Assembly (NCBI GenBank): GCA_038884755.1
Contig: JAWABJ010000001.1
Coordinates: forward strand, 192,001 to 256,000
Direction of reading: 5' to 3'
DNA length: 64,000 bases
Origin: Candidatus Norongarragalinales archaeon
GTDB taxonomy: Archaea > Micrarchaeota > Micrarchaeia > Norongarragalinales > Norongarragalinaceae
Shown: one piece after another, positions 1 to 64,000 of the stretch
Numbering within the stretch: the first letter of the stretch is position 1
How the letters are laid out: every line of letters starts with the position of its first letter
The notes under the pieces: generated by a model
Seen by the model: the letters and a program-made list of their open reading frames with translations, nothing else
Database searches by the model: none
Told to the model about the DNA's origin: nothing
Program-made: the position numbers and the translations under genes

Positions 1-489
1 GGCGATGGCGTAGAAGGCGAAGGGAAGCAAAGCCAGTCCCAGCCCCTGCGGCAGCGGGCGGACGGTATAAATGAGCAGTTCGGCGGGAAGGGAAGCGAAA
101 AACGCTGCCGCCAGTCCCGTGAAGTCGTCGAACACCTCTCTTGCAAACAGGAAAAAGCCTATGGGCAAAAGAATTGCGAAAAGCATCACCAGCATTCTTT
201 GCGCGAAATCCACGTCTTGCAAAACGAACGTGGTTCCCGCAAGCAAGAGCCTGTAGCCCGGAACGTAAAGCGCCGGAATCCCGCCGCCGTAAGAGTAATC
301 GTTTTGCAGCGGGTATTCGCCGTGCTTGAGAATGTGCTGTGCGAAAGCAACGTGGATGTTGGTGTTGCCGTACGTGGGGTAGTACCACTCTTTCCAAACC
401 ATCGAGTGCGAGTGGAGGCTTGTCACGACCGCAATGAAAAGCAGTGCGTAAACCAAAAGCTTGTCCTTGTCCAGGTTGCGCAAATCCAT
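1..489 (-). CDS. Polytopic membrane glycosyltransferase, GT-C (ArnT/PMT/STT3-like) N-terminal part; runs off the window
   Basis: Own translation from ATG at 489: MDLRNLDKDKLLVYALLFIAVV...YYPTYGNTNIHVAFAQHILKHGEYP...YVPGYRLLLA, then several TM helices. Absent from the ORF track because it is truncated by the window edge. Confidence 0.65.
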   Translation of the reverse strand, partial: MDLRNLDKDKLLVYALLFIAVVTSLHSHSMVWKEWYYPTYGNTNIHVAFAQHILKHGEYPLQNDYSYGGGIPALYVPGYRLLLAGTTFVLQDVDFAQRMLVMLFAILLPIGFFLFAREVFDDFTGLAAAFFASLPAELLIYTVRPLPQGLGLALLPFAFYAIA

Positions 490-493
490 GAAA

Positions 494-1003
494 TCACGGT
501 TTCTTTACTTTGTAAATCCTGTGCCCGTTGTCGAAAACCTTTTCGAAGTACTGAGAATCGCCGAATATGGTGTAGTCCGCCCCTTTCCAAGTGAACCCGG
601 GGAACAGAGACCGGTCGGGCACCCAGACGTATTCGGCGCGGTATTTCAACGCGGTTTCCCACGCTTGCCTTCCGCTTTTGGCTTCGTAAAAATTGTATTG
701 GATGTCGTGCATTCTCTGCACTACGTTCGGCACTATCGCCCAATCCCCGCCTTCGGTTCCTTCGCGCAGCACGCTCATCAAAAGCTCTCCGCCGAAAATG
801 TCGCTCACGAACACCGTGCGTTCGGGCGTGTTTTGCAAAACCCATTCCAGCGCGGATACCTCGTTTTTGGAAACGACGGGGTTCATCCAGGGCTTCGCCT
901 GGTTGAGCGCAGCGTCAAAATCCTTGTTGGCGAAGTAAATGACGAGTGCGAAAAGCAAGAGCACCGGAACGTATTGCAGTGCCTTGCGGGCGTCGGATTC
1001 CAT
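494..1003 (-). CDS. Membrane-anchored protein resembling the extracellular C-terminal domain of AglB/STT3-like GT-C proteins
   Basis: N-terminal TM, then ALEWVLQNTPERTVFVS...KYRAEYVWV...FEKVFDNGHRIYKV; no WWDYG motif. Confidence 0.55.
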   Translation of the reverse strand: MESDARKALQYVPVLLLFALVIYFANKDFDAALNQAKPWMNPVVSKNEVSALEWVLQNTPERTVFVSDIFGGELLMSVLREGTEGGDWAIVPNVVQRMHDIQYNFYEAKSGRQAWETALKYRAEYVWVPDRSLFPGFTWKGADYTIFGDSQYFEKVFDNGHRIYKVKKP

Positions 1004-1058
1004 GTCCTATTCCTTTCAACCACTAAAAATTTAAGTGCTTTCACGCGGTTCTATTGCC

Positions 1059-1718
1059 ATGCAAAAAGACGTGAGGAAAGTTTACGACGCGATTGCCGAA
1101 CGCTGGAACGAGAGGCACTACAAAACGCGTTCTTGGGTCAGGTTTTTCAGGCCGATGCTCAAGAAAAACGACGTTGTGCTGGACGCGGGCTGCGGCAACG
1201 GCGTGAACGCAATTTCGTTCGCCCCTTTCGTCCGCAAAATCTACGCGGTCGACTTCTCGCCGAAAATGGTTGAATACGCGAAGCGCAACGTCCGCAAAGC
1301 CAAGCTTTCAAAAAAAATCATTGCGAGCAAGGCTGACGTGCTCAAGCTTCCCTTCAAAAATTCTTTCTTCAACGTTGCGGCGTATTTCGCGGTCGCCCAC
1401 CATTTTTCCGGAAAGCGGGAATTGCAATTGCTTTTTTCCGAAATGAGCCGGGTTTTGAAGAAAAAGGGGTTTGCTTTCGTGACCGTGCGCTGCGAAGGCT
1501 GGTCTGCCCAGGAGGCTGGCAAAGCAGTGTTTTTCAATTACGCCGGCAAAACAGGGTTGACTTTGCCGAGAATCTACAGTTCTCCAGGCAAGAAAACCCT
1601 GGTTTCCGTTGCGTCGAAAAGCGGGCTTGCGCTTCGAAAGTTTTTCTTCGAGAGGAAGGGCAGGCTTTGCACGAAACGCGAAGCGCGAAACTTTTGCCTG
1701 GTTTTCCAAAAGCTTTGA
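1059..1718 (+). CDS. Class I SAM-dependent methyltransferase
   Basis: VLDAGCGNG motif I, AVDFSPKMV, ADVLKLPF; start moved to ATG 1059. Confidence 0.9.
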   Translation: MQKDVRKVYDAIAERWNERHYKTRSWVRFFRPMLKKNDVVLDAGCGNGVNAISFAPFVRKIYAVDFSPKMVEYAKRNVRKAKLSKKIIASKADVLKLPFKNSFFNVAAYFAVAHHFSGKRELQLLFSEMSRVLKKKGFAFVTVRCEGWSAQEAGKAVFFNYAGKTGLTLPRIYSSPGKKTLVSVASKSGLALRKFFFERKGRLCTKREARNFCLVFQKL

Positions 1719-2369
1719 TTACTTCTTGCGCAAAACCAAAAACAAGTGGTCTTGCTCGAACGGCTCCAAGGGGATTTCCTGCTCGATTTCGAAAGCCTCG
1801 GAAAGGGTTTTTTTCACTTTCGCGTACACGCGCGCAGGTTCTTCGACGGAATTTATTGCGCGTGACTTGATTGCAATCAGCGCATAACCCCCTTTCGCGA
1901 GAAAACGGGAGTTCGCGTTGAGTATTTCCGCCTGCTGGGGGTCTGCAACATCCTCGAAAACCACATCGACAGAGCCGATTTCCTCGTAATTCTCGGGCTT
2001 GCGCGCGTCGGCAAGGATGGGTATCATGTTGCCCCGTTTTTCGCACACGCTGATTAAATCGCGCATGGCGATGGGTGCTACTTCAATGCAGTAAACTTCC
2101 CCTTTGCTTCCCACTATGTCGCTTACGAACGAGGGCGTGGCGCCGTGTGCTGCGCCCAAATAAAGGACTTTAGACCCTTTGGTTATGGGCATGTGCTTGA
2201 TGCCTTTCGCAATCGCCGCGCAAAGCTTGCTTTGGTGGGGGTTCCACTCGCGGTATTGAATTCCTTTTTCCTCGACGAGCTTTTCCCCGTGCACCTTGAA
2301 TCCTTTGAGGGAATTGCGCGTGTAGAAAAAGCTGTTTTGCGCGTAAATCCCCGGAAAAATTTCTTTCAC
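1719..2369 (-). CDS. flpA: Fibrillarin-like rRNA/tRNA 2'-O-methyltransferase
   Basis: YREWNPHQSKL, KVLYLGAAHGATPSFVSD, PILADARKP, EDVADPQQA. Confidence 0.97.
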   Translation of the reverse strand: MKEIFPGIYAQNSFFYTRNSLKGFKVHGEKLVEEKGIQYREWNPHQSKLCAAIAKGIKHMPITKGSKVLYLGAAHGATPSFVSDIVGSKGEVYCIEVAPIAMRDLISVCEKRGNMIPILADARKPENYEEIGSVDVVFEDVADPQQAEILNANSRFLAKGGYALIAIKSRAINSVEEPARVYAKVKKTLSEAFEIEQEIPLEPFEQDHLFLVLRKK

Positions 2370-2389
2370 GCGTCACAGCACCTGAAGAG

Positions 2390-3367
2390 TCAGCGCCTGC
2401 CTTTGTTGAAGCGCTTGAAAGGCTTTTTGCCGAACGATTTTCCGCTCCCGCCGTGGAAAGGCCTGCCTTCGACCGGCCTTCCGCCGAATCTCCTTTCGCC
2501 AAACGGCTTGCGCCTGTAATCGTCTTCCCTGCTGCCCTCGCGGTAGTTGTGCTTAGGCTTTTCGGACTGCGGTTTGATTGGCGTTTCCTGGATTTGTTTC
2601 AAGCGCTTTTCGAAATGCTCCTTGAGCTTTGGCGCGATGAAGTGGTGAGTGTAGAAGTCAGCCTTAGCGGCAATCGCCAGTTTGGTTGCAAGCGCGCGCG
2701 CGATGCGCCCGCGCTGGTGCATAGGCGCGGAGTTTATTGCAGGATGCTGGAATATGATGCCGTGCTTCGGTGGGCGCGTGTGTTGTCTTAAGTGTTTGAA
2801 CAAACTCTTTTCGGCGCCAATTACTTGAATGGTTGAAGCTGGCATTTCCGCCAGGTTTTTGAGCGAGCCTGCGAGCGCAAGAAGCCTTGCGGCGAGCAGC
2901 GGGTCGAGCAAATACGTCACGTTCTTGAGCTCTTTTTCAACCATGCCTTTCACGTATTCCTCAGTCTCTTTCCTCGCTTCCATGATTTCGGCTATTTGCT
3001 TTGCGAAAACTTGAACAGCCTTAGAGTCTTCCTTGTCGAACTTCGCTCCATAACTGGATTCAGAGGCGACCATGATGGCGTTTGCCTTCGACTCGCTGGC
3101 TATTTCAGCAAGCTTTTTCTCCTCATAGTGCTCTTTGCTTCCGAACTCTGCCGCTATTCGCGCGAGCACGTCTTCGTTCACGCGCAAGTCGGGAAAATTG
3201 ACTTTATACCATTCGTTGAGCCTTTGCTGGAGTAGGCTTTTGACTTCGTCCAAATCGTCTATGCTACGTACGGCTTGGATGATCAACGCGTCTTTTTGGG
3301 ACAAAGCTTCCTGGGTTTGCTTTTTCGCCTTTTCCAAGAACTTTTTCCTAGTTTCAAGAGCCTTCAC
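2390..3367 (-). CDS. nop5: C/D box RNP protein Nop5 (Nop56/58)
   Basis: LIIQAVRSIDDLD, MPASTIQVIGAEKSLF, PPKHGIIF, GRIARALATKLAIAAKAD; likely GTG start at 3367 after GGGTGG; adjacent to flpA. Confidence 0.95.
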   Translation of the reverse strand: MKALETRKKFLEKAKKQTQEALSQKDALIIQAVRSIDDLDEVKSLLQQRLNEWYKVNFPDLRVNEDVLARIAAEFGSKEHYEEKKLAEIASESKANAIMVASESSYGAKFDKEDSKAVQVFAKQIAEIMEARKETEEYVKGMVEKELKNVTYLLDPLLAARLLALAGSLKNLAEMPASTIQVIGAEKSLFKHLRQHTRPPKHGIIFQHPAINSAPMHQRGRIARALATKLAIAAKADFYTHHFIAPKLKEHFEKRLKQIQETPIKPQSEKPKHNYREGSREDDYRRKPFGERRFGGRPVEGRPFHGGSGKSFGKKPFKRFNKGRR

Positions 3368-3472
3368 TGTTAACCACCCTTCCGTAGAAAAGCAAAATAA
3401 CCGTTTTAAAACTCTATATAGAGTAAGATAGTAGCAGGGCGTTTTTAATCCCCGCGATTGAAGTGTGTTGAA

Positions 3473-4960
3473 ATGTCTCAAGCTCAAGGGAAAATAGACA
3501 AGGTCGTCAACCTGTGTTCGAGGCGCGGGTTGGTTTTCCCGAATTCCGAAATCTACTCTCCTCTCGGCGGGTTTTTCGACTACGCGCACTACGGACTCGC
3601 GATTAAAAAAAGAATCGCAAGTGCGTGGTGGGATTACTTCGTCAAGCAAAGGGAGGACGTAGTGGGTTTGGACGGCTCGATAATCTCCTCGCCCAAGGTT
3701 TGGAAAGCGAGCGGGCATCTTGAAAACTTTACCGACCCGCTGGTGGAATGCAAGAAATGCAAATCGCGCTTTCGCGCAGACCAGCTCGTGCGCGATGAAT
3801 TAAAGCTTGAAGTGGAAGGGCTGGACGAAAAAACGCTGGCGAAACTCATTAGCGAGCACAAGCTCGTGTGCGAAAAGTGCAGGGGAGAGCTTGCTGAAGC
3901 GAAGACGTTCAATTTGATGTTCAAGACGCAAGTGGGCGTTATTGAAGACGATGCGAACGCAGTTTTCCTTCGCCCCGAGACGGCGCAAACTATTTTCGCG
4001 GACTTCAAGTCAATCGCTGGTTTCGCGCGCAAAAAGCTTCCTTTCGGAATAGCGCAAATTGGAAAGGCGTTTAGAAACGAAATTTCTCCAAGGAATTTTC
4101 TTTTTCGCGCGCGAGAGTTCGAACAGATGGAATTGGAGTTTTTCCTGCACCCTAACAAAAGTCCGCGTTTCGATAAAATAAAGCTCAACCAAAAAATCAA
4201 GGTTTTTACCGCACGCGCCCAGTCTCAAAAAAGTGGGTTGGTTGAAAAAAGCGTGGAAAAGCTGTTTGAAGAAAAGATTGTTTCTAACGAATGGCTGGTG
4301 TACTGGCTTGCCGAAGCGTGGTTTTTCTTGACTGAAGAACTGGGACTGAAGAAAGAGAATCTGCGAATGCGCCAGCATGTCGCTACCGAGTTGTCGCACT
4401 ATTCGAAAGAAACCTGGGACGTGGAATATGATTATCCAGAGTGGGGCTGGAAGGAACTCGTGGGAATAGCCAACCGCGGGGACTTCGACTTGCAGCAGCA
4501 CCAAAAGCATTCAGGTAAAGACCTTTCGGTTTTCGACGAAGAGTCGAAGCAAAAGGTTCTGCCGACAGTCATCGAGCCTTCCTTCGGCTTGGACAGGCTT
4601 TTCTTCACGGTGCTTATCGATTCTTTCGAAGAAGAGGGTGAGAAGACTGTTTTGAAGCTCGAAAGGCGGATAGCGCCTCTCGACTGCGCGGTTTTCCCTC
4701 TGATGGCGAAAGACGGGCTGGACGAAAAAGCGAGAGAGGTTTTCGAAATGCTCAAGCACCTCGGGTTGGAGTGCGAGTACGACGAGAGAGGAAGCATTGG
4801 AAAGCGCTACGCTCGCATGGACGAAATCGGAGTGCCACTATGCATTACTGTCGATTACGATTCTTTGGAAAAGAACGATTGCACCGTGCGCTATCGCGAT
4901 TCGGGAAAGCAGGAAAGGGTTTTAATCACTCTTTTGCCTGAAAAACTGCATTCTGCCTGA
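3473..4960 (+). CDS. glyS: Glycine--tRNA ligase (alpha2 type)
   Basis: LRPETAQ, FGIAQIGKAFRNEISPR, EFEQMELEFF, VIEPSFGLDR, SIGKRYARMDEIG. Confidence 0.97.
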   Translation: MSQAQGKIDKVVNLCSRRGLVFPNSEIYSPLGGFFDYAHYGLAIKKRIASAWWDYFVKQREDVVGLDGSIISSPKVWKASGHLENFTDPLVECKKCKSRFRADQLVRDELKLEVEGLDEKTLAKLISEHKLVCEKCRGELAEAKTFNLMFKTQVGVIEDDANAVFLRPETAQTIFADFKSIAGFARKKLPFGIAQIGKAFRNEISPRNFLFRAREFEQMELEFFLHPNKSPRFDKIKLNQKIKVFTARAQSQKSGLVEKSVEKLFEEKIVSNEWLVYWLAEAWFFLTEELGLKKENLRMRQHVATELSHYSKETWDVEYDYPEWGWKELVGIANRGDFDLQQHQKHSGKDLSVFDEESKQKVLPTVIEPSFGLDRLFFTVLIDSFEEEGEKTVLKLERRIAPLDCAVFPLMAKDGLDEKAREVFEMLKHLGLECEYDERGSIGKRYARMDEIGVPLCITVDYDSLEKNDCTVRYRDSGKQERVLITLLPEKLHSA

Positions 4961-4974
4961 TTTGCCTGTTAAGT

Positions 4975-7620
4975 TCAGAGTCCTTTATTCTTTCTTCTTC
5001 CTATCGAGTAGGCGACCAGCGCAACAACGAAAACCGCGATTATGAGCGCGTAAATCAAGCTCGAGTTTTGCGTTTGGATTCTAATTGCGTTTTCGTTCGG
5101 TTTCAGGGTTTGCGTCGGCTGGATTCTATTGGACTCGGGTTTTTCCTCGTCCACCAGCGTCAAAACGGTGAACTCGTCGAGAATTTTTTCTTCAGTTTTT
5201 TCGTTCAAACTCACGCTGACCGTGAATTTTTCGAACGGCTTAAGAGAAAGCCTTTCCCACGTTGCTATTATGCTTCCTTCGCTCGTTTGAGATGGTTTTG
5301 GTGAAATGTTTATTTTTCCGGCAATGTATTCAGAATAGTCGAAGGGCAGAGTCCACGCGAGCGTTCCTTTGAATCCCCTGCTTCCTGCAGTATATGATAG
5401 GGAAAACACGGTTTTAGAAAGGAAAAACTCGCCTTTTATCTTAGCCCTAGGGTCTAAAGTTTTTTCTTTCACCTTCGGCGCTGGAGCCGTAATAGTGGGC
5501 GTTGGTGTGGTTTTAGCACCACGCCAGTCTATGTAAACATCGCGTCCTCGTGAACCGCCCGAAACTACGGTCATTTGAAAGTTTGCAAGGAGAGTGGTGC
5601 AAGTTGCTGAATAGTTTTGCGCTTCGGGAAAACACGCGGTGTAGTTGAAAGTTTCAGCGAGGGCAGAAGGTGTTTGATTGCTTTCCTCTACGTAAGAACT
5701 GTCGAAATCCACGCTAGTGCCGTTGCGGTAGAGCGTGAGATTGCCTTCCGTGACGTTTTTCCAAGCCGAAGCGTTGACTGCCACGCTTGAGGTGTAACTC
5801 CTGTCTTCTGCGCTTCCGTCGAGTGTTGCAGTGATTGAAACGCTTCCCTTGCTTACAGTGAGAAAATGCGTGTCGGTCGATGTGCTGTAATTCGTGTTGG
5901 CATCACAGTGAATAGTGTAGTTGTAATATCCTGCCGCGAGAGTTGTTATTTCCGGGTTTGAGCGTATAGTGGAATTTCTGTACAATGTATCAATCACTAT
6001 TCCGGAACAAAAGCCCGAGGCGTTTACGCTTTGAGGATATGCGATAGTCAAATCTGCGTCGGTAGAGTTGAGCAATAGGTTTGCTCCCGTGGTGTTCTTC
6101 ACCACGACTATACTGTAAGTTTGCGAAGTGGAAGCTCCAACGCCATCCAACGCCGTGAAGTTATAGTAATAAGTTCCCGCAGGCAGTCCTGAAATATTGT
6201 AATTCCACACTCCAGAAGTGCTCGTTCCGTTCCAAAGACTCATGGTATAGTTGGTGTTTTGAAAACTCATGTTGACTTCGGAAATTCCGCTGTCGTCTTT
6301 CAAAGAAACGAAGAATTGCATCGTGAGTGGAGTGTTGAATTCCGAACCATTGGTGAAATTCGAGGTTTGCCACTGGAATTCTGGAGGTGCGTTTATCGAA
6401 ATCGTCACTTCGCTCGAACCAACTTGATTGTCGGTAACGTTCCTTTGAGTTTGGTTCCAACGCGAGCCTACTGACGCGGTGAAATTGTGGTATGAAGTGA
6501 ATACTTTCGTTTCACTTCCGTTCAGATAATAGTGCCTTAACTCCTGCCTTTGAACGTATCCTGTAGAATTGGTGGTTCCCGAAAAGTGGGTGTGAGATTC
6601 GTTGTCTATTACCACGACATTCGCTCCTTCAACCGCAGTGCCATTAGCGTATTTGACTACCACGTCAACCCACCACAACCGGTTTACTGTGGACTGGCTT
6701 AAGTTTCCGGTTGAGAATTCAAACTTGTCGCTTTGCCAAGTGGTGTTTGTAAAGTTGAAGTTTGTGCCGTTGATTAAAGCCACCGTTCCGTTTGCGTCTC
6801 CAGTGGAGTTTGTTTGGTTGATTATAACGTTTTTGAATACTACCGTAGTGAGCAGGGAATTCCCCATTTGTATCAAGTAGTTGGTCGTAGTTTTTCCTTG
6901 ACGTTGAATGAGCTTCGAGTTGTAAACCCTAAGGCTGTAATTGCCGGTCGTGTCGCTGGCGGTGTCGCCAAAACCGAAAATCACGGGAATGGCGTCTGTA
7001 TCTCCAGACGCGGCGTATTCTATTCGCGAATTTTCTACTATTACCGTAATGTTGCTTTTCGTTGCTTGAGCAAATCCCGCTCTCACAAGGCTGGTGCCGG
7101 TTATAGTAATGTTGGCTATGGAATTGTTGAAATACACCACCAGCGGTGCCCCGCTTGGATTTACGGACATTTGAAGACAAGCGCCATCCGGCTGTGCGGT
7201 AAGAGTCAATTTCTTTAGAGTGCCGTTAAAAAGAACGTTGTAAAACGTTAAGTTGGAATAAGTTGTGGTTATCGAAGCGCAAGAGTCGAATCCGGTTATG
7301 TACGCCAAGACATTAGTAAGATTGTTTCCGCCTTTACTGCCGTTTTGGAAAGAAAAAACCGTGGGGTTTCCGCTCGTTCCAGTATAGGTGGAAGTGATGT
7401 TGTAAGTTGGTTTGTCAGTTGTAAAACCGCTCGAGTTGGCTGAAGAATTGAAGGTTATGCTGGGAGTGGTTGAACTCGAAGTCGTGTGAGTCAAGTTTCC
7501 GGTTATATTATACCAGTCTCCTTGCGTTCCAATCGTGTAAGGAAGGGACGAGATTGTTATTGCAGACGCGGAGAGGAAAGAAGCCGTAACGACTGCTAAC
7601 AACAATAGCGCGATTTTCAT
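4975..7620 (-). CDS. Large cell-surface (S-layer-like) glycoprotein, 881 aa
   Basis: Signal peptide, Thr/Ser/Asn-rich beta-type body with many N-x-S/T sequons, GGSRG and TTPTPT linker, C-terminal TM plus basic tail. Confidence 0.8.
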   Translation of the reverse strand: MKIALLLLAVVTASFLSASAITISSLPYTIGTQGDWYNITGNLTHTTSSSTTPSITFNSSANSSGFTTDKPTYNITSTYTGTSGNPTVFSFQNGSKGGNNLTNVLAYITGFDSCASITTTYSNLTFYNVLFNGTLKKLTLTAQPDGACLQMSVNPSGAPLVVYFNNSIANITITGTSLVRAGFAQATKSNITVIVENSRIEYAASGDTDAIPVIFGFGDTASDTTGNYSLRVYNSKLIQRQGKTTTNYLIQMGNSLLTTVVFKNVIINQTNSTGDANGTVALINGTNFNFTNTTWQSDKFEFSTGNLSQSTVNRLWWVDVVVKYANGTAVEGANVVVIDNESHTHFSGTTNSTGYVQRQELRHYYLNGSETKVFTSYHNFTASVGSRWNQTQRNVTDNQVGSSEVTISINAPPEFQWQTSNFTNGSEFNTPLTMQFFVSLKDDSGISEVNMSFQNTNYTMSLWNGTSTSGVWNYNISGLPAGTYYYNFTALDGVGASTSQTYSIVVVKNTTGANLLLNSTDADLTIAYPQSVNASGFCSGIVIDTLYRNSTIRSNPEITTLAAGYYNYTIHCDANTNYSTSTDTHFLTVSKGSVSITATLDGSAEDRSYTSSVAVNASAWKNVTEGNLTLYRNGTSVDFDSSYVEESNQTPSALAETFNYTACFPEAQNYSATCTTLLANFQMTVVSGGSRGRDVYIDWRGAKTTPTPTITAPAPKVKEKTLDPRAKIKGEFFLSKTVFSLSYTAGSRGFKGTLAWTLPFDYSEYIAGKINISPKPSQTSEGSIIATWERLSLKPFEKFTVSVSLNEKTEEKILDEFTVLTLVDEEKPESNRIQPTQTLKPNENAIRIQTQNSSLIYALIIAVFVVALVAYSIGRRKNKGL

Positions 7621-7694
7621 TCAACTACCTCTCGACTTTTATAATTAGCTAACGAATTTGCAATTAAAAATCAAGCTGGTTTCAAGCTTTTTTG

Positions 7695-8642
7695 TCAATA
7701 CGCTCGTTTTGACAATTGCTTGATCATGTCTTTAGTCATAGCTGTCAAGTCGTACTCGGGCTTCCAGCCCCATTCTTCGCGCGCTGCACTGTCGTCAATG
7801 CTTTTTGGCCAAGAGTCAGCAATAGCCTGCCTGAAGTCGGGTTTGTAGCTTATTGTGAATTCGGGAATCTCTTGCTGAATGGCGGCCGCGATTTCGGCTG
7901 GAGAAAAACTCATTGCGGAAACGTTGAAGTCGGTTCTATGCTTTAGTTTCGAGCCGTCCGCTTCGGCAAGCTGGATTATTGCCCTGAGCGCGTCGGGCAT
8001 GTACATCATTGGCAATGCAGAGTCGGGCTTGAGGAAGCACGTGTAGTGCTGGCGTTTTACGGCATAGTAGTATATTTCGACGGCGTAATCCGTAGTCCCG
8101 CCTCCGGGTTGCGTGACGTTGCTTATTATTCCCGGCAAGCGCAATCCGCGCACGTCCACTCCGAATTTCTTGAAGTAATAATTCCCGAGCAGCTCGCCGT
8201 GCACTTTGGAAATGCCGTACATGGTGGTTGGCTTGAGTATGGTTTCGTTGGGCGTGTTGTCTCGCGGCGTTTCGGGCCCGAAGACTGCGATTGAACTGGG
8301 AACCATCACGCGCTCGAGTTTTTTCTCCCTCGCCGTCTCGAGAACGTTGTATAACGTGGTGTTGTTGACGAAATAAGCGAATTGCGGGTTTTTTTCCCCT
8401 GCTGCCGAAAGTATTGACGCCAAGTGGTATATCGCGTCAACGCCGTTTTTTTCTACGCAAGCGTCAATCTGCTCTTTTTTCGTCGCATCCAATACGCCGG
8501 TAGGTCCGTGGTTTTGCGCTTCCGGCGAAGCGGGCTTGATGTCCGTCGCAATAACGTTTTCCTTCCCGTATTTTTTTCTCAACTCAGGGACGAGTTCAGA
8601 GCCGATTTGCCCGAACGCACCTATGACTAGGACTTTTTTCAC
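7695..8642 (-). CDS. tdh: L-threonine 3-dehydrogenase (SDR/GalE-like type)
   Basis: GAFGQIG, HLASILSAAGE, PSSIAVFG, YGISK, PGGGTTDYAV, RQAIADSWP; divergent from kbl. Confidence 0.9.
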   Translation of the reverse strand: MKKVLVIGAFGQIGSELVPELRKKYGKENVIATDIKPASPEAQNHGPTGVLDATKKEQIDACVEKNGVDAIYHLASILSAAGEKNPQFAYFVNNTTLYNVLETAREKKLERVMVPSSIAVFGPETPRDNTPNETILKPTTMYGISKVHGELLGNYYFKKFGVDVRGLRLPGIISNVTQPGGGTTDYAVEIYYYAVKRQHYTCFLKPDSALPMMYMPDALRAIIQLAEADGSKLKHRTDFNVSAMSFSPAEIAAAIQQEIPEFTISYKPDFRQAIADSWPKSIDDSAAREEWGWKPEYDLTAMTKDMIKQLSKRAY

Positions 8643-8804
8643 TCAGCATACCCCCTAGCAAACATTATTTTTTGTTAAAAATATTTTGGGCTCAATCCTT
8701 AAAAGACGAAGGCAATTCGCCGATTGTCGTTGTTGCTTTCGGTTTTTATTGTTTGTGCGGCTAGTTTTGTTTATTGCATTGGTTTCTTGGGAAGGCGTTG
8801 AACA

Positions 8805-10001
8805 ATGGCTAAACGGGATGCGACTTCGTTCTTGAAGCAGGAGTATGAAGCGCTGGTGCAGCAAAGCTTGGACTGGCGGATAAAGCAGTTGCAAGGCCCT
8901 TCAACCGCGCACGCGAAAGTCGACGGCAAGAATGTTTTGATGCTTTGTTCTAACAATTACTTGAATTTGTCCAACCACCCCAAACTCAAGGAAGCGGCTA
9001 TACGCGCGGTGCAAACGCACGGCGCAGGGAGCGGCAGCGTAAGGGCAATTGCGGGAAGCATGGATTTGCACTTGGCTTTGGAAAGAAAGATAGCTTCGTT
9101 CAAACACGCCGAAGCAGCGTTGTACTATCAGACTGGTTTTGCGGTGAACGCGGGTTTGATTCCGCAGTTGGTGGGCGAAGGCGACGTGGTGATAAGCGAT
9201 GAATTAAACCACGGTTCCATCATTGACGGCGTAAGGTTGAGCAAGGCGGAACGCGCGATTTACAAGCACTGTGACGTCGGCGATTTGGAGAGAGTATTGA
9301 AGGAATTGGATTCCAGACCCACGCCCCCGAGAAGAATTTTGGTTATCACTGACGGTGTTTTTTCTATGGACGGCGACATCGCGCCGTTGGACAAGATTGC
9401 CGGCATTGCAGAAGCGCACGGCGCGATGGTTTACGTTGACGACGCGCACGGCGACGGAGTGCTGGGCGAAGGCGGGAGGGGTATAGTAAATCATTTTCAT
9501 TTGGAGGGGAAAGTGCACGTGGAAATGGGCACTTTCTCGAAAGCTTTCGGAGTCGTCGGGGGCAGTATTGCCGGTAGCAAAGACTTGGTTGCTTTCGCGT
9601 TGAACAAGTCGCGCACTTGGCTGTTGAGCGGTTCTGCGCCTCCTGCGACTGTCGCTGCATGCTTTGCAGCGCTGGAAGTTTTGGAAACAGAGCCGCAGCA
9701 TTTCAAGAAACTGTGGGACAACACGAATTACTTCAAGAAAGAGTTGCAGGCGCTGGGTTTCGATACGGGCGTGAGCCAAACGCCCATAACGCCAGTGATA
9801 GTTGGGGAAAGCGGGAAAGCGAAAGCGTTGAGCGAAAAGCTCTTTGAAACAGGCGTTTTCGCCCTGCCCATTGTTTTTCCGATGGTTGCGAAAGACAAGG
9901 CGAGAATACGCACGATGATGAATGCAGGGCTTTCGAAAGAGGATTTGGATTTTGCTTTGAACGCATTCGAAAAATCGGGCAAGGAACTCGGAATAATTTG
10001 A
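8805..10001 (+). CDS. kbl: 2-amino-3-ketobutyrate CoA ligase (glycine C-acetyltransferase), class II PLP enzyme
   Basis: CSNNYLNL, SDELNHGSIIDG, TDGVFSMDGD, DDAHG, GTFSKAFG; adjacent to tdh. Confidence 0.88.
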   Translation: MAKRDATSFLKQEYEALVQQSLDWRIKQLQGPSTAHAKVDGKNVLMLCSNNYLNLSNHPKLKEAAIRAVQTHGAGSGSVRAIAGSMDLHLALERKIASFKHAEAALYYQTGFAVNAGLIPQLVGEGDVVISDELNHGSIIDGVRLSKAERAIYKHCDVGDLERVLKELDSRPTPPRRILVITDGVFSMDGDIAPLDKIAGIAEAHGAMVYVDDAHGDGVLGEGGRGIVNHFHLEGKVHVEMGTFSKAFGVVGGSIAGSKDLVAFALNKSRTWLLSGSAPPATVAACFAALEVLETEPQHFKKLWDNTNYFKKELQALGFDTGVSQTPITPVIVGESGKAKALSEKLFETGVFALPIVFPMVAKDKARIRTMMNAGLSKEDLDFALNAFEKSGKELGII

Positions 10002-10023
10002 GCGAAAAAAGGTTGGTTTTTCT

Positions 10024-11451
10024 TTGAGCAAGACGAAAATCGTTTGCACCCTCGGCCCTTCCACTTCGTCCGAGGAAACTATACGCAAGCTCGCGCGCAA
10101 GGGCATGGACGTTGCGCGCTTGAACTTTTCCCACGGCAGGCTTTCCGACCACGCTAGAATGATTTCCTTAGTGAAGAAAGTGCGGCGCGAATTGGGGGTT
10201 CCGATTGCGATTCTTGCGGACTTGCAGGGTCCGCGCATTCGAACCGGCGTTTTCAAGAGCGGAAAGGCGGAATTGAAGCGCGGGAGCACGGTGCTCGTCA
10301 ATTCCGAGAGCGATTTCGTCGGTTCCGGCCGCGAGTTCAGCATTCCTTACGCCCGCTTGTCCAAGGAAGTGGGCGTGGGCGACAGGATTTTCATCGACGG
10401 CGGGCTCATCGAGCTTTTGGTCGTGGGAAAGAAAAACGGGGTTTTGGCTGCAGAGGTCGTTGAAGGCGGGGAAGTGGGCGACCACAAGGGCGTCAACCTT
10501 CCCAACGCCGACATTTCACTCAACTCCCTCACCCGCAAGGACTTGCGCGACTTGAAGTTTTTGCAGTCTCAAAACGCGGATTACGTGGCGCAGAGCTTCG
10601 TGCGCGTAGCGGGAGACGTGATGTTTTTGAAAAAAAAGCTTTCCAGGTGGAAGCTCAAGCCGAAAGTAATTGCAAAGATAGAGACTGCTAAGGCGCTGTA
10701 CGACATTGATGCGATAATCGACGAGAGCGACGGCATAATGATCGCGCGCGGGGATTTGGGCATAGAGCTCAACCCCGAGGAAGTGCCGTTAATCCAAAAA
10801 AGCTTGATTAAAAAGTGCAACGCGGCTTTCAAGCCCGTCATTACTGCAACGCAGATGCTCGAGAGCATGACGTACTCTCCCATTCCCACGCGTGCGGAGG
10901 CGAGCGATGTTGCGAACGCAGTTCTCGACGGAACCGACGCGTTGATGCTCAGCGGCGAGACCGCGATGGGAAAATACCCTTTGAAGGCAGTGGAAACTAT
11001 GGATTCGATAGCCAAGAAGGCGGAATTCGTCTTGACGCACGCCCCGCACTTCGACTCTTTCGAGGGAAAGCCCCTTCATCATTCCATAGTCGAGGCGATA
11101 AGCGGCGCAGTCACGCACACGGCTTTTCACTTGAAGGCGAAGTTCATCGTCGCCTATACCACGCACGGAACTACTGCGAGGCTGATTTCAAAACACAAGC
11201 CTCCCCAGAAAATAATCGCTTTCACCCCCCACGAGTCGGCGCGAAACCAGTGCGCGTTGTTGTGGGGCGTCGAACCGCTGCTTTTGCGCAAGGCGGGCGG
11301 GCTGGAAGATTTCACGCGCATGGCGGAAACGGAATTGAAGGCGAGAAAGCTCGTGAAGAAAGGCGATTTGCTTGTTTTGACCGCGGGCATTCCGCTTGAA
11401 GTGAGCGGGAACACGAACGTAATGAAAGTGCACGTGGTAAACGGCTTTTGA
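10024..11451 (+). CDS. pyk: Pyruvate kinase
   Basis: TKIVCTLGP, RLNFSHG, IAKIE, MIARGDLG, ATQMLESM, MLSGETA. Confidence 0.98.
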   Translation: MSKTKIVCTLGPSTSSEETIRKLARKGMDVARLNFSHGRLSDHARMISLVKKVRRELGVPIAILADLQGPRIRTGVFKSGKAELKRGSTVLVNSESDFVGSGREFSIPYARLSKEVGVGDRIFIDGGLIELLVVGKKNGVLAAEVVEGGEVGDHKGVNLPNADISLNSLTRKDLRDLKFLQSQNADYVAQSFVRVAGDVMFLKKKLSRWKLKPKVIAKIETAKALYDIDAIIDESDGIMIARGDLGIELNPEEVPLIQKSLIKKCNAAFKPVITATQMLESMTYSPIPTRAEASDVANAVLDGTDALMLSGETAMGKYPLKAVETMDSIAKKAEFVLTHAPHFDSFEGKPLHHSIVEAISGAVTHTAFHLKAKFIVAYTTHGTTARLISKHKPPQKIIAFTPHESARNQCALLWGVEPLLLRKAGGLEDFTRMAETELKARKLVKKGDLLVLTAGIPLEVSGNTNVMKVHVVNGF

Positions 11452-11476
11452 CTTTGTTTTGCTTGCCTTTTTTTTT

Positions 11477-14400
11477 TCAAACGAAGTTTGCTAGCGAAAA
11501 CTGCTTTTCGGCTTTTTCGCGAAACACTTCCTTTATCTCGCGTTCGATGAGCATGAGCCTTTGCTTGAGGTATTCCGGCAAATCAAACCGTTCCGCCATT
11601 TCCTTGGCGATGCCGAGGTACTTTTCAATTCCCGCCTTGTGTATAGTGAGCAAAAGCTTTCCGCCGCACTTGCGGCATTTGCCAGCCAAAGGCGGGCGGC
11701 GGTATTTAGCGTTGCATTCGCCGCAGCGGAATTTCTGGCGGGAGAACGAGCGCAGGTTCCCGTAAAGGTCCGGGAAAAAGTGCGAGAGGATTATGCGTTC
11801 GGCCGCCTGTTGCGCGTCGACGGCGCGGATTTTTTCCATCAGGCGCAGTTCGGCCTCGAGTTTTTGCTGCATGCTTGTGGCGAGCTTGACGTAGCTGCTT
11901 CTGAAGGGCGTGAGCGGGTCTATGGTGCAGGCGTGCGTGAACCCTATGCCTTCGTACTGCTGTTCCTTTCCGAGCGTGTCGGAAATTGTTTCTATCTGCA
12001 CTTCGCCGGGACTGGAGTAGTTGAGCGTAGCTTGGTAGAATTCCAGTGGGTAAGCCCACGCCCGGTCCATGGCGTGCACTTCGTCGTCCACTTCCAGTGG
12101 GTCGAGAATGGTCGTCAGCACGAGCGGCGCGTCCATTTTCCCGCCGCGCGTTTCCGGCAGGAATTCACGGGAAAAATTAAGGAGCCCGTCCATCATCATT
12201 ATTATCGCTAGTTCATCTCCGTCCGCGTTTCTCCGGCAGGCGCAGTGCAGGTAAGGGTGCGCTATTATGCCTTGCACTTGCGCGTAGCCTATGACCCTGC
12301 ACACTATTCCTGCTGAAGTGTGCGGGGCGATTGCGATGCTTTGCGTTCCCACCAAGTCCTTTTCGCTCGAGGCGTTGTAGAATGCCGGCAAGTTGTAAAA
12401 GTAAACGAGCAAATCGTCGATGAAGCGGGAAACGCGCAGCAAATACTGCATGCACTCTTGCGAAACGATGATGTCTTGGGGTTTGAGTTCCACGAGCTGG
12501 CTTTCGTTTTCCAACGCGTTTCCAAGCGCGTCTTTCTCGTAACCCATTTCCCTGAGTTTTTCCACGCTCGTGCCTATTTCGGCGGGGTAAAAGTGCGTGC
12601 ACGGGATTTCGGTCGCGTCAAAGCGGCTGGTGCCGTCTCGGAACACGGTGATTCCGTGCTTTGCTCGAAGAAAGCCTTTCTCGAGGGCTTCTGGCGTTTT
12701 TCTCGCGGAAATCAGGCCTTGCACCGCCTTGACTTCGTCGGGCACGAGCCCAGTTTTTGCAATGGCGTTGTCGACCGCGCGTACTAGGTTGAGCTGCTGA
12801 ATTTCGAACGCAGCGCCTTCGCTTCCACACTGGCATTCTTGTTTTTCGTTGAGCCTTCCGCACTTGGGGCATTTGAATGCGGGCGTGGTCTTCCCGCCGC
12901 AATCGCATTTTCTCGCCCAGTTTTGCTTTCCACAATCCGCGCACTTTCTCACTTCAAGTTCGAATTCGGCAGTGGGGCTTCCGCCGGATTGCTTGACCGT
13001 AGCGTAAGCTTTCTTTACGCTTCGCACTTTTCCGCCCAGGAAGCCGATGGGGAAAAGCGAGTGAACGGGCGGCTTCATCTTGCGCTCGCGGCTTTTTTCA
13101 GGCCTGCCCATAGCGCTTCCAACGTAAACCCCGCTTTTTCCGCGGATTTCGAACGGCGAGACAGAGTTTATTATTTGCAAAACGCTTTTGTCCTTGCTTT
13201 CGGCAATCGCCTTTCTCACTGCCGAAGCGTCTAGTTTTTTGCTTTTCAGCATTCCCAATGGCGCGAGGAGGGAAAGCGCGGCGTCCTTGCCGAAAATTAT
13301 TTCACTTTCTTTCACCGAATGCTCGACGCCGAGGTTTTCGAGAATGGTTTTTTCCTGCGCGAGAGGCAGGGAAAAGCTCTTGAATTCGAACCACTCCATT
13401 TCCAGCCTGCCTTTTTCCAAGTACGCCACGAGTTTTTCCAATTCTTCGGCGTTCAAGTCGCTCCAGAACAGAGTGTGAGAAGGCGCGAGGGGGACGCCGT
13501 GTTTTTCGCAAAGTTCTTTCGCGCCGTCGAAGGAAATGGTCTTGAGTTCTTGCGCAGTTTTCTCTATTCCCCTGCCTTTCAACTCTAGGGCAAGCCACTC
13601 TTCCACCCACGGGGAAGGGACGAGCGGGTGGGCGCTCTTGTTGAAATCGCCGTAGCAGCACAGCATGTCGCCGAGAAAAAGTATTTCCTTGACTTTGTTG
13701 CGCAGCGCGTAAGCCTCGTCAATGTTCGATATTTTTTTTACGCTGTCGTCGTCCAAAAGCACTATGGGCCCGTCGATAGTTTCGCAGGGGGTTACGATGC
13801 ACCCTTTAGCTGGGCGTTCGGTTTTCACTTGAGTGCCGAACACAGGAAAATCGTCCAGCAAAACCATTGTGGCAGGGTGAATTGCTTTGGCCAGAATTCC
13901 AGTGAACCGAGTTCTGCCGTAGCGAAGGCGGAAGCCGCCTTTGCGCATGGGGAAAGAGAATATCGGGCGTCCAGCGACGATTTCTTCCATGAACCTTTCG
14001 TTCGGCTTTATTTCGACTTTCTTCGCTTCTTGCTTGGCGACTTTAATCAAATTCTCGAGCCACTGCCAGTCGAGCCCGTTTTTTTTCGCGATTTTCAAGA
14101 CTTTCGCCGCTTTCAAGCACACGCCTTCGCCTATCACCAGGCACACGCCGCTTCTCACGCGGTTGGTTTCTATCGAGGCTACGTCCCTGTTCACGCTCAC
14201 TTCATATTCTTCGGTGGGCTCTCCATCTATGCGGACGGGGCAGTTTTTCACCACCCAAATTGTTTCTTCGCGCGTCGGCACGTATTGTCCAGCGCGTGTT
14301 TTGCGCGCGTACAATCCTGTTTCTTCAACATAGCGTTCGAGCTCGCTTTCGAGCGGGCGGTACTCTCGGATGCCGAAAAACTTCCTGCAATAATCCGCCA

Positions 14401-14911
14401 GTAGCAGGGCGAACGCCTGTCCCGTTCCCCCTGCCCCGCGTATCGGGCCTGCAAAGTACACGCCAACGTAATCGCTCCCGTCTGGGTTTTGCTTGATTTT
14501 TATTTTCGAAACGCCTTCAATCGGCGCCGAAACCACCCCTTCCGTGAAAAGCGCGAGGCCGGTGCGCACCGCCTGTTCGATGAGCTTTTCCTTGTCTTCC
14601 TTGGAATCGGTTTTTTCCTGGCTTTCTTGCAATGAAAACTGTTTTTCCAGGATTTTCTTAGCGATTTCAAAGCAGGTTTTCTCACGGTTGTGCTGTTCGC
14701 CTAGAGCGCGTATCGTTTCCGCAACGCCTTTCGGCCCCACCAGTCCTTCGACGCGTGCGGCGACGTCTTGCGCAGGCGCTATTTCCACTGTTGCTACGGG
14801 GTCGAGGTTTCTTTCCCTCGCTTTCCCAGCTGCTTCCAACTGCTTCTGCAATTCGCCTTCAAGCATTCTGAAGTAGCCTTTCATTTCCTGCGAAGAGTTC
14901 TGGGTGTTCAC
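11477..14911 (-). CDS. polC: DNA polymerase D large subunit DP2
   Basis: YFAGPIRGAGGT, GGFRLRYGR, MGRPEKS, RRNADGDE, C-terminal CxxC..CxxC; no intein-sized insertion seen. Confidence 0.98.
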   Translation of the reverse strand: MNTQNSSQEMKGYFRMLEGELQKQLEAAGKARERNLDPVATVEIAPAQDVAARVEGLVGPKGVAETIRALGEQHNREKTCFEIAKKILEKQFSLQESQEKTDSKEDKEKLIEQAVRTGLALFTEGVVSAPIEGVSKIKIKQNPDGSDYVGVYFAGPIRGAGGTGQAFALLLADYCRKFFGIREYRPLESELERYVEETGLYARKTRAGQYVPTREETIWVVKNCPVRIDGEPTEEYEVSVNRDVASIETNRVRSGVCLVIGEGVCLKAAKVLKIAKKNGLDWQWLENLIKVAKQEAKKVEIKPNERFMEEIVAGRPIFSFPMRKGGFRLRYGRTRFTGILAKAIHPATMVLLDDFPVFGTQVKTERPAKGCIVTPCETIDGPIVLLDDDSVKKISNIDEAYALRNKVKEILFLGDMLCCYGDFNKSAHPLVPSPWVEEWLALELKGRGIEKTAQELKTISFDGAKELCEKHGVPLAPSHTLFWSDLNAEELEKLVAYLEKGRLEMEWFEFKSFSLPLAQEKTILENLGVEHSVKESEIIFGKDAALSLLAPLGMLKSKKLDASAVRKAIAESKDKSVLQIINSVSPFEIRGKSGVYVGSAMGRPEKSRERKMKPPVHSLFPIGFLGGKVRSVKKAYATVKQSGGSPTAEFELEVRKCADCGKQNWARKCDCGGKTTPAFKCPKCGRLNEKQECQCGSEGAAFEIQQLNLVRAVDNAIAKTGLVPDEVKAVQGLISARKTPEALEKGFLRAKHGITVFRDGTSRFDATEIPCTHFYPAEIGTSVEKLREMGYEKDALGNALENESQLVELKPQDIIVSQECMQYLLRVSRFIDDLLVYFYNLPAFYNASSEKDLVGTQSIAIAPHTSAGIVCRVIGYAQVQGIIAHPYLHCACRRNADGDELAIIMMMDGLLNFSREFLPETRGGKMDAPLVLTTILDPLEVDDEVHAMDRAWAYPLEFYQATLNYSSPGEVQIETISDTLGKEQQYEGIGFTHACTIDPLTPFRSSYVKLATSMQQKLEAELRLMEKIRAVDAQQAAERIILSHFFPDLYGNLRSFSRQKFRCGECNAKYRRPPLAGKCRKCGGKLLLTIHKAGIEKYLGIAKEMAERFDLPEYLKQRLMLIEREIKEVFREKAEKQFSLANFV

Positions 14912-16431
14912 GCTTTCATCCTCTTGCTTTCGCTTTCGTCGTTGAAGTCAAGTATTTTCAAGGCGCCCGTGCGAATGTCGTAGACCGGCATGAGGCAAGG
15001 CGTGGGTTTCCTGCCCATGCTTTTCTGGTAGTCGGTTTCGCCTTGCCACGTTCCCGAGTTTATTATTACCGTGCCGTTGTAGTCGAACGAAGCGTTCTTG
15101 TGCACGTGCCCGAAGTGGAAAATGTCCGGCACTTCTTCCACGACCATCCCGTCTTCCGGCGAGGGGACTATTGGCTTTTCGCCGTAAGTGGGGCACAAGT
15201 GCCTGCGGCGGAGAATTTCAACCGCCACTTTTTCCGGATGGTCGAAAGCGTCGCCCAGCTTTTGCGAGTTGGAAACAAGCGCGTCGAACGAAGTGCCGTG
15301 GTATACGAGGATTTTCAGCCCGTGCACGCGCAGGAGGCACGGGTTGGGAATGAAGCGGATGTTTTCCTGGTTGAGCTCGTGCACGAATTCGTTTGGAAGG
15401 GTGGGCTGGGGTTCGGCGTCGCGCACCGCGTCGTGGTTGCCAGGGCAAATCACGACTTGAATGTCATTAGGAATTTTCTTGAGGTATTGAGAAAGCAAAG
15501 AATATTGTTCAAAAATGTTTTTCGTGACGAGCTGCTTTTCCTGCGAAGGGTATACGCCTACGCCGTCGACAACGTCGCCCGCGATTATCACGTAGCGAAT
15601 TGTTTTTGCTATACGCCGTTCTTCCTCGCTTCCCGTTCCGTTGAGGAACGCCAACGCTTTTTCAAAGCGGTCTTCCAGAAAATATTTGCTTCCCACGTGC
15701 AAGTCGCTCAAGAACGCTATGCTGGCTTCTCCTTCAACCTGCACTGTTTTCTTCTGCCGCATGGGCACTCCCGGCCACACCACGTTTTCGACGAGGAACA
15801 GTCCTTGCGAGTAGACGCCGTCGACCGCTACCACGTCGTCCAGCCACAGTTCTTGGGCTTTTTCCATGGCGGGCTTGTTCTGCTGCGCTACGCAAGTCAT
15901 CACGCCAGTCTCGTCTTCGATTTCGAACCGCAAATTCCCTTTCTTGGTCACGCCCTTGCTTCCAACCATGCCGATTATTCTGGATTTCCTGCGTTCAAGC
16001 GCGCCTTTAGCGTGTTCTATCGAAATCACGCCGTTCGCTGCCGAAACCCTGTTTTTAAGTATGCTTGAAAGCTTGTGGAATCTGTTGCGGAAGTGCGCGA
16101 TGAAGTCTTCGACAGTTCCGTCGCAGTCGAATTTCTTGAACGGGGGGATTTCCAGGGAATGCACGAACCCGTTCTCGCGCGCCGGAGAGGGCGCGTACTG
16201 CCTTTTTTCTACCTGCACTATCGCCTGCCCGGCTTTCTTCCCCTGGTTTTTTTCCGACACGATTTCGCCTACCGACGCCAGGGTTATGACCGGCTGCTTT
16301 TTTTCTTCCGCCTTGCTCTCAGCTTCCAGCAGGATTTCAAGCGCTTCATCTTGCGGCATTGCGGCGAGTTTTTCCAAAACTCCGCTTTCCAGTAGTAGCT
16401 TCCTCTGCTTCACCACCTGCCTCAAATCCAC
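14908..16431 (-). CDS. polB: DNA polymerase D small subunit DP1
   Basis: OB fold plus phosphoesterase motifs SDLHVGS, GDVVDG, PGNHD, YHG, FHFGHVH; overlaps the DP2 start. Confidence 0.97.
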   Translation of the reverse strand: MDLRQVVKQRKLLLESGVLEKLAAMPQDEALEILLEAESKAEEKKQPVITLASVGEIVSEKNQGKKAGQAIVQVEKRQYAPSPARENGFVHSLEIPPFKKFDCDGTVEDFIAHFRNRFHKLSSILKNRVSAANGVISIEHAKGALERRKSRIIGMVGSKGVTKKGNLRFEIEDETGVMTCVAQQNKPAMEKAQELWLDDVVAVDGVYSQGLFLVENVVWPGVPMRQKKTVQVEGEASIAFLSDLHVGSKYFLEDRFEKALAFLNGTGSEEERRIAKTIRYVIIAGDVVDGVGVYPSQEKQLVTKNIFEQYSLLSQYLKKIPNDIQVVICPGNHDAVRDAEPQPTLPNEFVHELNQENIRFIPNPCLLRVHGLKILVYHGTSFDALVSNSQKLGDAFDHPEKVAVEILRRRHLCPTYGEKPIVPSPEDGMVVEEVPDIFHFGHVHKNASFDYNGTVIINSGTWQGETDYQKSMGRKPTPCLMPVYDIRTGALKILDFNDESESKRMKA

Positions 16432-16584
16432 CGGAACACCCTTCGCGCAGCATTGCGCCTAGCCGTCTGTATAGCAAAAAAGCCTTCTTGCCTTAATCTC
16501 AATCTCACGATGGAATTTATTTCTTTTGCAACGCGCGCGTATCACAACTTTTTTAAGAGCGGTTTTACTGATGAAAGCGGGTGA

Positions 16585-18012
16585 ATGGGTAAAGTGGGCC
16601 TGGAAAACTCTAAGCTTATTGCGGCGTTTGCCCTTGCGCTATTGGCAATCCCGTTTTCCCACGCGGTTGAAAACTGCGCGGACTTGATACGCTTCGGCTA
16701 CTCGTCGAGTGCCATAATGCCCATTTACGGGCAGGACGTTTCGCCAGGCGGCGCGGTGGTTGCGGTAGTGTCGCTCAAACCCGTGGCTTTCTATTTGGGC
16801 GAAAACGGCTATGCCGAGTATTTCTTCACGGCTTTGGAAGACCAGTACCAGGGAGGAAAGCAGCTGATGGCCATAGGCGACGTGTTTTACAGGCACGAGA
16901 ATACCACTGGGTTCAACAACACTTACTTCCGCAAGGCAAAGCAAAAGCCAGTTTACGTCGAGAGCGGGGACGAATTCACGATAGAATTCCAGCCGGACTT
17001 CAAGCTAGAATACAAAGACCGTTCTTTCACCACGGGCGTGCTGAGGTTTTCTTCCACGAAGCCCATCGCCTTTGGAGCGGGATACGGGTTCGGAGACAGT
17101 GTGATTGCGCTTGCAGAAACGCTTGACCCGCTGGTCGCAGAGTTCAAGCGCGGGAGCATTTTCCTTGAATCCAAAGACGGGCTGGTTTACGTGCCTGACG
17201 GGAGAGTGCGGTTCGTAGGCTCTTGCACCGCCTCGTGCTCCGACCCGGACGTTACGGATTATTACTCCAACGCCACTTGCAAGTCCACCCTCGTCGACGG
17301 AAGCGATTACTGCCTAAGCGAGAGCGAGCTCGTGGAATTTTCGTGTTCTTTCCAAAACAACTGCGCCCCGAAGCAGTTCTCTTGCCCGTTCGGGTGCAAG
17401 GATGGCAAGTGCATTACCGGCGAGAAAGCGAAGTGCGAAGATTCCGACGGACTGAACTTAGCGCAGAGGGGAAGGACTTCCGGAAACTACCCCAACGGAT
17501 CGAAATTCTCGTTTCTCGACGAGTGTTCCGGAAGCACGAAGCTCATTGAATACTACTGCACTGAAGAAAAGGTTTTGAAGAAAAACGTTTTGGAATGCAA
17601 CGGCGGCTCGTGCGAGGACGGAGCTTGCGTTCCAGTGCCTACTGTTGCCGAGTGTTCCGACACCGACGGCGGGAGGGATTACGAAACTTCTGGCGTTTGC
17701 TCGGATTCCTCGGGAAGCTACCCCGACTCTTGTGCTGAAAGCTCGGTGGTGGAATACTATTGTGAATCCGGCTACTGCAAAACCATAGTTTCCCCGTGCT
17801 CGCAGTGCTCGGAAAACGCGTGCTCGAAAAGCGAACTCGTCCCAACGTCGAACACTGCACTGTTCGCAATCGTGGTTTTGGCTGTCGCAGTCTTGGCTTT
17901 CGCCCTCAGCATGCGCGGGAGGCGCAAGGAAACGCTGGCTTCGGAAATAGAAAAGATAAGCTACGAAGTTCCCAAGCCGCCGGCGTTCAAGAAAAGCGGA
18001 AAGAAAAAATAA
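16585..18012 (+). CDS. Cys-rich membrane-anchored surface protein with three C-x-D-[SPT]-D repeat modules
   Basis: Signal peptide; modules CSDPD.., CEDSDG.., CSDTDGG.., each with an E-[YF]-x-C segment; C-terminal TM and basic tail. Confidence 0.8.
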   Translation: MGKVGLENSKLIAAFALALLAIPFSHAVENCADLIRFGYSSSAIMPIYGQDVSPGGAVVAVVSLKPVAFYLGENGYAEYFFTALEDQYQGGKQLMAIGDVFYRHENTTGFNNTYFRKAKQKPVYVESGDEFTIEFQPDFKLEYKDRSFTTGVLRFSSTKPIAFGAGYGFGDSVIALAETLDPLVAEFKRGSIFLESKDGLVYVPDGRVRFVGSCTASCSDPDVTDYYSNATCKSTLVDGSDYCLSESELVEFSCSFQNNCAPKQFSCPFGCKDGKCITGEKAKCEDSDGLNLAQRGRTSGNYPNGSKFSFLDECSGSTKLIEYYCTEEKVLKKNVLECNGGSCEDGACVPVPTVAECSDTDGGRDYETSGVCSDSSGSYPDSCAESSVVEYYCESGYCKTIVSPCSQCSENACSKSELVPTSNTALFAIVVLAVAVLAFALSMRGRRKETLASEIEKISYEVPKPPAFKKSGKKK

Positions 18013-18057
18013 GCACAACCCCCACGTGGGTTTGGAGCAGGTAGGACGCAAAACTTT

Positions 18058-18333
18058 TTATCTTTCCTTGAGCGCTTCCAGTTCGCTGAGCAAATTCCAT
18101 ACCATGGTCCTGCCGTGCATGGGCAGGTTGATGTCGTTGCTTATCTCGTCCAACGCGTAAATCGCGCCGCTTACTGCGGTCGCAATATCCTCTTCTTTTT
18201 CCAGCCTTTCCTTGGCGAGGGAAATGTTGGTGCGCACGTTGCGCGGGATGCTCGTGTCCTGCAGTAGCCCGTCCAATAGGGGAATGAGCTTCTGTAACTC
18301 GGGATTTGCCGCCATGAGACACACCGTTTCCAT
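18058..18333 (-). CDS. UPF0147 family protein
   Basis: DTSIPRNVR, LDEISNDINLPMHGRTMVWNLLSELE. Confidence 0.92.
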   Translation of the reverse strand: METVCLMAANPELQKLIPLLDGLLQDTSIPRNVRTNISLAKERLEKEEDIATAVSGAIYALDEISNDINLPMHGRTMVWNLLSELEALKER

Positions 18334-18416
18334 CCAACCGACGTTTTCGTTTGAAAATAGCTTGCGCTTGTTTGCTACTCTTTTTGTGCAGGCACTCTTT
18401 TAATTGGTTCGCAAAG

Positions 18417-18492
18417 CGGGCCCGCCGCGATTTGAACGCGGGACCTTCCGCTTAGGAGGCAGATGCTCTCTTCCAGGCTGAGCTACGGGCCC
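18417..18492 (-). tRNA. tRNA-Arg(CCT), no intron
   Basis: GGGCCCG acceptor stem, TCTGC-CT-CCT-AA-GCGGA anticodon arm, CCGCG-TTCAAAT-CGCGG T arm. Confidence 0.95.
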
Positions 18493-18549
18493 AAACTTTC
18501 TTTTTCGCAAAAAGAAAGTTTGATCAAAGAAAAACGACGCAAAGAAAAA
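18493..18549. repeat. tRNA-associated TTTCTTT/AAAGAAA palindrome with extra purine tracts (copy 1)
   Basis: AAACTTTCTTTTT-CGC-AAAAAGAAAGTTT (18493-18521) abuts the tRNA-Arg 5' end; AAAGAAAAA again at 18526 and 18541. Confidence 0.8.
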
Positions 18550-18617
18550 CCAAAGGGAATTCCAGCCTATAAGAAACATGGCGGTTGGTTTTTATTTGCT
18601 TTTTGAATTCTGTATTC

Positions 18618-20681
18618 ATGCTAGCCGCCGAAGCCACGCAAATCCCGATAGTAGAAATAGGCGTGATAGTCTTGGCGGCGCTGTTTTTCGGGATAATCGC
18701 CTCGCGATTGCGCCTTCCCACTTCCATAGGCTACATAATTGCAGGCTTTCTCCTCGGCCCCCAAGTTTTTCATTTCCTGACGCCGAACGAGGGTATCGCG
18801 CAGCTGTTCGGCGAAATAGGCCTTTTGCTCTTGCTTTTCTATCTGGGTTTGGAATTGAGCATAAAGAAATTCAAGGAAAGCGGCGCCTTGGCGTCCATAA
18901 TAGCTTTCGTTGAAATGGGAATACCATTTTTGTTCTCTTTCCTCGTTGCACTCGCGTTCGGCTTTGGCTTTACCGAAGCGCTGGTCATAGGCGCGATGCT
19001 CACTGCGACAAGCACGGTCATGGTAACGAAATTCATGTTCGACCGGCGCATAGAAAAGGAGCCTGAATCGAGGCTGGGGATTTCCATTCTCGTCGTCGAA
19101 GACTTTTTCGCCATTCTCGTTTTGGCTTTCCTGTTCAGCATTTCCAACGCCGTTTCGTTCAAGCAAACGCTCTTGAATGGCGTTCTTTTCGTTGTCGCGA
19201 TGTTTTTCGTCGTAAGCCGCGTCACGCGCTTCGTATCGAGCTTTTTCGAGCGGCACGGGAAGACGAGCGTAATGACGCTCTTCGCCTTGGGCGTGGGCAT
19301 AATGGTCGCCTACTTCAGCTCTTACCTCGGGCTTACCATAGCGTTGGGCGCCTACTTCGCGGGTTTTGCGCTGACCGAAACGCCTTTCGGCGAGAGGGTG
19401 AAAAAGGAAATTGGCTTCATGCGCGAGTTTTTCATACTCTTCTTTTTCGTTGGCTTTGGAACTACGGTAACCACACCTTCTTCCGGCTCGCTCGTCCTAG
19501 TCTTCGCTCTAGTGGCTTTCTACATCCTCGCTAAAATCATCGCCTACGGGTTTTTCGCGACGGCGTTCGGCTTGGGCATGAACTCGGCAATAAAGCTCGG
19601 CATGATGATGATTCCCATAGGCGAGTTCAGTCTGATAATCGCGGCGGCTTCCGCGCCTTTCATGCGCAATGCCGGCGAAATAATCTCTATAGCGTTCCTC
19701 CTCACTATAGTTTCCACGCTGATTTCTCCCGTGCTTTTCGACAATTCCAAGCGCATAGCTGAATTAGTGTCGTCGTTGTACCCGAAAAAACTGCGCAAGT
19801 CGATAAACGCCTTGGGAAAGGAACTGCATTCGCTGGAAAAAGTTTCGCAAAACCCCGCGTTCCAAAACGAATTATCGCGGGCTTTGGAAAGCTTCGTTTT
19901 GAATTCGGTAGTGGCGTTGGCGATAGTCTACATGAGCTTCCTCGCTTCTTTCAACGTCGACCTGAGCTTCATTCCTTTCCTCCCTCCGGAAATTTCCATC
20001 AACGTCTTGATACTGCCTTTAGTTTTCTGGCCAATATACAAGGCAATCAATGACTTGAAGTTCATCGCTTACTCCGCAGTCTCGCAGTGGTCACGCCAGC
20101 ACTTTCCGTACTGGAAGAGGCACCACGACGCGGGTATTGCCGCGTCGGAAATAATCACTTCTTTCGTCCTTACACTGGCGGGTGTTTTCGCGTGCTTTCT
20201 CTTCTACTTTACTAGCACCGAGCTCTTGCTTGTCCCCCTTCTTTTCACGCTGCTCGCGCTCATGTACTTGAGCAAGAGCATTTACTCGCTGTTCGAACAG
20301 GCGGAAGATTTACAGGCGGTTGCCGAAAGCGGCGGCGTTTCGGGAAAGGAAGTGCTTTCCTTGAGCAGGGAACTGCGGATGCGCGCTCAGAAAATCGCCG
20401 AGTTGAACGAAGAGCGCGAAAAATCCTTGAGGGAAATCCGCGCGGCGCTGGGCGCGGGGAAAATGGCGAAAGCGCGCTCGGAAATGCAGCACTTCAAAAA
20501 GCGCGAGGCGGCAATCCTGGCAAAACTCGAAGGCGCGGAAAAACGATTGGAAAAGAAAGAATTCGCCGCGCTTTCGCGCGAGGAGACTGCCACGAAAAAA
20601 GCGCTGGAAAGTTATTTCCTTAAGCAAGCCCCGCGCATCCTAGGCGAAAAGCGCAAGTCTTCGAAAAAGCCCAAGCGTTGA
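18618..20681 (+). CDS. CPA2 (Kef-type) cation:proton antiporter with C-terminal membrane and coiled-coil extension
   Basis: GYIIAGFLLGP, GLLLLLFYLGLE, TATSTVMV, ILVVEDF, PIGEFSLII. Confidence 0.9.
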   Translation: MLAAEATQIPIVEIGVIVLAALFFGIIASRLRLPTSIGYIIAGFLLGPQVFHFLTPNEGIAQLFGEIGLLLLLFYLGLELSIKKFKESGALASIIAFVEMGIPFLFSFLVALAFGFGFTEALVIGAMLTATSTVMVTKFMFDRRIEKEPESRLGISILVVEDFFAILVLAFLFSISNAVSFKQTLLNGVLFVVAMFFVVSRVTRFVSSFFERHGKTSVMTLFALGVGIMVAYFSSYLGLTIALGAYFAGFALTETPFGERVKKEIGFMREFFILFFFVGFGTTVTTPSSGSLVLVFALVAFYILAKIIAYGFFATAFGLGMNSAIKLGMMMIPIGEFSLIIAAASAPFMRNAGEIISIAFLLTIVSTLISPVLFDNSKRIAELVSSLYPKKLRKSINALGKELHSLEKVSQNPAFQNELSRALESFVLNSVVALAIVYMSFLASFNVDLSFIPFLPPEISINVLILPLVFWPIYKAINDLKFIAYSAVSQWSRQHFPYWKRHHDAGIAASEIITSFVLTLAGVFACFLFYFTSTELLLVPLLFTLLALMYLSKSIYSLFEQAEDLQAVAESGGVSGKEVLSLSRELRMRAQKIAELNEEREKSLREIRAALGAGKMAKARSEMQHFKKREAAILAKLEGAEKRLEKKEFAALSREETATKKALESYFLKQAPRILGEKRKSSKKPKR

Positions 20682-20712
20682 ACTAATAAACTCCAGTGAA
20701 CAAAATTTTGTT

Positions 20713-20769
20713 TAGTGATGATAACTGAACAACCTCTGAACCGATGATGAGGCTGATAGCGTCTGATCC
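20713..20769 (+). ncRNA. C/D box guide sRNA (dual guide)
   Basis: C GTGATGA 20715-21; guide 20722-35; D' CTGA 20736-39; C' ATGATGA 20744-50; guide 20751-62; D CTGA 20763-66; TAATAAA at 20684-90. Confidence 0.88.
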
Positions 20770-20842
20770 AGGAGAAACTACGTTTCTCCCTGGAACCCTC
20801 TTCCTGCGACGAAATTAATACTCCCGACTTCATTCTTTTTTC

Positions 20843-21535
20843 ATGCCGGATTTTGACCAACAGGAAATTTGGGAGAAAGAGCATTCCAAACCCTTAGTCT
20901 TGCCTCAGATGAGTAAAGAAGATGCTTCTGGGGGTGTTGTCGAATTCTACTCATGGCTTGCAAGAAATAGTCTTACAAGCGAATTGTCTGGAGTAGAAAT
21001 GGGGTGTGGAAAGGGAAGAAACTGCTTGTGGTTGGCAAAACAAGGAGTCAAAATGACTGGTTTCGACTTTTCGAAAAATGCAATTTCAGAAGCTCGAAAA
21101 AAAGCTGGAAAAACGGGCTTACAGAATGCGTTTTTTTTAGTTCACGATGCCACCAAAAAATGGCCTTTCGATAACGAGGCTTTCGACATTGGTATAGACT
21201 GCTTTGCATCAACCGACATAGATTCTCTTGAAGGAAGAACCTTCGCGAGGGATGAATTCAAGCGAGTAATCAAGAAAAGCGGCTTTCTGCTCGTGTATAC
21301 ACTCTCGACTGACGACGAATTTCACAAGCAAATGGTTGAAGAATATCCTGCAGGAGAAAGGAACAGTTTCAGGCATCCGCAAACCGGAAAATTCGAGAAA
21401 ATATTCGACAGAAACGAGATTTTTGATTTTTACCGAAATTTCAAACTAATCGAAGAGTGCAGGATAGAGAAGGATGAGGTCTTTTTTGGAAAAAGCTATC
21501 GATGCAAGCATTTTTGGCTGGTATTTCAAAAGTAG
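20843..21535 (+). CDS. Class I SAM-dependent methyltransferase
   Basis: VEMGCGKGRN, GFDFSKNAI; visibly more AT-rich than its neighbours. Confidence 0.88.
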   Translation: MPDFDQQEIWEKEHSKPLVLPQMSKEDASGGVVEFYSWLARNSLTSELSGVEMGCGKGRNCLWLAKQGVKMTGFDFSKNAISEARKKAGKTGLQNAFFLVHDATKKWPFDNEAFDIGIDCFASTDIDSLEGRTFARDEFKRVIKKSGFLLVYTLSTDDEFHKQMVEEYPAGERNSFRHPQTGKFEKIFDRNEIFDFYRNFKLIEECRIEKDEVFFGKSYRCKHFWLVFQK

Positions 21536-21549
21536 GTCTTTGTGGTTAA

Positions 21550-21831
21550 ATGCACTACCGGATTTTGGTTGAAGGCAGGGTGCAGGGCGTCGGGTATAGG
21601 GCTTTCGTGAAAAGCGCCGCCTGCGCGCTGGGAGTAAAAGGTTTTGTTCGTAATTTGGAAGACGGGCGGGTGGAAATAAACTGCGAGTGCGGCGAGAGCG
21701 TTTTGAAAGATTTTTTGAAGAAACTCGAGCGCAAGAGCGAAGGCTTCGCCGGAATTCACGTTGAGCGGCTGGCTGTGGAAAAAACCGCTTCCCCTCGAGA
21801 AGGCTTTTCTTCGTTCGAAATACGGTTTTGA
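21550..21831 (+). CDS. acyP: Acylphosphatase
   Basis: [21 protein letters not shown]. Confidence 0.96.
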
Positions 21832-21910
21832 GTCTTTTTTTGCGCAAGAACTGGTTTTTATACCTCGGCAATTACGTTTATCTTAACGGTTTTTCCACGG
21901 AGGGGATTCG

Positions 21911-24900
21911 GTGCAGGAACGCGCGTTTTTCGCCTTGTTTTCGATTATGATTTTGAGCGGGCTTGTTTTCGCCGCCTCTTCCACGCCAATCCCCGAAAAA
22001 AAGCTTTTCGAAACCAACGACATGCTGTCAGTCCAGTTTCCGCAAAGCGCCTCGTACGAAATCAAGGACGGGAACAAGCTTTACTTCAACGAGCCGGTAA
22101 AAGAAGTTTACCTGCATTATTTCTCGGGCGGAAGCGAAACGAGGCAGACGCTTTACAAGGTCGGGCGCATTGATGTTTGGCCGAAATTCGAAATGCTGGT
22201 TTTCGACAACACTTCGCAGTCGACGATGGTCGTTTTGAAAGACAAGCGCACGACTGTGCAGACGGCCGTGCGCTTCAGGGCGGTTTTCTACGAAACTTCC
22301 GTTTCTTCTGCAGCACCAGCGCAGGACTCTCCGGTCACAACCCCTTCCGCAGTCTGTCCTTTCGTTTACGGGTTTAAGAAAGACGGGGCAATAGCCGGCT
22401 TCAGGCTCAGCGACAACGGAACCGCTAAAGACCTGAAGACCGTGGTTTTCGGTGAAACGGATGCGGTCGATTACACCCTCCTGTGGCCTTCGGGCGAAAG
22501 CACGGTGAAGAAATTCAACGTAAAGAGAATAGAACTCTTGACTGCCACGCAAGGCAACGCGAAGAAGGAAGTTTCCGACACCAAAACCTCGTACTCGTTC
22601 GCTTCGCCCGTTATTATCCTGGTCACTCCCGAGAACGGGAAACAATTCGTGGCTGCAGTAAAGAAAATGACTTTCTCGTCCAAATCGAGCGTGGAAAAGG
22701 CGTTCCAGTTCGGCGCTCCTGACGTGGGCAACGTCAAGACCGAATACACTACCGGCGCTTTGGCAGTCCAATCGCGCGAAAAGCCGTTTTCGTTCAATTT
22801 GGTTGAAGACCAGCGGGTTTCTTCCTTCGACTGGGACCCTTCGAGCGCCTCGTGCTATCCAGTTTTCGTCGAGGGCGCGGAAAAGCCAGTTTGGGTGAGG
22901 GACTTGAGTTGGGAGAGCGCGCCTTCGTACGCCGGTTCGAGAGCCGGGAACGCGCAAGGCTGCGCCGCGCAGTTGGGAAGGTGCATTACCGAAACGACCG
23001 CCAACCTTTACAAGCTTAAGTTTTCTTCCGAAACTAAAGTCACGCTGGTTTCGTGCAACGTGCTTCAAGACAATCCCGTTGCGAAAGCCAAACTCGGCGA
23101 AGTTGAATTCGATTTGGTCGCGCTGTTCGACAAGAAGCCCGAGTTCGTTTTCGACGGGGCTAAGTTCGAATTCAAGTATTCGTTCAGGCAAGGCAACGCG
23201 AAAGACTTCGGAATCAACAACGGCGTTTGGCACGTGGTTTACGACCCTGCTGCCTTCGATTACTACCACTCTTTGAACAAGAACGGCGGCGTGCCTTCTG
23301 CAGTGCCGCGCCACGAGGACGAGGCTTACGCGCCTCAAAACCACTACTGCCCTAGCGCCGGCGTGAATTCCTACACCCTAATGAACAGCGGGGATTATCT
23401 CGCCAGAATGTGGATTGCCGGCACGCAAGGCGATTTGGTTTTGAGCGAGAGCCTCGTGCGCTTGGTCCACTCCCCCTCCACCTTCGGCCAGTTCCTGCTC
23501 GCACACCGCTCTTCCGACGTTGTGCAGGAAAACTTCCAATTCCGCACGAACTACGTTGAAGCGCGGAACGCGCCGAAAGCGCTTTTGTTCAACAATCTTT
23601 TATACTCGGTTTTTTCCTTGTCTCCAGCAACCTCCAGCTCTGCCGCCGGTTTCCTTGCAAGCGTAAAGGATGCTGCAACCAACAACGCGGTTTTAGACGT
23701 CGTGAATCCGGGCGCGTTCGGAAGCGTAGGAAAAATTTCTTTGAGGAACGTTTTCTACACCGGATACAAGATTTCCTTGAAATCAAAAGACGACAAGTTT
23801 GAAGGGGTTGCTTTTACCATTCTCCAGCCAAAGTCTGCCGGAGCTCCAGGCGCCGATTGCGAATCTTCATTCTTCAACCCGTCGGCTCAGTCGAGCAAAA
23901 AGTGTTTTGACGCCGCGCCGTTCTGCTGGGGGTATTTGAGCGGCAGCGGAACTCCCTTCGGAAACTATCGCTGTTACCCTGTTTCCGCAGGCAACGGCTA
24001 TCCTGCCGCGGACGCTTACGCATGCAAGGGAACGGTTTATTCCGACCTGAACGCGCAGACGCGAGAGCACGGGACCGTGTATTTGAAGTACGCCGAAGGC
24101 AAAGGGCATTGCTCCAACAACCAGCGGGCTGAAGAGTTGATTAAAGACGGCAGTTGCAAGAAAACGCCTTTGGAAAACATTTCTTACGTCGTAACCAAAG
24201 ACGGCAAGGAAATGACTTACAAAGTGAAAGTGCTGGACTGCTCTGCAAGGTATTCCGACGCGAACGCTGGCGGAGCCGGCGGTAGGGACAGGCCGCCTGC
24301 GGCCGGAACCGGAAGGGCGTCCATTCCCGCACTCGAATCTTCAGGCGGCCTTTCGGTGAAAACCCCCGCCCAGAAGGTGAAAGAATGCCGCAGCCAAGGC
24401 GCGGGCTTCGACTGCAGGAACGTGAACGCTTGCGACCCTGCCTCGATAAAACGCGGCTTGTGTCCGGGCGGTGACGACAACGTGTGCTGCAAGGCAAAAG
24501 GACAGGATTCCGAAAAGTGCGAAACCCTTCCTGTTTCCGAGTGCAAGAAACAACCTTCGTGCGAAGTGAAAAGCTCCGGAGGCGTAGATTCTTGCGTCCC
24601 GAAGGCGTCTTCCTCGGAAACTTGCGAAACCCTTTCACCCTCCGAATGCCGCAAGAATTCGAAGTGCGTGGTAATACCGACGACAACCTACGGCAACGCT
24701 TGCATTTCGAAATCAAACGCACCGTCGTGCTCTTCGATAGGCGTTTCGCGATGTAGCTCGTACGAATACTGCGAGGTTATAGACACTACCTACGGCAAAG
24801 CGTGCGTCGAAAAATCGGCTGCAACGCCGAAGCCTCCAAAAACCTGGAACCTGCCTGACGGCAAAACCTGTTCCGACATTCTCAAGCAACAGGATTGCGT

Positions 24901-25462
24901 GAAGTACTACCAGTGCGATTGGACTAGAGACCAGTACGGCGTTTGGTCTTGCGACGTGAAAGCCGGAAACGCCCGCGACTCGTGCGAGGCCGTGGGAGGC
25001 TGGAGCTGCAACGCCGCCTCTGCCTGCGTGCCTTCGACCGCTGACAAGCGCGGGGCGGGAACGTGCCCGTACGGGACAGTGTGCTGCCAGCCGCTCAAAT
25101 CCCTGCCTTCAGGCGAAACCTGCTACTCCATAAGCCCGTCGCTTTGCTTGCAGTACCGCTCTTGCGAACTGATAGACGCGTCTTTCTACGGCAAAGCATG
25201 CGTGCCCAAAACCGCACCGAAAGGCTCTTTGTTCCTACCCGCAAGCAAAAGCTGCTCTTCCATAAGTGAAACCGATTGCCTGAAGTACGTGGAATGCACT
25301 TTGCAGTACAAGTTCGGCACATCCATTTGCGTGACTAAAACTGGCTACTGGAAACTGCCTGCTGGAAAAACCTGCAGCAGCATAAGCAATTCGGAGTGCA
25401 ATTACTACAGCAAGTGCAAGCTTGCAAGCACGGTAGGCGGGACTTTCTGCCAGGAAAAGTGA
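21911..25462 (+). CDS. Large secreted protein (1183 aa) with C-terminal Cys-rich repeats
   Basis: Signal peptide; seven 4-Cys repeats and two 6-Cys modules ending in CC; no C-terminal TM. Confidence 0.8.
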   Translation: MQERAFFALFSIMILSGLVFAASSTPIPEKKLFETNDMLSVQFPQSASYEIKDGNKLYFNEPVKEVYLHYFSGGSETRQTLYKVGRIDVWPKFEMLVFDNTSQSTMVVLKDKRTTVQTAVRFRAVFYETSVSSAAPAQDSPVTTPSAVCPFVYGFKKDGAIAGFRLSDNGTAKDLKTVVFGETDAVDYTLLWPSGESTVKKFNVKRIELLTATQGNAKKEVSDTKTSYSFASPVIILVTPENGKQFVAAVKKMTFSSKSSVEKAFQFGAPDVGNVKTEYTTGALAVQSREKPFSFNLVEDQRVSSFDWDPSSASCYPVFVEGAEKPVWVRDLSWESAPSYAGSRAGNAQGCAAQLGRCITETTANLYKLKFSSETKVTLVSCNVLQDNPVAKAKLGEVEFDLVALFDKKPEFVFDGAKFEFKYSFRQGNAKDFGINNGVWHVVYDPAAFDYYHSLNKNGGVPSAVPRHEDEAYAPQNHYCPSAGVNSYTLMNSGDYLARMWIAGTQGDLVLSESLVRLVHSPSTFGQFLLAHRSSDVVQENFQFRTNYVEARNAPKALLFNNLLYSVFSLSPATSSSAAGFLASVKDAATNNAVLDVVNPGAFGSVGKISLRNVFYTGYKISLKSKDDKFEGVAFTILQPKSAGAPGADCESSFFNPSAQSSKKCFDAAPFCWGYLSGSGTPFGNYRCYPVSAGNGYPAADAYACKGTVYSDLNAQTREHGTVYLKYAEGKGHCSNNQRAEELIKDGSCKKTPLENISYVVTKDGKEMTYKVKVLDCSARYSDANAGGAGGRDRPPAAGTGRASIPALESSGGLSVKTPAQKVKECRSQGAGFDCRNVNACDPASIKRGLCPGGDDNVCCKAKGQDSEKCETLPVSECKKQPSCEVKSSGGVDSCVPKASSSETCETLSPSECRKNSKCVVIPTTTYGNACISKSNAPSCSSIGVSRCSSYEYCEVIDTTYGKACVEKSAATPKPPKTWNLPDGKTCSDILKQQDCVKYYQCDWTRDQYGVWSCDVKAGNARDSCEAVGGWSCNAASACVPSTADKRGAGTCPYGTVCCQPLKSLPSGETCYSISPSLCLQYRSCELIDASFYGKACVPKTAPKGSLFLPASKSCSSISETDCLKYVECTLQYKFGTSICVTKTGYWKLPAGKTCSSISNSECNYYSKCKLASTVGGTFCQEK

Positions 25463-25468
25463 GTTGCA

Positions 25469-25930
25469 ATGGGCAGCACCCGCTTGTTTCTGTTGGTTTT
25501 ACTTTTTTCCGCGGTCCTCTTCGCAGGCTGCGTTTCCAGCCAAAACCCAGCGGAAAGACAGGTCCAGAGTTCGGAAAACGCGCTGGAACTAGAGCGTTTT
25601 GTTGAAACGCAGGAAGAGCTGGACGCCTTCGACCAGGAATCTTTCTCCGAGTCCGAGAAAAAAATCTTGGAGGCAAACCAAGCGTACTTGGATTTCATTG
25701 GCGAGGCTGGAAAACTCAACAACCTCGCGTTCGACTGCGCAAATTTCGAGCTCTACCAGAAAAACCTCGACACCCTCCAGAACGCGATTGATGTAGGATT
25801 GCAGGCTGCAGGCGGACTGGGCGAGGGAAAGAAAACCGCTTGGAACGAATACTTTTTCGGCCTGCAGATGGAGAAAGACTCCGCGCAAAGCGACTTGGAC
25901 GAATTGTGCGGCGAGGAAACAAACTCTTAA
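25469..25930 (+). CDS. Acidic helical lipoprotein
   Basis: LFAGC lipobox after a hydrophobic stretch. Confidence 0.7.
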   Translation: MGSTRLFLLVLLFSAVLFAGCVSSQNPAERQVQSSENALELERFVETQEELDAFDQESFSESEKKILEANQAYLDFIGEAGKLNNLAFDCANFELYQKNLDTLQNAIDVGLQAAGGLGEGKKTAWNEYFFGLQMEKDSAQSDLDELCGEETNS

Positions 25931-26085
25931 AAGCCCGGTCCGACAAAATCTTTTTACGGAGATTGGAATGAACGGCGGTTTACTTCATCACTGTTTCTAG
26001 AAAGCCTTTAGTTAGTGCAAACTCCGTTGAAAATGTTTTTTGCGTTGCTGGCGGGAAACTCCCAGTTTCCAGCTTACGCAGTTAT

Positions 26086-26212
26086 GGCGCAGATGGTGTA
26101 GTGGTTAGCATCGGGGCTTGTGGTGGACTTCTTTCTTTTGGAAAAGAAAGACCTCCACTAGAAAGAAAACCGCAATCAGCCCTTGACCCGAGTTCGAATC
26201 TCGGTCTGCGCC
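26086..26212 (+). tRNA. tRNA-His(GTG) with encoded G-1 and a 54-nt intron at 37/38 (26124-26177)
   Basis: GCGCAGA/TCTGCGC acceptor stem; GGGGC-TT-GTG-G|intron|A-GCCCT; BHB central helix TTGT/GCAA with 3-nt bulges. Confidence 0.92.
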
Positions 26213-26291
26213 CTTTGCAAGCCCCGGGGAAAAGCGTTTCCCCTGGCGCTCGCTGCGCCTCGCCCCTTTTTTTTTTCAAAAGTGTTTTTAA

Positions 26292-26347
26292 TGCAGAAGT
26301 GCAGCGACACTTCTGCAGCTATAGAAATCGGCAAGCCGATTTCTATA
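26292..26347. promoter_or_regulatory. Two tandem perfect inverted repeats overlapping a TATA-like element upstream of the AbrB-like gene
   Basis: TGCAGAAGTG-n6-CACTTCTGCA and TATAGAAATCGGC-AA-GCCGATTTCTATA; TATATTAA at 26344. Confidence 0.5.
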
Positions 26348-26413
26348 TTAAGTGGGAAAGCGCGAATGATTGGATTTTAGCATTAACGAACGCGAGGTGA
26401 AGAAAGTTGAAAG

Positions 26414-26674
26414 GTGAATATCTTTGGAAGAAAAGCGGAGTTACCGGAGGTTTCCAAAGACCTCGCCCCGTTCTTCATCGCGTGCAAACTCGATTCTAAA
26501 GCGCGCCTGGTTTTGCCGTTGAGCATACGCGAGAAGCTCAGCGCAAGCAAGGGAGACACGGTTTTGCTTGAAATCTTTTCAGGAGGGACGGCCGCGGCTT
26601 TCGTCAGGTTTTCGAAAGGCGGGGGCAAAGGCTTGCGCCGGACTTCCAAAAACGGGTGGGAATCGTGCCCTTGA
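26414..26674 (+). CDS. AbrB/MazE/MraZ-like DNA-binding protein
   Basis: KLDSKARLVLPLSIREKL..KGDTV swapped-hairpin signature; GAGGTGA RBS. Confidence 0.75.
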   Translation: MNIFGRKAELPEVSKDLAPFFIACKLDSKARLVLPLSIREKLSASKGDTVLLEIFSGGTAAAFVRFSKGGGKGLRRTSKNGWESCP

Positions 26675-26790
26675 AAAAAAAGCTTGGGAAAGCCAAGTCT
26701 TTCGGAAAGTCGATAGGCGTCGCGCTTCCCACCGCGATTACGGTTAAAATACTCGTGGACGTAATATACGCGATAGCGGGATTGAAATGA
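26671..26790 (+). CDS. 39-aa microprotein coupled to both neighbours
   Basis: MKKKLGKAKSFGKSIGVALPTAITVKILVDVIYAIAGLK; TTGA overlap with the upstream stop, ATGA overlap with the hisS start, GGGTGGG RBS. Confidence 0.55.
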   Translation: MKKKLGKAKSFGKSIGVALPTAITVKILVDVIYAIAGLK

Positions 26791-28094
26791 CCGAACTCAC
26801 GCCGCCGCGCGGGACGCGCGATTTTCTTCCGCAGGAAAAGCTCTTGCGAAATTCGATAGCGCAAGCGCTGGAGAAAACGTTCCAGAATTACGGCTTCAAT
26901 CCGCTCGAGACGCCCGCGCTGGAGAATTACGACATTCTAGCGTCCAAGTTCGCCGGCGGCTCGGAAATACTGAAAGAAACGTATTCGCTTGAAGACCAGG
27001 GGAAACGGCGTTTGGGCTTGCGCTACGACTTGACCGTTCCTTTGGCGCGCGTTTTCGCGTCGCAAAAGCTCGCGATGCCGTTCAAGCGTTACGCTATCGC
27101 AAGCGTGTGGCGCGATGGGCCGGTAAAAGCAGGGCGCTACCGCGAATTCACCCAGTGTGATGTAGACGCCATAGGCGTTTTTTCAGTCAGGCAGGATGCG
27201 GAACTAGCCGCTTTGGCTTTCGACGCGTTCAAAGCTCTTGGGCTGGGCGTTTTCCTGAAAGTAAACAACCGCAAGCTGCTCGACGGCCTGCTGGATTTCC
27301 TGGGCGTTCCACTTGCAAAGAGGATTCCCGTGATTCTCGAGTTGGACAAGCTCGAGAAAATCGGCGCGCAAGGCGTGCTCAAGGAAATGGAAAAAACCCT
27401 CGAGCCGGGGTACGCGAAGGAAACAATAGGGCTTTTCGCCGAGCTGGAGAAGGAAAAAAGCTTGCGCGTGGTGGAAGGAATGGCTTTGAACGAGGAAGGC
27501 AAGCAGGGAGTCAAAGAGCTGAACGAGTTTTTCGATTCGCTTGAAGCATTTGGCGTTCCGAAAGGCTTTGCGATATTCTCGCCTGCTTTGGCAAGGGGAT
27601 TGAATTACTATACGGGCGTAGTTTTCGAGGCGTTCTTGAAGGAAAGCGAGGGCAGCGAAATAAAATCTTCGTTAGCGGCGGGAGGGCGTTACGACGATTT
27701 GATAGGGCGTTTTTCCGGCGCGAAAGAAAAGATTCCCGCGGTTGGAATAAGCTTCGGCTTGGACGTGATTGCCGAGGTGCTGAAGGAAAAAAACGTCGAG
27801 CTCGGAAGAAAGGAAAAGAAAACCGTAGTGAAAGTGTTAGTGGTGCCGTTCAAAAACTTTGCTTACGCCATCAAAGTGTCCCAAGAACTGCGCTCAAGGG
27901 GGATTTCTTGCCTGGTGGATTTGGACGGGAAGAGCGTGAGCAGGAACCTCGATTTTGCCGACAAGCAAGGCATTCCTTTCACCGTGTTTTGTGGCGAGCA
28001 GGAAGAGAAGGAAAAGAAAGTGAAAATGCGCGACATGATTTCGGGCAAGGAAGAGCTCGTTTCCCTGCCTTCCGCGCTAGTCAAGCTTTCCTGA
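26787..28094 (+). CDS. hisS: Histidine--tRNA ligase
   Basis: PRGTRDF, LRYDLTVP, GRYREFTQCD, LARGLNYYTG, GGRYD. Confidence 0.98.
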   Translation: MTELTPPRGTRDFLPQEKLLRNSIAQALEKTFQNYGFNPLETPALENYDILASKFAGGSEILKETYSLEDQGKRRLGLRYDLTVPLARVFASQKLAMPFKRYAIASVWRDGPVKAGRYREFTQCDVDAIGVFSVRQDAELAALAFDAFKALGLGVFLKVNNRKLLDGLLDFLGVPLAKRIPVILELDKLEKIGAQGVLKEMEKTLEPGYAKETIGLFAELEKEKSLRVVEGMALNEEGKQGVKELNEFFDSLEAFGVPKGFAIFSPALARGLNYYTGVVFEAFLKESEGSEIKSSLAAGGRYDDLIGRFSGAKEKIPAVGISFGLDVIAEVLKEKNVELGRKEKKTVVKVLVVPFKNFAYAIKVSQELRSRGISCLVDLDGKSVSRNLDFADKQGIPFTVFCGEQEEKEKKVKMRDMISGKEELVSLPSALVKLS

Positions 28095-28169
28095 AAGCCC
28101 CTATTGCGAAATGTTTTAAGCAATTCGCGATACTCATTCTTATTGTTTTTTTTTTTAAAGGGAAGAAAA

Positions 28170-31046
28170 ATGGTTTACAATCCTAAGTCTATCGAGGAAA
28201 AAACGCTTGCTAAGTGGAAGCACGAAAACACTTACGCCACTGTAAAGCAAAAGTTTGCGGGAAAACCAAAGTTTTTCTTCATGGACGGCCCGCCTTACGC
28301 TACTGGGTATATACACATGGGCACCGCCCTCAACAAGACGCTGAAAGACTCTTTCATACGTTTTTTCCGCATGCAAGGCCACGCGGTTTGGGACCAGCCT
28401 GGGTACGACTGCCACGGCACTCCCATTGAAGTGAAGACGGAAAAAAAGTTCGGGTTCAAGAACAAGAAAGACATCGTTCAATTCGGCGTGGGAAAGTTCG
28501 TAGGAGAGTGCAGGCATTTCGCGACTGAATACATAGACGTTATGAACAGTCAGTTCGCCAACCTCGGCGTTTGGTTGGACTGGGAAAAGCCTTACCTCAC
28601 TCTCGACAATTCCTACGTCGAAGGCATTTGGTTTACGTTCAAGAAAGCTTTCGAAAAGGGTTTGGTGTACAAGGGGAATTACCCCGTTCACGTTTGCACT
28701 AGGTGCGAGACCGTCGTTGCTTTCAACGAAATAGAATACAAAACCGTGAAAGACCCGGCGGTTTTCGTGAAATTCAAGCTCGCGGGAAAAAACGAGTTTT
28801 TCGTCATTTACACGACTACTCCGTGGACCCTCCCGTCGAATATGGCGATAATGGTGCACCCTGATTTCGACTATGCTAGAGTAAAGCTCGGCGGCGAGGG
28901 CGGGGAAATCCTAGTAATCGCGAAAGATTTGGTCGGTCCGGTTTTGGATTCCACCGGAAGAAAGTACGAAATAATCGGAACCTTAAAGGGAAGCGAATTA
29001 GCCGGAATGCGTTACGAACATCCTTTCGCGGACAAGGTTCCAATGTTGCAAAAGCTTTCGCGCGAAAGCCAAAAAGTTTTTACCGTAGTCGCGTCAGCGC
29101 GTTTCGTTTCAGTCGCCGAAGGAACGGGGCTGGTGCACAGCGCGCCGGGCCACGGGAAGGAAGATTTTGCAGTAGGAAAAGAAAACTCCTTGCCCATAGC
29201 CTGCCCTATGGGTTTGGACGGCATTTTCAGAAGCGAAGCGGGAGCGTGGATTGCGGGAAAATACGCGAAACAAGCGGACAAAATCATTTTGGAAACGCTC
29301 AGCGAAAGGAACGCGCTTTTGAAAGTCGACACTATCAGCCACGAGTACCCGAAATGCTGGCGTTGCGACACTTCGCTCTTGATTTTGAACGTTCCCCAGT
29401 GGTTCATTCGCATCGACTCGATGCTGGAACAGCTGAAAAGCGAAAACGAGAAAGTCAATTGGGTTCCGGGCTGGGCGAGCGACCGGTTTGCGGATTGGCT
29501 GGAGAATTTGAAAGACTGGCCCGTAACGCGGCAGAGGTATTGGGGTGCGCCCGCCCCGATTTGGGAGTGCGGAAAATGCGGAAAGGTTGAAGTGATAGGA
29601 ACTGTGGAAGAAATGCGCGGAAAAAGCGGTTTCGCGCAAGAAATCGACTTGCATTTGCCAGGCATCGACGCCGTGAAATGGAATTGTTCTTGCGGAGGCG
29701 TTTTCACTCGAATTCCCGACGTTCTCGACGTTTGGTTTGATTCCGGCGTGGCGTCGTGGGTTTCCCTCGGCTACCCGTCGCAAAAGGAAAAGTTTGAAAA
29801 ACTTTGGCCTTGCGATTTACAGATAGAAGGAGTGGACCAGATTCGCGGGTGGTGGAACTCGCAATTGATTACGAGCATGATTACTTTCGACAAGGCGCCG
29901 TTCAAAAACATCGTATTCCACGGTTTTGTTTTGGATGCTCACGGCTCCAAGATGAGCAAATCGCTCGGAAACATTGTAGCTCCCGAAGACGTGATAGAAA
30001 AGTTCGGGCGCGACGCGCTGCGGTTGTTTTTCTTGGACCACGATCCTTCGGAAGATTTTTCTTTCGCTTGGGACGGCGTAGAGCAAGTAAACCGGTTTTT
30101 GAACGTATTCTGGAATACTTTCGTTTTCGTGCAGACCTACGCGCCGCGGGGAGTTTCCACGAAAATAGACTTCGCTTCCCTTTCAATAGAAGACAAGTGG
30201 ATTCTCGCAAAATTGCAGGGCGCTTTGAAATTCCAGGAAAACGGGCGGAAATTCAAGCTTTACGAAACCGTCGCGGCACTCAAGGCTTTTGTGCTCGACG
30301 ATTTTTCGCGCACTTACATTAAGCTCGTGCGCGACAGGGTTTCGCCTTCTTACTCCGGAAAAGACAAGCAAAGCGCGCAAGCGGTTTTGAGGGCGGTTAT
30401 GGAAACGCTTACCAAAGCCTTCGCCCCGTTCACTCCTTTCGTTTGCGAGGAAATGTTTTCCGAGTTTTCTGACGCTCAAAGCGTGCACGCGCAGGACTAC
30501 CCGCGCGCGGAGAAATCGCTGGAGAACGAGCTGTTGGAAAAGCAGATGGCAATCGTGCTGGAAATCGTCGAAGCGTCGAGTGCGTTGAGGCAGGAAGCGA
30601 AAATAAAGCTGCGCTGGCCAGTTCGTGCAATTGCAGTAGAAACCCAGGATGAGGAAACGAGGAAAGCAGTTTCTGCTCTGAAAAAAACCATTGAGGCTTT
30701 TGCGAACGCGAAAGTCGTTACGCTCGGCTCGCTTGAAGGCTCTGAAGTCAAGAGCGCCGGGTTTTCCAAGGGCAAAGTGTTTTTGGATTGCGGTGAAACG
30801 CCGGATTTGGTCGAAGAAAGGCTTATGCGCGAGGTTTCGCGCGCGATTCAGGAAATGCGCAAGAGCAAGGGTTTGAACGTGGGTGAAAAGGCGAAAGTGT
30901 TCATCGACGGGCCTTCCGAATTCGTGGGGAAATGGAAAGAGTATTTGGAGAAGGAAACGAATTCGACTCTCGAACCTAAAAAAGCGGGTGAAAGCAAATT
31001 CACGGTCGTCAGCCTGAGGGATTTTGAAGTCAAAATAGCCCTCTAG
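28170..31046 (+). CDS. ileS: Isoleucine--tRNA ligase
   Basis: DGPPYATGYIHMGT (HIGH-like), WTLPSN, GTGLVH, EGVDQIRGW, KMSKS; start at ATG 28170. Confidence 0.97.
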   Translation: MVYNPKSIEEKTLAKWKHENTYATVKQKFAGKPKFFFMDGPPYATGYIHMGTALNKTLKDSFIRFFRMQGHAVWDQPGYDCHGTPIEVKTEKKFGFKNKKDIVQFGVGKFVGECRHFATEYIDVMNSQFANLGVWLDWEKPYLTLDNSYVEGIWFTFKKAFEKGLVYKGNYPVHVCTRCETVVAFNEIEYKTVKDPAVFVKFKLAGKNEFFVIYTTTPWTLPSNMAIMVHPDFDYARVKLGGEGGEILVIAKDLVGPVLDSTGRKYEIIGTLKGSELAGMRYEHPFADKVPMLQKLSRESQKVFTVVASARFVSVAEGTGLVHSAPGHGKEDFAVGKENSLPIACPMGLDGIFRSEAGAWIAGKYAKQADKIILETLSERNALLKVDTISHEYPKCWRCDTSLLILNVPQWFIRIDSMLEQLKSENEKVNWVPGWASDRFADWLENLKDWPVTRQRYWGAPAPIWECGKCGKVEVIGTVEEMRGKSGFAQEIDLHLPGIDAVKWNCSCGGVFTRIPDVLDVWFDSGVASWVSLGYPSQKEKFEKLWPCDLQIEGVDQIRGWWNSQLITSMITFDKAPFKNIVFHGFVLDAHGSKMSKSLGNIVAPEDVIEKFGRDALRLFFLDHDPSEDFSFAWDGVEQVNRFLNVFWNTFVFVQTYAPRGVSTKIDFASLSIEDKWILAKLQGALKFQENGRKFKLYETVAALKAFVLDDFSRTYIKLVRDRVSPSYSGKDKQSAQAVLRAVMETLTKAFAPFTPFVCEEMFSEFSDAQSVHAQDYPRAEKSLENELLEKQMAIVLEIVEASSALRQEAKIKLRWPVRAIAVETQDEETRKAVSALKKTIEAFANAKVVTLGSLEGSEVKSAGFSKGKVFLDCGETPDLVEERLMREVSRAIQEMRKSKGLNVGEKAKVFIDGPSEFVGKWKEYLEKETNSTLEPKKAGESKFTVVSLRDFEVKIAL

Positions 31047-31087
31047 GAAAACGAGCTTTTTAATAATCTTCGAGGCTATCTTCTTGT

Positions 31088-31687
31088 ATGGTAGTAGCCC
31101 GCTTGCAAGCCGTTTTGGAAAAATTGTGGCTTCCTAGCACGAAGCGAATTCCGCAGAACGAACGGACTAAGCCAATGAACCGCCATATGGATGACGTTCG
31201 CAGTTTTAATTTCATTTCCTTTTCCAGAACGTTTACCAATTTGAACAAGGAAAAGAAACTAACCGCGCCCGTGCAAACGGCAAACTCGGACATTAAAGAC
31301 TTGAGGAATGGCTTTCAAGTTGCAACGGCGGGTGACAGCACGATAATCCGTTTTGCAGGTTTCAATTCGGTGGACGACGTCTCTTCCTTGGCGACTTCCA
31401 TTCGAGACTTGCGAGACATCGCAGATGCGAGCGACATAGAGGTTCACGCCATAGTTTCGAGCTATACGCCCAACCAACTGCGCTCTTTCAACAAGCACTT
31501 CGACGATGCGAAACTAGCCTTGCCCCGTCAATTCCACAGCCCCGACCAGGAGGTAAAAATAGCGGGTGTTGTCATGCGCATTCCAAAAGATCATGTGATG
31601 GCAAAAAAAATAATAGACGCGGTCCGCAAGTGGGCTGAGGATTCAAAAAAACGCCCGGACGCGTTTGGCTCTCACGAAGTAATCTGA
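31088..31687 (+). CDS. Hypothetical protein
   Basis: 199-aa ORF filling the gap between ileS and proS, AT-rich TATA-like element upstream; no motif recognised. Confidence 0.6.
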   Translation: MVVARLQAVLEKLWLPSTKRIPQNERTKPMNRHMDDVRSFNFISFSRTFTNLNKEKKLTAPVQTANSDIKDLRNGFQVATAGDSTIIRFAGFNSVDDVSSLATSIRDLRDIADASDIEVHAIVSSYTPNQLRSFNKHFDDAKLALPRQFHSPDQEVKIAGVVMRIPKDHVMAKKIIDAVRKWAEDSKKRPDAFGSHEVI

Positions 31688-31706
31688 TTTTTTTTAGTGA
31701 TAAAAA

Positions 31707-33131
31707 ATGCCTTTGGAACACAAGAAGCACGAGGATTTCGCCGAGTGGTATTTGGAGGCTGTTCAGAAATCCAAGCTCATGGACTACGCGCCTACGCAAG
31801 GGTGCATGGTGTTCCGACCCGACTCGTACTTCGTTTGGGAGCAAATCCAACACTATCTCGACCCCCTGTTCAGGACTGACGGCGTGAAAAACGCTTATTT
31901 CCCCATTTTCATTCCCGAATCGTTCTTGAAGCAGGAAGCACTGCATTTCGAAGGATTCATTCCCGAAGTGGCTTGGGTTACGCAAGGAGGAAACCAGGAA
32001 CTCGGCGAAAGGCTGGCGCTGCGCCCGACGAGCGAAGCGATAATGTACCATTTTTTCGCGAAGTGGATTTCTTCCCACCGCGATTTGCCTTTAAAGCTCA
32101 ACCAGTGGACTAACGTAATACGTTGGGACACTAAAACGCTAAAACCGTTCTTGCGCACTCGCGAGTTCTTGTGGCAAGAGGGGCATACGGCGCACGCTTC
32201 GAGCGAAGAGGCGGGAGAGCAGGTGCTCAGGGCGTTGGATTGGTACGCGCAATGCTCTCAAGATTTGCTGGCGATTCCCGTGTTGCAGGGTTTCAAGAGC
32301 GATGCGGAAAAGTTTCCCGGCGCGTTTTACTCTACCACAATCGAGGCGGTGATGCCCGACGGGAAGGCGCTGCAAATGGGAACGTCGCACCATTTGGGGC
32401 AGAATTTCGCGAAAATGTTCGGAGTGCGGTTTAAAACGGAAGAGAAAGAGGATTTTGCGTGGCAAACGTCTTGGGGCGTTTCAACGCGGATGATAGGCGC
32501 GGCGATAATGGTTCACGGCGACGACAAAGGCTTGGTGTGGCCTCCGAAGATTGCGCCAACGCAAGTCGCCATAGTCCCGATTTTCTACAACGAAGAGGAA
32601 AAGAAAATGACTCTGCTCGCTTCGGAAAGAATCAAGAATTCCTTGTCGCGGTTGAACCTGCGAATAGAAGTGGACGATTCGGCGAAAAGCCCGGGTTTCA
32701 AGTTCAACGAAAGCGAGCTTCGCGGAATTCCCATTCGCATTGAAATCGGTTTGAGGGATTTGGCGAAAGTCGGCGTAACGATAGCAAGGCGCGATTCCGG
32801 GGAAAAAGAGTTCGTGCCTGAAGAGAAGATAGCAGAGTACGTTGAATTTTTGGTCGCCGATATACAGCAAAAGCTGTTTTTGAAGGCAAAGCTGTTTTTG
32901 GAGTCGCACACTACCGCTGTTGCGAACATGGGCGAGTTCAAGAGCGTGCTTGAAGAACGCAAGGGGTTCGTGGTTGCAGAGTGGTGCGGGGACGCGCGGT
33001 GCGAAGAGGCGATAAAGGAAGAAACAACCGCGAGCATCCGCTTGATTCCTTTCAACGCGCAGGCGAAGGGAAATTGTGTTTATTGTGGAAAGCAGGCGAA
33101 AACAACCGGCTATTTCGCAAAGGCGTACTAA
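31707..33131 (+). CDS. proS: Proline--tRNA ligase (archaeal/eukaryotic type)
   Basis: LRPTSE, RTREFLWQEGHT, GTSHHLGQNF, QTSWGVSTR. Confidence 0.98.
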   Translation: MPLEHKKHEDFAEWYLEAVQKSKLMDYAPTQGCMVFRPDSYFVWEQIQHYLDPLFRTDGVKNAYFPIFIPESFLKQEALHFEGFIPEVAWVTQGGNQELGERLALRPTSEAIMYHFFAKWISSHRDLPLKLNQWTNVIRWDTKTLKPFLRTREFLWQEGHTAHASSEEAGEQVLRALDWYAQCSQDLLAIPVLQGFKSDAEKFPGAFYSTTIEAVMPDGKALQMGTSHHLGQNFAKMFGVRFKTEEKEDFAWQTSWGVSTRMIGAAIMVHGDDKGLVWPPKIAPTQVAIVPIFYNEEEKKMTLLASERIKNSLSRLNLRIEVDDSAKSPGFKFNESELRGIPIRIEIGLRDLAKVGVTIARRDSGEKEFVPEEKIAEYVEFLVADIQQKLFLKAKLFLESHTTAVANMGEFKSVLEERKGFVVAEWCGDARCEEAIKEETTASIRLIPFNAQAKGNCVYCGKQAKTTGYFAKAY

Positions 33132-34603
33132 TAGTTTTTCTCTGGCAGCCCTAGCAACAACCTTATTTTTCCAACCAGTTTTTCGACAGAAGGCATTTGC
33201 CTGTAAGTAGGGATTTCCAGACGCAAAACGCCGTTGTCCACGAGCGCTCCTACTGTTATTAGCCCGTAGCCCAGGTCATGCCCTTGAAGGGCTGGTTTCA
33301 GGTCTTCTGCCTTCGCTTCAGTGTTTCGCAGTTTGAAAGATATCACGCTGGGCGCGAACGGCGCGTCTTCCCTGGGCTTTATAACTTCTATCAACGGTAT
33401 TTTTTCCAGGGCTTGCACGACTTTCTCCCGGTTTCTCTTCGTCTCTTCGATAATCCTCTCGTCTTCCCTCTCGAGCTTTTCTTGCGGGCCTGCGTACCTG
33501 GCGTTGAACGCAACCAATCCTCCCTTGAGTTCTGGGAGGGAAACGGCAGTGTGAAAATCCCTCGAGTCCAGAAAGTCGTAAACCCTTTCGTACTTCGTCG
33601 GAAACTGGTAGTACTTCGCGTATTTCGAAAAGGGCGAGTTGAGAAAGTGCGAAATGCCTTGCCCAACGAGCTTGCGCCTTGCAGTAACAACCGCGTTGCC
33701 CAGCACGTTTCCCAGCGCTTTCGCGGTTGTGAAAAAGAAAAAGTCCGACGCTTCGTGCGCCTTGCGTATTTCTTCGAGGGGAACGCGGCCTATGCTTTGC
33801 GCCGCGTCCACCACGAACAAAATCTTTCGTTCCTGCTTTCTGCCAGAGTTTTCCTTGTCTATAATCCTTCTCGCTTGGGTTACGGGCAGGATTTGGCCCG
33901 TTCGCGTGACGTGGGGAATTACGACCATTCTTGTTTCGGGGTTTGAAACCGCGCTTTCAAGGTTTTCGAGAAATTCGGTTTGGCCTGTCGGCGTGCTTCC
34001 GTCGTAAAGCGGGATTTTTTTCAGCCCGATCTTGATTCTCTCGCCTCCGGGCCGCACTTCGGGGTGTGAAGAGAAAAAGCCGAGGTTAGGCGGCAGGAGC
34101 AAGTCTCTCTTTGGCAAAGGCCTGGGTTTTTGCGTCAAGTGCGGGTCGCCGCCGCGCATGGTCCAATAAAGAGTTTGCGGCAAGTCTTCAGTAGTTACTA
34201 TCTGGCCTCGCTTGACTCCGCTCAAAGCGCGGATTAGCATGAGCGCTGTCGTGGCGTTGGTTTCGAACAAGACCTCGCGGTTTCCCAAAACGCTTTTCAC
34301 ACTGTCCCTGAACGACTCTGCAGTCTGAAAGTAAGCGTCGTTCAACTCTTGCACTGCGCGCTCGTCGCCGCGTTTGATTCTCTTGACGAGCTCTAGAACG
34401 AGTTTTTTTGCCTTCTCGGCTTCGAGAGCGGCTTCAACCCTTGGCGCTGCGATGGTCACTCCCGCCCACCATCCGGGAATTTTTTCTTTCCAGGAAACCC
34501 CGCCCCTGCGCTTCAAGCTCCCGAAAACCGACGGGGGTTCGCCAGGCTCGTCCGGGTTTTCGAGAGTCTTCAAGTCGGCTTTGCGCGGGTCGAACAATCG
34601 CAT
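33128..34603 (-). CDS. Divergent class V aminotransferase-fold PLP protein
   Basis: FETNATTAL, VIPHVTRTGQILPV, FVVDAAQSIG, FTTAKALG; contains no Cys. Confidence 0.7.
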   Translation of the reverse strand: MRLFDPRKADLKTLENPDEPGEPPSVFGSLKRRGGVSWKEKIPGWWAGVTIAAPRVEAALEAEKAKKLVLELVKRIKRGDERAVQELNDAYFQTAESFRDSVKSVLGNREVLFETNATTALMLIRALSGVKRGQIVTTEDLPQTLYWTMRGGDPHLTQKPRPLPKRDLLLPPNLGFFSSHPEVRPGGERIKIGLKKIPLYDGSTPTGQTEFLENLESAVSNPETRMVVIPHVTRTGQILPVTQARRIIDKENSGRKQERKILFVVDAAQSIGRVPLEEIRKAHEASDFFFFTTAKALGNVLGNAVVTARRKLVGQGISHFLNSPFSKYAKYYQFPTKYERVYDFLDSRDFHTAVSLPELKGGLVAFNARYAGPQEKLEREDERIIEETKRNREKVVQALEKIPLIEVIKPREDAPFAPSVISFKLRNTEAKAEDLKPALQGHDLGYGLITVGALVDNGVLRLEIPTYRQMPSVEKLVGKIRLLLGLPEKNY

Positions 34604-34635
34604 GAAAAAATTAGTGCGGTTCGTTTTTATGATAG

Positions 34636-34762
34636 TAGCCCCGGGCGGATTCGAACCGCCGTCAACGGGTATCTTTTCGCAAAGCGGAGTTGCTCGCCCC
34701 GAAAGGCTCGCTTATCCGTGCGTGCCAAAGCCCGCTATACTGGGCCGCTATACGACGGGGCT
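34636..34762 (-). tRNA. tRNA-Gln(TTG) with a 54-nt intron at 37/38 (34671-34724)
   Basis: AGCCCCG/CGGGGCT acceptor stem; GCGGG-CT-TTG-G|intron|A-CCCGT; BHB central helix CTTT/AAAG. Confidence 0.92.
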
Positions 34763-34833
34763 GCGAAAAACATTTGGTTCAACGAATATTTTATATTGTT
34801 GCTCTTGCTCAATTTTATTGGGGGCAAGAGAGT

Positions 34834-35325
34834 ATGAAGCGAAGGAATTTCGAAAGGGATTTTTTCAACGACGATTTTTTCGAAGAGTTCGAAAAGATAG
34901 AGGAAATGATGCGTGACATGCTTGACGCTCACTTCAGAGACTTAAACGAAAACGATTTGAGGAACTTGGAGGGCACTCGCCCCAAGGTTTACGGTTTTAC
35001 CTTGGAATTCGGGCCTGAAGGGAAAGGCAAGTTGAAGGAAATCGGCATTACTCCCGCACTGCGAAAACAGCCAGAGCCTAAAAGCGAGCCTTTCGTTGAA
35101 ATACTCAACCACCCTGAAGAAATACGCGTGGTTGCGGAACTGCCTGGAGTAGAAGAAAAACACTTGCACTTGAAGGTTTTCCCCAAACAATTGAGCATTA
35201 GAGTGTCCGACCCGCAGAGGTTTTTGGCAAAAGTAGTATCCTTGCCTGCAGAAGTGGTTGAAAAAAGCTTTAAATCCACTCTCAAAAACGGCATTCTTGA
35301 AATCGTCTTGAAGAAAAAAAAATGA
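34834..35325 (+). CDS. Small heat shock protein (Hsp20)
   Basis: VYGFTLEFGPEGK, VVAELPGVE, KNGILEIVL; start at ATG 34834. Confidence 0.92.
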   Translation: MKRRNFERDFFNDDFFEEFEKIEEMMRDMLDAHFRDLNENDLRNLEGTRPKVYGFTLEFGPEGKGKLKEIGITPALRKQPEPKSEPFVEILNHPEEIRVVAELPGVEEKHLHLKVFPKQLSIRVSDPQRFLAKVVSLPAEVVEKSFKSTLKNGILEIVLKKKK

Positions 35326-35927
35326 ACCGCGGGCAGCTGCTGAACTTAATCCGCTCGACTGGAGTTTCAAAAGCGACAGCGCAAGCTTTCGAGAACGTTG
35401 ACAGGGCGGATTTCGTTCCTGAAGAGCTTGAGAGCGTGGCGTACGAAGACCGGCCTATTCCCCTGCCCGAAAACCAGACGACTTCCCAGCCTTCGCTAAT
35501 CGCGTTCGTTTTGGACAAACTGCGCGTTGGGAAAGGCGATAGGGTTTTGGAAGTTGGTACTGGCTTTGGGTTTCAGACCGCGTTGTTGAGCGAACTTGTG
35601 GGCGAAAAAGGTTTGGTCGTTTCCATAGAGCATTTTGAAGCTTTGCACGGGCAAGCGAAAAAACGGCTTGCTGCCCGTAAGAACGTTTTGCTGCTGCATG
35701 GCGACGGGAAGAAAGGTTTTGCTGAGAAAGCGCCTTTCGATGCTATAGTGGTGAGCGCTGCTTGCGCTTCGCTTCCGCAACCGTTGTTCGAACAGTTGAA
35801 GGAAGGAGGGCGGCTCGCGTATCCGCAGGAAACTGGCTTTGGGCAAGACTTGATTCTGGTGGAAAAACGGGGCGGGAGAAAGAAAACCACTCCCCTGCTG
35901 CCCGTGGCTTTCGTTCCGTTGCGGTAG
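35322..35927 (+). CDS. pcm: Protein-L-isoaspartate O-methyltransferase
   Basis: AYEDRPIPL, QTTSQP, VLEVGTGFGFQTA, APFDAIVVSA, VAFVPL. Confidence 0.95.
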   Translation: MNRGQLLNLIRSTGVSKATAQAFENVDRADFVPEELESVAYEDRPIPLPENQTTSQPSLIAFVLDKLRVGKGDRVLEVGTGFGFQTALLSELVGEKGLVVSIEHFEALHGQAKKRLAARKNVLLLHGDGKKGFAEKAPFDAIVVSAACASLPQPLFEQLKEGGRLAYPQETGFGQDLILVEKRGGRKKTTPLLPVAFVPLR

Positions 35928-35959
35928 AAATTAAATACCAAAAACGCAATACGATTATT

Positions 35960-36418
35960 ATGGTAAGATTACTTCCACTGCCGAAAGGCATTTCTCGAGC
36001 GGAGTATTCCCGTGCTTTGCGTAACCTTCCCAAAACCAAGATTTTCGCTGCCAGGAGAATCTTGAGCAAGCACGGCACAGAGGCGGTTTCACCCTTGAGC
36101 GTTTTCGGGTTGAAAGCGTTGTCCTTGATAGAAGACCACGGGGATCCTGGCTTGAAAGCGATCCAAACCCACGGAACCGTTGCTTTTGAGTTGAGAAAAT
36201 TGGCCGGCTTTCCTGCAGTGAAGGTGCTTTCAGTGCTAGATCCCGAGGAGTTTGCAACACTTAGAAACTCTTTTGCTCACGGAATAGACCGCCTTGAGTA
36301 CGTGGCAATGGCCAACATAATAGAACACAAGGGCACGGACGGGTTTAAAGCCCTACTCAGAAACAGCGACAAGCTTCACAAGGCGATAGACGCCAACATC
36401 CTAGGCCGAACGCACTAA
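35960..36418 (+). CDS. Hypothetical helical-repeat protein
   Basis: MVRLLPLPKG start; recurring units SKHGTEAV / EDHGDPGL / QTHGTVAF / EHKGTDGF. Confidence 0.55.
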   Translation: MVRLLPLPKGISRAEYSRALRNLPKTKIFAARRILSKHGTEAVSPLSVFGLKALSLIEDHGDPGLKAIQTHGTVAFELRKLAGFPAVKVLSVLDPEEFATLRNSFAHGIDRLEYVAMANIIEHKGTDGFKALLRNSDKLHKAIDANILGRTH

Positions 36419-36530
36419 GCCCGAATTTTCACTATTTGCAGGGCACGGGAACACTGGAAAGCCACTCTCTGTCCAGGTTTAAATATCGACGTTTAATGGT
36501 TAGTCTCCGCTTTCGGAGAGGTGTTCGAAA

Positions 36531-36623
36531 ATGGTTTGCTTGAGTTGCGGAAGGAAATTCCAGTTGTGGTCGGAAGGAGAGCCGGACGTCTGCCTGCTGT
36601 GCGGCAGTTCGGACTGCTCGTGA
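36531..36623 (+). CDS. 30-aa zinc-ribbon microprotein
   Basis: MVCLSCGRKFQLWSEGEPDVCLLCGSSDCS; GAGGTG RBS; TTTAAATA at 36478. Confidence 0.65.
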   Translation: MVCLSCGRKFQLWSEGEPDVCLLCGSSDCS

Positions 36624-36648
36624 GCGCTAAAAAAAGAGGTGGTTTGAG

Positions 36649-36774
36649 ATGAAGATAGACGTTTCGCAGTTGCCTTACGAGGCCGTTTTGAAGGTCGTGA
36701 ACGAAAGCAGGTGGGTAGTGCGCAATTTCGTTTGCGACAACGGAAGAGTGGTTTTGGACTGCGCTCCGGCGTAA
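36649..36774 (+). CDS. 41-aa microprotein
   Basis: MKIDVSQLPYEAVLKVVNESRWVVRNFVCDNGRVVLDCAPA; GAGGTGG RBS. Confidence 0.6.
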   Translation: MKIDVSQLPYEAVLKVVNESRWVVRNFVCDNGRVVLDCAPA

Positions 36775-36931
36775 AGTTAGAGGTTTCGGCGTTTTTCATA
36801 AAAACCCCTCGGGTGGCGAGGGCTCAAGCTCGAGCTTTCGCCAGTTGGCGCCGAAACCCGCCCTACCTACGCATAGGCTTAAAAAAACTTTTTACTTTCT
36901 TTCTTTACCGTTTTTAGAGGAGAAACCCGCC

Positions 36932-39900
36932 GTGTTCGTCAGCAAAATTCAGCTTCAAAACTTCAAGAGCTTCAAGAAAGGCGAGGTTACTCTCCAGCAG
37001 GGTTTCAACGCCATCGTGGGGCCCAACGGCTCCGGCAAAACCAACATTGTTGATTCGCTATTGTTTTCTTTCGGCGAGGGCAAGCTCAAGGCAATGCGAG
37101 TGAAGAAAATACGCGACTTGATTTTCGAAAACGCGGGAGTAGCCGAATCCACGGTAATCCTTTCCGACGGGTCCAAAGAACGGGTGATTAAACGGGCGTT
37201 GCGCAAGGACGGCAAGATAAAATATTCGCTGGACGGAAAGCGCGTGAAGAAATACGTTTTGGAAGAGTTTCTCGCTCAAAACCAGATTGCTTTGCACAAC
37301 GTCATCAAGCAGGGCGAAGTCCAGCGCATAGTTGAAATGAATTCTAAAGACCGCAGGGGAATGATCGACTTCATCGCGGGCGTGTCGGAATACGAGGAAA
37401 AGAAGAAAGAGGCGTTGGGCGAGCTGGAGAAAGTGCTGTCAAAGGTTTCCGAAGAGAAAGCGATAATTGCGGAGAAGGAAGGGTATCTCAGTGAATTGGC
37501 CGAGGACAAGAAGAACGCCGAGAAGTTCGTAGCTTTGGACTCGACGCTCAAGCGCGCGCGGGCGACGGTATTGCACTTGGAACTGGGCGGGCTGGAGAGA
37601 GAGTTCGAAAGCCTCATAAATTCGGTTTTGGAGCTGGACAACAAAATCCGCGCCTTGTCCGACGAAGTGAAGGGCTTGGAGGACAGGATTGCGGAAACCA
37701 ACCGCAAGAAGGACGAGATAAACAAGAAGATAATCGAGAAGAGCGAGGGCAGGGAAGGCGAAATACAGCGGCAGATAGACCTGCTGCAAAACGAAATCGA
37801 CAATTCCAAGAAAATCATCGACCAGGGCAAGGAGGAACTCAAGGGCAAGGACCGGGCGTTGCAAGAGGCTTCGCTTGAGAAAAGGAAGGCGGAAGACTCT
37901 CTCGCTTACGCCAAGAAAGAACTTTTGGAACTGGAGGCGGAATTGGCTTCCACGCAGAAAATCCTTTCGGAAAAACAGGCGGAGTACGACGCGCTGGTTT
38001 CCAAGAGCGAAGAGTTTTCCCAGCAGTTCCACAACGCGCGCGCCCAAATGGGCGCGTTGGAGCAAGAGCTTTTGCAGGTGAAGGACAGGCTGAACCAGCT
38101 TCAAAGCGAGGTTTCCACTTCCGAAGCCATACTGCGTTTGAAGCAGGACGAGCTCGAGAGGCTTCAAAGCGGCAGGGGCGAAGACCGTTCGGGCCAAAAA
38201 GAGGTTTTGGAAGAGCACGTGGGGAATTTGCAGAAGGAATTGTCCAAGCTCGACGCGCAATTGAAGGAGCTTGCTGTTGACGAGCAGAAGTTTCTTAATG
38301 CGTTAGAAAACCTCGACGGGGACATTCTCAAGTGCAAGGAACGCATTTCCGTAGCAGACGCCCGCCTGCGGGCGGCTGGAAGCAGCAAGGCTGTTGAAAT
38401 AGTGGAAAAACTGCGTTCGGAAATGAAGGGCGTTTACGGGACGGTGCAGCAGTTGATAGACTACGACCAGGCTTACGCCTTGCCCGTTTCAATCGCGTTG
38501 GGCAACAGGATGCATTACGCCGTCGTGGACAGCGTGAAAACCGCCGGAAAGGCGATTGACCTTTTGAAGAAAAACAATTGGGGGCGGGTTTCGTTCATCC
38601 CCTTGGACAAGATACGGCCTTCGCCGTTAAGCGCCGACGAGGCGAAGCTCAAGGGAGAGAAGGGGGCCGTCGATTTTCTCATCAACATCGTGAAGTACGA
38701 CGGCGAGTTCGAGAAGGCGGTGAAGTACGTTTGCGGCAACACGCTGGTAATGCAGGATTTCGATTGTGCGGAAAAGCTCGTGGGCAAAGCAAAGCTTGTT
38801 ACTCTCGACGGGGAGTTGATAGAGCAAAGCGGCTTGGTGACCGGCGGGAAGACGAAAGAGGAAATTAACCCGTTCGCAGAAGCGAAAGAGCTCAAGAAGT
38901 GGGAGGACCGGCTGGACATTGTGAAGGCGGAGAAAGAACAGTACGCGCAGAGGCTTTCGCAAGCGAGGGGAGAGCTGGGCGATTTGCGCAAGCGCAAGGC
39001 CGAGTTGGAAGTGGAGAAAACCAAGGCGGGATTGGAATTGCGCAACATTCTCGAGCTGGAGCGAGCTTGGGAGGAGAAGAACCAGAACGTTTTGCGCGCG
39101 ACCGCACAGTTGAAGCAGGAAATAAGCGGCTTGAAGCGTTCGATAGACGGCAAGTCGCAAGAGCGGAACGACTTGGTGCGAAGGATTTCAGACTTGAATT
39201 CGAAGTACTTGCAGGCGAAGGAAGCGGTTGATTCGGAGAAGGAAGCGCAGTTAGGAAACCTCGTGCGGGAAAAGGAAAAAAGGCTTTCCGACTTGAGGGT
39301 GCAGGTGGCAGACTTTTCCAGCCAGATTGCCGGCAAGAAAACCGCGGTTTCCTCGCTGGAAAAACAGTTCGAAGTGTTGGCCAAGCGCGAGCGGGAGTTG
39401 GAAAGCGAATCGCGCCTCTTGCGGGAGGAGATGGATTCCGCGGACGAGCGCATCAAGAATGCCAACGCAGAGTTGCGCGTTAAGGTTGAAGAGCAAAAGC
39501 GCATTTCTTCCGCCATTCGCGACTTGATTGAAGCAAGGGAGTTTCTGGAAAAGCAGAGCAGCGAATTCGGGGAAATGAAGGGCAAACTGCAGATGGAGCT
39601 GGAAGTGCGCGTGAAGCCCAAGCGGGAGGAAACGGGCTACAAGCGGGCGGGCGTCGAGGCGAGGCTTACCGACTTGAAGGCGCAATACTCGGCGTTCGAA
39701 GGTGTCGAGCTTTTGCAAGGGGAAAAACCTGATTTGCTCGTGAAAGTGAAAGAGCTGGAGGCTGAAATAACGGCTTTGGGCCCCATAAACATGCGTTCGA
39801 TAGACGCTTTCGAGGAGAAAACTCGCGAGTTCGCGCAGCACAAGGAGCGGCTGCAGCAGCTTGAAAACGAAAGGCAAGCAGTCCTCGTGCTGATTAACGA

Positions 39901-40384
39901 AATAGAAGTGCGGAAGAAGGGAACGTTCATGGCGTCGTTCGAGAGGGTGAACGAGAATTTCGGAAAGTTGTTCAAACACATTTTTTCCGGCGAAGGAGTG
40001 TTGATTTTGGAGAATCCGGACAATCCGTTCGACGGCGGGCTTACCATGCAGGTGAAGCTCGAAAACAAGGAAATCAAATACCTCGAACTGATGAGCGGAG
40101 GCGAGAAATCGCTTTTGGCGTTGCTGTTCATTTTCGCGATGCAGGGCGTGAGCGCTTCCAGCGTGTATATTCTCGACGAGGCTGACGCGGCTTTGGATGA
40201 AGAGAATTCGATGAAGCTTTCGCAGCTGCTCAAAGCGCTTTCGGACAAGACCCAGTTCATAGTCGTTACGCACAACGAAGCGGTTTATCGCAATGCCGAT
40301 TGTCTCGTGGGCGTAGCAATGGCCGGGCGCGAGGGGAGCAAGCTCGTGGAAGTGAAGCTTTCGCAGTACGCTGGCGCGCGCTGA
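36932..40384 (+). CDS. smc: Chromosome segregation protein SMC
   Basis: GPNGSGKTN, long coiled coils, hinge GRVSFIPLD...TLDGELIEQSG, MSGGEKS, ILDEADAALD; GTG start at 36932. Confidence 0.97.
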   Translation: MFVSKIQLQNFKSFKKGEVTLQQGFNAIVGPNGSGKTNIVDSLLFSFGEGKLKAMRVKKIRDLIFENAGVAESTVILSDGSKERVIKRALRKDGKIKYSLDGKRVKKYVLEEFLAQNQIALHNVIKQGEVQRIVEMNSKDRRGMIDFIAGVSEYEEKKKEALGELEKVLSKVSEEKAIIAEKEGYLSELAEDKKNAEKFVALDSTLKRARATVLHLELGGLEREFESLINSVLELDNKIRALSDEVKGLEDRIAETNRKKDEINKKIIEKSEGREGEIQRQIDLLQNEIDNSKKIIDQGKEELKGKDRALQEASLEKRKAEDSLAYAKKELLELEAELASTQKILSEKQAEYDALVSKSEEFSQQFHNARAQMGALEQELLQVKDRLNQLQSEVSTSEAILRLKQDELERLQSGRGEDRSGQKEVLEEHVGNLQKELSKLDAQLKELAVDEQKFLNALENLDGDILKCKERISVADARLRAAGSSKAVEIVEKLRSEMKGVYGTVQQLIDYDQAYALPVSIALGNRMHYAVVDSVKTAGKAIDLLKKNNWGRVSFIPLDKIRPSPLSADEAKLKGEKGAVDFLINIVKYDGEFEKAVKYVCGNTLVMQDFDCAEKLVGKAKLVTLDGELIEQSGLVTGGKTKEEINPFAEAKELKKWEDRLDIVKAEKEQYAQRLSQARGELGDLRKRKAELEVEKTKAGLELRNILELERAWEEKNQNVLRATAQLKQEISGLKRSIDGKSQERNDLVRRISDLNSKYLQAKEAVDSEKEAQLGNLVREKEKRLSDLRVQVADFSSQIAGKKTAVSSLEKQFEVLAKRERELESESRLLREEMDSADERIKNANAELRVKVEEQKRISSAIRDLIEAREFLEKQSSEFGEMKGKLQMELEVRVKPKREETGYKRAGVEARLTDLKAQYSAFEGVELLQGEKPDLLVKVKELEAEITALGPINMRSIDAFEEKTREFAQHKERLQQLENERQAVLVLINEIEVRKKGTFMASFERVNENFGKLFKHIFSGEGVLILENPDNPFDGGLTMQVKLENKEIKYLELMSGGEKSLLALLFIFAMQGVSASSVYILDEADAALDEENSMKLSQLLKALSDKTQFIVVTHNEAVYRNADCLVGVAMAGREGSKLVEVKLSQYAGAR

Positions 40385-40385
40385 T

Positions 40386-40889
40386 TCAGGCTATTTCCGA
40401 AAAAAGCTTTTCGAAACCCATTTTTTCCCACGCGCTGACGCTCACAACTTCCGACGGGAAGGACAACCTGGATTTTGAAAGCTCGCTTTTGTTCTCGACT
40501 GGAACGACTTTCTTTTCGAGCCTTTCTTCCAATGCCTTTGCCAGAGCCTGCGCGTCTTCGTGAGAGGCGCTGCCCGCTTCGAACACGAGCAAAACGCAGT
40601 CGCATTTTTCGAGGGGGATTTCTTTTGAGAAGAAAAACGAGTCGAACGGCGCGGTGTAGTCCAAAAGCACGAAATCCAAGCCTTCGGCTTTCGCGGTTTT
40701 GAAAACGTCTTGCTTTCGTTGCTTTTTGTTCCGCACGTCCCAAAAAGGCGCGTATTTCAGGGCTTTCGCGCTTTCGCCCATGTTTGCGACGCCCACGCGC
40801 AGCCCCTTCTTTTCTAAAAACTTGGAGAAAGAAAACGCGAGCGTGCTTTTTCCGCCTTGCGGCGGTCCGATTAACGCTATTGCCTTCAA
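40386..40889 (-). CDS. Shortened, degenerate GPN-loop-like P-loop GTPase
   Basis: GPPQGGKST, VGVANMGE..ALKYAP.WDVR, LLDYTA, NKSE, VSA; TTG start after AGGTGG. Confidence 0.6.
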   Translation of the reverse strand: MKAIALIGPPQGGKSTLAFSFSKFLEKKGLRVGVANMGESAKALKYAPFWDVRNKKQRKQDVFKTAKAEGLDFVLLDYTAPFDSFFFSKEIPLEKCDCVLLVFEAGSASHEDAQALAKALEERLEKKVVPVENKSELSKSRLSFPSEVVSVSAWEKMGFEKLFSEIA

Positions 40890-41101
40890 CGAAATCCACC
40901 TGCGATGCATGAATCATTGTTTTCGCGTCTTTAAAACAATACTTTTAAAAGCTTTTTTGCTCAAATGCTATTCGGCAATCCACTGTTCCAGCGCGGATAG
41001 CGTTCGCGATAATTTTGTTTTTTTTTTAAGGGGAAACAGGGGAAAAAAAGGGCGACTGCGTTTTTTTTTCTTTAAAACTTAATTTTAACGGTGGTTTTAC
41101 C

Positions 41102-41737
41102 ATGGAAATGAGCAAGCAACAGTGGGAAGAGCAAAAGCTCAAGGGAACTACGACTGTGGGCGTTACTTTTCGCGACGGCGTAGTCGTGGCGGCTGACAAG
41201 CGCGCTACTTACGGCACTTTCATCGCGGCTAAAGACGTGGACAAGATCCACGTTGTGGGCGACAACATTGCAATGACAATCGCAGGCGGCGTGGGCGACG
41301 CGCAGACGCTGGTCAGGGTCACTAAGGCGGAGTTGGAGCTTTACAAATACTCGAAAGGCGAAAACATGACCATCCAAGGGGCTGCAACGCTGCTCGCGAA
41401 CATACTCCAGGGAAACAAGTACTTTCCGTACTTGGTGCAGTTGATAGTCGCGGGCTATGATTCTTCGCCCAGGCTTTTCGACCTCGACCCGTTCGGCGGG
41501 TTGATTCCCGAAAAATATACGTCGACAGGCTCTGGAAGCGTTGTAGCGTACGGCTTGCTGGACGAGCATTTCAAGGAAGGGCTTTCCAAGGAAGACGCCA
41601 TTCGTCTTGCCGTGAAGGCCGTCGGTGCTGCGATGAAGCGCGACAACGCGACGGGTGAAGGCATTGACGTGGTTTGCATTACCAAAAACGAGGTTAGGCG
41701 TTACTCCAAGGAGGATGTAAAGCCGTTTTTGGCTTAA
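41102..41737 (+). CDS. psmB: Proteasome subunit beta
   Basis: Propeptide then G|TTTVG, AADKRAT, GSGS, RDNATG. Confidence 0.97.
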   Translation: MEMSKQQWEEQKLKGTTTVGVTFRDGVVVAADKRATYGTFIAAKDVDKIHVVGDNIAMTIAGGVGDAQTLVRVTKAELELYKYSKGENMTIQGAATLLANILQGNKYFPYLVQLIVAGYDSSPRLFDLDPFGGLIPEKYTSTGSGSVVAYGLLDEHFKEGLSKEDAIRLAVKAVGAAMKRDNATGEGIDVVCITKNEVRRYSKEDVKPFLA

Positions 41738-41867
41738 ACGGGCAGTTTTTGTTTTTTTTTCCTGCTGTGGAAAAACGTGGAAACCCAACTGCAGACAGGC
41801 ACAGCCTAGAGTGGTCTTTTTGCAAGTTTTTTGCGTTTTACGGGATTTGAAGGAGCTTTGAGCATAA

Positions 41868-43799
41868 ATGGAGAACGGAATCCACAAGGAAAACAATGGC
41901 GTGAAGGGAAACAACCTAAAGGAATTGCACGAGGCCGTTTCCTCCCTGTTGCCGCACGATTGCGAGCTTACGAAAATAGAGTTCGAAGGCCCCCAGCTTG
42001 TACTCTATTTAAAGAACATCCGCTCGTTCTACAACGACGACAATCTCATTACGAAAATAGCCGCGAAAATACGCAAGAAAATCCTGTTGCGGTGTGATTC
42101 GACGCAGTTGATTCCCGAAGAGCAGGCGCTTGAGCAGGTGAAAAAGCTAATTCCTGCAGACGCGGGAGTCAAGGAAGTGCGCTTCGACCCGCATTTCAAC
42201 GAAGTTTGGATAGAAGCGTTGAAGCCGGGCTTGGTGATAGGCAAGGAAGGAAGCGTTTTGAAAAGCATTCTGGTAAACACGGGCTGGAGCCCGCGCGTCT
42301 TGCGCGCCCCGACGAGCCCGAGCGAAATCGAGCGGGGCATCCGCAACGCGCTTCTTTCGAATTCGGAATACCGTAAAAAGTTTTTGGTTGGCTTGGGCAA
42401 GAAAATGATAGAGCCGCCCACTGCAACCGACTGGATTAAGATTACGGCTTTGGGCGCGTTCAGGGAAGTGGGGAGAAGCTGCATTCTTTTGCAAACTCCG
42501 AAAAGCAACATTCTGCTGGATTGCGGGATAAACCCCGACACTTTCGACCCCACGCGGGCGTATCCCTACTTGAATGCGATGAACTTGACTTTCGAGCAGC
42601 TCGACGCGGTGATACTTTCGCACGCGCACATGGACCACTGTGCTTTCATTCCCTACTTGTACGCTTACGGCTACGAAGGACCGGTATACTGCACTCCCCC
42701 GACTCGCGACTTGATGGTTTTGCTTCAGCAGGACGGCTTGAACGTCATGCAGTCCAACGGCTCGACGCCGCCTTACGGCGAGAAGGACATCAAGAAACAA
42801 TTGAACCACGTGATTACGCGCGATTACGGCGAGGTTACCGATGTTACGCCCGACGTGCGCTTCACTTTCTACAACGCCGGGCACATTCTCGGTTCTGCGC
42901 AAGTGCACTTGCACATAGGCGAAGGGCTTCACAACCTCGTTTATTCTGCAGATGTAAAGTTCGGGCGCACCAACTTGTTCGAGCCTGCCGACACGCGCTT
43001 TCCGCGTGCGGAAACCTTGATTTTGGAGAGCACTTACGGGGGGAGGGATAATTTGCTTCCCCGCGCTGAAGACAGCGAAGCGAGGCTCGTGCAGGTAATA
43101 CGCGAGACCATCGCGAAGCGCGGCAAGGTCTTGATTCCCGTTTTTGCGGTGGGAAGGGCGCAGGAAATAATGCTCGTGCTGGAAAGCCGCATGCAGCCGG
43201 ATGAGTGCGTGGTGTATCTTGACGGCATGAGCAAGGAAGCTAGCGCGATTCACACGGTATACCCTGAATATTTGAAGAAGAACGTGCAACGCCGCATTCT
43301 GCAGAACAATTCGCCTTTCGATTCGTCGATGTTCAAGCACGTGATTTCGAAAGAGCGCAAGGCGATAATCGAGAGCGACGAGCCTTGCGTGATTCTCGCG
43401 CCGAGCGGAATGCTTACGGGCGGTACATCGCTCGAGTTTTTGAGGCAGTTGGCGCACGACGAGCGCAACACGCTCATTTTCGTGGGATACCAAAGCGCCC
43501 TGTCGCTGGGACGGAAAATCCAGAACGGTATTAAAGAGCTTCCGGTTCCGAGCAGCGCGTCAGGAAAGACCGAGGTCGTGAAAATCAATTTGCGCGTGGA
43601 GACGGTTGAAGGTTTCAGTGGGCACAGCGACCGGTCGCAATTGCTAGCGTACGCGCGAAGCTTGCGCCCCAAGCCCTCTCGCATTTTCACCAACCACGGG
43701 GACGAGGCGCGAACGGAAGATTTGGCGCGCACGCTAAACAGGATGCTGCACGTGGAAACACGCGCGCCCATGGACTTGGATTCTATCCGGCTGCACTAA
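41868..43799 (+). CDS. fttA: Beta-CASP ribonuclease aCPSF1 (FttA)
   Basis: N-terminal KH domains, SHAHMDH, AGHILG, ESTYG, GFSGHSD; follows psmB. Confidence 0.96.
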   Translation: MENGIHKENNGVKGNNLKELHEAVSSLLPHDCELTKIEFEGPQLVLYLKNIRSFYNDDNLITKIAAKIRKKILLRCDSTQLIPEEQALEQVKKLIPADAGVKEVRFDPHFNEVWIEALKPGLVIGKEGSVLKSILVNTGWSPRVLRAPTSPSEIERGIRNALLSNSEYRKKFLVGLGKKMIEPPTATDWIKITALGAFREVGRSCILLQTPKSNILLDCGINPDTFDPTRAYPYLNAMNLTFEQLDAVILSHAHMDHCAFIPYLYAYGYEGPVYCTPPTRDLMVLLQQDGLNVMQSNGSTPPYGEKDIKKQLNHVITRDYGEVTDVTPDVRFTFYNAGHILGSAQVHLHIGEGLHNLVYSADVKFGRTNLFEPADTRFPRAETLILESTYGGRDNLLPRAEDSEARLVQVIRETIAKRGKVLIPVFAVGRAQEIMLVLESRMQPDECVVYLDGMSKEASAIHTVYPEYLKKNVQRRILQNNSPFDSSMFKHVISKERKAIIESDEPCVILAPSGMLTGGTSLEFLRQLAHDERNTLIFVGYQSALSLGRKIQNGIKELPVPSSASGKTEVVKINLRVETVEGFSGHSDRSQLLAYARSLRPKPSRIFTNHGDEARTEDLARTLNRMLHVETRAPMDLDSIRLH

Positions 43800-43827
43800 A
43801 TTTTTTTGGTGGGAGGGGAAAGCGTAA

Positions 43828-44361
43828 ATGCGCCTTTTGATTACCGGCGTTCCGGGTTGCGGAAAGACGGTTTTGGCCGGCAAGATTTCCAGACTCCTCA
43901 AAGCGAAGCTCGTTGATGTGAACGCCGTTGTCGTGGAAAACGGGATTTACTCGAAGGGAAGGCGCGGGGAGAAGCTCGTCGACTTGAAAAAACTTGGACG
44001 AATCCTGAAAACACTTTTGAAAAGGGAAAAAAACGTGGTAGTGGAGTCGCACTTGCTTTGCGAATTGAAGCTGGATTGCGACAAAATAGTGGTTTTGAGG
44101 TGCAACCCGCTGGTTTTGAAAAAACGCCTTGAAAAAAGAGGGTACCCTGGTTGGAAGGTGAAGGAAAACATTATTGCCGAAATGCTTGACTACTGCAGCA
44201 TCAAGGCAGAGGGCAATTACCCCGCAAGCAGGGTTTTGGAAGTTGATTTCACCAAGCCAGTTGACGCCCGCAAGGTTTTGGGAAAGGCAAAAAGCGACAA
44301 GGTGGATTGGATGCGTGAGTTCGCCAGGATTGGAACAGCGGTAAAAGGCTTTTTGAATTAG
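43828..44361 (+). CDS. Adenylate kinase family 6 (Fap7-like)
   Basis: GVPGCGKT, VESH, LRCNP..LKKRL.KRGY..KVKEN..AE. Confidence 0.9.
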   Translation: MRLLITGVPGCGKTVLAGKISRLLKAKLVDVNAVVVENGIYSKGRRGEKLVDLKKLGRILKTLLKREKNVVVESHLLCELKLDCDKIVVLRCNPLVLKKRLEKRGYPGWKVKENIIAEMLDYCSIKAEGNYPASRVLEVDFTKPVDARKVLGKAKSDKVDWMREFARIGTAVKGFLN

Positions 44362-44455
44362 GGCGGGCGTCGTTGAAAAAAGGTTTAAAAACGTTTGTTG
44401 GTTATTAATGCAGTTCGTTTTTTTCAACCCGAGTGCATTGAGGTGAACGGTTAAA

Positions 44456-44551
44456 ATGCAGTTTTTGAAAATGCAGGACGAAGATTGGGACGAAGAGGAA
44501 GAGTGGGATGAGGACGAGTGGGAGGAAGACGACGAAGACGAGCACGAGTAA
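44456..44551 (+). CDS. 31-aa hyper-acidic Trp-containing microprotein
   Basis: MQFLKMQDEDWDEEEEWDEDEWEEDDEDEHE; GAGGTGA RBS at 44440; TTTAAAA upstream; T-rich tract downstream. Confidence 0.65.
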   Translation: MQFLKMQDEDWDEEEEWDEDEWEEDDEDEHE

Positions 44552-44606
44552 GGCGCGCATTACGCTTTCAAGTTCTGCGGGGGTTTTCTTCCCGCGCTCT
44601 TTTTTT

Positions 44607-45203
44607 TCACCTTTTTGGGCTTGCAGAAACGAGCTGCAGGGTTATCGCGTCGGTGGGAATCGCTTTGCTCTTGTCGAAACCCAGTTTTTTGAAGAGTATT
44701 TCCAGGGTTTTTTCCTGCGCCTCTCGCGCTCGGTCGATTTTGGTTTCCGGAAGCGCGAATTCGATCATGCTCCCGAAATTCTTTACGTCCAAAACCTTGA
44801 TGCGCACTATGCCGAAGGTGAAGTTCCACTCTTGCGCTTCTCGCGCTAGGACTTCCCGGTATCCCAGTTTTTCCAGCTGTTCGGCCATGGAATAGCTGCT
44901 TTGAACCTCGAAGCCGAGCCTGTCCTCCTCCTGGAGCATGTACCCGTCGAACGAAAGGGTTTCTTTCTGCGTGAGCTTTTCAGTCCGCACGATGAAATAC
45001 GCGAATACCCCGTTTCCGTATTCCTTCGCGTGGATTATGTCGAAATACTCGCCGCCGTTGGCGAAAACGGCCTTGTTTTTCTTGAGCTCGTAAACAGTTT
45101 TTTCGGCGTCTTTGACCGGAAAAACCATGCGCACTTCAGGAAGCTTCCACTTTAGCTCGTGCATCTTCCGTTTTTTGGGAAACAGGAAATCGAAGAATCC
45201 CAT
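44607..45203 (-). CDS. CYTH-like (class IV adenylate cyclase fold) protein, degenerate
   Basis: LEKLGYREV...IKVLDVKNFGSMIEF resembles the CYTH C-terminal half; ExExK is replaced by EVRMV. Confidence 0.55.
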   Translation of the reverse strand: MGFFDFLFPKKRKMHELKWKLPEVRMVFPVKDAEKTVYELKKNKAVFANGGEYFDIIHAKEYGNGVFAYFIVRTEKLTQKETLSFDGYMLQEEDRLGFEVQSSYSMAEQLEKLGYREVLAREAQEWNFTFGIVRIKVLDVKNFGSMIEFALPETKIDRAREAQEKTLEILFKKLGFDKSKAIPTDAITLQLVSASPKR

Positions 45204-45212
45204 GCTTTTCGT

Positions 45213-48200
45213 TCACTCTTCTTGCTTGTTTCTCAAGAAGAAAGCCGCGAGTGCTATTAAGACTAACGCTCCGCCTGCGCCCAGCAGCAGGGCGTTGTAG
45301 TTTTCCTTCCCCCTGTTTTTTTCCGTAGAGTCGAAGATGGAGTTAAGCCTTTTCGCGGCAAACCACGCGGTGAACGCTTTTCCGTTTTCTTCGTCTTCCT
45401 TTGCTTGGTTCAGCGCCGAGAGGGTTTCGTCGGTTCCGAACTGCCTTTGCTTGAGTTCGGCGTTGGAAACCTCTTCCCGCGCTTTTTGTTTTTGTTGTGC
45501 GGTTGCTTCCTCCAAAACCTCGAGTTTCGCTTGCACTCGTTCGGCCAAGGCTTGCAGGCGGGACTGTGTTTCGGCTTTTTCCACGGCTTTCAAGAGCTTT
45601 TCGATTTCCGACTTCGCCTTCTTGCCTTCCTGATGCAAGACGTTTTTCTGGAGTTCTTTCGCGTTTTCCTCGCTTGGGGAAAACGCGGTTTCGAACTCGC
45701 TGAATGCAGAAAGCGCCTTGTCCCGCAAAACGCCGAATTCTTCGAACTCTTCACTCAGCCTCCGCCTCTCCTCGTTTTTTTCTGAGGCGGCTATTGCCGC
45801 TTTTTCCAGCTCTTCAGCCGCTTTCTGCAAGTCCCCAAGCAAAAGGAATTTTTTCGCTTGCTCAACGCACTCTCTGCAGCTTTTCTCCAGCCTCTCGATT
45901 TCAGCGCCGATTCTTTCCTCTTCTCCGACGTCAATGTTTTTTTGCAGCGCGCTTTCTTCCAGGCTTCGAAAGCCGGGTTGCGGGGCAATGCAGCCAAGCA
46001 CGACCACGGTTTTTTTCGTTTCGAAAAGCCCGAGTTTTTCCCCGGTTATTTCAACTGCAAGAATCCCGTCCAAGACTTTTACTTTTGCTTTCAGGCTGCC
46101 GGAAACCGAAACCCCGCCGTCGCATGCTTCGAAAGCGATTTCCTCGTTGAAATTTTCCAAGGCAACGTGCTTGCTTTCGACCGAGATTTCGATTTCGGTC
46201 AAGTTGCCGGCGAGTCTGAAGTTTTCCTCGATTCGGACGGGGTGTGGAACGGCGTATTCAATTTCAAGCGCGTTTTCCCCTTTTTTCGCTTGCGCGAGAA
46301 TCCTTATTTGCGATAAATTCCCGTTCGTGAAAAAAACCGCGTTTGCGCCGCTTGCGCGCGCGAATTCGATTGGAAACTGTTTTTCCAAAACCAATAGCGT
46401 TTCGGTGTCGCGAGTAGCAGTGAAGAGGATTTTTTCCTCGACAAGCGCTTCGAGCGAATTGGAGTGCACTGTTTTCGCCTGCGTTTTTGCTATTTCCACG
46501 ATTTTTTCCAGGGTTTCGTACTCCAGGAAGTATTCCGCGTTTTCCTCCGTTTTTTCCAGGAAAACGTTTTTTGCAATTGACATTTCCGGGCTTTTCCGCA
46601 GGACGACCGCCCCGCCGGGGATTTCAAAGTCAAGCTTGATTTGCCTTTCGGTTGACAGCGGCAATAGGTTTTTCATGGTTATTGAATGGCGGACCCGCGT
46701 TTTCTCCCCTGCTACGGGCAGTTCGGCGTCACGCCCTACCTTCGCTTGCTCTTGCAAGTGTTTCTTGAGGATTTCGGGAGTTTTCGCTTCCGCGAGCGAA
46801 AGCAGGTCGTATAACCGGAATTCAATTCCCGCGAGCCTTCCGGCGGCTTTCTCGAAGTCGATTTTCCCGAAGGGAAACATGCTTTTGATTTCCAAAAGCC
46901 TCGAGTGCGCGCCTTCGCCCAAGTGCGGGGCGATTGAAGAAATTTTTTCGTAATTCCCGTCGATTGCGGAATAGCGTTCGTAGAGTTTCGCCAAAACCTT
47001 TTCCTTCAGCCCGTCTAATTGCGCTTCCAAAAAAATTCCTTGTTCTCCGCCGGCGTTTTCCATGGAGAGCTCGATTTCCTTGAGTTTTTCCCCTTCGGCT
47101 TCGAACACGGCGTCCTTCTTTGCGCGCGAAACGAGTTCCTTAAGCTCTTCCAGCTTGGTTTGGAGGGTAAATTTGAACGCCTGGCTTGCGGGGGTTTCGG
47201 AAAGGATTTCCTGCGCCTTCTTGAGTTGGGTTATTGCGGAAACGTAGTACAAAATCCTTTCCCCTCGGGTGGAAATGCGCTGGGAGTCAAGGGTTTCGTG
47301 CAAAAGCTCACGGGCTTTTGCGGCTGAAAACGAATTCGCCCGTTCCATCATGCTTTCGGCAAGCGTTTTTTCCTGCAGGACTTTTTGCTTCAGCGTTTTT
47401 TCAAGGCTTTCGCTCCTTTCCGCCGCGTTTTCGAAGAGCCTCTGCTCTTCCTTCAGGCGCGTGTTGGCTTCGGCGAGCTTTTCTATCGCCCTGCTGGCGT
47501 AGCCTTCCTGCTTTCCGTTCCAGTCCGCCCGCGCCTGCTGGCTTTTTTCTGTCGCCATCCTGTCGCTCTCTACCGCCTTCTCGAAATCGCTTTCGAAAGA
47601 CTCGAGTGAGTTTTCGCTGCTCACGCTTTCCGCTTCCCCTACGAGGTGAAAGGCGTTTTCCCCTATTTCCCTGATTTTCTCTCCTTCCAGAAAATCCCGC
47701 TGCAGCTTTACCTTGATTTTCAGAAGCTGGTTTTCCTCGTCGAGCCTCTGGTATTCCCTTTCAAGAAGGAAAACCGCTTGCAAAACCCTGTCGTCCAAAG
47801 CGATTTCCTTTCCCCACAGCCCTTCCCTTCCCACGAGCGCTTCAACTCCCTTCACCATTTCCCCCGAAGAAAGTGTTTGGTTGACGAGTGGGATGGTTTT
47901 GGAAAACTCGCTTCCGAACCCTTTGCCTAGGGGATTCCGTTCTTCAATGTTTTTCTTCGCTTCGCCCAGTTCCGAGACGACTCCGCCTGCAAAACCTTGG
48001 AAGCCCGGGCCTATCATGAGCTCGAGTTTTGCAGCGTCGGAGTCTATGATGCTGAGGCCTTCCCGAGCGGCTTCGCTCGCTTCCCTCAACGCCTTTTGCC
48101 CGTAAAGAAAACAGTAAGTGGAATGGTGTCGGTATGCCGCGAGCGTGGCTTTGTTCAAGAATTTCGGCTGCAGCGCCGCGTGCGCTTTTGCCTTTTGCAA

Positions 48201-48425
48201 GTCGCGCGAAGCTTGCGCCGCTTTGGCAAAGGCGAAGTCGCTGCGCGCGTTTTCCGCCAACGCCGTTTTCGCGGCCAGAAAGCCGGCGCAGCTTTTTGGG
48301 TAGAGCGAGTAGTAAGAGAAGGAAAGGTTTTTCGGCTCTAGGAGAAAGCCGTATTCGGAAAGCGCCCAAGCGGGGAGCGCGTTGAGCAGGATAAGCAGCG
48401 AAGCAACGGCGAGCTTTCGAAGCAC
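45213..48425 (-). CDS. 1070-aa membrane-anchored surface protein (coiled coil, beta-rich region, coiled coil, TM)
   Basis: Signal peptide, long E/K/A/L-rich helices, C-terminal TM LLLGAGGALVLIALAAFFL. Confidence 0.75.
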   Translation of the reverse strand: MLRKLAVASLLILLNALPAWALSEYGFLLEPKNLSFSYYSLYPKSCAGFLAAKTALAENARSDFAFAKAAQASRDLQKAKAHAALQPKFLNKATLAAYRHHSTYCFLYGQKALREASEAAREGLSIIDSDAAKLELMIGPGFQGFAGGVVSELGEAKKNIEERNPLGKGFGSEFSKTIPLVNQTLSSGEMVKGVEALVGREGLWGKEIALDDRVLQAVFLLEREYQRLDEENQLLKIKVKLQRDFLEGEKIREIGENAFHLVGEAESVSSENSLESFESDFEKAVESDRMATEKSQQARADWNGKQEGYASRAIEKLAEANTRLKEEQRLFENAAERSESLEKTLKQKVLQEKTLAESMMERANSFSAAKARELLHETLDSQRISTRGERILYYVSAITQLKKAQEILSETPASQAFKFTLQTKLEELKELVSRAKKDAVFEAEGEKLKEIELSMENAGGEQGIFLEAQLDGLKEKVLAKLYERYSAIDGNYEKISSIAPHLGEGAHSRLLEIKSMFPFGKIDFEKAAGRLAGIEFRLYDLLSLAEAKTPEILKKHLQEQAKVGRDAELPVAGEKTRVRHSITMKNLLPLSTERQIKLDFEIPGGAVVLRKSPEMSIAKNVFLEKTEENAEYFLEYETLEKIVEIAKTQAKTVHSNSLEALVEEKILFTATRDTETLLVLEKQFPIEFARASGANAVFFTNGNLSQIRILAQAKKGENALEIEYAVPHPVRIEENFRLAGNLTEIEISVESKHVALENFNEEIAFEACDGGVSVSGSLKAKVKVLDGILAVEITGEKLGLFETKKTVVVLGCIAPQPGFRSLEESALQKNIDVGEEERIGAEIERLEKSCRECVEQAKKFLLLGDLQKAAEELEKAAIAASEKNEERRRLSEEFEEFGVLRDKALSAFSEFETAFSPSEENAKELQKNVLHQEGKKAKSEIEKLLKAVEKAETQSRLQALAERVQAKLEVLEEATAQQKQKAREEVSNAELKQRQFGTDETLSALNQAKEDEENGKAFTAWFAAKRLNSIFDSTEKNRGKENYNALLLGAGGALVLIALAAFFLRNKQEE

Positions 48426-48494
48426 AGTTTTGGAAGTGCGGCGGGAATTAAATTGGATGGGTTTATTTTTCTTAAACTTCCAGTTTAATTTTTT

Positions 48495-49169
48495 TCAGCC
48501 GATTTGCCTGCACGCGCGGTCTTGGCACCCGTTTTCGCACGTGATGAGCTGGTGCGCCAGTCTTCCCTGCTGGTTGCAGTAGTACTCGCGGAGAAACATG
48601 CCTGCGCAAACGTCGTAAGCACTCTTGTACCCTTCCCTTACGATGCCTTTGAGAAACGGCTCGACCCCGCCGTCCGAGTCTTCGCACCCTTCAACCGCCG
48701 TCCTGGGCTCGAAGTCAGTATGCACTTTGGCGATGTTGTTGCGCTCTTCGCTTTCCTTTACTTTGTTGAAAAAGTCGGTTTTCAAGAGAAAACTTTTCCT
48801 GCCCTTGCGCGTGCATGTTATCGAAAACCTCACGTCGGCGCTCTCGCCAGGCAGCAGCTTTTCTATGAACGAGTTTTCCCTGCTTATCAGCTTGCAGTCC
48901 GCCCCCCACGCTACTGCCGACGCTTGCGACGCGTGGAAGTACGATGGAATAGTGTAAATGTAGGTGAAGAAGGAAAGAGCTTCCTTGTCGCCTTGGTTTT
49001 TGACTTTCGCGTAAACGAGAATCTCGCCCGTGCTCGAGGTTTTGAGGGTGACTTCGGCTTTTTCGAAAAGCAAGTCCGGCAAGGGCGTCACGGCGCCCGC
49101 CTGCCCTTCGGCGAAAACGGCGTTAGCCGCAGCCAAAGCGATTGCAACAGCGAAAATCCAGATTTTCAT
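48495..49169 (-). CDS. Secreted CARDB (Ig-like) protein with a C-terminal CEDSDGG module
   Basis: LPDL, VKNQG, L.PGES, D..NKVKESEERNN; CEDSDGG...LREYYC...CENGCQDRAC. Confidence 0.8.
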   Translation of the reverse strand: MKIWIFAVAIALAAANAVFAEGQAGAVTPLPDLLFEKAEVTLKTSSTGEILVYAKVKNQGDKEALSFFTYIYTIPSYFHASQASAVAWGADCKLISRENSFIEKLLPGESADVRFSITCTRKGRKSFLLKTDFFNKVKESEERNNIAKVHTDFEPRTAVEGCEDSDGGVEPFLKGIVREGYKSAYDVCAGMFLREYYCNQQGRLAHQLITCENGCQDRACRQIG

Positions 49170-49295
49170 TCCAACCCGCCTCCTGCATTCACTAACGTTG
49201 AAGGTTTTCGTGTTTATTATCCCTTACTGTTTTTTATATTCAGACGCGCTTTTTTGTTTTGGTCGTGTCCTGTTTCTGTTCAAGGTGGGTTTAAA

Positions 49296-49847
49296 GTGAG
49301 GGTGTTCAAGCACGGAGATGCTCTTGCAATAGTGTTTCCGCAAAGCATTGCAGGCGGCCTGAAGGAAGGCGATGAGCTGGAATTCGTGGAAATCGAGAAA
49401 GGGCTTTTCGCGCTGGCGAGCAAGGAAAAGATTTCCGAAGCCTTGAGGCCGAAAGTCGCGCATGGGCTTTCCGCAGTGCAGGCGAAAGGCGATTTGCAGG
49501 GGGGTTTGGGCGCTTTCTTCAAGCGCGAGCTCGAGTCGAAAGGGTTCGTGGTCGTATTCGCAGAGAAAGGCGCGCAGGCTGTTTCCGTTGATTTCGAAAA
49601 GGAAATCAAGAGCGGTTCTATAGTGGGCGGACGGGGTTTCGACAAGAAGTTTTACTTGGCGAAGAGGGAGTTTGCCGAGGAAAACTCGCCGAAAATCCTG
49701 AAGGCGCTCCACCCTTCCCCTTGCTCGGTGGAACAGCTGGTCGAGAAAACCAAGCTTTCCGAGGACGGGATTAAGGCGTTGCTTTGCATCCTCATGGAAG
49801 AGGGCGAAGTGATAGAAAAAAAGAAGGGCGTTTTTGCCGCAGCTTGA
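49296..49847 (+). CDS. AbrB-like N-terminal domain fused to a C-terminal winged HTH
   Basis: VFKHGDALAIVFP...LKEGDELEF; SVEQLVEKTKLSEDGIKALLCILMEEGEVIEKKKGVF; GTG start after AGGTGG. Confidence 0.65.
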   Translation: MRVFKHGDALAIVFPQSIAGGLKEGDELEFVEIEKGLFALASKEKISEALRPKVAHGLSAVQAKGDLQGGLGAFFKRELESKGFVVVFAEKGAQAVSVDFEKEIKSGSIVGGRGFDKKFYLAKREFAEENSPKILKALHPSPCSVEQLVEKTKLSEDGIKALLCILMEEGEVIEKKKGVFAAA

Positions 49848-49853
49848 GCCGAA

Positions 49854-50012
49854 TTACCTTACGGCGATTTTGAGGATTATTTCCAAGAGTATTATCGCGA
49901 TTGAAAAACCGAGGACTACTTTCGCGTCGAGCCTTATTTTCGAGGAGGAAACGTCGTAAAAGCGCATTATTCCCGCGCTTGAAGTCGGAGCTTGAATCTT
50001 GTCGTCGGCCAT
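49854..50012 (-). CDS. secG: Preprotein translocase subunit Sec61beta
   Basis: PTSSAGIMRFYD...KIRLDAK followed by one TM. Confidence 0.92.
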   Translation of the reverse strand: MADDKIQAPTSSAGIMRFYDVSSSKIRLDAKVVLGFSIAIILLEIILKIAVR

Positions 50013-50099
50013 GTGCGTTTCTCCCCTGCCGCGAAGGCTGGAATTCCGAGCGCCCACGCAAGCCAAATGATTTAAACCAACCGCAATTTAAATTTACTC

Positions 50100-51047
50100 A
50101 TGGCACGGTTCGTCGCGCAGGAAACCCCCCTCGAACAGCTCGAGCGGCTGGTTCCCAACATACTCATCCTCCTCATCCTAATCCTGGCTTTGCTTGTGGT
50201 GCTCACGAAGTTCGGGTGGGTGCACTGCACTCAAGTGCCTTTCTTCAATTGGTGCGACACTTACTGCACATACGTCGAGCAGGGAAAGTCGCGCGTGGGC
50301 GTTTTGTACGGGAGCGACGGCATGGGTGACCCGCAGGCGTTGAGGGCGCTTTTGGGACGCCAGCGGGGCTTTACGCTGGTAGAGCCGCTGGAGGGGACCG
50401 AGCTTTCGGCAGGAGTGCTGAAAAAATACGATTTGCTCGTGGTTGAAAAGTTCAAGACCGCTTCCACGCGGCAAGTGGACGCGATAATCGGGTATTTGGA
50501 TTCCGGCGGGACCGTGGTTTGGGTAGGCGATTCGTTTTCCAACCAGTACGCCGACGAGTTCGACTTGCTTTTGGCAAGGCAGAAAAACGAGTCTTTTCAC
50601 GCGCAGTTGCTTGAGTTCAACGTGACCAACGGTTCGCAAGCGTGGAACGAAGCGTGGAACGCGGCTAAAACCCAGTCTTGGTACAAGCTGTTGTACAACA
50701 AAACCAAGTTCAAAGGCTTTGACGTTTTGGAAGACTACCTGCGCGCGAGGTACAACGGAACGGTTGCGACGGACAACGCGTCGTTCAGGGTCGTCGACCC
50801 GTCGCACATGCTCGTGAAAGGGTTGTACAAGCAATACCCCTTGAGCGGGGTCAAGGAGTTCGCGAGGGTTTTTCCTGACGCGAGCGGCGTGAACATGCTC
50901 GCGCAAATCGTCACCCCGAAAGGCGTTTACCCTGCAGTCTTGGAAACGCGTTATTCCGGAAAGATCGTGTATATTGCGTTTCCGCTCGAGCAAGTGGATT
51001 CAACCACGTTTTTGGTGAATCTGCTCGACTACCTGGTGTCGTGCTGA
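50100..51047 (+). CDS. Membrane-anchored protein with class I GATase/ThuA-like domain
   Basis: N-terminal TM; LKKYDLLVV...IIGYLDSGGTVVWVGD; HMLVKG; GKIVYIAF; paralogue of the next gene. Confidence 0.65.
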   Translation: MARFVAQETPLEQLERLVPNILILLILILALLVVLTKFGWVHCTQVPFFNWCDTYCTYVEQGKSRVGVLYGSDGMGDPQALRALLGRQRGFTLVEPLEGTELSAGVLKKYDLLVVEKFKTASTRQVDAIIGYLDSGGTVVWVGDSFSNQYADEFDLLLARQKNESFHAQLLEFNVTNGSQAWNEAWNAAKTQSWYKLLYNKTKFKGFDVLEDYLRARYNGTVATDNASFRVVDPSHMLVKGLYKQYPLSGVKEFARVFPDASGVNMLAQIVTPKGVYPAVLETRYSGKIVYIAFPLEQVDSTTFLVNLLDYLVSC

Positions 51048-51141
51048 CGCCGAAAAAAAAGCGTTTTTAGTATAAACTGCGTCAGGGTGAAAAAAACCTT
51101 TATAAACTTCCCTTGACAGAGAAATGTAGGTGATGTTTTAA

Positions 51142-51969
51142 ATGGCTGGCAAAAGAGGGCAGCAGTCTTATGCTGAGAGCGTCATTCCGATTATCCTGAT
51201 CATAATTTTGGCTTTGTTTATCGCTGCAAAGCTCGGTTACATCGACTTGAGTTCGATGCCTCTCGTGGGAGGTTTGTTCCCTCAGTCGTACATCCGCATT
51301 GCCGTCGTGGGTTCGCCTTCTCCGCAGCTTAACGACTATTTGAGGAGCGAGCAGTACCGCCTTGCAGGCGTTTCTTACGCAGTTCCCATACGCCAAGAGG
51401 CGATTTACCCTGGCGTTTTGAAGAATTTTGACATAATCATTCTCCAGAACAGCCGCGTGTGCGACCGCACCGCGCGCAAGGAAATCACTAACGCCGTCAA
51501 GAGCGGCAAGAAGCTTTTGGTCATAGGCGACGCTTGCACTGCAGTTACGGACGACCCGACTGCAGCAGGCTGGAACGTCGGCATAGGCTTGCTGGGCGAC
51601 GTGATGCCCGTGGAATGGGGAGGAAACTTGTTCCACGAACGCGGGCAGACTCTCGTAACCGTGCGCCAGGGCAAGTTCCAAATCATCGACCAAGACCATC
51701 CGATTTTCAACGGAATCTTGAACCACGGCGTTTTTGAAGACACTTACACCAACGTCTATCCCAAGGCGAACTCGGGAGTGCTTGCGTTGGTTGAAGAGTT
51801 CGGCGGAAGGCCCACGAGCGCCGTGACCTACGCGATCGTTGAAAGCAAGGGAATGTTCACTTCTGGAAAGACGCTTTACTTCTCTTTCGACCCTTCAACC
51901 GTCAACCCGACCGGCCAGTACCACTTGCTTTTGAACACGCTCTTGTACTTGAAGGGCGCGAAGGGCTGA
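51142..51969 (+). CDS. Class III (pilin-type) signal-peptide protein with class I GATase/ThuA-like domain
   Basis: MAGKRG|Q plus hydrophobic helix; LKNFDIIIL...VKSGKKLLVIGD; HPIFNG; GKTLYFSF. Confidence 0.65.
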   Translation: MAGKRGQQSYAESVIPIILIIILALFIAAKLGYIDLSSMPLVGGLFPQSYIRIAVVGSPSPQLNDYLRSEQYRLAGVSYAVPIRQEAIYPGVLKNFDIIILQNSRVCDRTARKEITNAVKSGKKLLVIGDACTAVTDDPTAAGWNVGIGLLGDVMPVEWGGNLFHERGQTLVTVRQGKFQIIDQDHPIFNGILNHGVFEDTYTNVYPKANSGVLALVEEFGGRPTSAVTYAIVESKGMFTSGKTLYFSFDPSTVNPTGQYHLLLNTLLYLKGAKG

Positions 51970-52038
51970 GTTTTTCAAAAGCCTTTTTTTTCTCTTTTTT
52001 TCCGAATTTATTTAAAGCGGGGCTTCGCTATTTTCTCC

Positions 52039-52752
52039 ATGCCTGTAGTTTGGAAGGAAAGACACATTCTAACACCCAAAGGCTGGGCTCGCGTGGTGCA
52101 CTTGCAAGGCCACGATCCGGAAGAGATTTTCAAGCTCGTTCAAACGAGGGGAGACCGGCTTTCCGGCCATCCTCCCGTGACCTTGTACCGGCATGGAACA
52201 ACAAGCTTGGTTTTTAGGCCTCGAACCGAGGATTTCAACCCTTCTAAACAATTCAAGGTCTTGCAGCGCATGGTGGAAAAAAGGCAAGCGAGCGTGGAAA
52301 TGCCTTTCGCCTTGGTGGAACATCCTGACCACTATGGGCTTCTTTCTTACGCGAAAAAAGGCGTGTCGAAACGCTCGATGCTCGCCAACGTGATTAACGA
52401 TAATGCCTTGTCTATGCAAGAACGATGGAGCATGGCTAAAGCCGGAATGCGGCGGCTTGCCGAAATTCATGCTGTAGGCTTCAACCACGGTCATCCTTAC
52501 GGAAACCTCATGGTTGACGCAAACAACCGCGTCAAGTTTATAGACTCAAGTCTCGTGAGTGAATTTGATTCAACCTTGGCTGAAGGGGAACTTGAGGGTT
52601 TGGCGTCCGCGCTTACGGAGCGCTTGTGGGTTGCAAGGCCTTGGGAAGAGAGAATAAAATTAAACCATAAAGTGGAAATGTTTCGAATACAAAAGAGGCT
52701 GCTTGAAGAGTACAACCGAACTTTAGAAAAACGGTCGAAGAAAAAACTTTGA
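52039..52752 (+). CDS. Protein-kinase-like (Bud32/RIO/Kdo-type) protein, probable pseudokinase
   Basis: LAEIHAVGFNHGHPYGNLMV...VKFIDSS. Confidence 0.65.
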   Translation: MPVVWKERHILTPKGWARVVHLQGHDPEEIFKLVQTRGDRLSGHPPVTLYRHGTTSLVFRPRTEDFNPSKQFKVLQRMVEKRQASVEMPFALVEHPDHYGLLSYAKKGVSKRSMLANVINDNALSMQERWSMAKAGMRRLAEIHAVGFNHGHPYGNLMVDANNRVKFIDSSLVSEFDSTLAEGELEGLASALTERLWVARPWEERIKLNHKVEMFRIQKRLLEEYNRTLEKRSKKKL

Positions 52753-53234
52753 ACGCAGGTGGGCTTTTGATTGCAGGCGTGGATTCGGGAACTTGGCGGG
52801 CTTTTGCCGTGCTTGATTTTGACGGAAACGTGGTTGCGATGGAAAGCCGAAAGAACTGGACTCCCGACGAGTTCATCGCCTCGCTTTCGGCTTTTCCCCC
52901 TGCGGTTATAGCGTGCGACAAGATTCCTGTTCCCAAAAACATCAGGCTTTTGAAAAGCGTTTTTTCCGCGCGGTTGTTCAAGCCGCACAAGAGTCTTACG
53001 GGAGTGCAGAAGACGTTCTTGACGCGCGACTACCGCATTGCGAATGAGCACGAGCGGGATGCGCTTGCCGCCGCGTTGAAAGCGTTCCGATCTCTCAAAA
53101 ACAAGTTTGAATTGGTAGACAAGAAGGCTGGGAATGCGGGCATCCCGCTTTCTCGAAGGGCTTTGCTCAAGAGGCTGGTTTTAAAGGGAGAAACTGTCGA
53201 AAAGGCTTTGAGGCTTGTTAAAGCAACTGGTTGA
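52749..53234 (+). CDS. DUF460 N-terminal (RNase H-like) domain protein
   Basis: IAGVDSGT..AFAVLDFDG, VIACDKIPVP, NEHERDALAAALKA. Confidence 0.8.
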   Translation: MNAGGLLIAGVDSGTWRAFAVLDFDGNVVAMESRKNWTPDEFIASLSAFPPAVIACDKIPVPKNIRLLKSVFSARLFKPHKSLTGVQKTFLTRDYRIANEHERDALAAALKAFRSLKNKFELVDKKAGNAGIPLSRRALLKRLVLKGETVEKALRLVKATG

Positions 53235-53791
53235 AAATCGTGATTAATCCGTTCAGGCGTTTGAAGGAACTGGTGGACGCGCGCAAGCCCGTCTCTCGCG
53301 AAGCAGTGCGCGCTTTGATGAGGGCGGAGTGGGCCCGCGCTGCGCAAGACGGGAGCTTGCTGTTCGACAGGGTTGACGGCGCTTCTGCCATTTCAAAAAC
53401 CCCAAAAGATTTTATTTCCGCGTTGCGCTCCGGGTTCCAGGAAGCGTCGCGCTTGCAAAGGCAGTAGGTTCGCGCGGCTTTGTTCCACCACGGGAACAGG
53501 ATTGCGACTGAAAAAACGTTGTCTTACTACAAAATTGCCGGGAACAAAGCCGAGAGTTTGAGGCAGTTGACCGCCAGATTCGCGCAGAAAACCGAAAGCA
53601 TGCTGGACTTCGAGGGTACGAATTTGGATTATTACGTTGTCGAGCTTTACTCCGAGACTTTGAAGCACTTGGGCGAGCGGAACGCGAAAAAATTCATGCA
53701 GTTTTACTCCAAACGCTTTGGAGAGTTTCTGCTTGTTTTGAAACAGCTTGAAGAGGAAGACGAGGAAAGGCACGATAGGGCAATGCCCTAG
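53231..53791 (+). pseudogene. Hypothetical gene interrupted by one in-frame TAG (53465-53467), or two small genes
   Basis: ORFs 53231-53467 and 53480-53791 are in the same frame, separated by TAG and four sense codons. Confidence 0.4.
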
Positions 53792-53886
53792 CAAATGGCT
53801 TAAAAACCGCTTTTTCCTGTTTGTTAAAGCCGGGCTTTTGCCCGAACGAACAACACGGCAAGGACTTTCAGAGGTGGGGATTTAGC

Positions 53887-54204
53887 ATGGAAGAATCAGG
53901 ACAGCCGCCAGAAATGATGCCTTCGGGCGAAAGGCGCAGCGACGACACGATTTACATCGGCAAGAAAGACGTGATGAGCTACGTGCTTGCCGTCGTAACG
54001 CAGTTCAACCAAGGTGCTGGGCACGTCAAGCTCAAAGCGCGCGGGAACATGATTTCTCGCGCCGTTGACGTCAGCCAGATCGTGAAAAACCGCTTTCTGC
54101 AAGGGTTGCGCATTACGAACTTCGACGTTGCGACCGAGGAATTGCAGAGCGAAGACGGCTCGATGCGCAAGGTTTCTTCCTTGACGCTCACGCTGGAAAA
54201 GTAA
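53887..54204 (+). CDS. albA: DNA/RNA-binding protein Alba
   Basis: IYIGKKDVMSYVLAV, KARGNMISRAVDV, RKVSSLTLTL. Confidence 0.96.
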   Translation: MEESGQPPEMMPSGERRSDDTIYIGKKDVMSYVLAVVTQFNQGAGHVKLKARGNMISRAVDVSQIVKNRFLQGLRITNFDVATEELQSEDGSMRKVSSLTLTLEK

Positions 54205-54255
54205 GGCGGCGTGAATCCGATTTCTTTTTATTTTCACGCAATCCTAGTGTTAATG

Positions 54256-54312
54256 TTTTCTTTTAGGAAGCAAGTTTCTTTGGTTAAAAACTTTCTTTCC
54301 TAAAGAAATTTT
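54256..54312. repeat. tRNA-associated TTTCTTT/TTTCTTT/AAAGAAA element upstream of tRNA-Val
   Basis: TTTCTTT 54275-81; AAAACTTTCTTT-CCT-AAAGAAATTTT 54287-54312. Confidence 0.7.
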
Positions 54313-54314
54313 AA

Positions 54315-54387
54315 GGGCTCGTAGTCGAATGGCTAAGACGATCGCTTGACGTGCGATAGATTCGGGGTTCGATTCCCTGCGAGCCCA
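54315..54387 (+). tRNA. tRNA-Val(GAC), no intron
   Basis: GGGCTCG/CGAGCCC acceptor stem; ATCGC-TT-GAC-GT-GCGAT; CGGGG-TTCGATT-CCCTG. Confidence 0.95.
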
Positions 54388-54585
54388 CTTCTGGTTTGTT
54401 CTACAAACTCATGCTACCTTCGATTTCTCTGCTCAACTTCTTTTTTCGCAACCATGCATTCCAACCAGTAAATGGATTTTTGTTTCGCTCGTTTTCCCGT
54501 TCACTTTTATGCTCCTCGCAAAGCCAACGTCCCCTTTCTGCTTTCTTCTTACAGATAATACCACTTGGAATACACTCACCTTAGC

Positions 54586-54744
54586 CTACTCTTCTTCCGC
54601 AAACTTCTTTATCTCTTCGAAGTTTTCCACAATCAGTTTCGCCTTGTTCTTGCCGAAGCTGAACGGAAAACGACCTTCCTGATCGCCGTCCCTCTTCAAA
54701 ATAATCAATTTGTTTCCCTTATACTCGCCGAACTCGACTGTCAT
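54586..54744 (-). CDS. 52-aa small protein, possibly PC4-like ssDNA-binding fold
   Basis: MTVEFGEYKGNKLIILKRDGDQEGRFPFSFGKNKAKLIVENFEEIKKFAEEE; GGGGGT RBS. Confidence 0.7.
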   Translation of the reverse strand: MTVEFGEYKGNKLIILKRDGDQEGRFPFSFGKNKAKLIVENFEEIKKFAEEE

Positions 54745-54769
54745 TTTACAAAACCCCCCTTAGTAGTTT

Positions 54770-55057
54770 TCACTTCAAGGAAGGCGGAATTATTTCCGGC
54801 CTCTCCTTCGTCAACAGAAAATAGTAAGACGAAAACTTCAGCCTGTACTCGACGGCGAGCTTAATCCACTTGAACAACGTTTGCTGGCGCTTGCCCGTGA
54901 AAATGATGTATAAAAGTTGAATCACCCAGCAGATTGCTCCTATCAGGCTCAAAATCCAAAGCACTATGACGAGCGGAATCCAGTATACCAAGCGTACGAG
55001 CAATTCTTTCCTGCTGGCTTTAGCGTCGTATTTGACGTCGAAATTCAAAGTCTTCAT
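54770..55057 (-). CDS. DUF4389 family small membrane protein
   Basis: SRKELLVRL..WIP, hydrophobic hairpin, IIFTGKR, Y..LLTKERP. Confidence 0.8.
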   Translation of the reverse strand: MKTLNFDVKYDAKASRKELLVRLVYWIPLVIVLWILSLIGAICWVIQLLYIIFTGKRQQTLFKWIKLAVEYRLKFSSYYFLLTKERPEIIPPSLK

Positions 55058-55105
55058 TTTCTCCCCACCTTTCCCTTTTTTCTAACCATTTTTACCCGCG
55101 CGGGC

Positions 55106-55549
55106 TTAAAGAGTTTTTTGCTTGCCTCTAATTTTCTCCGCCAGGGAGTCCAAGTCTTTTTGCGAAGGCTCCTTCCGCAATTCCGTTTCCCTCACGCCGA
55201 CGTGCTTGAACAAATTATCCCAGCTCTTTCGCGGCAGCAAATGGAAATGTACGTGCTGCTTGGAAAGCTTGGTTTCGGGAACGAAAGGCCTGTAATGCTG
55301 GCGCAAGTCCACCCCGTCGCACGGCAAGTTTTTCAAAAGCATTTTTTCTATCGCTACGACCAGGTCGAAAATCGAGTGCAGTTCATCCTTGTTGAAATCC
55401 CACAACGCCTTGTGGTGGGCTTTGGGGATTACCAGCGTATGCCCTTCGACTATCGGAAAAGCGTCGAGAATCGCCATCGCATGCTTGTTTTCCCCGAGCT
55501 TTGCGCTGTGCGCTTTTCCTTCAACGATAGTGCAGAAAACACAGTCCAT
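55106..55549 (-). CDS. HIT family hydrolase
   Basis: DCVFC, GHTLVIPKAH, HVHFHLLPR. Confidence 0.93.
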   Translation of the reverse strand: MDCVFCTIVEGKAHSAKLGENKHAMAILDAFPIVEGHTLVIPKAHHKALWDFNKDELHSIFDLVVAIEKMLLKNLPCDGVDLRQHYRPFVPETKLSKQHVHFHLLPRKSWDNLFKHVGVRETELRKEPSQKDLDSLAEKIRGKQKTL

Positions 55550-55577
55550 CAAAACGCCTTTTTTCTTTAACTTAATT

Positions 55578-55626
55578 TTTCTTTCTTTCGTTAACGTTTC
55601 TTTCTTTTTCGCAAAAAAGAAAGAAA
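55578..55626. repeat. tRNA-associated TTTCTTT/TTTCTTT/AAAGAAA element at the tRNA-Ala 3' flank
   Basis: TTTCTTTCTTT 55578-88; TTTCTTTCTTTTT-CGCA-AAAAAGAAAGAAA 55597-55626. Confidence 0.8.
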
Positions 55627-55632
55627 GGTTAG

Positions 55633-55844
55633 TGGACTCGGCGGGATTTTCAGCCTTGCCTTTCTTTTACCAAAAGAAAGGCGGTGGCGCCGCCAAAGAA
55701 AACGATTTACTTTCTTTTTCATGCGCCGGTTTAAGCTTTTGAACCCGCAGCCTCATGCACGAGGGGAATCTTTCTTTACTGAATTTTTCTTTCGCAAAGA
55801 AAAATTCTTGCCATGCATGCGATCTGCCGTTGATCTACGAGCCC
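55633..55844 (-). tRNA. tRNA-Ala(GGC) with two introns: 49 nt at 37/38 (55760-55808) and 91 nt at 59/60 (55647-55737)
   Basis: Spliced form GGGCTCG TA GATC..GATC G CATGC-AT-GGC-A|T-GCATG AGGCT GCGGG-TTCAAA|T-CCCGC CGAGTCC A; both junctions form BHB motifs (one T.C mismatch in the first). Confidence 0.88.
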
Positions 55845-55892
55845 ACACAGTCTACTGTAATTATCTTGGTTTGGAATGCTTTAATAGCGTTT

Positions 55893-56150
<258 letters not shown>

Positions 56151-56195
56151 CTATTAATGCATGGCGCGTTCGCTTTTAACCGTTTTGTTGTGCGC

Positions 56196-57017
56196 CTAAA
56201 ATTTTTGCGGTAGCGCGGGCTTGGCTTCCTGCGGCTTGCTTCCGCCACCGAACAGGTTTTTGAAAAAACGCATTATTCCAGCGAAAAAGCTTTTCTTTTC
56301 GGCGGGAGTCTGCACTTCCTCTCCTGTTATTTGAGCGGCGAGGTTTTTGAGCGAGCGGGCGAATTTGCTTGACGGGAACGCGAGGGAAACGGGCTTTTGC
56401 AGGGAAGACGCTTTCCTGACTTCCAGGTCTTCGGGCAGCACGCCTAGGTTTTTGAGCTTGAGGATGGTTTCCAGCTCGCGGGATTTTATTTCGTTTTTCT
56501 CGTTCAAAACCATGTTCAAGACGAAGCCGTCGATCTTCACGTTGTTTTTCTCGGCGAGAATCTGGACTTTCAGCGCGTCGGCGAGGGAAATCGGTTCGGG
56601 CGTGAGGACGAGAATCATTTCTTTGGCGGAAGTGATTGCGGCAAGCGCGTCTTCGCCCAATCCCGGCGGGCAGTCTATCAAGACGTAATCGTAAATTTCC
56701 TCGAGTTTTTTCACCGAGCGCTTGAGCACGGAGTAGTTCAGGCTGTCGCTTTCGGCTGAAATGCTGGACGGAACGTATTTCAGTCCCGCGGGCCCTTCGT
56801 AAACTGCTTCGGTAATCGCGTTTTCCTCGCGCAGGACGTTATTGAGGGAAATGGGCGTCTTGTCCACTCCAATCATGAGCCCGATGTTTGCCATTTGCAC
56901 GTCCGCGTCTACTATGACCACTCTTTTTCCGGATTGCGCGAGGAGTATGCCCATGTTTAGGGTTATCGTGCTTTTTCCCACGCCGCCTTTTCCCGACGCG
57001 AAAACCAGGCTGGTCAT
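56196..57017 (-). CDS. minD: MinD-family ATPase
   Basis: SGKGGVGKS, VDADVQMAN, IDCPPG, C-terminal amphipathic helix FFAGIMRFFKNLF. Confidence 0.9.
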   Translation of the reverse strand: MTSLVFASGKGGVGKSTITLNMGILLAQSGKRVVIVDADVQMANIGLMIGVDKTPISLNNVLREENAITEAVYEGPAGLKYVPSSISAESDSLNYSVLKRSVKKLEEIYDYVLIDCPPGLGEDALAAITSAKEMILVLTPEPISLADALKVQILAEKNNVKIDGFVLNMVLNEKNEIKSRELETILKLKNLGVLPEDLEVRKASSLQKPVSLAFPSSKFARSLKNLAAQITGEEVQTPAEKKSFFAGIMRFFKNLFGGGSKPQEAKPALPQKF

Positions 57018-57523
57018 TCGGAAGCCAATCCCCCCATCTTGTATTTCTTGAGCAGTTGTTCCCTGCTTTCCGGCTTTTCTCCCGCTTGCTGGGCCGTCAG
57101 TTGTTGTTCGAATAGCGGCGAGAATTCCTTGACGCTCGTGCTTTCAAGCTGCTTTTGGTCGGGAACGAAAATCATCTTTTGGTTTACTGCCAGCACGAGT
57201 TCCACTTGTTCGGGTGTTAGTTCAACCACGTCCATGACGCCCGTCGTCGCAGCAGCCGCGTTGAGGATGCGTTGGAACGCTTCCGGACCTTGGAATTCCT
57301 TGTCGTGCTTGTAGTATTCGTAAGCGCACCCGACTATTTTTCCCGAGTCGAACAGCACGGTCCCTTCCTCGAATCCACCCGTGCCTTTTATGCACAAAGC
57401 GACGTATCCGCTGAAGTTCTTGCGCTGCAGTTGCACCAGCGCCTTCAAAAAATCAACGTTGCTGACGTCCACGTTTTTGTTGAGCATTTTTCCCGAAGGT
57501 AGGCTGAGCATTTTTTTTTTCAC
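57014..57523 (-). CDS. DUF2226-like protein
   Basis: FSGYV, EEGTVLFDSGKIVG, SREQLLKKY. Confidence 0.7.
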   Translation of the reverse strand: MKKKMLSLPSGKMLNKNVDVSNVDFLKALVQLQRKNFSGYVALCIKGTGGFEEGTVLFDSGKIVGCAYEYYKHDKEFQGPEAFQRILNAAAATTGVMDVVELTPEQVELVLAVNQKMIFVPDQKQLESTSVKEFSPLFEQQLTAQQAGEKPESREQLLKKYKMGGLASE

Positions 57524-57978
57524 TCCCGCAAGTCAATAACTATGTCCGCGGTGTTTCGCAATGCCGTTGAAAAGTCGGGTTCGAGCCCCACGACTATGGT
57601 TTCCTTGCCGTGTTCCTTCGCTTTTGCCAAGAGTGGCTTGAAGTCGCTGTCGCGCGAGACTATTGCAATCGATTCTATGCTGTCGTTGAAAATCGCTTCC
57701 GACGCTTCCACCGCCAACGCAACATCAACGTCGCTCGGAACTATCGTTACGTCGAAACCTTGGTTTGTCACGGCTTCGATGAGCTTGTCCGAGGCGTACT
57801 GGTCGAGCATGACGCGCGCGACTTTTATTTGCCCGTACTTGGACAGTTTTTTCTTTATTTTGTCCAAGTCTACTCCCAACTCTTTGCGCAGTATGTTGGG
57901 CCCGTCGACGAAGCAAGCGATGTTTTTCTTGTGCTCTTTCTTTAGGGCTTCCTTCATCTTGTCTAGAAAGCTGGACAT
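57520..57978 (-). CDS. NYN-domain protein (TIGR00288-like)
   Basis: FVDGPNILRKE, DVDVALAVE, SRDSDFKP, FSTALRNTAD. Confidence 0.9.
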   Translation of the reverse strand: MSSFLDKMKEALKKEHKKNIACFVDGPNILRKELGVDLDKIKKKLSKYGQIKVARVMLDQYASDKLIEAVTNQGFDVTIVPSDVDVALAVEASEAIFNDSIESIAIVSRDSDFKPLLAKAKEHGKETIVVGLEPDFSTALRNTADIVIDLRE

Positions 57979-57990
57979 GGATAACCAACC

Positions 57991-58734
57991 TCAAGCCGTT
58001 CCGGCTTTGGCGATTTTCTTGAAGTTTTCGTATATGCTTAACTCGACTTCCTTTAAAGGCATTTTCTTTATTTCTGCCAAACGCTCGTACGAAACTATGA
58101 CGTTGGCTGGCTCGTTGCGTTCGCTGGAGTTCAAGCCGTACGGTGAGTCGGTTTCCAAGAGCATCCGCTCGAGAGGTGCGTTGCGGAAGATTTTCTTTTG
58201 CTCCTTGCTCTTGAACGTGGGCACGCTTACGTAGCACCCGACGTCGATTGCTTTGGTCAAGAGCTTGGCTTCGAGCCAGAAATGCAAAACACGGGGCATA
58301 GTGTAGGATGAAATGATGTCGATTACTTCAGCTTCCGCCTTGCGCGTATGCATTACGACGGGCTTTCCGAGCTTTTGGGCTAATTCCAGTTGCATTATGA
58401 ACACTTTCTCTTGCGCTTTGTGCTGTGAATGGTATTTGAAGTGGTGGAAGTCCATGCCTATTTCGCCTATTGCAATAGCCTTGCTTGCGTTTTGCTCGAT
58501 GAATTCCAATTCCTTCTCCAAATCGGCGTTGGGCACATCGTGCGGGCTCAAGCCTATTGCCGCGCGAAGGGATTTCGGGTGTTGCGCCATTTGCTCCAAC
58601 GCCTTTTTGTTTCCGGCCATGTTGAAGCCGGTGTTAACCGCAATGACGTTCTTTTCGAGCATCCGCTCTACCACTTTCACTATGCCTTTGGAGAAAGCCT
58701 CGTGGTTCAAGTGCGCGTGAAAGTCGACGAACAT
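57991..58734 (-). CDS. tatD: TatD family nuclease
   Basis: DFHAH, IGEIGMD, MHTR, LLETDSPY, NEP. Confidence 0.93.
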   Translation of the reverse strand: MFVDFHAHLNHEAFSKGIVKVVERMLEKNVIAVNTGFNMAGNKKALEQMAQHPKSLRAAIGLSPHDVPNADLEKELEFIEQNASKAIAIGEIGMDFHHFKYHSQHKAQEKVFIMQLELAQKLGKPVVMHTRKAEAEVIDIISSYTMPRVLHFWLEAKLLTKAIDVGCYVSVPTFKSKEQKKIFRNAPLERMLLETDSPYGLNSSERNEPANVIVSYERLAEIKKMPLKEVELSIYENFKKIAKAGTA

Positions 58735-58755
58735 TTTCTATAATCTCTCGCTTTA

Positions 58756-59385
58756 CTATTTGAATTGTTCGAGAGCCAGTTTCAACCTTCCTTCGTGAAA
58801 CTGTAGTTTGGGTTCGACTATTACTCCGTGCGTTTCCGCAAGTTCGTCGATAAAGTTCATGTCTTCTTCTGCATGGGTCATTATTTCCAGGTATTGCAAG
58901 TAACGCATTCGTTCAGTTTCCCAAACTCCCTTTATTTGCTCTTCGTTTCTTTTACTGCGCTTAGCCAGTTCTTCTTTCTTTTCCTCGGGGATTAAATTAT
59001 TTTTTAATTCCTCTGCTTGTTTCTTTAATTCCTCTCGAAATGTGGCGGGAAGCAAAGAGTCCATCCTGACGGAATGAAAATCGTTTCGGTATAATATTCC
59101 CCTCCTGTTTATTGGCATTCCTGCAAGATTGGCTTCGACTTTAATCCTGTCGTGCCTTTCCCGGCCGATTTTGTCGTCGAATTCCTGTATTTTTTTGATG
59201 TGTTCTTCTTTAATGCCGCTTTTTTGCAAACTGCGTTTTAGTGCTTGCTCTTTAATCTCATGAATGTTGAACAAAATCGAGTTTTTCTTGAGTTCGGCGT
59301 TTGCCAGAGTTTTAAAGCCGTGATTTCTGGACTTGTTTTCCAGCTCCCTGCAAAAACTTTGCCAAGTCATTTTCTTGCCTTTCAC
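58756..59385 (-). CDS. Hypothetical charged helical protein
   Basis: 209-aa E/K-rich ORF, visibly AT-rich; start may be ATG 59370. Confidence 0.6.
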   Translation of the reverse strand: MKGKKMTWQSFCRELENKSRNHGFKTLANAELKKNSILFNIHEIKEQALKRSLQKSGIKEEHIKKIQEFDDKIGRERHDRIKVEANLAGMPINRRGILYRNDFHSVRMDSLLPATFREELKKQAEELKNNLIPEEKKEELAKRSKRNEEQIKGVWETERMRYLQYLEIMTHAEEDMNFIDELAETHGVIVEPKLQFHEGRLKLALEQFK

Positions 59386-59473
59386 TTGTTTTAAAAATCT
59401 TATCGTGCTAACTAATTAAAGCGTTTTCCTGGAATGCTTTTTTTTTGCATCTGAAAAACGGTGGTTTTGCGAA

Positions 59474-59875
59474 ATGAGCGATGTTGTTTTCGGTCAAATG
59501 GGCGACTTGAAAATAGGCCGGTTCGTGGTCATAGAAGGCGAGCCTTGCAAGATAGTGAGCATGGACAAGAGCAAGCCTGGAAAGCACGGTGCTGCTAAAG
59601 TGAATGTAGTCGCAATGTCTTTGCTGAGCGGGAATAAAAAGACCCTAATGAAAAGCAGCGATGCGGACGTCGAGATTCCCGTAGTAACGCGCAAGCGCTC
59701 TCAAATCGTGAGCGTCGCGGGAACTACCGCCCAGCTCATGGATTCCGAGAGCTTCGAGGTTTTTGAAGTTGAGATTCCCGAGGAAATGCGTTCTGAGGTA
59801 GAGGTAGGAAAGGAAATCCAGTACATGGACGTGATGGGAAAAAGGCTTTTGTTGAAAGTCAGCGGGGAAAGCTGA
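59474..59875 (+). CDS. eif5a: Translation factor aIF5A
   Basis: Hypusine motif SKPGKHGAAK. Confidence 0.97.
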   Translation: MSDVVFGQMGDLKIGRFVVIEGEPCKIVSMDKSKPGKHGAAKVNVVAMSLLSGNKKTLMKSSDADVEIPVVTRKRSQIVSVAGTTAQLMDSESFEVFEVEIPEEMRSEVEVGKEIQYMDVMGKRLLLKVSGES

Positions 59876-60074
59876 TTCGTTTCCTGGCGGTTTTTGGGGA
59901 GTTTCCGCGCTGTTCCGGGCCTTTTCAGGCTCTGCAGGGCCTTTTGTGATTGGAAAACTCCTTTGCCAGCGTAAGTTCCGGAAAACTCTTTTAAACTCTT
60001 CTAGGCATTAGAGTAGGTGCTCTCGCGAAGGTGAGCGCGCGTTTTTTTTTTTCCATCCTTAGGCGGCTTTCGCC

Positions 60075-62156
60075 TTGGAAGGAGAGTGGGTAGGGTTGGA
60101 GGAAGAGATTCAGCAGTTTCAGGAGTACTTTTCCACTACTCTCAAGAACCAGCTTTACGACTTGGTCGGTTCGTATCCTCAAAAGAAAAGCTTGGAAGTG
60201 GACTTGACGCTTTTTTCCCGCTTCAACCTTGATTTGTCGCAGGCGATTGCCGAAAAGCCAGACCACTATTCGAAAGCGGCGGGGGAAGCGCTTCGGAAAA
60301 GCGTTGAAAGCTTTGGGATAATGCCCGAAGGCTTCAAGCCGAGAGTGCGCTTTTGCAATTTGCCCGAGAAAGAAGTCCTAGTGCAGTATTTGGGTGCAGA
60401 GCATTTGAACAAGCTCGTGCAAGTGCAGGGCGTTGTCAATCTCATTACCGACATTCGCCCCAAAATGCAAGTAGCCTTGTGGGAGTGCGCTTATTGCGAA
60501 CGCACTACGAAAAACTATCCCGACAAGTCTGGATTAAAACCTCCAGTTTTGTGTGGTCACTGCGGGAAGAAAGAATTCAATTTGCTGGAAGCGACCAGCG
60601 ACTTCGTCAATACGCAGTACGGGCAGCTGCAGGATTTGCTCGAGCGCGTGCAAGGCTCTTCAACGCCTTCGCATGTCGACTTGTGGTTTGAAGATGAATT
60701 GACTAACGTGGTCGTGCCCGGAGAGACTGTAACGGTGACTGGCATTTTGCGTTTGATGCCTAGGCTGGAAAAAGGCAAGGGAAAGAGCGCGGTTTACGGG
60801 AAGGCATTCGACGTGGTTTTCGTGCGCAAGGAGGAAAAGGAGTTTGAGGAAATAGAGATTTCCAAGGAGGAAGAACAGAAGATAATGGAGTTTTCAAAAA
60901 ACCCGCGCGTTCGCGAGCAGATTCGCGACAGCATCGCGCCGAGCATTTACGGGCATTTTGAAGTCAAGCAGGCGATTGCAATGCAGTTGTTCGGGGGGAC
61001 GCCTGACAAGGTTTTGCCGGACGGCAACAAAGTGCGCAGCGACATTCACGTTCTACTCATCGGAGACCCGGGCGTTGCAAAATCGCAGTTGTTGAAGTTT
61101 ACGGAAAACCTCGCGCCCAAATGCATTTACGTTGCCGGAAGGGGCGCGTCCGGAGTGGGGCTTACTGCCTCCGCGGAAAAAGACAAGGCCGGCGAAGGTT
61201 GGGTTTTGAAAGCAGGTGCTTTGGTTTTGGCGAGCGGCGGTTTGGTTGCGATCGACGAGTTCGACAAGATGCAGGAGGAAGACCGCGCCAACATTCACGA
61301 AGCTTTGGAACAGCAACAAATCAGCATCGCGAAAGCCGGTATAGTGACGCGCTTTAAGGCTAAGACTTCAGTGCTTGCGGCGGCGAACCCGAAGTTCGGG
61401 CGTTTCGACTCCAACACGCCTATCGCGGAGCAATTCGACATTCCCGTTACGCTGCTCTCTAGGTTCGACTTGATTTTCACCATTCGCGATATTATAGACG
61501 AAGGGCAGGACCGGCGCATGGCGACGCACATTCTTGGAGGTTTGAAGTACGCTGGGGAAAACAAGGCGGGCGTGAAAGCGCAAGAAAAGCAAACGCCCGC
61601 CGGCTTGATAAACACCGATTTGCTGCGAAAGTATATAGCCTACGCTAGAAGAAGCGTTTTCCCGCAATTGACTCCAGACGCAATGGACCGAATTAAGGAT
61701 TATTACGTTCAGTTGCGGGCTTTGGGCGCGAAAACCCAGACTTTCCCCGTCACTCCCCGCGACCTCGAGGGGTTAGTGCGTTTGGCTGAAGCTTCGGCTA
61801 AAATGCGGTTGAGCCAGAGCGTGGAATTGCAGGACGCGGAATACGCGATTTCCCTCAAGGATTTCGTGTTGAACCTGGTTTTCGTGGACAAAGCGACAGG
61901 CAAAATCGATGCGGACGTGATTCTCACGGGAACGTCCAAGGCGAAGCGCGACAAGATTTTCACGATTTTGAACATAGTGCGCGAATTGCAAAGAGAGTTC
62001 GACATGGTGGAAACGCAGGATGTTTTGAAGCAGGCGGCGGCGCACGCTTTGGACGAGCAGGATGCAATGCGGATTATCGAGGAGCTTGTTACCAAAGGCG
62101 AGCTTTACAGGCCCAAGGCGGGTTTCGTGAGAATGCCTTCGAAAGAATACGGCTGA
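60075..62156 (+). CDS. mcm: Replicative helicase MCM
   Basis: CxxC..CxxC, GDPGVAKSQ, IDEFDKM, AAANP, LLSRFD, C-terminal winged helix. Confidence 0.98.
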   Translation: MEGEWVGLEEEIQQFQEYFSTTLKNQLYDLVGSYPQKKSLEVDLTLFSRFNLDLSQAIAEKPDHYSKAAGEALRKSVESFGIMPEGFKPRVRFCNLPEKEVLVQYLGAEHLNKLVQVQGVVNLITDIRPKMQVALWECAYCERTTKNYPDKSGLKPPVLCGHCGKKEFNLLEATSDFVNTQYGQLQDLLERVQGSSTPSHVDLWFEDELTNVVVPGETVTVTGILRLMPRLEKGKGKSAVYGKAFDVVFVRKEEKEFEEIEISKEEEQKIMEFSKNPRVREQIRDSIAPSIYGHFEVKQAIAMQLFGGTPDKVLPDGNKVRSDIHVLLIGDPGVAKSQLLKFTENLAPKCIYVAGRGASGVGLTASAEKDKAGEGWVLKAGALVLASGGLVAIDEFDKMQEEDRANIHEALEQQQISIAKAGIVTRFKAKTSVLAAANPKFGRFDSNTPIAEQFDIPVTLLSRFDLIFTIRDIIDEGQDRRMATHILGGLKYAGENKAGVKAQEKQTPAGLINTDLLRKYIAYARRSVFPQLTPDAMDRIKDYYVQLRALGAKTQTFPVTPRDLEGLVRLAEASAKMRLSQSVELQDAEYAISLKDFVLNLVFVDKATGKIDADVILTGTSKAKRDKIFTILNIVRELQREFDMVETQDVLKQAAAHALDEQDAMRIIEELVTKGELYRPKAGFVRMPSKEYG

Positions 62157-62211
62157 AGCCACACGGTTTTTTAAGCATCTTTCGCGTGATGTTGGAAACG
62201 GGTGTTGTTTT

Positions 62212-63192
62212 TTGAAAGGGCTTTTGGTTGTCGTCTTCGCCGCGCTGCTTGCGACCGGTTGCTTGAGCGAATCGCCCGCGCCTTCTTCCTCTGCAACGCC
62301 GACGAGCGTGGTGGTTCAAGAGCCTTCCCCTCTTCCTTCCCTTTTACCTTCCCCGACCGTAGTGGTGGAAATCCCCACTCCTTCGCCCGAGCCGTTGAAT
62401 TACTCCAAAGAAGAGGTTGTTTCGGAATACTTGAAGGCGGTAAACGCCCAGGATTTCGAGAAGGCTTACTCTCTCGTTTCCCGCGACTTCAAGGGCGAAG
62501 ATCCCGACGCAGCCACCCTCGCGGCTTTCAAGGCCAGGATGGAGAAGGATTACCCGTTCGGGCTTTCGTTTTCCGGCGTCGCGGTTGTGGTGAACAACCC
62601 GCGCGAGGTCGCGGCGAACATCGTGAAAGGCGGAAGCACGACTTCGAGAACGCTGGGGTTCATCCTTTCTTTCGAAAGCGGATTTTGGAAACTGCGGGTT
62701 CCCTTCCCAACTCCCGGAAAGTATTATAACGCAAAGGCTTCGGTCCGCCTGAACCCGGTTGAAATGAGCAGGAATTTAGAGCTGGCGCTGAACGACTTTT
62801 TCTCGAGGCTCGATTCGAGAGTCAAGAACGACCCGTTTACGATAAGCGAGTACGACAAGGGCAACCACGTTTTCTACTCTTCGAAAACCGTGCGCTTGAA
62901 GAGGACCGACGGGCTGCAGAGGGACATGGAAATCGAAGTGACTTTCGGCCCGTCTTTCCTCATAGGCGGCCTGGCGACTACCGCGAAGTTGCTTGAAGAC
63001 CGGCTATTGTACTTCCAATACCAAGACGGGATAAAACGCCAGGGCGGTCACGCGGGCTTTTACTGCTACGCTTCTTCGGTTAACTACTTCCTGAAAGTCA
63101 AGATGGACAGCAACTTCGCGGAATTCTATTCTTATGAGGAAAACATTTTCGCGCCCGTGATGAACGAGCTGAACAAAATCTGCCCGCCTTGA
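62212..63192 (+). CDS. Lipoprotein with Pro/Ser/Thr linker and NTF2-like domain
   Basis: LLATGC lipobox; EEVVSEYLKAV..QDFEKAYSL...ESGFWKL. Confidence 0.7.
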   Translation: MKGLLVVVFAALLATGCLSESPAPSSSATPTSVVVQEPSPLPSLLPSPTVVVEIPTPSPEPLNYSKEEVVSEYLKAVNAQDFEKAYSLVSRDFKGEDPDAATLAAFKARMEKDYPFGLSFSGVAVVVNNPREVAANIVKGGSTTSRTLGFILSFESGFWKLRVPFPTPGKYYNAKASVRLNPVEMSRNLELALNDFFSRLDSRVKNDPFTISEYDKGNHVFYSSKTVRLKRTDGLQRDMEIEVTFGPSFLIGGLATTAKLLEDRLLYFQYQDGIKRQGGHAGFYCYASSVNYFLKVKMDSNFAEFYSYEENIFAPVMNELNKICPP

Positions 63193-63217
63193 AATGGGTT
63201 GAACGTAGAGTGTTGCC

Positions 63218-64000
63218 GTGAAATTGAAAAAAACCCATTTTCTCCTGCTTTCGTCTTTTTTCCTAGCTTTGGTCGCCGGGTTGTTCATAGGCGCGAATTT
63301 CATTTCACAACAGCTTTCGATCGTCGAGGATTCTGGCAGCGTTGAAAACGTCGGCTTTTTCTTCCTCTACATACTTTTCGCGACCGCCCTCATGCTTTTG
63401 GTTTTACATTTCTATCGCGGCAAGCGGCTGTTCTTTCTCGCCGAGGTTTTGCTCGAGTTTTCGGCGTTGCAAATATTGTTTTCGATTTTCATTGCCGAAC
63501 TTCCGGCGACTTTGCTTTCGCTCTCCCTGGTTTTGCTCAGGGTTTTCTACTCCCGCCTCAAGCAGCCTTTGCTTTTTGCGGCTACGGTCGTCGTCGGCGC
63601 TTTGCTAGGAAGTTCTTTCGACTTGATTCCGGCTTTGGCGTTGAGTTTCCTTCTCGCGGCATACGACTACTTCGCGGTGTTCAAGTCCAAGCACATGGTC
63701 ACGCTCGCGAAGGAATTGCAAAAGCGCGAGGCGGCTTTCGCAATCGAGTTTTCCAGCGCCCCTCCTTCCAAAGCGGCCGGGAAGCGCGTGGAAAAAACGC
63801 CGGCACGTGGGGAGAGCATTCTGCTGGGGACGGGAGATTTCGTGATTCCAGTGATGCTTTGCGTTTCCGTCCTCAAGCTCGGTGTTTTCGCCGCGCTCGC
63901 AACCGCGTTGGGCGCGTTCGTGGGGCTGAGCGCTTTGCTGTTCGTGATGCAGAAGACCCGAGGCTACTATCCCGCCTTGCCGCCAATAGTAATGTTCTCA
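63218..64000 (+). CDS. Presenilin/signal-peptide-peptidase family GxGD intramembrane aspartyl protease; runs off the window
   Basis: Own translation: AAYDYFAVFKSKHMVTLAK, LLGTGDFVIP, YYPALPP. Confidence 0.93.
   Translation, partial: MKLKKTHFLLLSSFFLALVAGLFIGANFISQQLSIVEDSGSVENVGFFFLYILFATALMLLVLHFYRGKRLFFLAEVLLEFSALQILFSIFIAELPATLLSLSLVLLRVFYSRLKQPLLFAATVVVGALLGSSFDLIPALALSFLLAAYDYFAVFKSKHMVTLAKELQKREAAFAIEFSSAPPSKAAGKRVEKTPARGESILLGTGDFVIPVMLCVSVLKLGVFAALATALGAFVGLSALLFVMQKTRGYYPALPPIVMFS

Follow-up and report, generated by a model that had tools for sequence, protein, structure and literature searches.

The window, a 64,000-nt stretch of a Candidatus Norongarragalinales genome (G000), holds five tRNA loci. 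As the first-pass annotation had reported, four of them, Arg(CCT), His(GTG), Val(GAC) and Ala(GGC), carry a repeat of three TTTCTTT- or AAAGAAA-like tracts, which reads as T-tract, T-tract, A-tract (Y-Y-R) on one strand and as Y-R-R on the other. The intronless tRNA-Arg gene (18416..18492, minus strand) is flanked at its 5′ end by copy 1 (18493..18534, plus strand), with a 14-bp hairpin at 18492-18522 and the third tract at 18526-18534, reading Y-R-R on the plus strand and Y-Y-R in the transcript. The tRNA-His gene (26086..26213, plus) contains a 54-nt intron at position 37/38 (26124..26177, plus) enclosing copy 2 (26130..26169, plus; transcript Y-R-R), which shares 93% identity over 46 nt with a copy in a tRNA-Leu intron at C1:432031. 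Copy 3 (54275..54312, minus; transcript Y-Y-R) lies in the 5′ flank of the intronless tRNA-Val gene (54315..54388, plus). Three copies accompany the tRNA-Ala gene (55633..55844, minus), which has two introns. Copy 4, in the 3′ flank (55559..55626, minus; transcript Y-R-R), comprises a hairpin at 55597-55626, a third tract at 55576-55588 and an extra tandem tract at 55559-55568, a feature also seen at C1:567961. Copy 5 (55658..55702, plus; transcript Y-Y-R) lies at the 3′ end of the 91-nt T-loop intron (55647..55737, minus); at ~55710-55730 the intron retains the tail of a second copy, in inverted orientation, that has lost its hairpin. Copy 6 (55771..55807, minus; transcript Y-R-R) sits in the 49-nt anticodon-loop intron (55760..55808, minus) and shares its subfamily with copies found in other parts of the genome, in 16S, 23S and tRNA-Gly and after stop codons. 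The fifth locus, tRNA-Gln(TTG) (34635..34762, minus), has an intron without the repeat. Default ARAGORN and Rfam detected two of these five tRNA genes, tRNA-Ala being missed by both; a practical effect of the inserts is thus that they conceal tRNA genes from standard annotation tools.

All six copies previously recorded were recovered in place. A pattern search of the whole window gave seven matches, all at these six sites (dinucleotide shuffles, 0/100), which bears out the earlier impression that the window holds no others. Folding z-scores of the hairpins ranged from -1.7 (the Val copy, the weakest) to -4.4. The word common to the His and Ala introns and the three CGC loops were present as described, the loop comparison mixing the two strands of the element; the common word is nearly palindromic and therefore carries little information.

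Presence, absence and copying of the repeat

Comparison of orthologous loci supported both copying between loci and presence/absence among relatives, as expected of the mobile element suggested in the first-pass annotation. The tRNA-Val 5′ flank site is filled in G001 and G002, with stems that have changed yet still pair, and empty in G006, G015 and G017, while the tRNA-Ala 3′ flank holds other subfamilies in G001 and G002. The tRNA-His intron is absent from G009, G013, G015 and G021, and in G007 this site holds a short, repeat-free intron. The tRNA-Ala T-loop intron is absent from G001 and G002; the anticodon-loop intron is present in G001, G002 and G004 and absent from G006, G008, G009, G015, G016 and G017. 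Filled and empty alleles were both found within the genus and within the family. Near-identical copies sit in unrelated RNA genes of the genome, and identical linkers occurred in 4.9% of within-genome pairs versus 0.7% of between-genome pairs. Some copies have lost the third tract (the G001 Ala intron and G023 RNase P).

Association with BHB introns

Four introns consist of the repeat plus at most ~10 bases and form bulge-helix-bulge (BHB) motifs. In all, six introns showed a BHB motif, with two 3-nt bulges at the exon-intron junctions and a 4-bp central helix that was complete (4/4) in the His, Ala T-loop, 16S and both 23S introns and had 3/4 pairs in the Ala anticodon-loop intron. The Ala T-loop intron adds four outer pairs, and the 12-pair outer helix of the anticodon-loop intron is made by the first and third tracts. 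The BHB-constrained fold lay 0-8.5 kcal/mol above the free minimum (five cases). Removal of the introns gives the ancestral RNA sequence, as judged from empty alleles for the His, Ala and both 23S sites; G004, of the same genus, has exact empty 23S alleles that match both predicted 23S junctions. The 64-nt 23S intron is skipped in an RNA contig of a G002-like organism, which carries 15 alleles of the intron-bearing G002, against 6/15 in the intronless G004. This contig stems from a different sample and does not agree with G002 everywhere, so that an intronless strain is possible. A second RNA contig, also from another sample, ends at a predicted 5′ splice site; both observations come from assembled contigs. 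The maximum word share among the RNA sequencing runs was 0.19, run X22 yielded no usable coverage, and low-likeness joints, mostly from other organisms, were left out. G000 encodes a 403-aa two-unit EndA. The proposal that the element seeds or expands BHB introns is thus supported, and the introns are probably spliced.

Closure of the BHB by the third tract was also considered as a general rule. Pairing of the first with the third tract was dominant in 7/18 short introns, 2/5 long introns and 2/10 flank copies, and in an in-register test of 37 intron copies 366/5000 shuffles reached the observed value. The rule was rejected on this non-significant result, and holds for some introns only.

Distribution in the genome and beyond

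Across G000, 41 sites with stems of 7-13 were found (0 in three local shuffles), all A/T-rich. By hand annotation, 33 are at tRNA genes, 3 in 16S/23S rRNA, 1 in RNase P RNA and 4 elsewhere. Confinement to tRNA genes, as first proposed, therefore describes the window but not the genome, where 33/41 sites are at tRNA genes and others are in rRNA, in RNase P RNA and after stop codons; in bacteria there are hundreds of intergenic copies, with up to 242 matches of the same motif in one genome. A check of enrichment at RNA genes placed 37/41 sites in tRNA, rRNA and RNase P genes, which make up 20% of non-coding plus RNA-gene space; HMM-called tRNAs had given only 19/41, because fragmented genes were missed, and the test was repeated with 44 hand-placed genes. 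The element matches no curated Rfam family model, RF02421 overlapping one arm and flank at 3/20 bacterial loci, and the host RNA at C1:116664 matched neither SRP nor any Rfam family. Several introns consist of inverted pairs of two different subtypes, and bacterial copies are located at the ends of long inverted repeats. Blocking of viral integration, another suggested role, leaves the flank, rRNA and RNase P copies unexplained.

The copies are polar, the hairpin end lying a median of 6 nt from the exon and the tail end 30 nt. Of six apparent exceptions, four of which were read, two are real (G008, G047) and two follow duplicated tRNA fragments, another is a nested duplicate and the last points to the gene that comes next. 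This polarity, the concentration at tRNA, rRNA and RNase P genes, and the retention of the Val 5′ flank and Ala 3′ flank sites in three congeners, with compensatory or replaced sequence, would suit a DNA structure maintained by the host at strongly transcribed genes. Negative supercoiling driven by transcription, or an R-loop, could cause such an inverted and mirror repeat to extrude, and it could then serve as a buffer or polar polymerase block, its copies being homogenised by gene conversion. We consider this unlikely, given the patchy occurrence (109/401 genomes of the phylum, and only 1/94 and 1/83 in two large families), the empty alleles within the genus, the 19/44 tRNA genes of G000 without a strict site, and the report that PIT elements showed neither promoter nor terminator activity and left replication in vivo unaffected (PMC4666352, citing ref. 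41).

Mirror covariation and the folding strand

Conservation of the third tract was checked on TTTCTTT/AAAGAAA hairpins fetched without requiring it, and a mirror tract was found at 41/42. Among 250 copies from 54 genomes, mostly fetched by the three-tract pattern and including non-independent kin, the inner runs were equal in mirror register in 187 copies (mean of within-genome shuffles 111, observed value reached in 0/5000) and the outer runs in 175 (mean 107, 0/5000). Direct-repeat alternatives accounted for 60 (inner) and 54 (outer) of 250, at or below shuffle level, and in the 133 informative single-C copies mirror exceeded direct repeat by 95 to 10 and 86 to 12. This covariation indicates selection on the three-tract arrangement and supports the triplex geometry of the first-pass annotation, the fold being that which the tracts would be predicted to adopt. 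It is natural covariation evidence for a selected intrastrand triplex, which work in E. coli could not show in vivo.

The triplex might instead be irrelevant in the cell, A/T hairpins near exons growing by slippage and the third tract being a duplicated arm kept solely as an alternative partner for closing the BHB. The tandem extra tracts (55559-55568; C1:567961), the losses of the third tract in the G001 Ala intron and G023 RNase P, and the closure of the BHB by first and third tracts in four introns are in line with this idea. However, a duplicated arm should give direct-repeat covariation, and this does not rise above chance, whereas mirror covariation is far above it. The three-tract design is also shared by bacteria, for which BHB splicing is not known. 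The idea is therefore largely refuted, and we assign it scarcely any likelihood.

The stem is often extended. In a cross-domain scan, an extension of at least 4 bp bridged by at most 2 nt was present in 54/117 distinct copies, 35 of these 54 having 5 bp and 1 nt; extension pairing was 3.2 versus 1.6 in shuffles, 0/2000 of which reached the observed value. The end base of the central strand is a purine in 120/124 copies for the Y-Y-R fold and in 94/124 for the Y-R-R fold. Judged by this linker geometry, folding is likelier on the Y-Y-R (pyrimidine-motif) strand, as initially supposed. Of the 32 linkers that follow a shorter third-strand run, 16 have T as the next base, which suits a purine-motif fold of the other strand. 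In the 113 of 250 copies with a tRNA assignment (137 have none), the Y-Y-R strand is antisense in 93 and equals the transcript in 20. Crude ORF calls gave a Y-R-R transcript for 29/42 bacterial copies. Since Y-Y-R is mostly antisense, DNA is the likelier carrier.

These orientations bear on a function in RNA, either as a U.A-U/C+.G-C triple helix of the ENE/MALAT1 type, which would shield 3′ ends once RNase P has cut or keep introns stable after excision, or as a U-tract terminator countering read-through and antisense transcription. In a pseudoknot, a loop of 1-2 nt spans 5 bp over the A-form deep groove, and the linkers of the element match this geometry. All seven assigned 5′-flank copies with a tRNA-adjacent hairpin place Y-Y-R directly before the tRNA. 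In addition, pyrimidine-motif triple helices are common in folded RNA, according to the accessible part of PMC7583470. Against this stand the Y-R-R transcripts of most tRNA-assigned copies and of most bacterial ones, and the report that purine-motif triplexes do not form in RNA (PMC4666352), a point on which the same part of PMC7583470 gives evidence both ways. Stabilisation of excised introns, proposed earlier, fails as a general role with so few Y-Y-R transcripts. A terminator placed within an intron would do harm, and termination does not depend on mirror symmetry; an ordinary terminator was ruled out by the copies inside introns together with that symmetry. We regard a role as an RNA element as distinctly improbable.

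Search for a mobilising enzyme

An HUH (IS200/RAYT) or other dedicated enzyme might move the element in trans, as for REP or MITE repeats; introns built of inverted pairs of different subtypes, bacterial copies ending long inverted repeats, and copy numbers of up to 242 matches per genome would be compatible with such movement. Neither Y1_Tnp nor RVT_1 was found in G000 (93% complete). Within the order, Y1_Tnp was rarer with the element (4/31 element-positive versus 9/17 element-negative genomes, the 13/61 genomes lacking an element count being left out); it was not found in the two bacterial genomes with the highest copy numbers, and the element lay near 0/17 Y1 loci. The suggested HUH/IS200 partner was accordingly rejected, draft-genome absence being weak evidence and the search covering Y1_Tnp and RVT_1, and so was a reverse transcriptase partner, with no RVT_1 in G000. 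Mobilisation in trans appears very unlikely.

Proposed explanation

On balance, we modestly favour a non-coding intrastrand-triplex repeat that acts as DNA, is copied without an enzyme of its own, persists in discarded parts of stable RNAs and aids BHB introns. It would be a 35-50 nt element of the PIT/BoxC kind, with a T-tract, short linker, T-tract, loop and A-tract on one strand. When single-stranded, it would form the hairpin, and the first T-tract would lie parallel in the major groove as T.A-T triads with isolated C+.G-C. DNA is the most likely level of action, and copying between loci would probably proceed by polymerase stalling with template switching or by gene conversion. In this compact Micrarchaeota genome, copies would persist mainly in leaders, trailers and BHB introns of stable-RNA precursors, the introns presumably being cut by an epsilon2-like splicing endonuclease. 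The transcript is usually Y-R-R, and its first and third tracts could pair and close the BHB outer helix, so that an insertion in an RNA loop could be spliceable almost at once; this is seen in four introns of this genome and is no general rule across relatives. A bolder version, which we hold possible but doubtful, is a transposase-free mobile repeat of bacteria and archaea whose spread depends on a pyrimidine-motif triplex and which, in archaea whose splicing endonuclease is relaxed, creates BHB introns outright, the splicing motif being closed by pairing of the first and third tracts in the transcript. If true, introns of tRNA and rRNA genes, and perhaps one in RNase P RNA, would derive directly from the repeat.

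The arrival of archaeal tRNA introns is called open in the accessible part of a 2026 preprint (10.64898/2026.10.13.758758), which examined copying, mobile elements and reverse transcription as sources in Asgard archaea, none of them proving to be a general route. Since the repeat makes up nearly the whole of four introns, relatives carry exact empty alleles and copies also exist outside introns, the arrival route is directly testable here. Repeats with a sequence signature of three-stranded DNA are thus a testable lead on the origin of archaeal RNA introns.

Comparison with known systems

REP, REPIN and BIME repeats with RAYT transposases are short hairpin repeats that form inverted pairs and spread extragenically. 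The element resembles them in these respects but has a third mirror tract, and neither a GTAG/CGTC-type foot nor a link to a Y1 transposase was found. The 5′-flank copies ending just before a tRNA parallel the MALAT1-mascRNA layout. The U-rich, U-rich, A-rich order with isolated C+.G-C recalls the ENE/MALAT1 and telomerase U.A-U helices (PMC7583470, accessible part), although only 20/113 copies, including the 5′-flank minority, have this order in the transcript.

Archaeal BHB introns of tRNA and rRNA genes, including those transposed in Thermoproteales, likewise have the BHB at 37/38 and in the T-loop, with related intron sequences across different tRNA genes (10.64898/2026.10.13.758758, accessible part), and a relaxed-specificity epsilon2 endonuclease occurs in the host lineage (PMC3239211, PMC12397907). 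The element differs in also lying outside introns, in flanks and after stop codons, in both orientations, and in its triplex signature; the words triplex and hairpin are absent from that preprint. The main text of PMC4666352 does not mention tRNA, and a search of the open-access literature found no paper that links triplex repeats to archaeal tRNA or to DPANN.

Repeats of the intrastrand-triplex kind are already known, among them PIT, BoxC and TM_ECO (Holder et al. 2015, PMC4666352; Hoyne et al. 2000, as cited there), so that the claim of an undescribed system does not stand in its strong sense. TM_ECO formed a triplex in oligonucleotides, but this was observed neither in duplex DNA nor when footprinting was done in vivo (PMC4666352, section 20). 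As in the class II/IV definition of Holder et al. 2015, the element has three tracts on one strand and a stem within 6-15. Its purine-tract linker, when counted in full, measures mostly 6-14 nt, since some of its bases pair in the stem extension; this exceeds the ITxF limit of 1-6 nt for both loops, and many copies would therefore be missed by an ITxF search. TM_ECO and BoxC are G/C-rich with a 3-nt second loop (PMC4666352, section 16), whereas the element is A/T-rich with isolated C, a contrast resting on the main text of that paper, whose supplement may list A/T-rich examples. TM_ECO is described as a purine-motif triplex, while the linker geometry of the element points to the pyrimidine-motif strand, and many copies have a stem extension with a 1-3 nt bridge. 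TM_ECO and BoxC are always intergenic; many copies of the element lie inside tRNA, rRNA and RNase P genes. In other respects the two agree. Both are non-coding, and one strand carries a hairpin and a third tract in mirror arrangement, which is class II and corresponds to the pyrimidine-motif class when the complementary strand is read. In both, the loops vary, inverted pairs combine two different subtypes, relatives differ very unevenly in copy number, and a transposase link is absent. The element is an A/T-rich variant of the bacterial PIT/BoxC triplex repeats.

Distribution of the repeat in the window and genome

The repeat, a TTTCTTT hairpin accompanied by a third tract, was proposed in the first-pass annotation to be present at six sites and confined to tRNA genes. 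The three-tract pattern gave seven matches at those six sites, none elsewhere in the window, and none in 100 shuffles of the window. Within the window, confinement to tRNA genes holds; four of the five tRNA loci carried the element and the fifth, tRNA-Gln, was without it. The window corresponds to C1:192001-256000 of a 927-kb genome; it carries archaeal genes, and its IF-5A has Micrarchaeota as named close relatives. In the whole genome (G000), a hairpin-only pattern search located 42 distinct sites, while a sequence-blind triplex scan returned 41 class II sites, the same set minus one, and none in three local shuffles of the genome. When the 41 sites were assigned to genes by hand, 33 were found at tRNA genes, three in 16S/23S rRNA, one in RNase P RNA, two in small-RNA-like stretches without assigned identity, and two directly 3' of stop codons within operons. 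A repeat was present at 25 of the 44 hand-placed tRNA genes. Known stable-RNA genes occupy 20% of the non-coding plus RNA-gene space, yet contain 37 of the 41 sites (binomial p = 6e-22), indicating that the element is concentrated at stable-RNA genes rather than confined to tRNA. Outside the 41 sites, C-less variants with pure T/A tracts retained the three-tract layout (G000 C1:685085-685109 and C1:173544-173702; the Ala 3' flank of a relative, G008, in stretch L008).

Mirror symmetry of the third tract

In a triplex, the third tract should mirror the purine arm of the hairpin, whereas a duplicated arm should give a direct repeat. The comparison of the two models drew on 54 genomes and 250 copies, of which a few, being nested, entered twice; tract presence was fixed by the search pattern and run lengths were free. 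Among these copies, which include kin and are not independent, mirror equality held for the inner A-runs of 187 and the outer runs of 175; the corresponding within-genome shuffle means were 111 and 107, and 0 of 5000 shuffles reached either count. Direct-repeat matches in the same copies numbered 60 (inner) and 54 (outer), at or below chance. The two models differ in 133 of the 172 single-C copies, where mirror outnumbered direct matches by 95 to 10 and 86 to 12. This covariation argues for the proposed triplex geometry.

Probable folding strand and carrier

The strand reading pyrimidine-pyrimidine-purine (Y-Y-R), suggested earlier as the folding strand, is favoured by linker geometry, end-base identity and tract composition. 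The stem was extended by at least 4 bp and bridged by at most 2 nt in 54 of 117 distinct cross-domain copies, and 35 of the 117 had a 5 bp + 1 nt extension with compensatory changes. Across the major groove, the partner strand's 5' end, about 5 bp away, is close, but the 3' end of the purine strand itself is distant. A linker this short would therefore fit a parallel fold, unlike an antiparallel one. For the Y-Y-R fold, the central strand ended on a purine in 120 of the 124 linker types; for the other fold the figure was 94. A T-rich tract interrupted by lone C residues is well suited to the pyrimidine motif (PMC7583470). As counter-evidence, 16 of 32 linkers had a T ahead of a shortened third run. 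Overall, Y-Y-R is probably the folding strand.

The transcript was Y-R-R in 93 and Y-Y-R in 20 of the 113 copies (of 250) tied to a tRNA exon. The median distance to the exon was 6 nt from the hairpin end (n = 71) and 30 nt from the tail end (n = 60). With two real exceptions, 3'-flank copies were Y-R-R (10) and 5'-flank copies Y-Y-R (7), and bacterial copies 3' of an upstream gene were Y-R-R in 29 of 42 cases by crude ORF calls. In most copies, then, the strand that would fold is the template strand, which makes DNA a likelier carrier than RNA.

Repeat-containing introns

BHB (bulge-helix-bulge) motifs were formed by the three repeat-bearing introns in the window (one in tRNA-His, two in tRNA-Ala), the 16S insert and two 23S inserts. 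For His, the predicted junctions are at window 26123/26124 and 26177/26178. Four of these introns, at His (54 nt), the Ala anticodon (49 nt), 16S (51 nt) and one of the 23S sites (47 nt), contained little besides the repeat, with roughly ten additional bases at most, and in them the BHB outer helix ran on as the first tract paired with the third. As a general rule this pairing failed an in-register test; it dominated in 7 of 18 short introns versus 2 of 10 flank copies and 0 of 42 bacterial copies.

Comparison of orthologous loci, as proposed in the first-pass annotation, revealed empty alleles for His (in four family members), for Ala and for both 23S sites (in the same-genus G004), all agreeing with the predicted junctions. 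An RNA contig joined positions 13518 and 13453 of L071, a stretch holding the G000 rRNA operon, leaving out the predicted 64 nt; it had 15 alleles in common with the intron-bearing relative G002, 6 of these also with the intronless G004. A second RNA contig broke off where the 5' splice site of the other 23S intron is predicted. Both are known only as contigs, come from another sample and do not fully match G002; they hint at splicing of the 23S inserts in the cell and do not prove it. G000 encodes, at C1:634320, an endonuclease of 403 aa that contains two PF01974 units. In this it resembles the epsilon2 enzyme, which acts on both strict and relaxed motifs (PMC3239211, PMC12397907).

The most far-reaching reading, which is less likely than not, is that insertion of the repeat directly generates introns that can be spliced. 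The G002 23S intron had identical ends and a core drawn from another subfamily, and the His locus of G007, another relative, had a short intron without the repeat; both point to the repeat also expanding or replacing sequence inside older introns.

Separately, a tRNA at G000:C1:13053-13218 (minus strand) had two introns and was by eye Ile with a UAU anticodon, miscalled Lys by ARAGORN. Related polypurine/polypyrimidine hairpins made up a second family of inserts, located in the T-loop introns of tRNA-Arg and tRNA-Gly (G000 C1:657000-657090, C2:66560-66630, C1:300830-300885 and C1:181925-181975).

Other RNA loci

The RNase P RNA of G000 (C1:670514-670828, equal to L071 1015-1329, minus strand) contained a full repeat copy where, among 8 of 30 loci listed, G003 and G004 have a short variable hairpin. 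By eye the insert can be drawn as a relaxed BHB-like fold, and it could therefore be an intron. The rRNA operon (L071 11000-18100) carried two group I intron matches, more long inserts of protein-coding appearance, and three inserts built of the repeat.

Within G000:C1:173300-174000 (L073) lie a single copy of the repeat and two of its C-less variants, together with a word resembling a C box and a guide-like segment that partly complements the 16S 3' region; the stretch is possibly a C/D box sRNA, and no Rfam match was obtained. Another repeat copy lies in a structured, non-coding segment at G000:C1:116490-116700 (L072), which was assigned no identity and was negative in an SRP search; its purine/pyrimidine tracts resembled those in T-loop introns. 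At 26219-26280 in the window, 3' of tRNA-His, a G/C-rich hairpin plus T-run gave a class I match in the triplex scan and held the word CGCTCGCTGCGC, similar to words beside bacterial copies. Window ORFs at 4975-7620, 21911-25462 and 45213-48425 (881, 1183 and 1070 aa) had no NCBIfam match.

Mobility

The His copy and a copy in a tRNA-Leu intron shared 93% identity across 46 nt, and one subfamily recurred in 16S, 23S, several tRNAs and 3' of stop codons. Identical linkers were seven times commoner within genomes (123 of 2501 pairs) than between them (172 of 25229), and the Ala 3' flank of three congeners held three subfamilies. In three relatives (L009 of G014, L118 of G021, L121 of G009), repeat or hairpin copies adjoined duplicated tRNA-end fragments, which suggests local duplication there. 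Neither a Y1 transposase nor a reverse transcriptase was found in G000, and the HUH transposase domain Y1_Tnp did not track the element, so its copying route can only be inferred. The triplex geometry and Y-Y-R strand of the initial interpretation were retained, and the tRNA confinement and HUH (IS200/RAYT-like) partner were abandoned.

Spread and comparison with known repeats

Of 41 relatives, 30 had the pattern (23 of the 24 family members among them), as did 109 of 401 genomes phylum-wide, two large families being almost without it (1 of 94 and 1 of 83 genomes). In the genome collection, a stricter pattern matched at least 124 stretches. Among the 80 listed with names were other DPANN groups, ANME-1, DHVE2 and many bacteria. 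Fifteen viral contigs also matched the pattern. The cross-domain matches are true copies, with paired stems; two bacterial genomes had 242 and 139 matches, and a reversed-pattern control had 0. In Burkholderia and Stenotrophomonas (L411, L412, L418), the motif lay at the ends of long (400-650 nt) inverted repeats, and RF02421 overlapped its flank; this sRNA family may therefore be part of a repeat.

A search of open-access papers found no publication on the element. The available portion of a 2026 Asgard preprint leaves open how introns arrive and does not mention triplexes (10.64898/2026.10.13.758758). The element works like the bacterial intrastrand-triplex repeats PIT, BoxC and TM_ECO as described in PMC4666352, and like them it also forms inverted pairs of two subtypes. 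Compared with TM_ECO as described there, the element is A/T-rich, has a longer linker, favours the other strand and is lodged in RNA genes, so it is not TM_ECO itself.

Follow-up and report, generated by a model that had tools for sequence, protein, structure and literature searches.

[quoted passage not shown]

The sRNA gene and its genomic setting

The window (the whole 64,000-nt stretch of DNA that was analysed) contains an sRNA gene at 20715-20766, which is confirmed as a real dual-guide archaeal box C/D sRNA. The features of the locus are listed in Table 1. The four boxes (C, D', C' and D) with guides of 14 and 12 nt are present where the original prediction had placed them, and its reading of the locus as a C/D sRNA with two guides, from a DPANN archaeon, was right. 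The layout is that of archaeal C/D sRNAs: the boxes follow in order, the guides fall within 10-14 nt, and the predicted length is within about 50-60 nt. A strict search for the four boxes gave one match in the window and three in the genome, but none in the 25.6 Mb that resulted when the window was dinucleotide-shuffled 400 times. In the Rfam search that had been proposed, no existing family reached its gathering threshold at the sRNA, and the C/D matches there were sub-threshold only (snoPyro_CD, 24.7 bits with a cut-off of 45; sR14, 20.8 bits with a cut-off of 38).

Table 1. Features of the sRNA locus and associated genes in the window
Feature	Position	Strand	Evidence or remark
Box C (GTGATGA)	20715..20721	+	sequence
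D' guide, 14 nt	20722..20735	+	sequence and pairing with own 23S
Box D' (CTGA)	20736..20739	+	sequence
Box C' (ATGATGA)	20744..20750	+	sequence
D guide, 12 nt	20751..20762	+	sequence and pairing with own 23S
Box D (CTGA)	20763..20766	+	sequence
TATA-position element (TAATAAA)	20684..20690	+	-31 to -25 from box C
Downstream hairpin	20767..20794 (core 20772-20788)	+	palindrome; putative role
Cation/proton antiporter gene (PF00999)	18585..20681	+	conserved upstream neighbour of the free-standing sRNA
Fibrillarin gene	1719..2369	-	PF01269, 253.9 bits
Nop5 gene	2390..3718	-	PF01798, 174.8 bits

The window copy is intergenic: two protein genes flank it, and no stable-RNA gene encloses it in a bulge-helix-bulge intron. 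It starts 33 nt past the stop codon of the antiporter gene and is followed by a gene for a generic SAM methyltransferase; the three share the + strand. An antiporter homologue also adjoins 12 other sRNA loci, some of which are duplicates of one genome. The predicted TATA-like element was recovered as TAATAAA directly 3' of the antiporter stop codon; its position matches a block of (nearly) A/T only at -32 to -26 in 59 distinct upstream regions of free-standing homologues. This element is probably the sRNA's own promoter.

The hairpin that had been noted 3' of the sRNA is also present, with a core that can be extended. It is not conserved behind the homologues (11 of 11 read), and it (window 20767-20812) recurs in the genome behind other stable-RNA genes, namely a tRNA-like gene (C1:638822) and another sRNA (C1:621948), and within or beside another tRNA-like gene (C2:66630). 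It is therefore not part of the guide family, and is possibly a terminator or a processing signal.

Fibrillarin, which is the catalytic subunit of the C/D sRNP, and Nop5 are indeed encoded within the window, about 17 kb from the sRNA. L7Ae-family genes are found in the same genome beyond the window, and the set of fibrillarin, Nop5 and L7Ae is thus complete. In one related RNA run, a single contig covered 37 bases of the 23S.

Predicted targets in the 23S rRNA of the organism

The genome of the window organism (G000; 926,659 bases, 93% complete) carries intron-rich 23S and 16S genes. E. coli numbering was obtained by alignment of its 23S to E. coli rrlB. Guiding by C/D sRNAs needs about 9-12 nt of complementarity, with a Watson-Crick pair at guide position +5. 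The D' guide pairs with 23S 2548-2557 through nine Watson-Crick pairs (+2 to +10) and a G-U pair at +1 (-14.1 kcal/mol); this puts +5 on U2552 of the A-loop, as originally predicted. The D guide pairs from +2 to +12 with 23S 2501-2511 through nine Watson-Crick and two G-U pairs (-17.9 kcal/mol), with +5 on U2504. It fits this segment because G000 has C2503 and A2505 where A2503 and G2505 are usual. The two sites are 48 nt apart, both in domain V, and are the best scoring in the spliced 23S and 16S of G000. Um2552 is near-universal, and U2504 is a pseudouridine in E. coli.

Such matches are weak when taken alone: an equally good score was reached by 37 of 300 shuffles of the D' guide and by 6 of 300 of the D guide. 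A search for exact guide matches over the genome returned chance-level matches only, and G-U pairing had to be allowed.

The catalytic centre of the G000 23S is unusual, with A2499, C2503, A2505, G2448 and a base missing at 2613 (G000:C1:681110-681122, 681375 and 680268-680270, minus strand). A2499 and C2503 are common to most Micrarchaeota families read, and A2505 belongs to the organism's own order. C2503 is also found in Altiarchaeota; the 23S of family f14 differs (A2503, A2505 and G2507).

Guide variation compared with rRNA variation

Relatives are labelled here by G and a number, and families by f and a number. The pattern of the D' arm and box matched 40 of 61 relatives (reversed control, 9 of 61), and 38 of the 40 proved to be full sRNAs on reading. 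The matches in G005 and G044, and second matches in G029, G039, G040 and G046, were rejected as chance matches in coding sequence. A search of 301 genomes of the phylum recovered the 23S segment from 130 of them and the sRNA, by a pattern with an open 12-N D guide, from 75; these totals include the unpublished G234, on which nothing else rests. The titled sequence records with the same sRNA are Micrarchaeota, and two intron-bearing ones are labelled Norongarragalinales.

The pairing at 2505 was tallied by hand in genomes with both rRNA and guide, after G016 (two 23S types) and G027 (foreign-type 23S matches) had been dropped. The genomes with A2505, all of the own order, have U at guide +6 without exception (21 of 21); of the 41 with G2505, 40 have C at +6, and the remaining one (G139) has a U-G pair. 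The 2505 change is one evolutionary event at order level, not 62 independent ones. Read by eye, the 75 copies recovered with the open 12-N pattern all have A at +5 and +7 of the D guide, and +9 and +10 are only C or U opposite G2508 and G2509 in 76 of 76 distinct strings, some of which come from the same genome. The compensatory changes at 2505 support U2504 as the target of the D guide. The G016 and G027 bins contain two 23S types or a 23S unlike that of their order, and contamination is probable.

The D' guide also varies together with its site. The guide was found in 11 of 15 genomes searched with U2555A, and 10 of the 11 have an A-to-U change at D' +8; these compensations fall in two families of different orders (f19 and f11). 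Moreover, G2550U in the 23S of G301 is paired with a C-to-A change at +3 of the D' guide. G135 is a counter-case, which has A2555 and yet an unchanged guide. The Altiarchaeota keep the D' guide, with G2557 in 3 of 5 genomes searched; their D guide differs and fits their 2555-2563.

The sRNA was not found in families f13 (0 of 75) and f14 (0 of 54), whose A-loop differs. A variant-guide search of 65 chosen genomes gave no convincing copy in 24 f14 or 11 f13 genomes, and its matches were about as frequent as in the reversed control. Fibrillarin is present in both families despite this.

From pairing and covariation together, the D' guide can with high confidence be predicted to direct 2'-O-methylation of U2552. 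Methylation of U2504 by the D guide is likely, with somewhat less confidence. Alternatively, the D' arm would methylate U2552 while the D arm would only anchor the RNA or aid folding by pairing with 2501-2511, with little or no methylation of U2504. For example, an A stands opposite C2507 (D guide +8) in 37 of the 41 G2505 genomes, where the duplex is shorter because of this A-C opposition; box D is degenerate in many intronic copies (CGGA, CCGA, CCTA, CAGA), with D' mostly still CTGA; and sR7 of Sulfolobus joins these two regions as well but is predicted to target another nucleotide. However, the register (a 12-nt guide with A at +5) is fixed in all of the 75 copies, most free copies have a perfect box D, and U2504 is also the predicted target of Ignicoccus sR204 (by an inferred numbering offset). 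An arm for anchoring only is therefore unlikely.

A group I intron at 23S 1923 offers the D guide a second site in G000, where 11 contiguous pairs with a conserved P element fit equally well (-17.8 vs -17.9 kcal/mol), and the guide might act on the splicing of this intron. The intron is sporadic (1923/1931 in 3 of 8 operons read) whereas the guide is class-wide; guide variation tracks exon positions 2505, 2508 and 2509; and the guide is conserved in intron-less genomes, e.g. G047. Such a role is very improbable.

The D guide had first been placed on U2613 from a likeness to the typical archaeal 2609-2620 sequence only, but the sequence refutes this target: 2607-2620 of the own 23S reads GGUUGC-AUC, has an alignment gap where 2613 would be and reaches just -5.1 kcal/mol in pairing, compared with -17.9 for U2504. 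The same shortened segment was found in 4 of 4 relatives read at the site. When the guides were aligned to the own rRNA, the expected complementarity of at least 9 nt thus held for U2552 but not for the 2613 site. The 2613 region of the G000 23S follows an endonuclease-bearing intron near 2601.

RlmE homologues

It had been proposed that the guide might replace RlmE, and no RlmE was found in G000 or in the 80 genomes searched. The PF01728 search of G000 gave no match, though at 93% completeness absence from G000 itself is unproven. With TIGR00438 (RlmE), none of the 80 genomes (at least 90% complete) was over the cut-off, the best match being 45 bits against 300; the controls (E. coli, Haloferax, Methanocaldococcus and Methanosarcina) were positive. 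The guide is therefore likely the only source of Um2552 in the window organism. The replacement itself is only half shown, because RlmE is equally missing from families where the guide was not found, and because a guided U2552 was already predicted in archaea.

PF01728 is too broad to call RlmE. Several of its weak matches are fibrillarin itself; the strong matches in f13 and f14 are a TlyA-like S4+FtsJ protein and C-terminal-FtsJ proteins of 370-420 aa, not RlmE. The latter are presumably RlmM-like, by size and layout. These 370-420-aa proteins (L201-L207) exceed 40 bits only in f13 and f14, where the guide was not found, and a stand-alone enzyme may act at the site in these families.

Intron-borne copies in related genomes

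The original prediction missed that homologues of this sRNA reside in introns. In 11 of the 38 relatives carrying the sRNA (G007, G013, G019, G023, G025, G026, G027, G039, G047, G051 and G055, from four families and five genera), the copy lies inside the 23S gene on the coding strand, and a search with the D' arm and box found no second true copy in these 11 genomes. Scans of the collection add three more intron-bearing sequences, which makes 14 distinct insertions in all. The insertions are 100-181 nt long, and all occur at a single site, 23S 1758/1759; the G000 23S has no insertion there. Most intronic copies share box variants (C' TGATGT), and many have degenerate C and D boxes.

All 14 insertions start after GCAG-U-R and end with CUGY-NN, and the GCAG/CUGY 4-bp helix with a 3-nt URA bulge is invariant. 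Most also have a long paired intron stem. Standard splicing cuts lie two bases into each bulge, and predicted excision at 1758/1759 restores the 13-nt joint of intron-less relatives. The search pattern for intron-less junctions had an obligatory A at its end, which made it miss some 23S genes, and its use was confined to reading those junctions. The copies of the relatives are thus placed in introns by a bulge-helix junction and a removal that restores the host RNA (14 of 14). The junction is a relaxed bulge-helix motif, because it has no exon-exon helix. The splicing endonuclease of G000 is encoded with two matching domains in one frame. That of ARMAN-2 cuts relaxed motifs; the motif tested, in the accessible text, is of the hBH type and not exactly that at 1758 (PMC3239211).

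The junction without an exon-exon helix might also mean that the 1758 insertion is unspliced and persists in mature 23S rRNA, where it would form an expansion segment to which the guide is tethered. Retention is quite improbable given the helix and bulge invariant in 14 of 14 insertions and predicted cuts that give the exact intron-less length. The intronic copies are likely spliced and, with less confidence, probably active.

Families f1, f2 and f10 hold both intronic and free forms of the sRNA. Free copies behind the antiporter gene occur in several genera of at least f1 and in titled records beyond it, and this points to the free position as the older of the two. The intron would have captured the guide, with later spread or repeated loss.

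A second guide family, whose pattern occurs in 39 of 68 genomes of the order, was read at 30 loci, a few of which may be discounted as chance matches; it is free at 29 of them and intronic in G007 (L211), where it lies in a 114-nt insertion of the 23S near E. coli 1062. Because of this copy, the second family also appears to switch between free gene and rRNA intron.

Other RNAs and introns of these genomes

The G000 member of this second guide family (G000:C1:621946-622001, - strand; L004/L245) is a C/D sRNA whose conserved D guide fits 16S 1399-1408, with A opposite C1402 at +5; counting the A-C2507 opposition, two A-C mismatches are conserved in these guides. Two more C/D sRNAs are found at G000:C1:272141 and 646434 (both - strand). 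Their best predicted targets are U2438 and G2251 or 16S G191, and C1920.

The 23S also has an intron of about 200 nt near 2476 (L003 about 9140-9345, - strand), and the same site is occupied in G047, G055, G051 and G013. These introns share internal elements, one of which is complementary to 23S 2055-2063, and another intron-borne RNA is possible. The 2476 intron of G000 has a guide-like arm in front of a CTGA, and its complementarity to the junction formed by splicing scores 9.5/10 (+5 = C2475), in a scan where scores of 8.5-9.5 often arise by chance. This arm is only a lead, because the register is not kept in the five other introns read. The 23S genes of G007, G013 and G026 have insertions of 126-147 nt near 2658 with common short elements. 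The window also contains a tRNA gene (34636-34762, - strand) with a 57-nt insertion in the anticodon loop, which Rfam detects and ARAGORN misses.

Proposed mechanism and its meaning

An RNA of about 60 nt would be transcribed from its own promoter and bind L7Ae, Nop5 and fibrillarin. The D' guide would then direct 2'-O-methylation of U2552 in the A-loop and the D guide that of U2504, and the double grip on both sites may also aid folding of the catalytic centre. In some relatives of the same order, the gene would have left its place behind the antiporter gene for a protein-spliced 23S intron at 1758/1759; splicing of the pre-rRNA would release the guide, which would then mark the same rRNA species. 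The probability of this account as a whole, i.e. a dual guide for U2552 and U2504 with an intronic move in relatives, is put at about 0.8.

A more far-reaching version falls slightly short of even odds. In it, the sole Um2552/Um2504 guide of an RlmE-less lineage was captured by a small 23S intron that passed from family to family within one Micrarchaeota order and took the place of the free gene, so that each pre-rRNA would release its own guide 1:1. In its favour are the presence of both forms in f1, f2 and f10, the lack of a second copy in the search of the 11 intron-bearing genomes, the box variants common to most intronic copies, and the similar switch of the second guide family in G007. 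If true, the intron would be no passenger, and its loss would cost the marks of the catalytic centre.

Taken alone, the window copy is a C/D guide of an ordinary kind with good support. By compensatory change, the second arm follows an unusual catalytic centre (A2499, C2503, A2505, no 2613), and this both fixes the target as U2504 and shows that the rRNA variants are real and old. The family also offers a natural comparison of one guide as a free gene and as part of an intron of its own target rRNA. This bears on how archaeal introns gain use, and has parallels with the intron-borne eukaryotic snoRNAs.

Comparison with known systems

The literature search found no guide in an rRNA intron, including in the accessible text of PMC6009581, PMC7994747 and PMC6125680; subscription papers may describe one. 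Among the matches listed, there were no papers on Micrarchaeota C/D sRNAs, and none joining G2505A or A2503C with DPANN, although bioRxiv supplements or figures may do so. The accessible text of a preprint on divergent active sites (10.1101/2024.11.12.623245) names only Thermoprotei and Methanomethylicia, and 2503, 2505 and DPANN do not occur in its main text.

Archaea commonly serve U2552 by a guide, which the accessible text of Dennis et al. 2015 (PMC4644070) predicts for five of seven species. As predicted here, U2552 is guide-directed by sR17 of Methanopyrus kandleri, sR10 of Nanoarchaeum equitans, sR25 of Pyrococcus abyssi and snR52 of yeast, the last two according to the available part of PMC2584109. 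The M. kandleri sR17 even has the same GAACAACC-N-CTGA arm as the window sRNA. However, the partner guides of these four RNAs differ from that of the window sRNA, and none is listed with U2504 in the accessible text.

Close in arrangement is sR7 of Sulfolobus acidocaldarius, also a dual guide predicted for the U2552 equivalent (U2826 of the alignment) and a site in the 2500-2511 strand (accessible text of PMC4644070). Its second target is G2783, which is about G2509 as derived from the offset, whereas that of the window sRNA is U2504. Moreover, U2552 is served by the D' arm here, the sequences are unrelated, and no intron location is reported for sR7 in that text. The U2504 site itself is the apparent target of sR204 of Ignicoccus hospitalis, whose predicted target U2778 of the alignment corresponds to U2504 by offset and guide sequence (same text). 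Unlike the window sRNA, sR204 is known there from one species of seven, its partner target is not U2552, and the A2503/G2505 context is canonical.

The C/D RNA in the euryarchaeal pre-tRNA-Trp intron (Pyrococcus sR50 and Haloferax; accessible text of PMC7994747) resembles the copies of the relatives, as it also lies in a protein-spliced intron and guides its own host RNA. The host of the intronic guide described here is, in contrast, the 23S rRNA, with targets about 750-800 nt from the intron; and unlike the tRNA-Trp type, the same Micrarchaeota guide is also found free-standing in sister genomes, as in the window. The window copy is a new member of the known C/D class, and its family varies by living also in an intron of the target rRNA.
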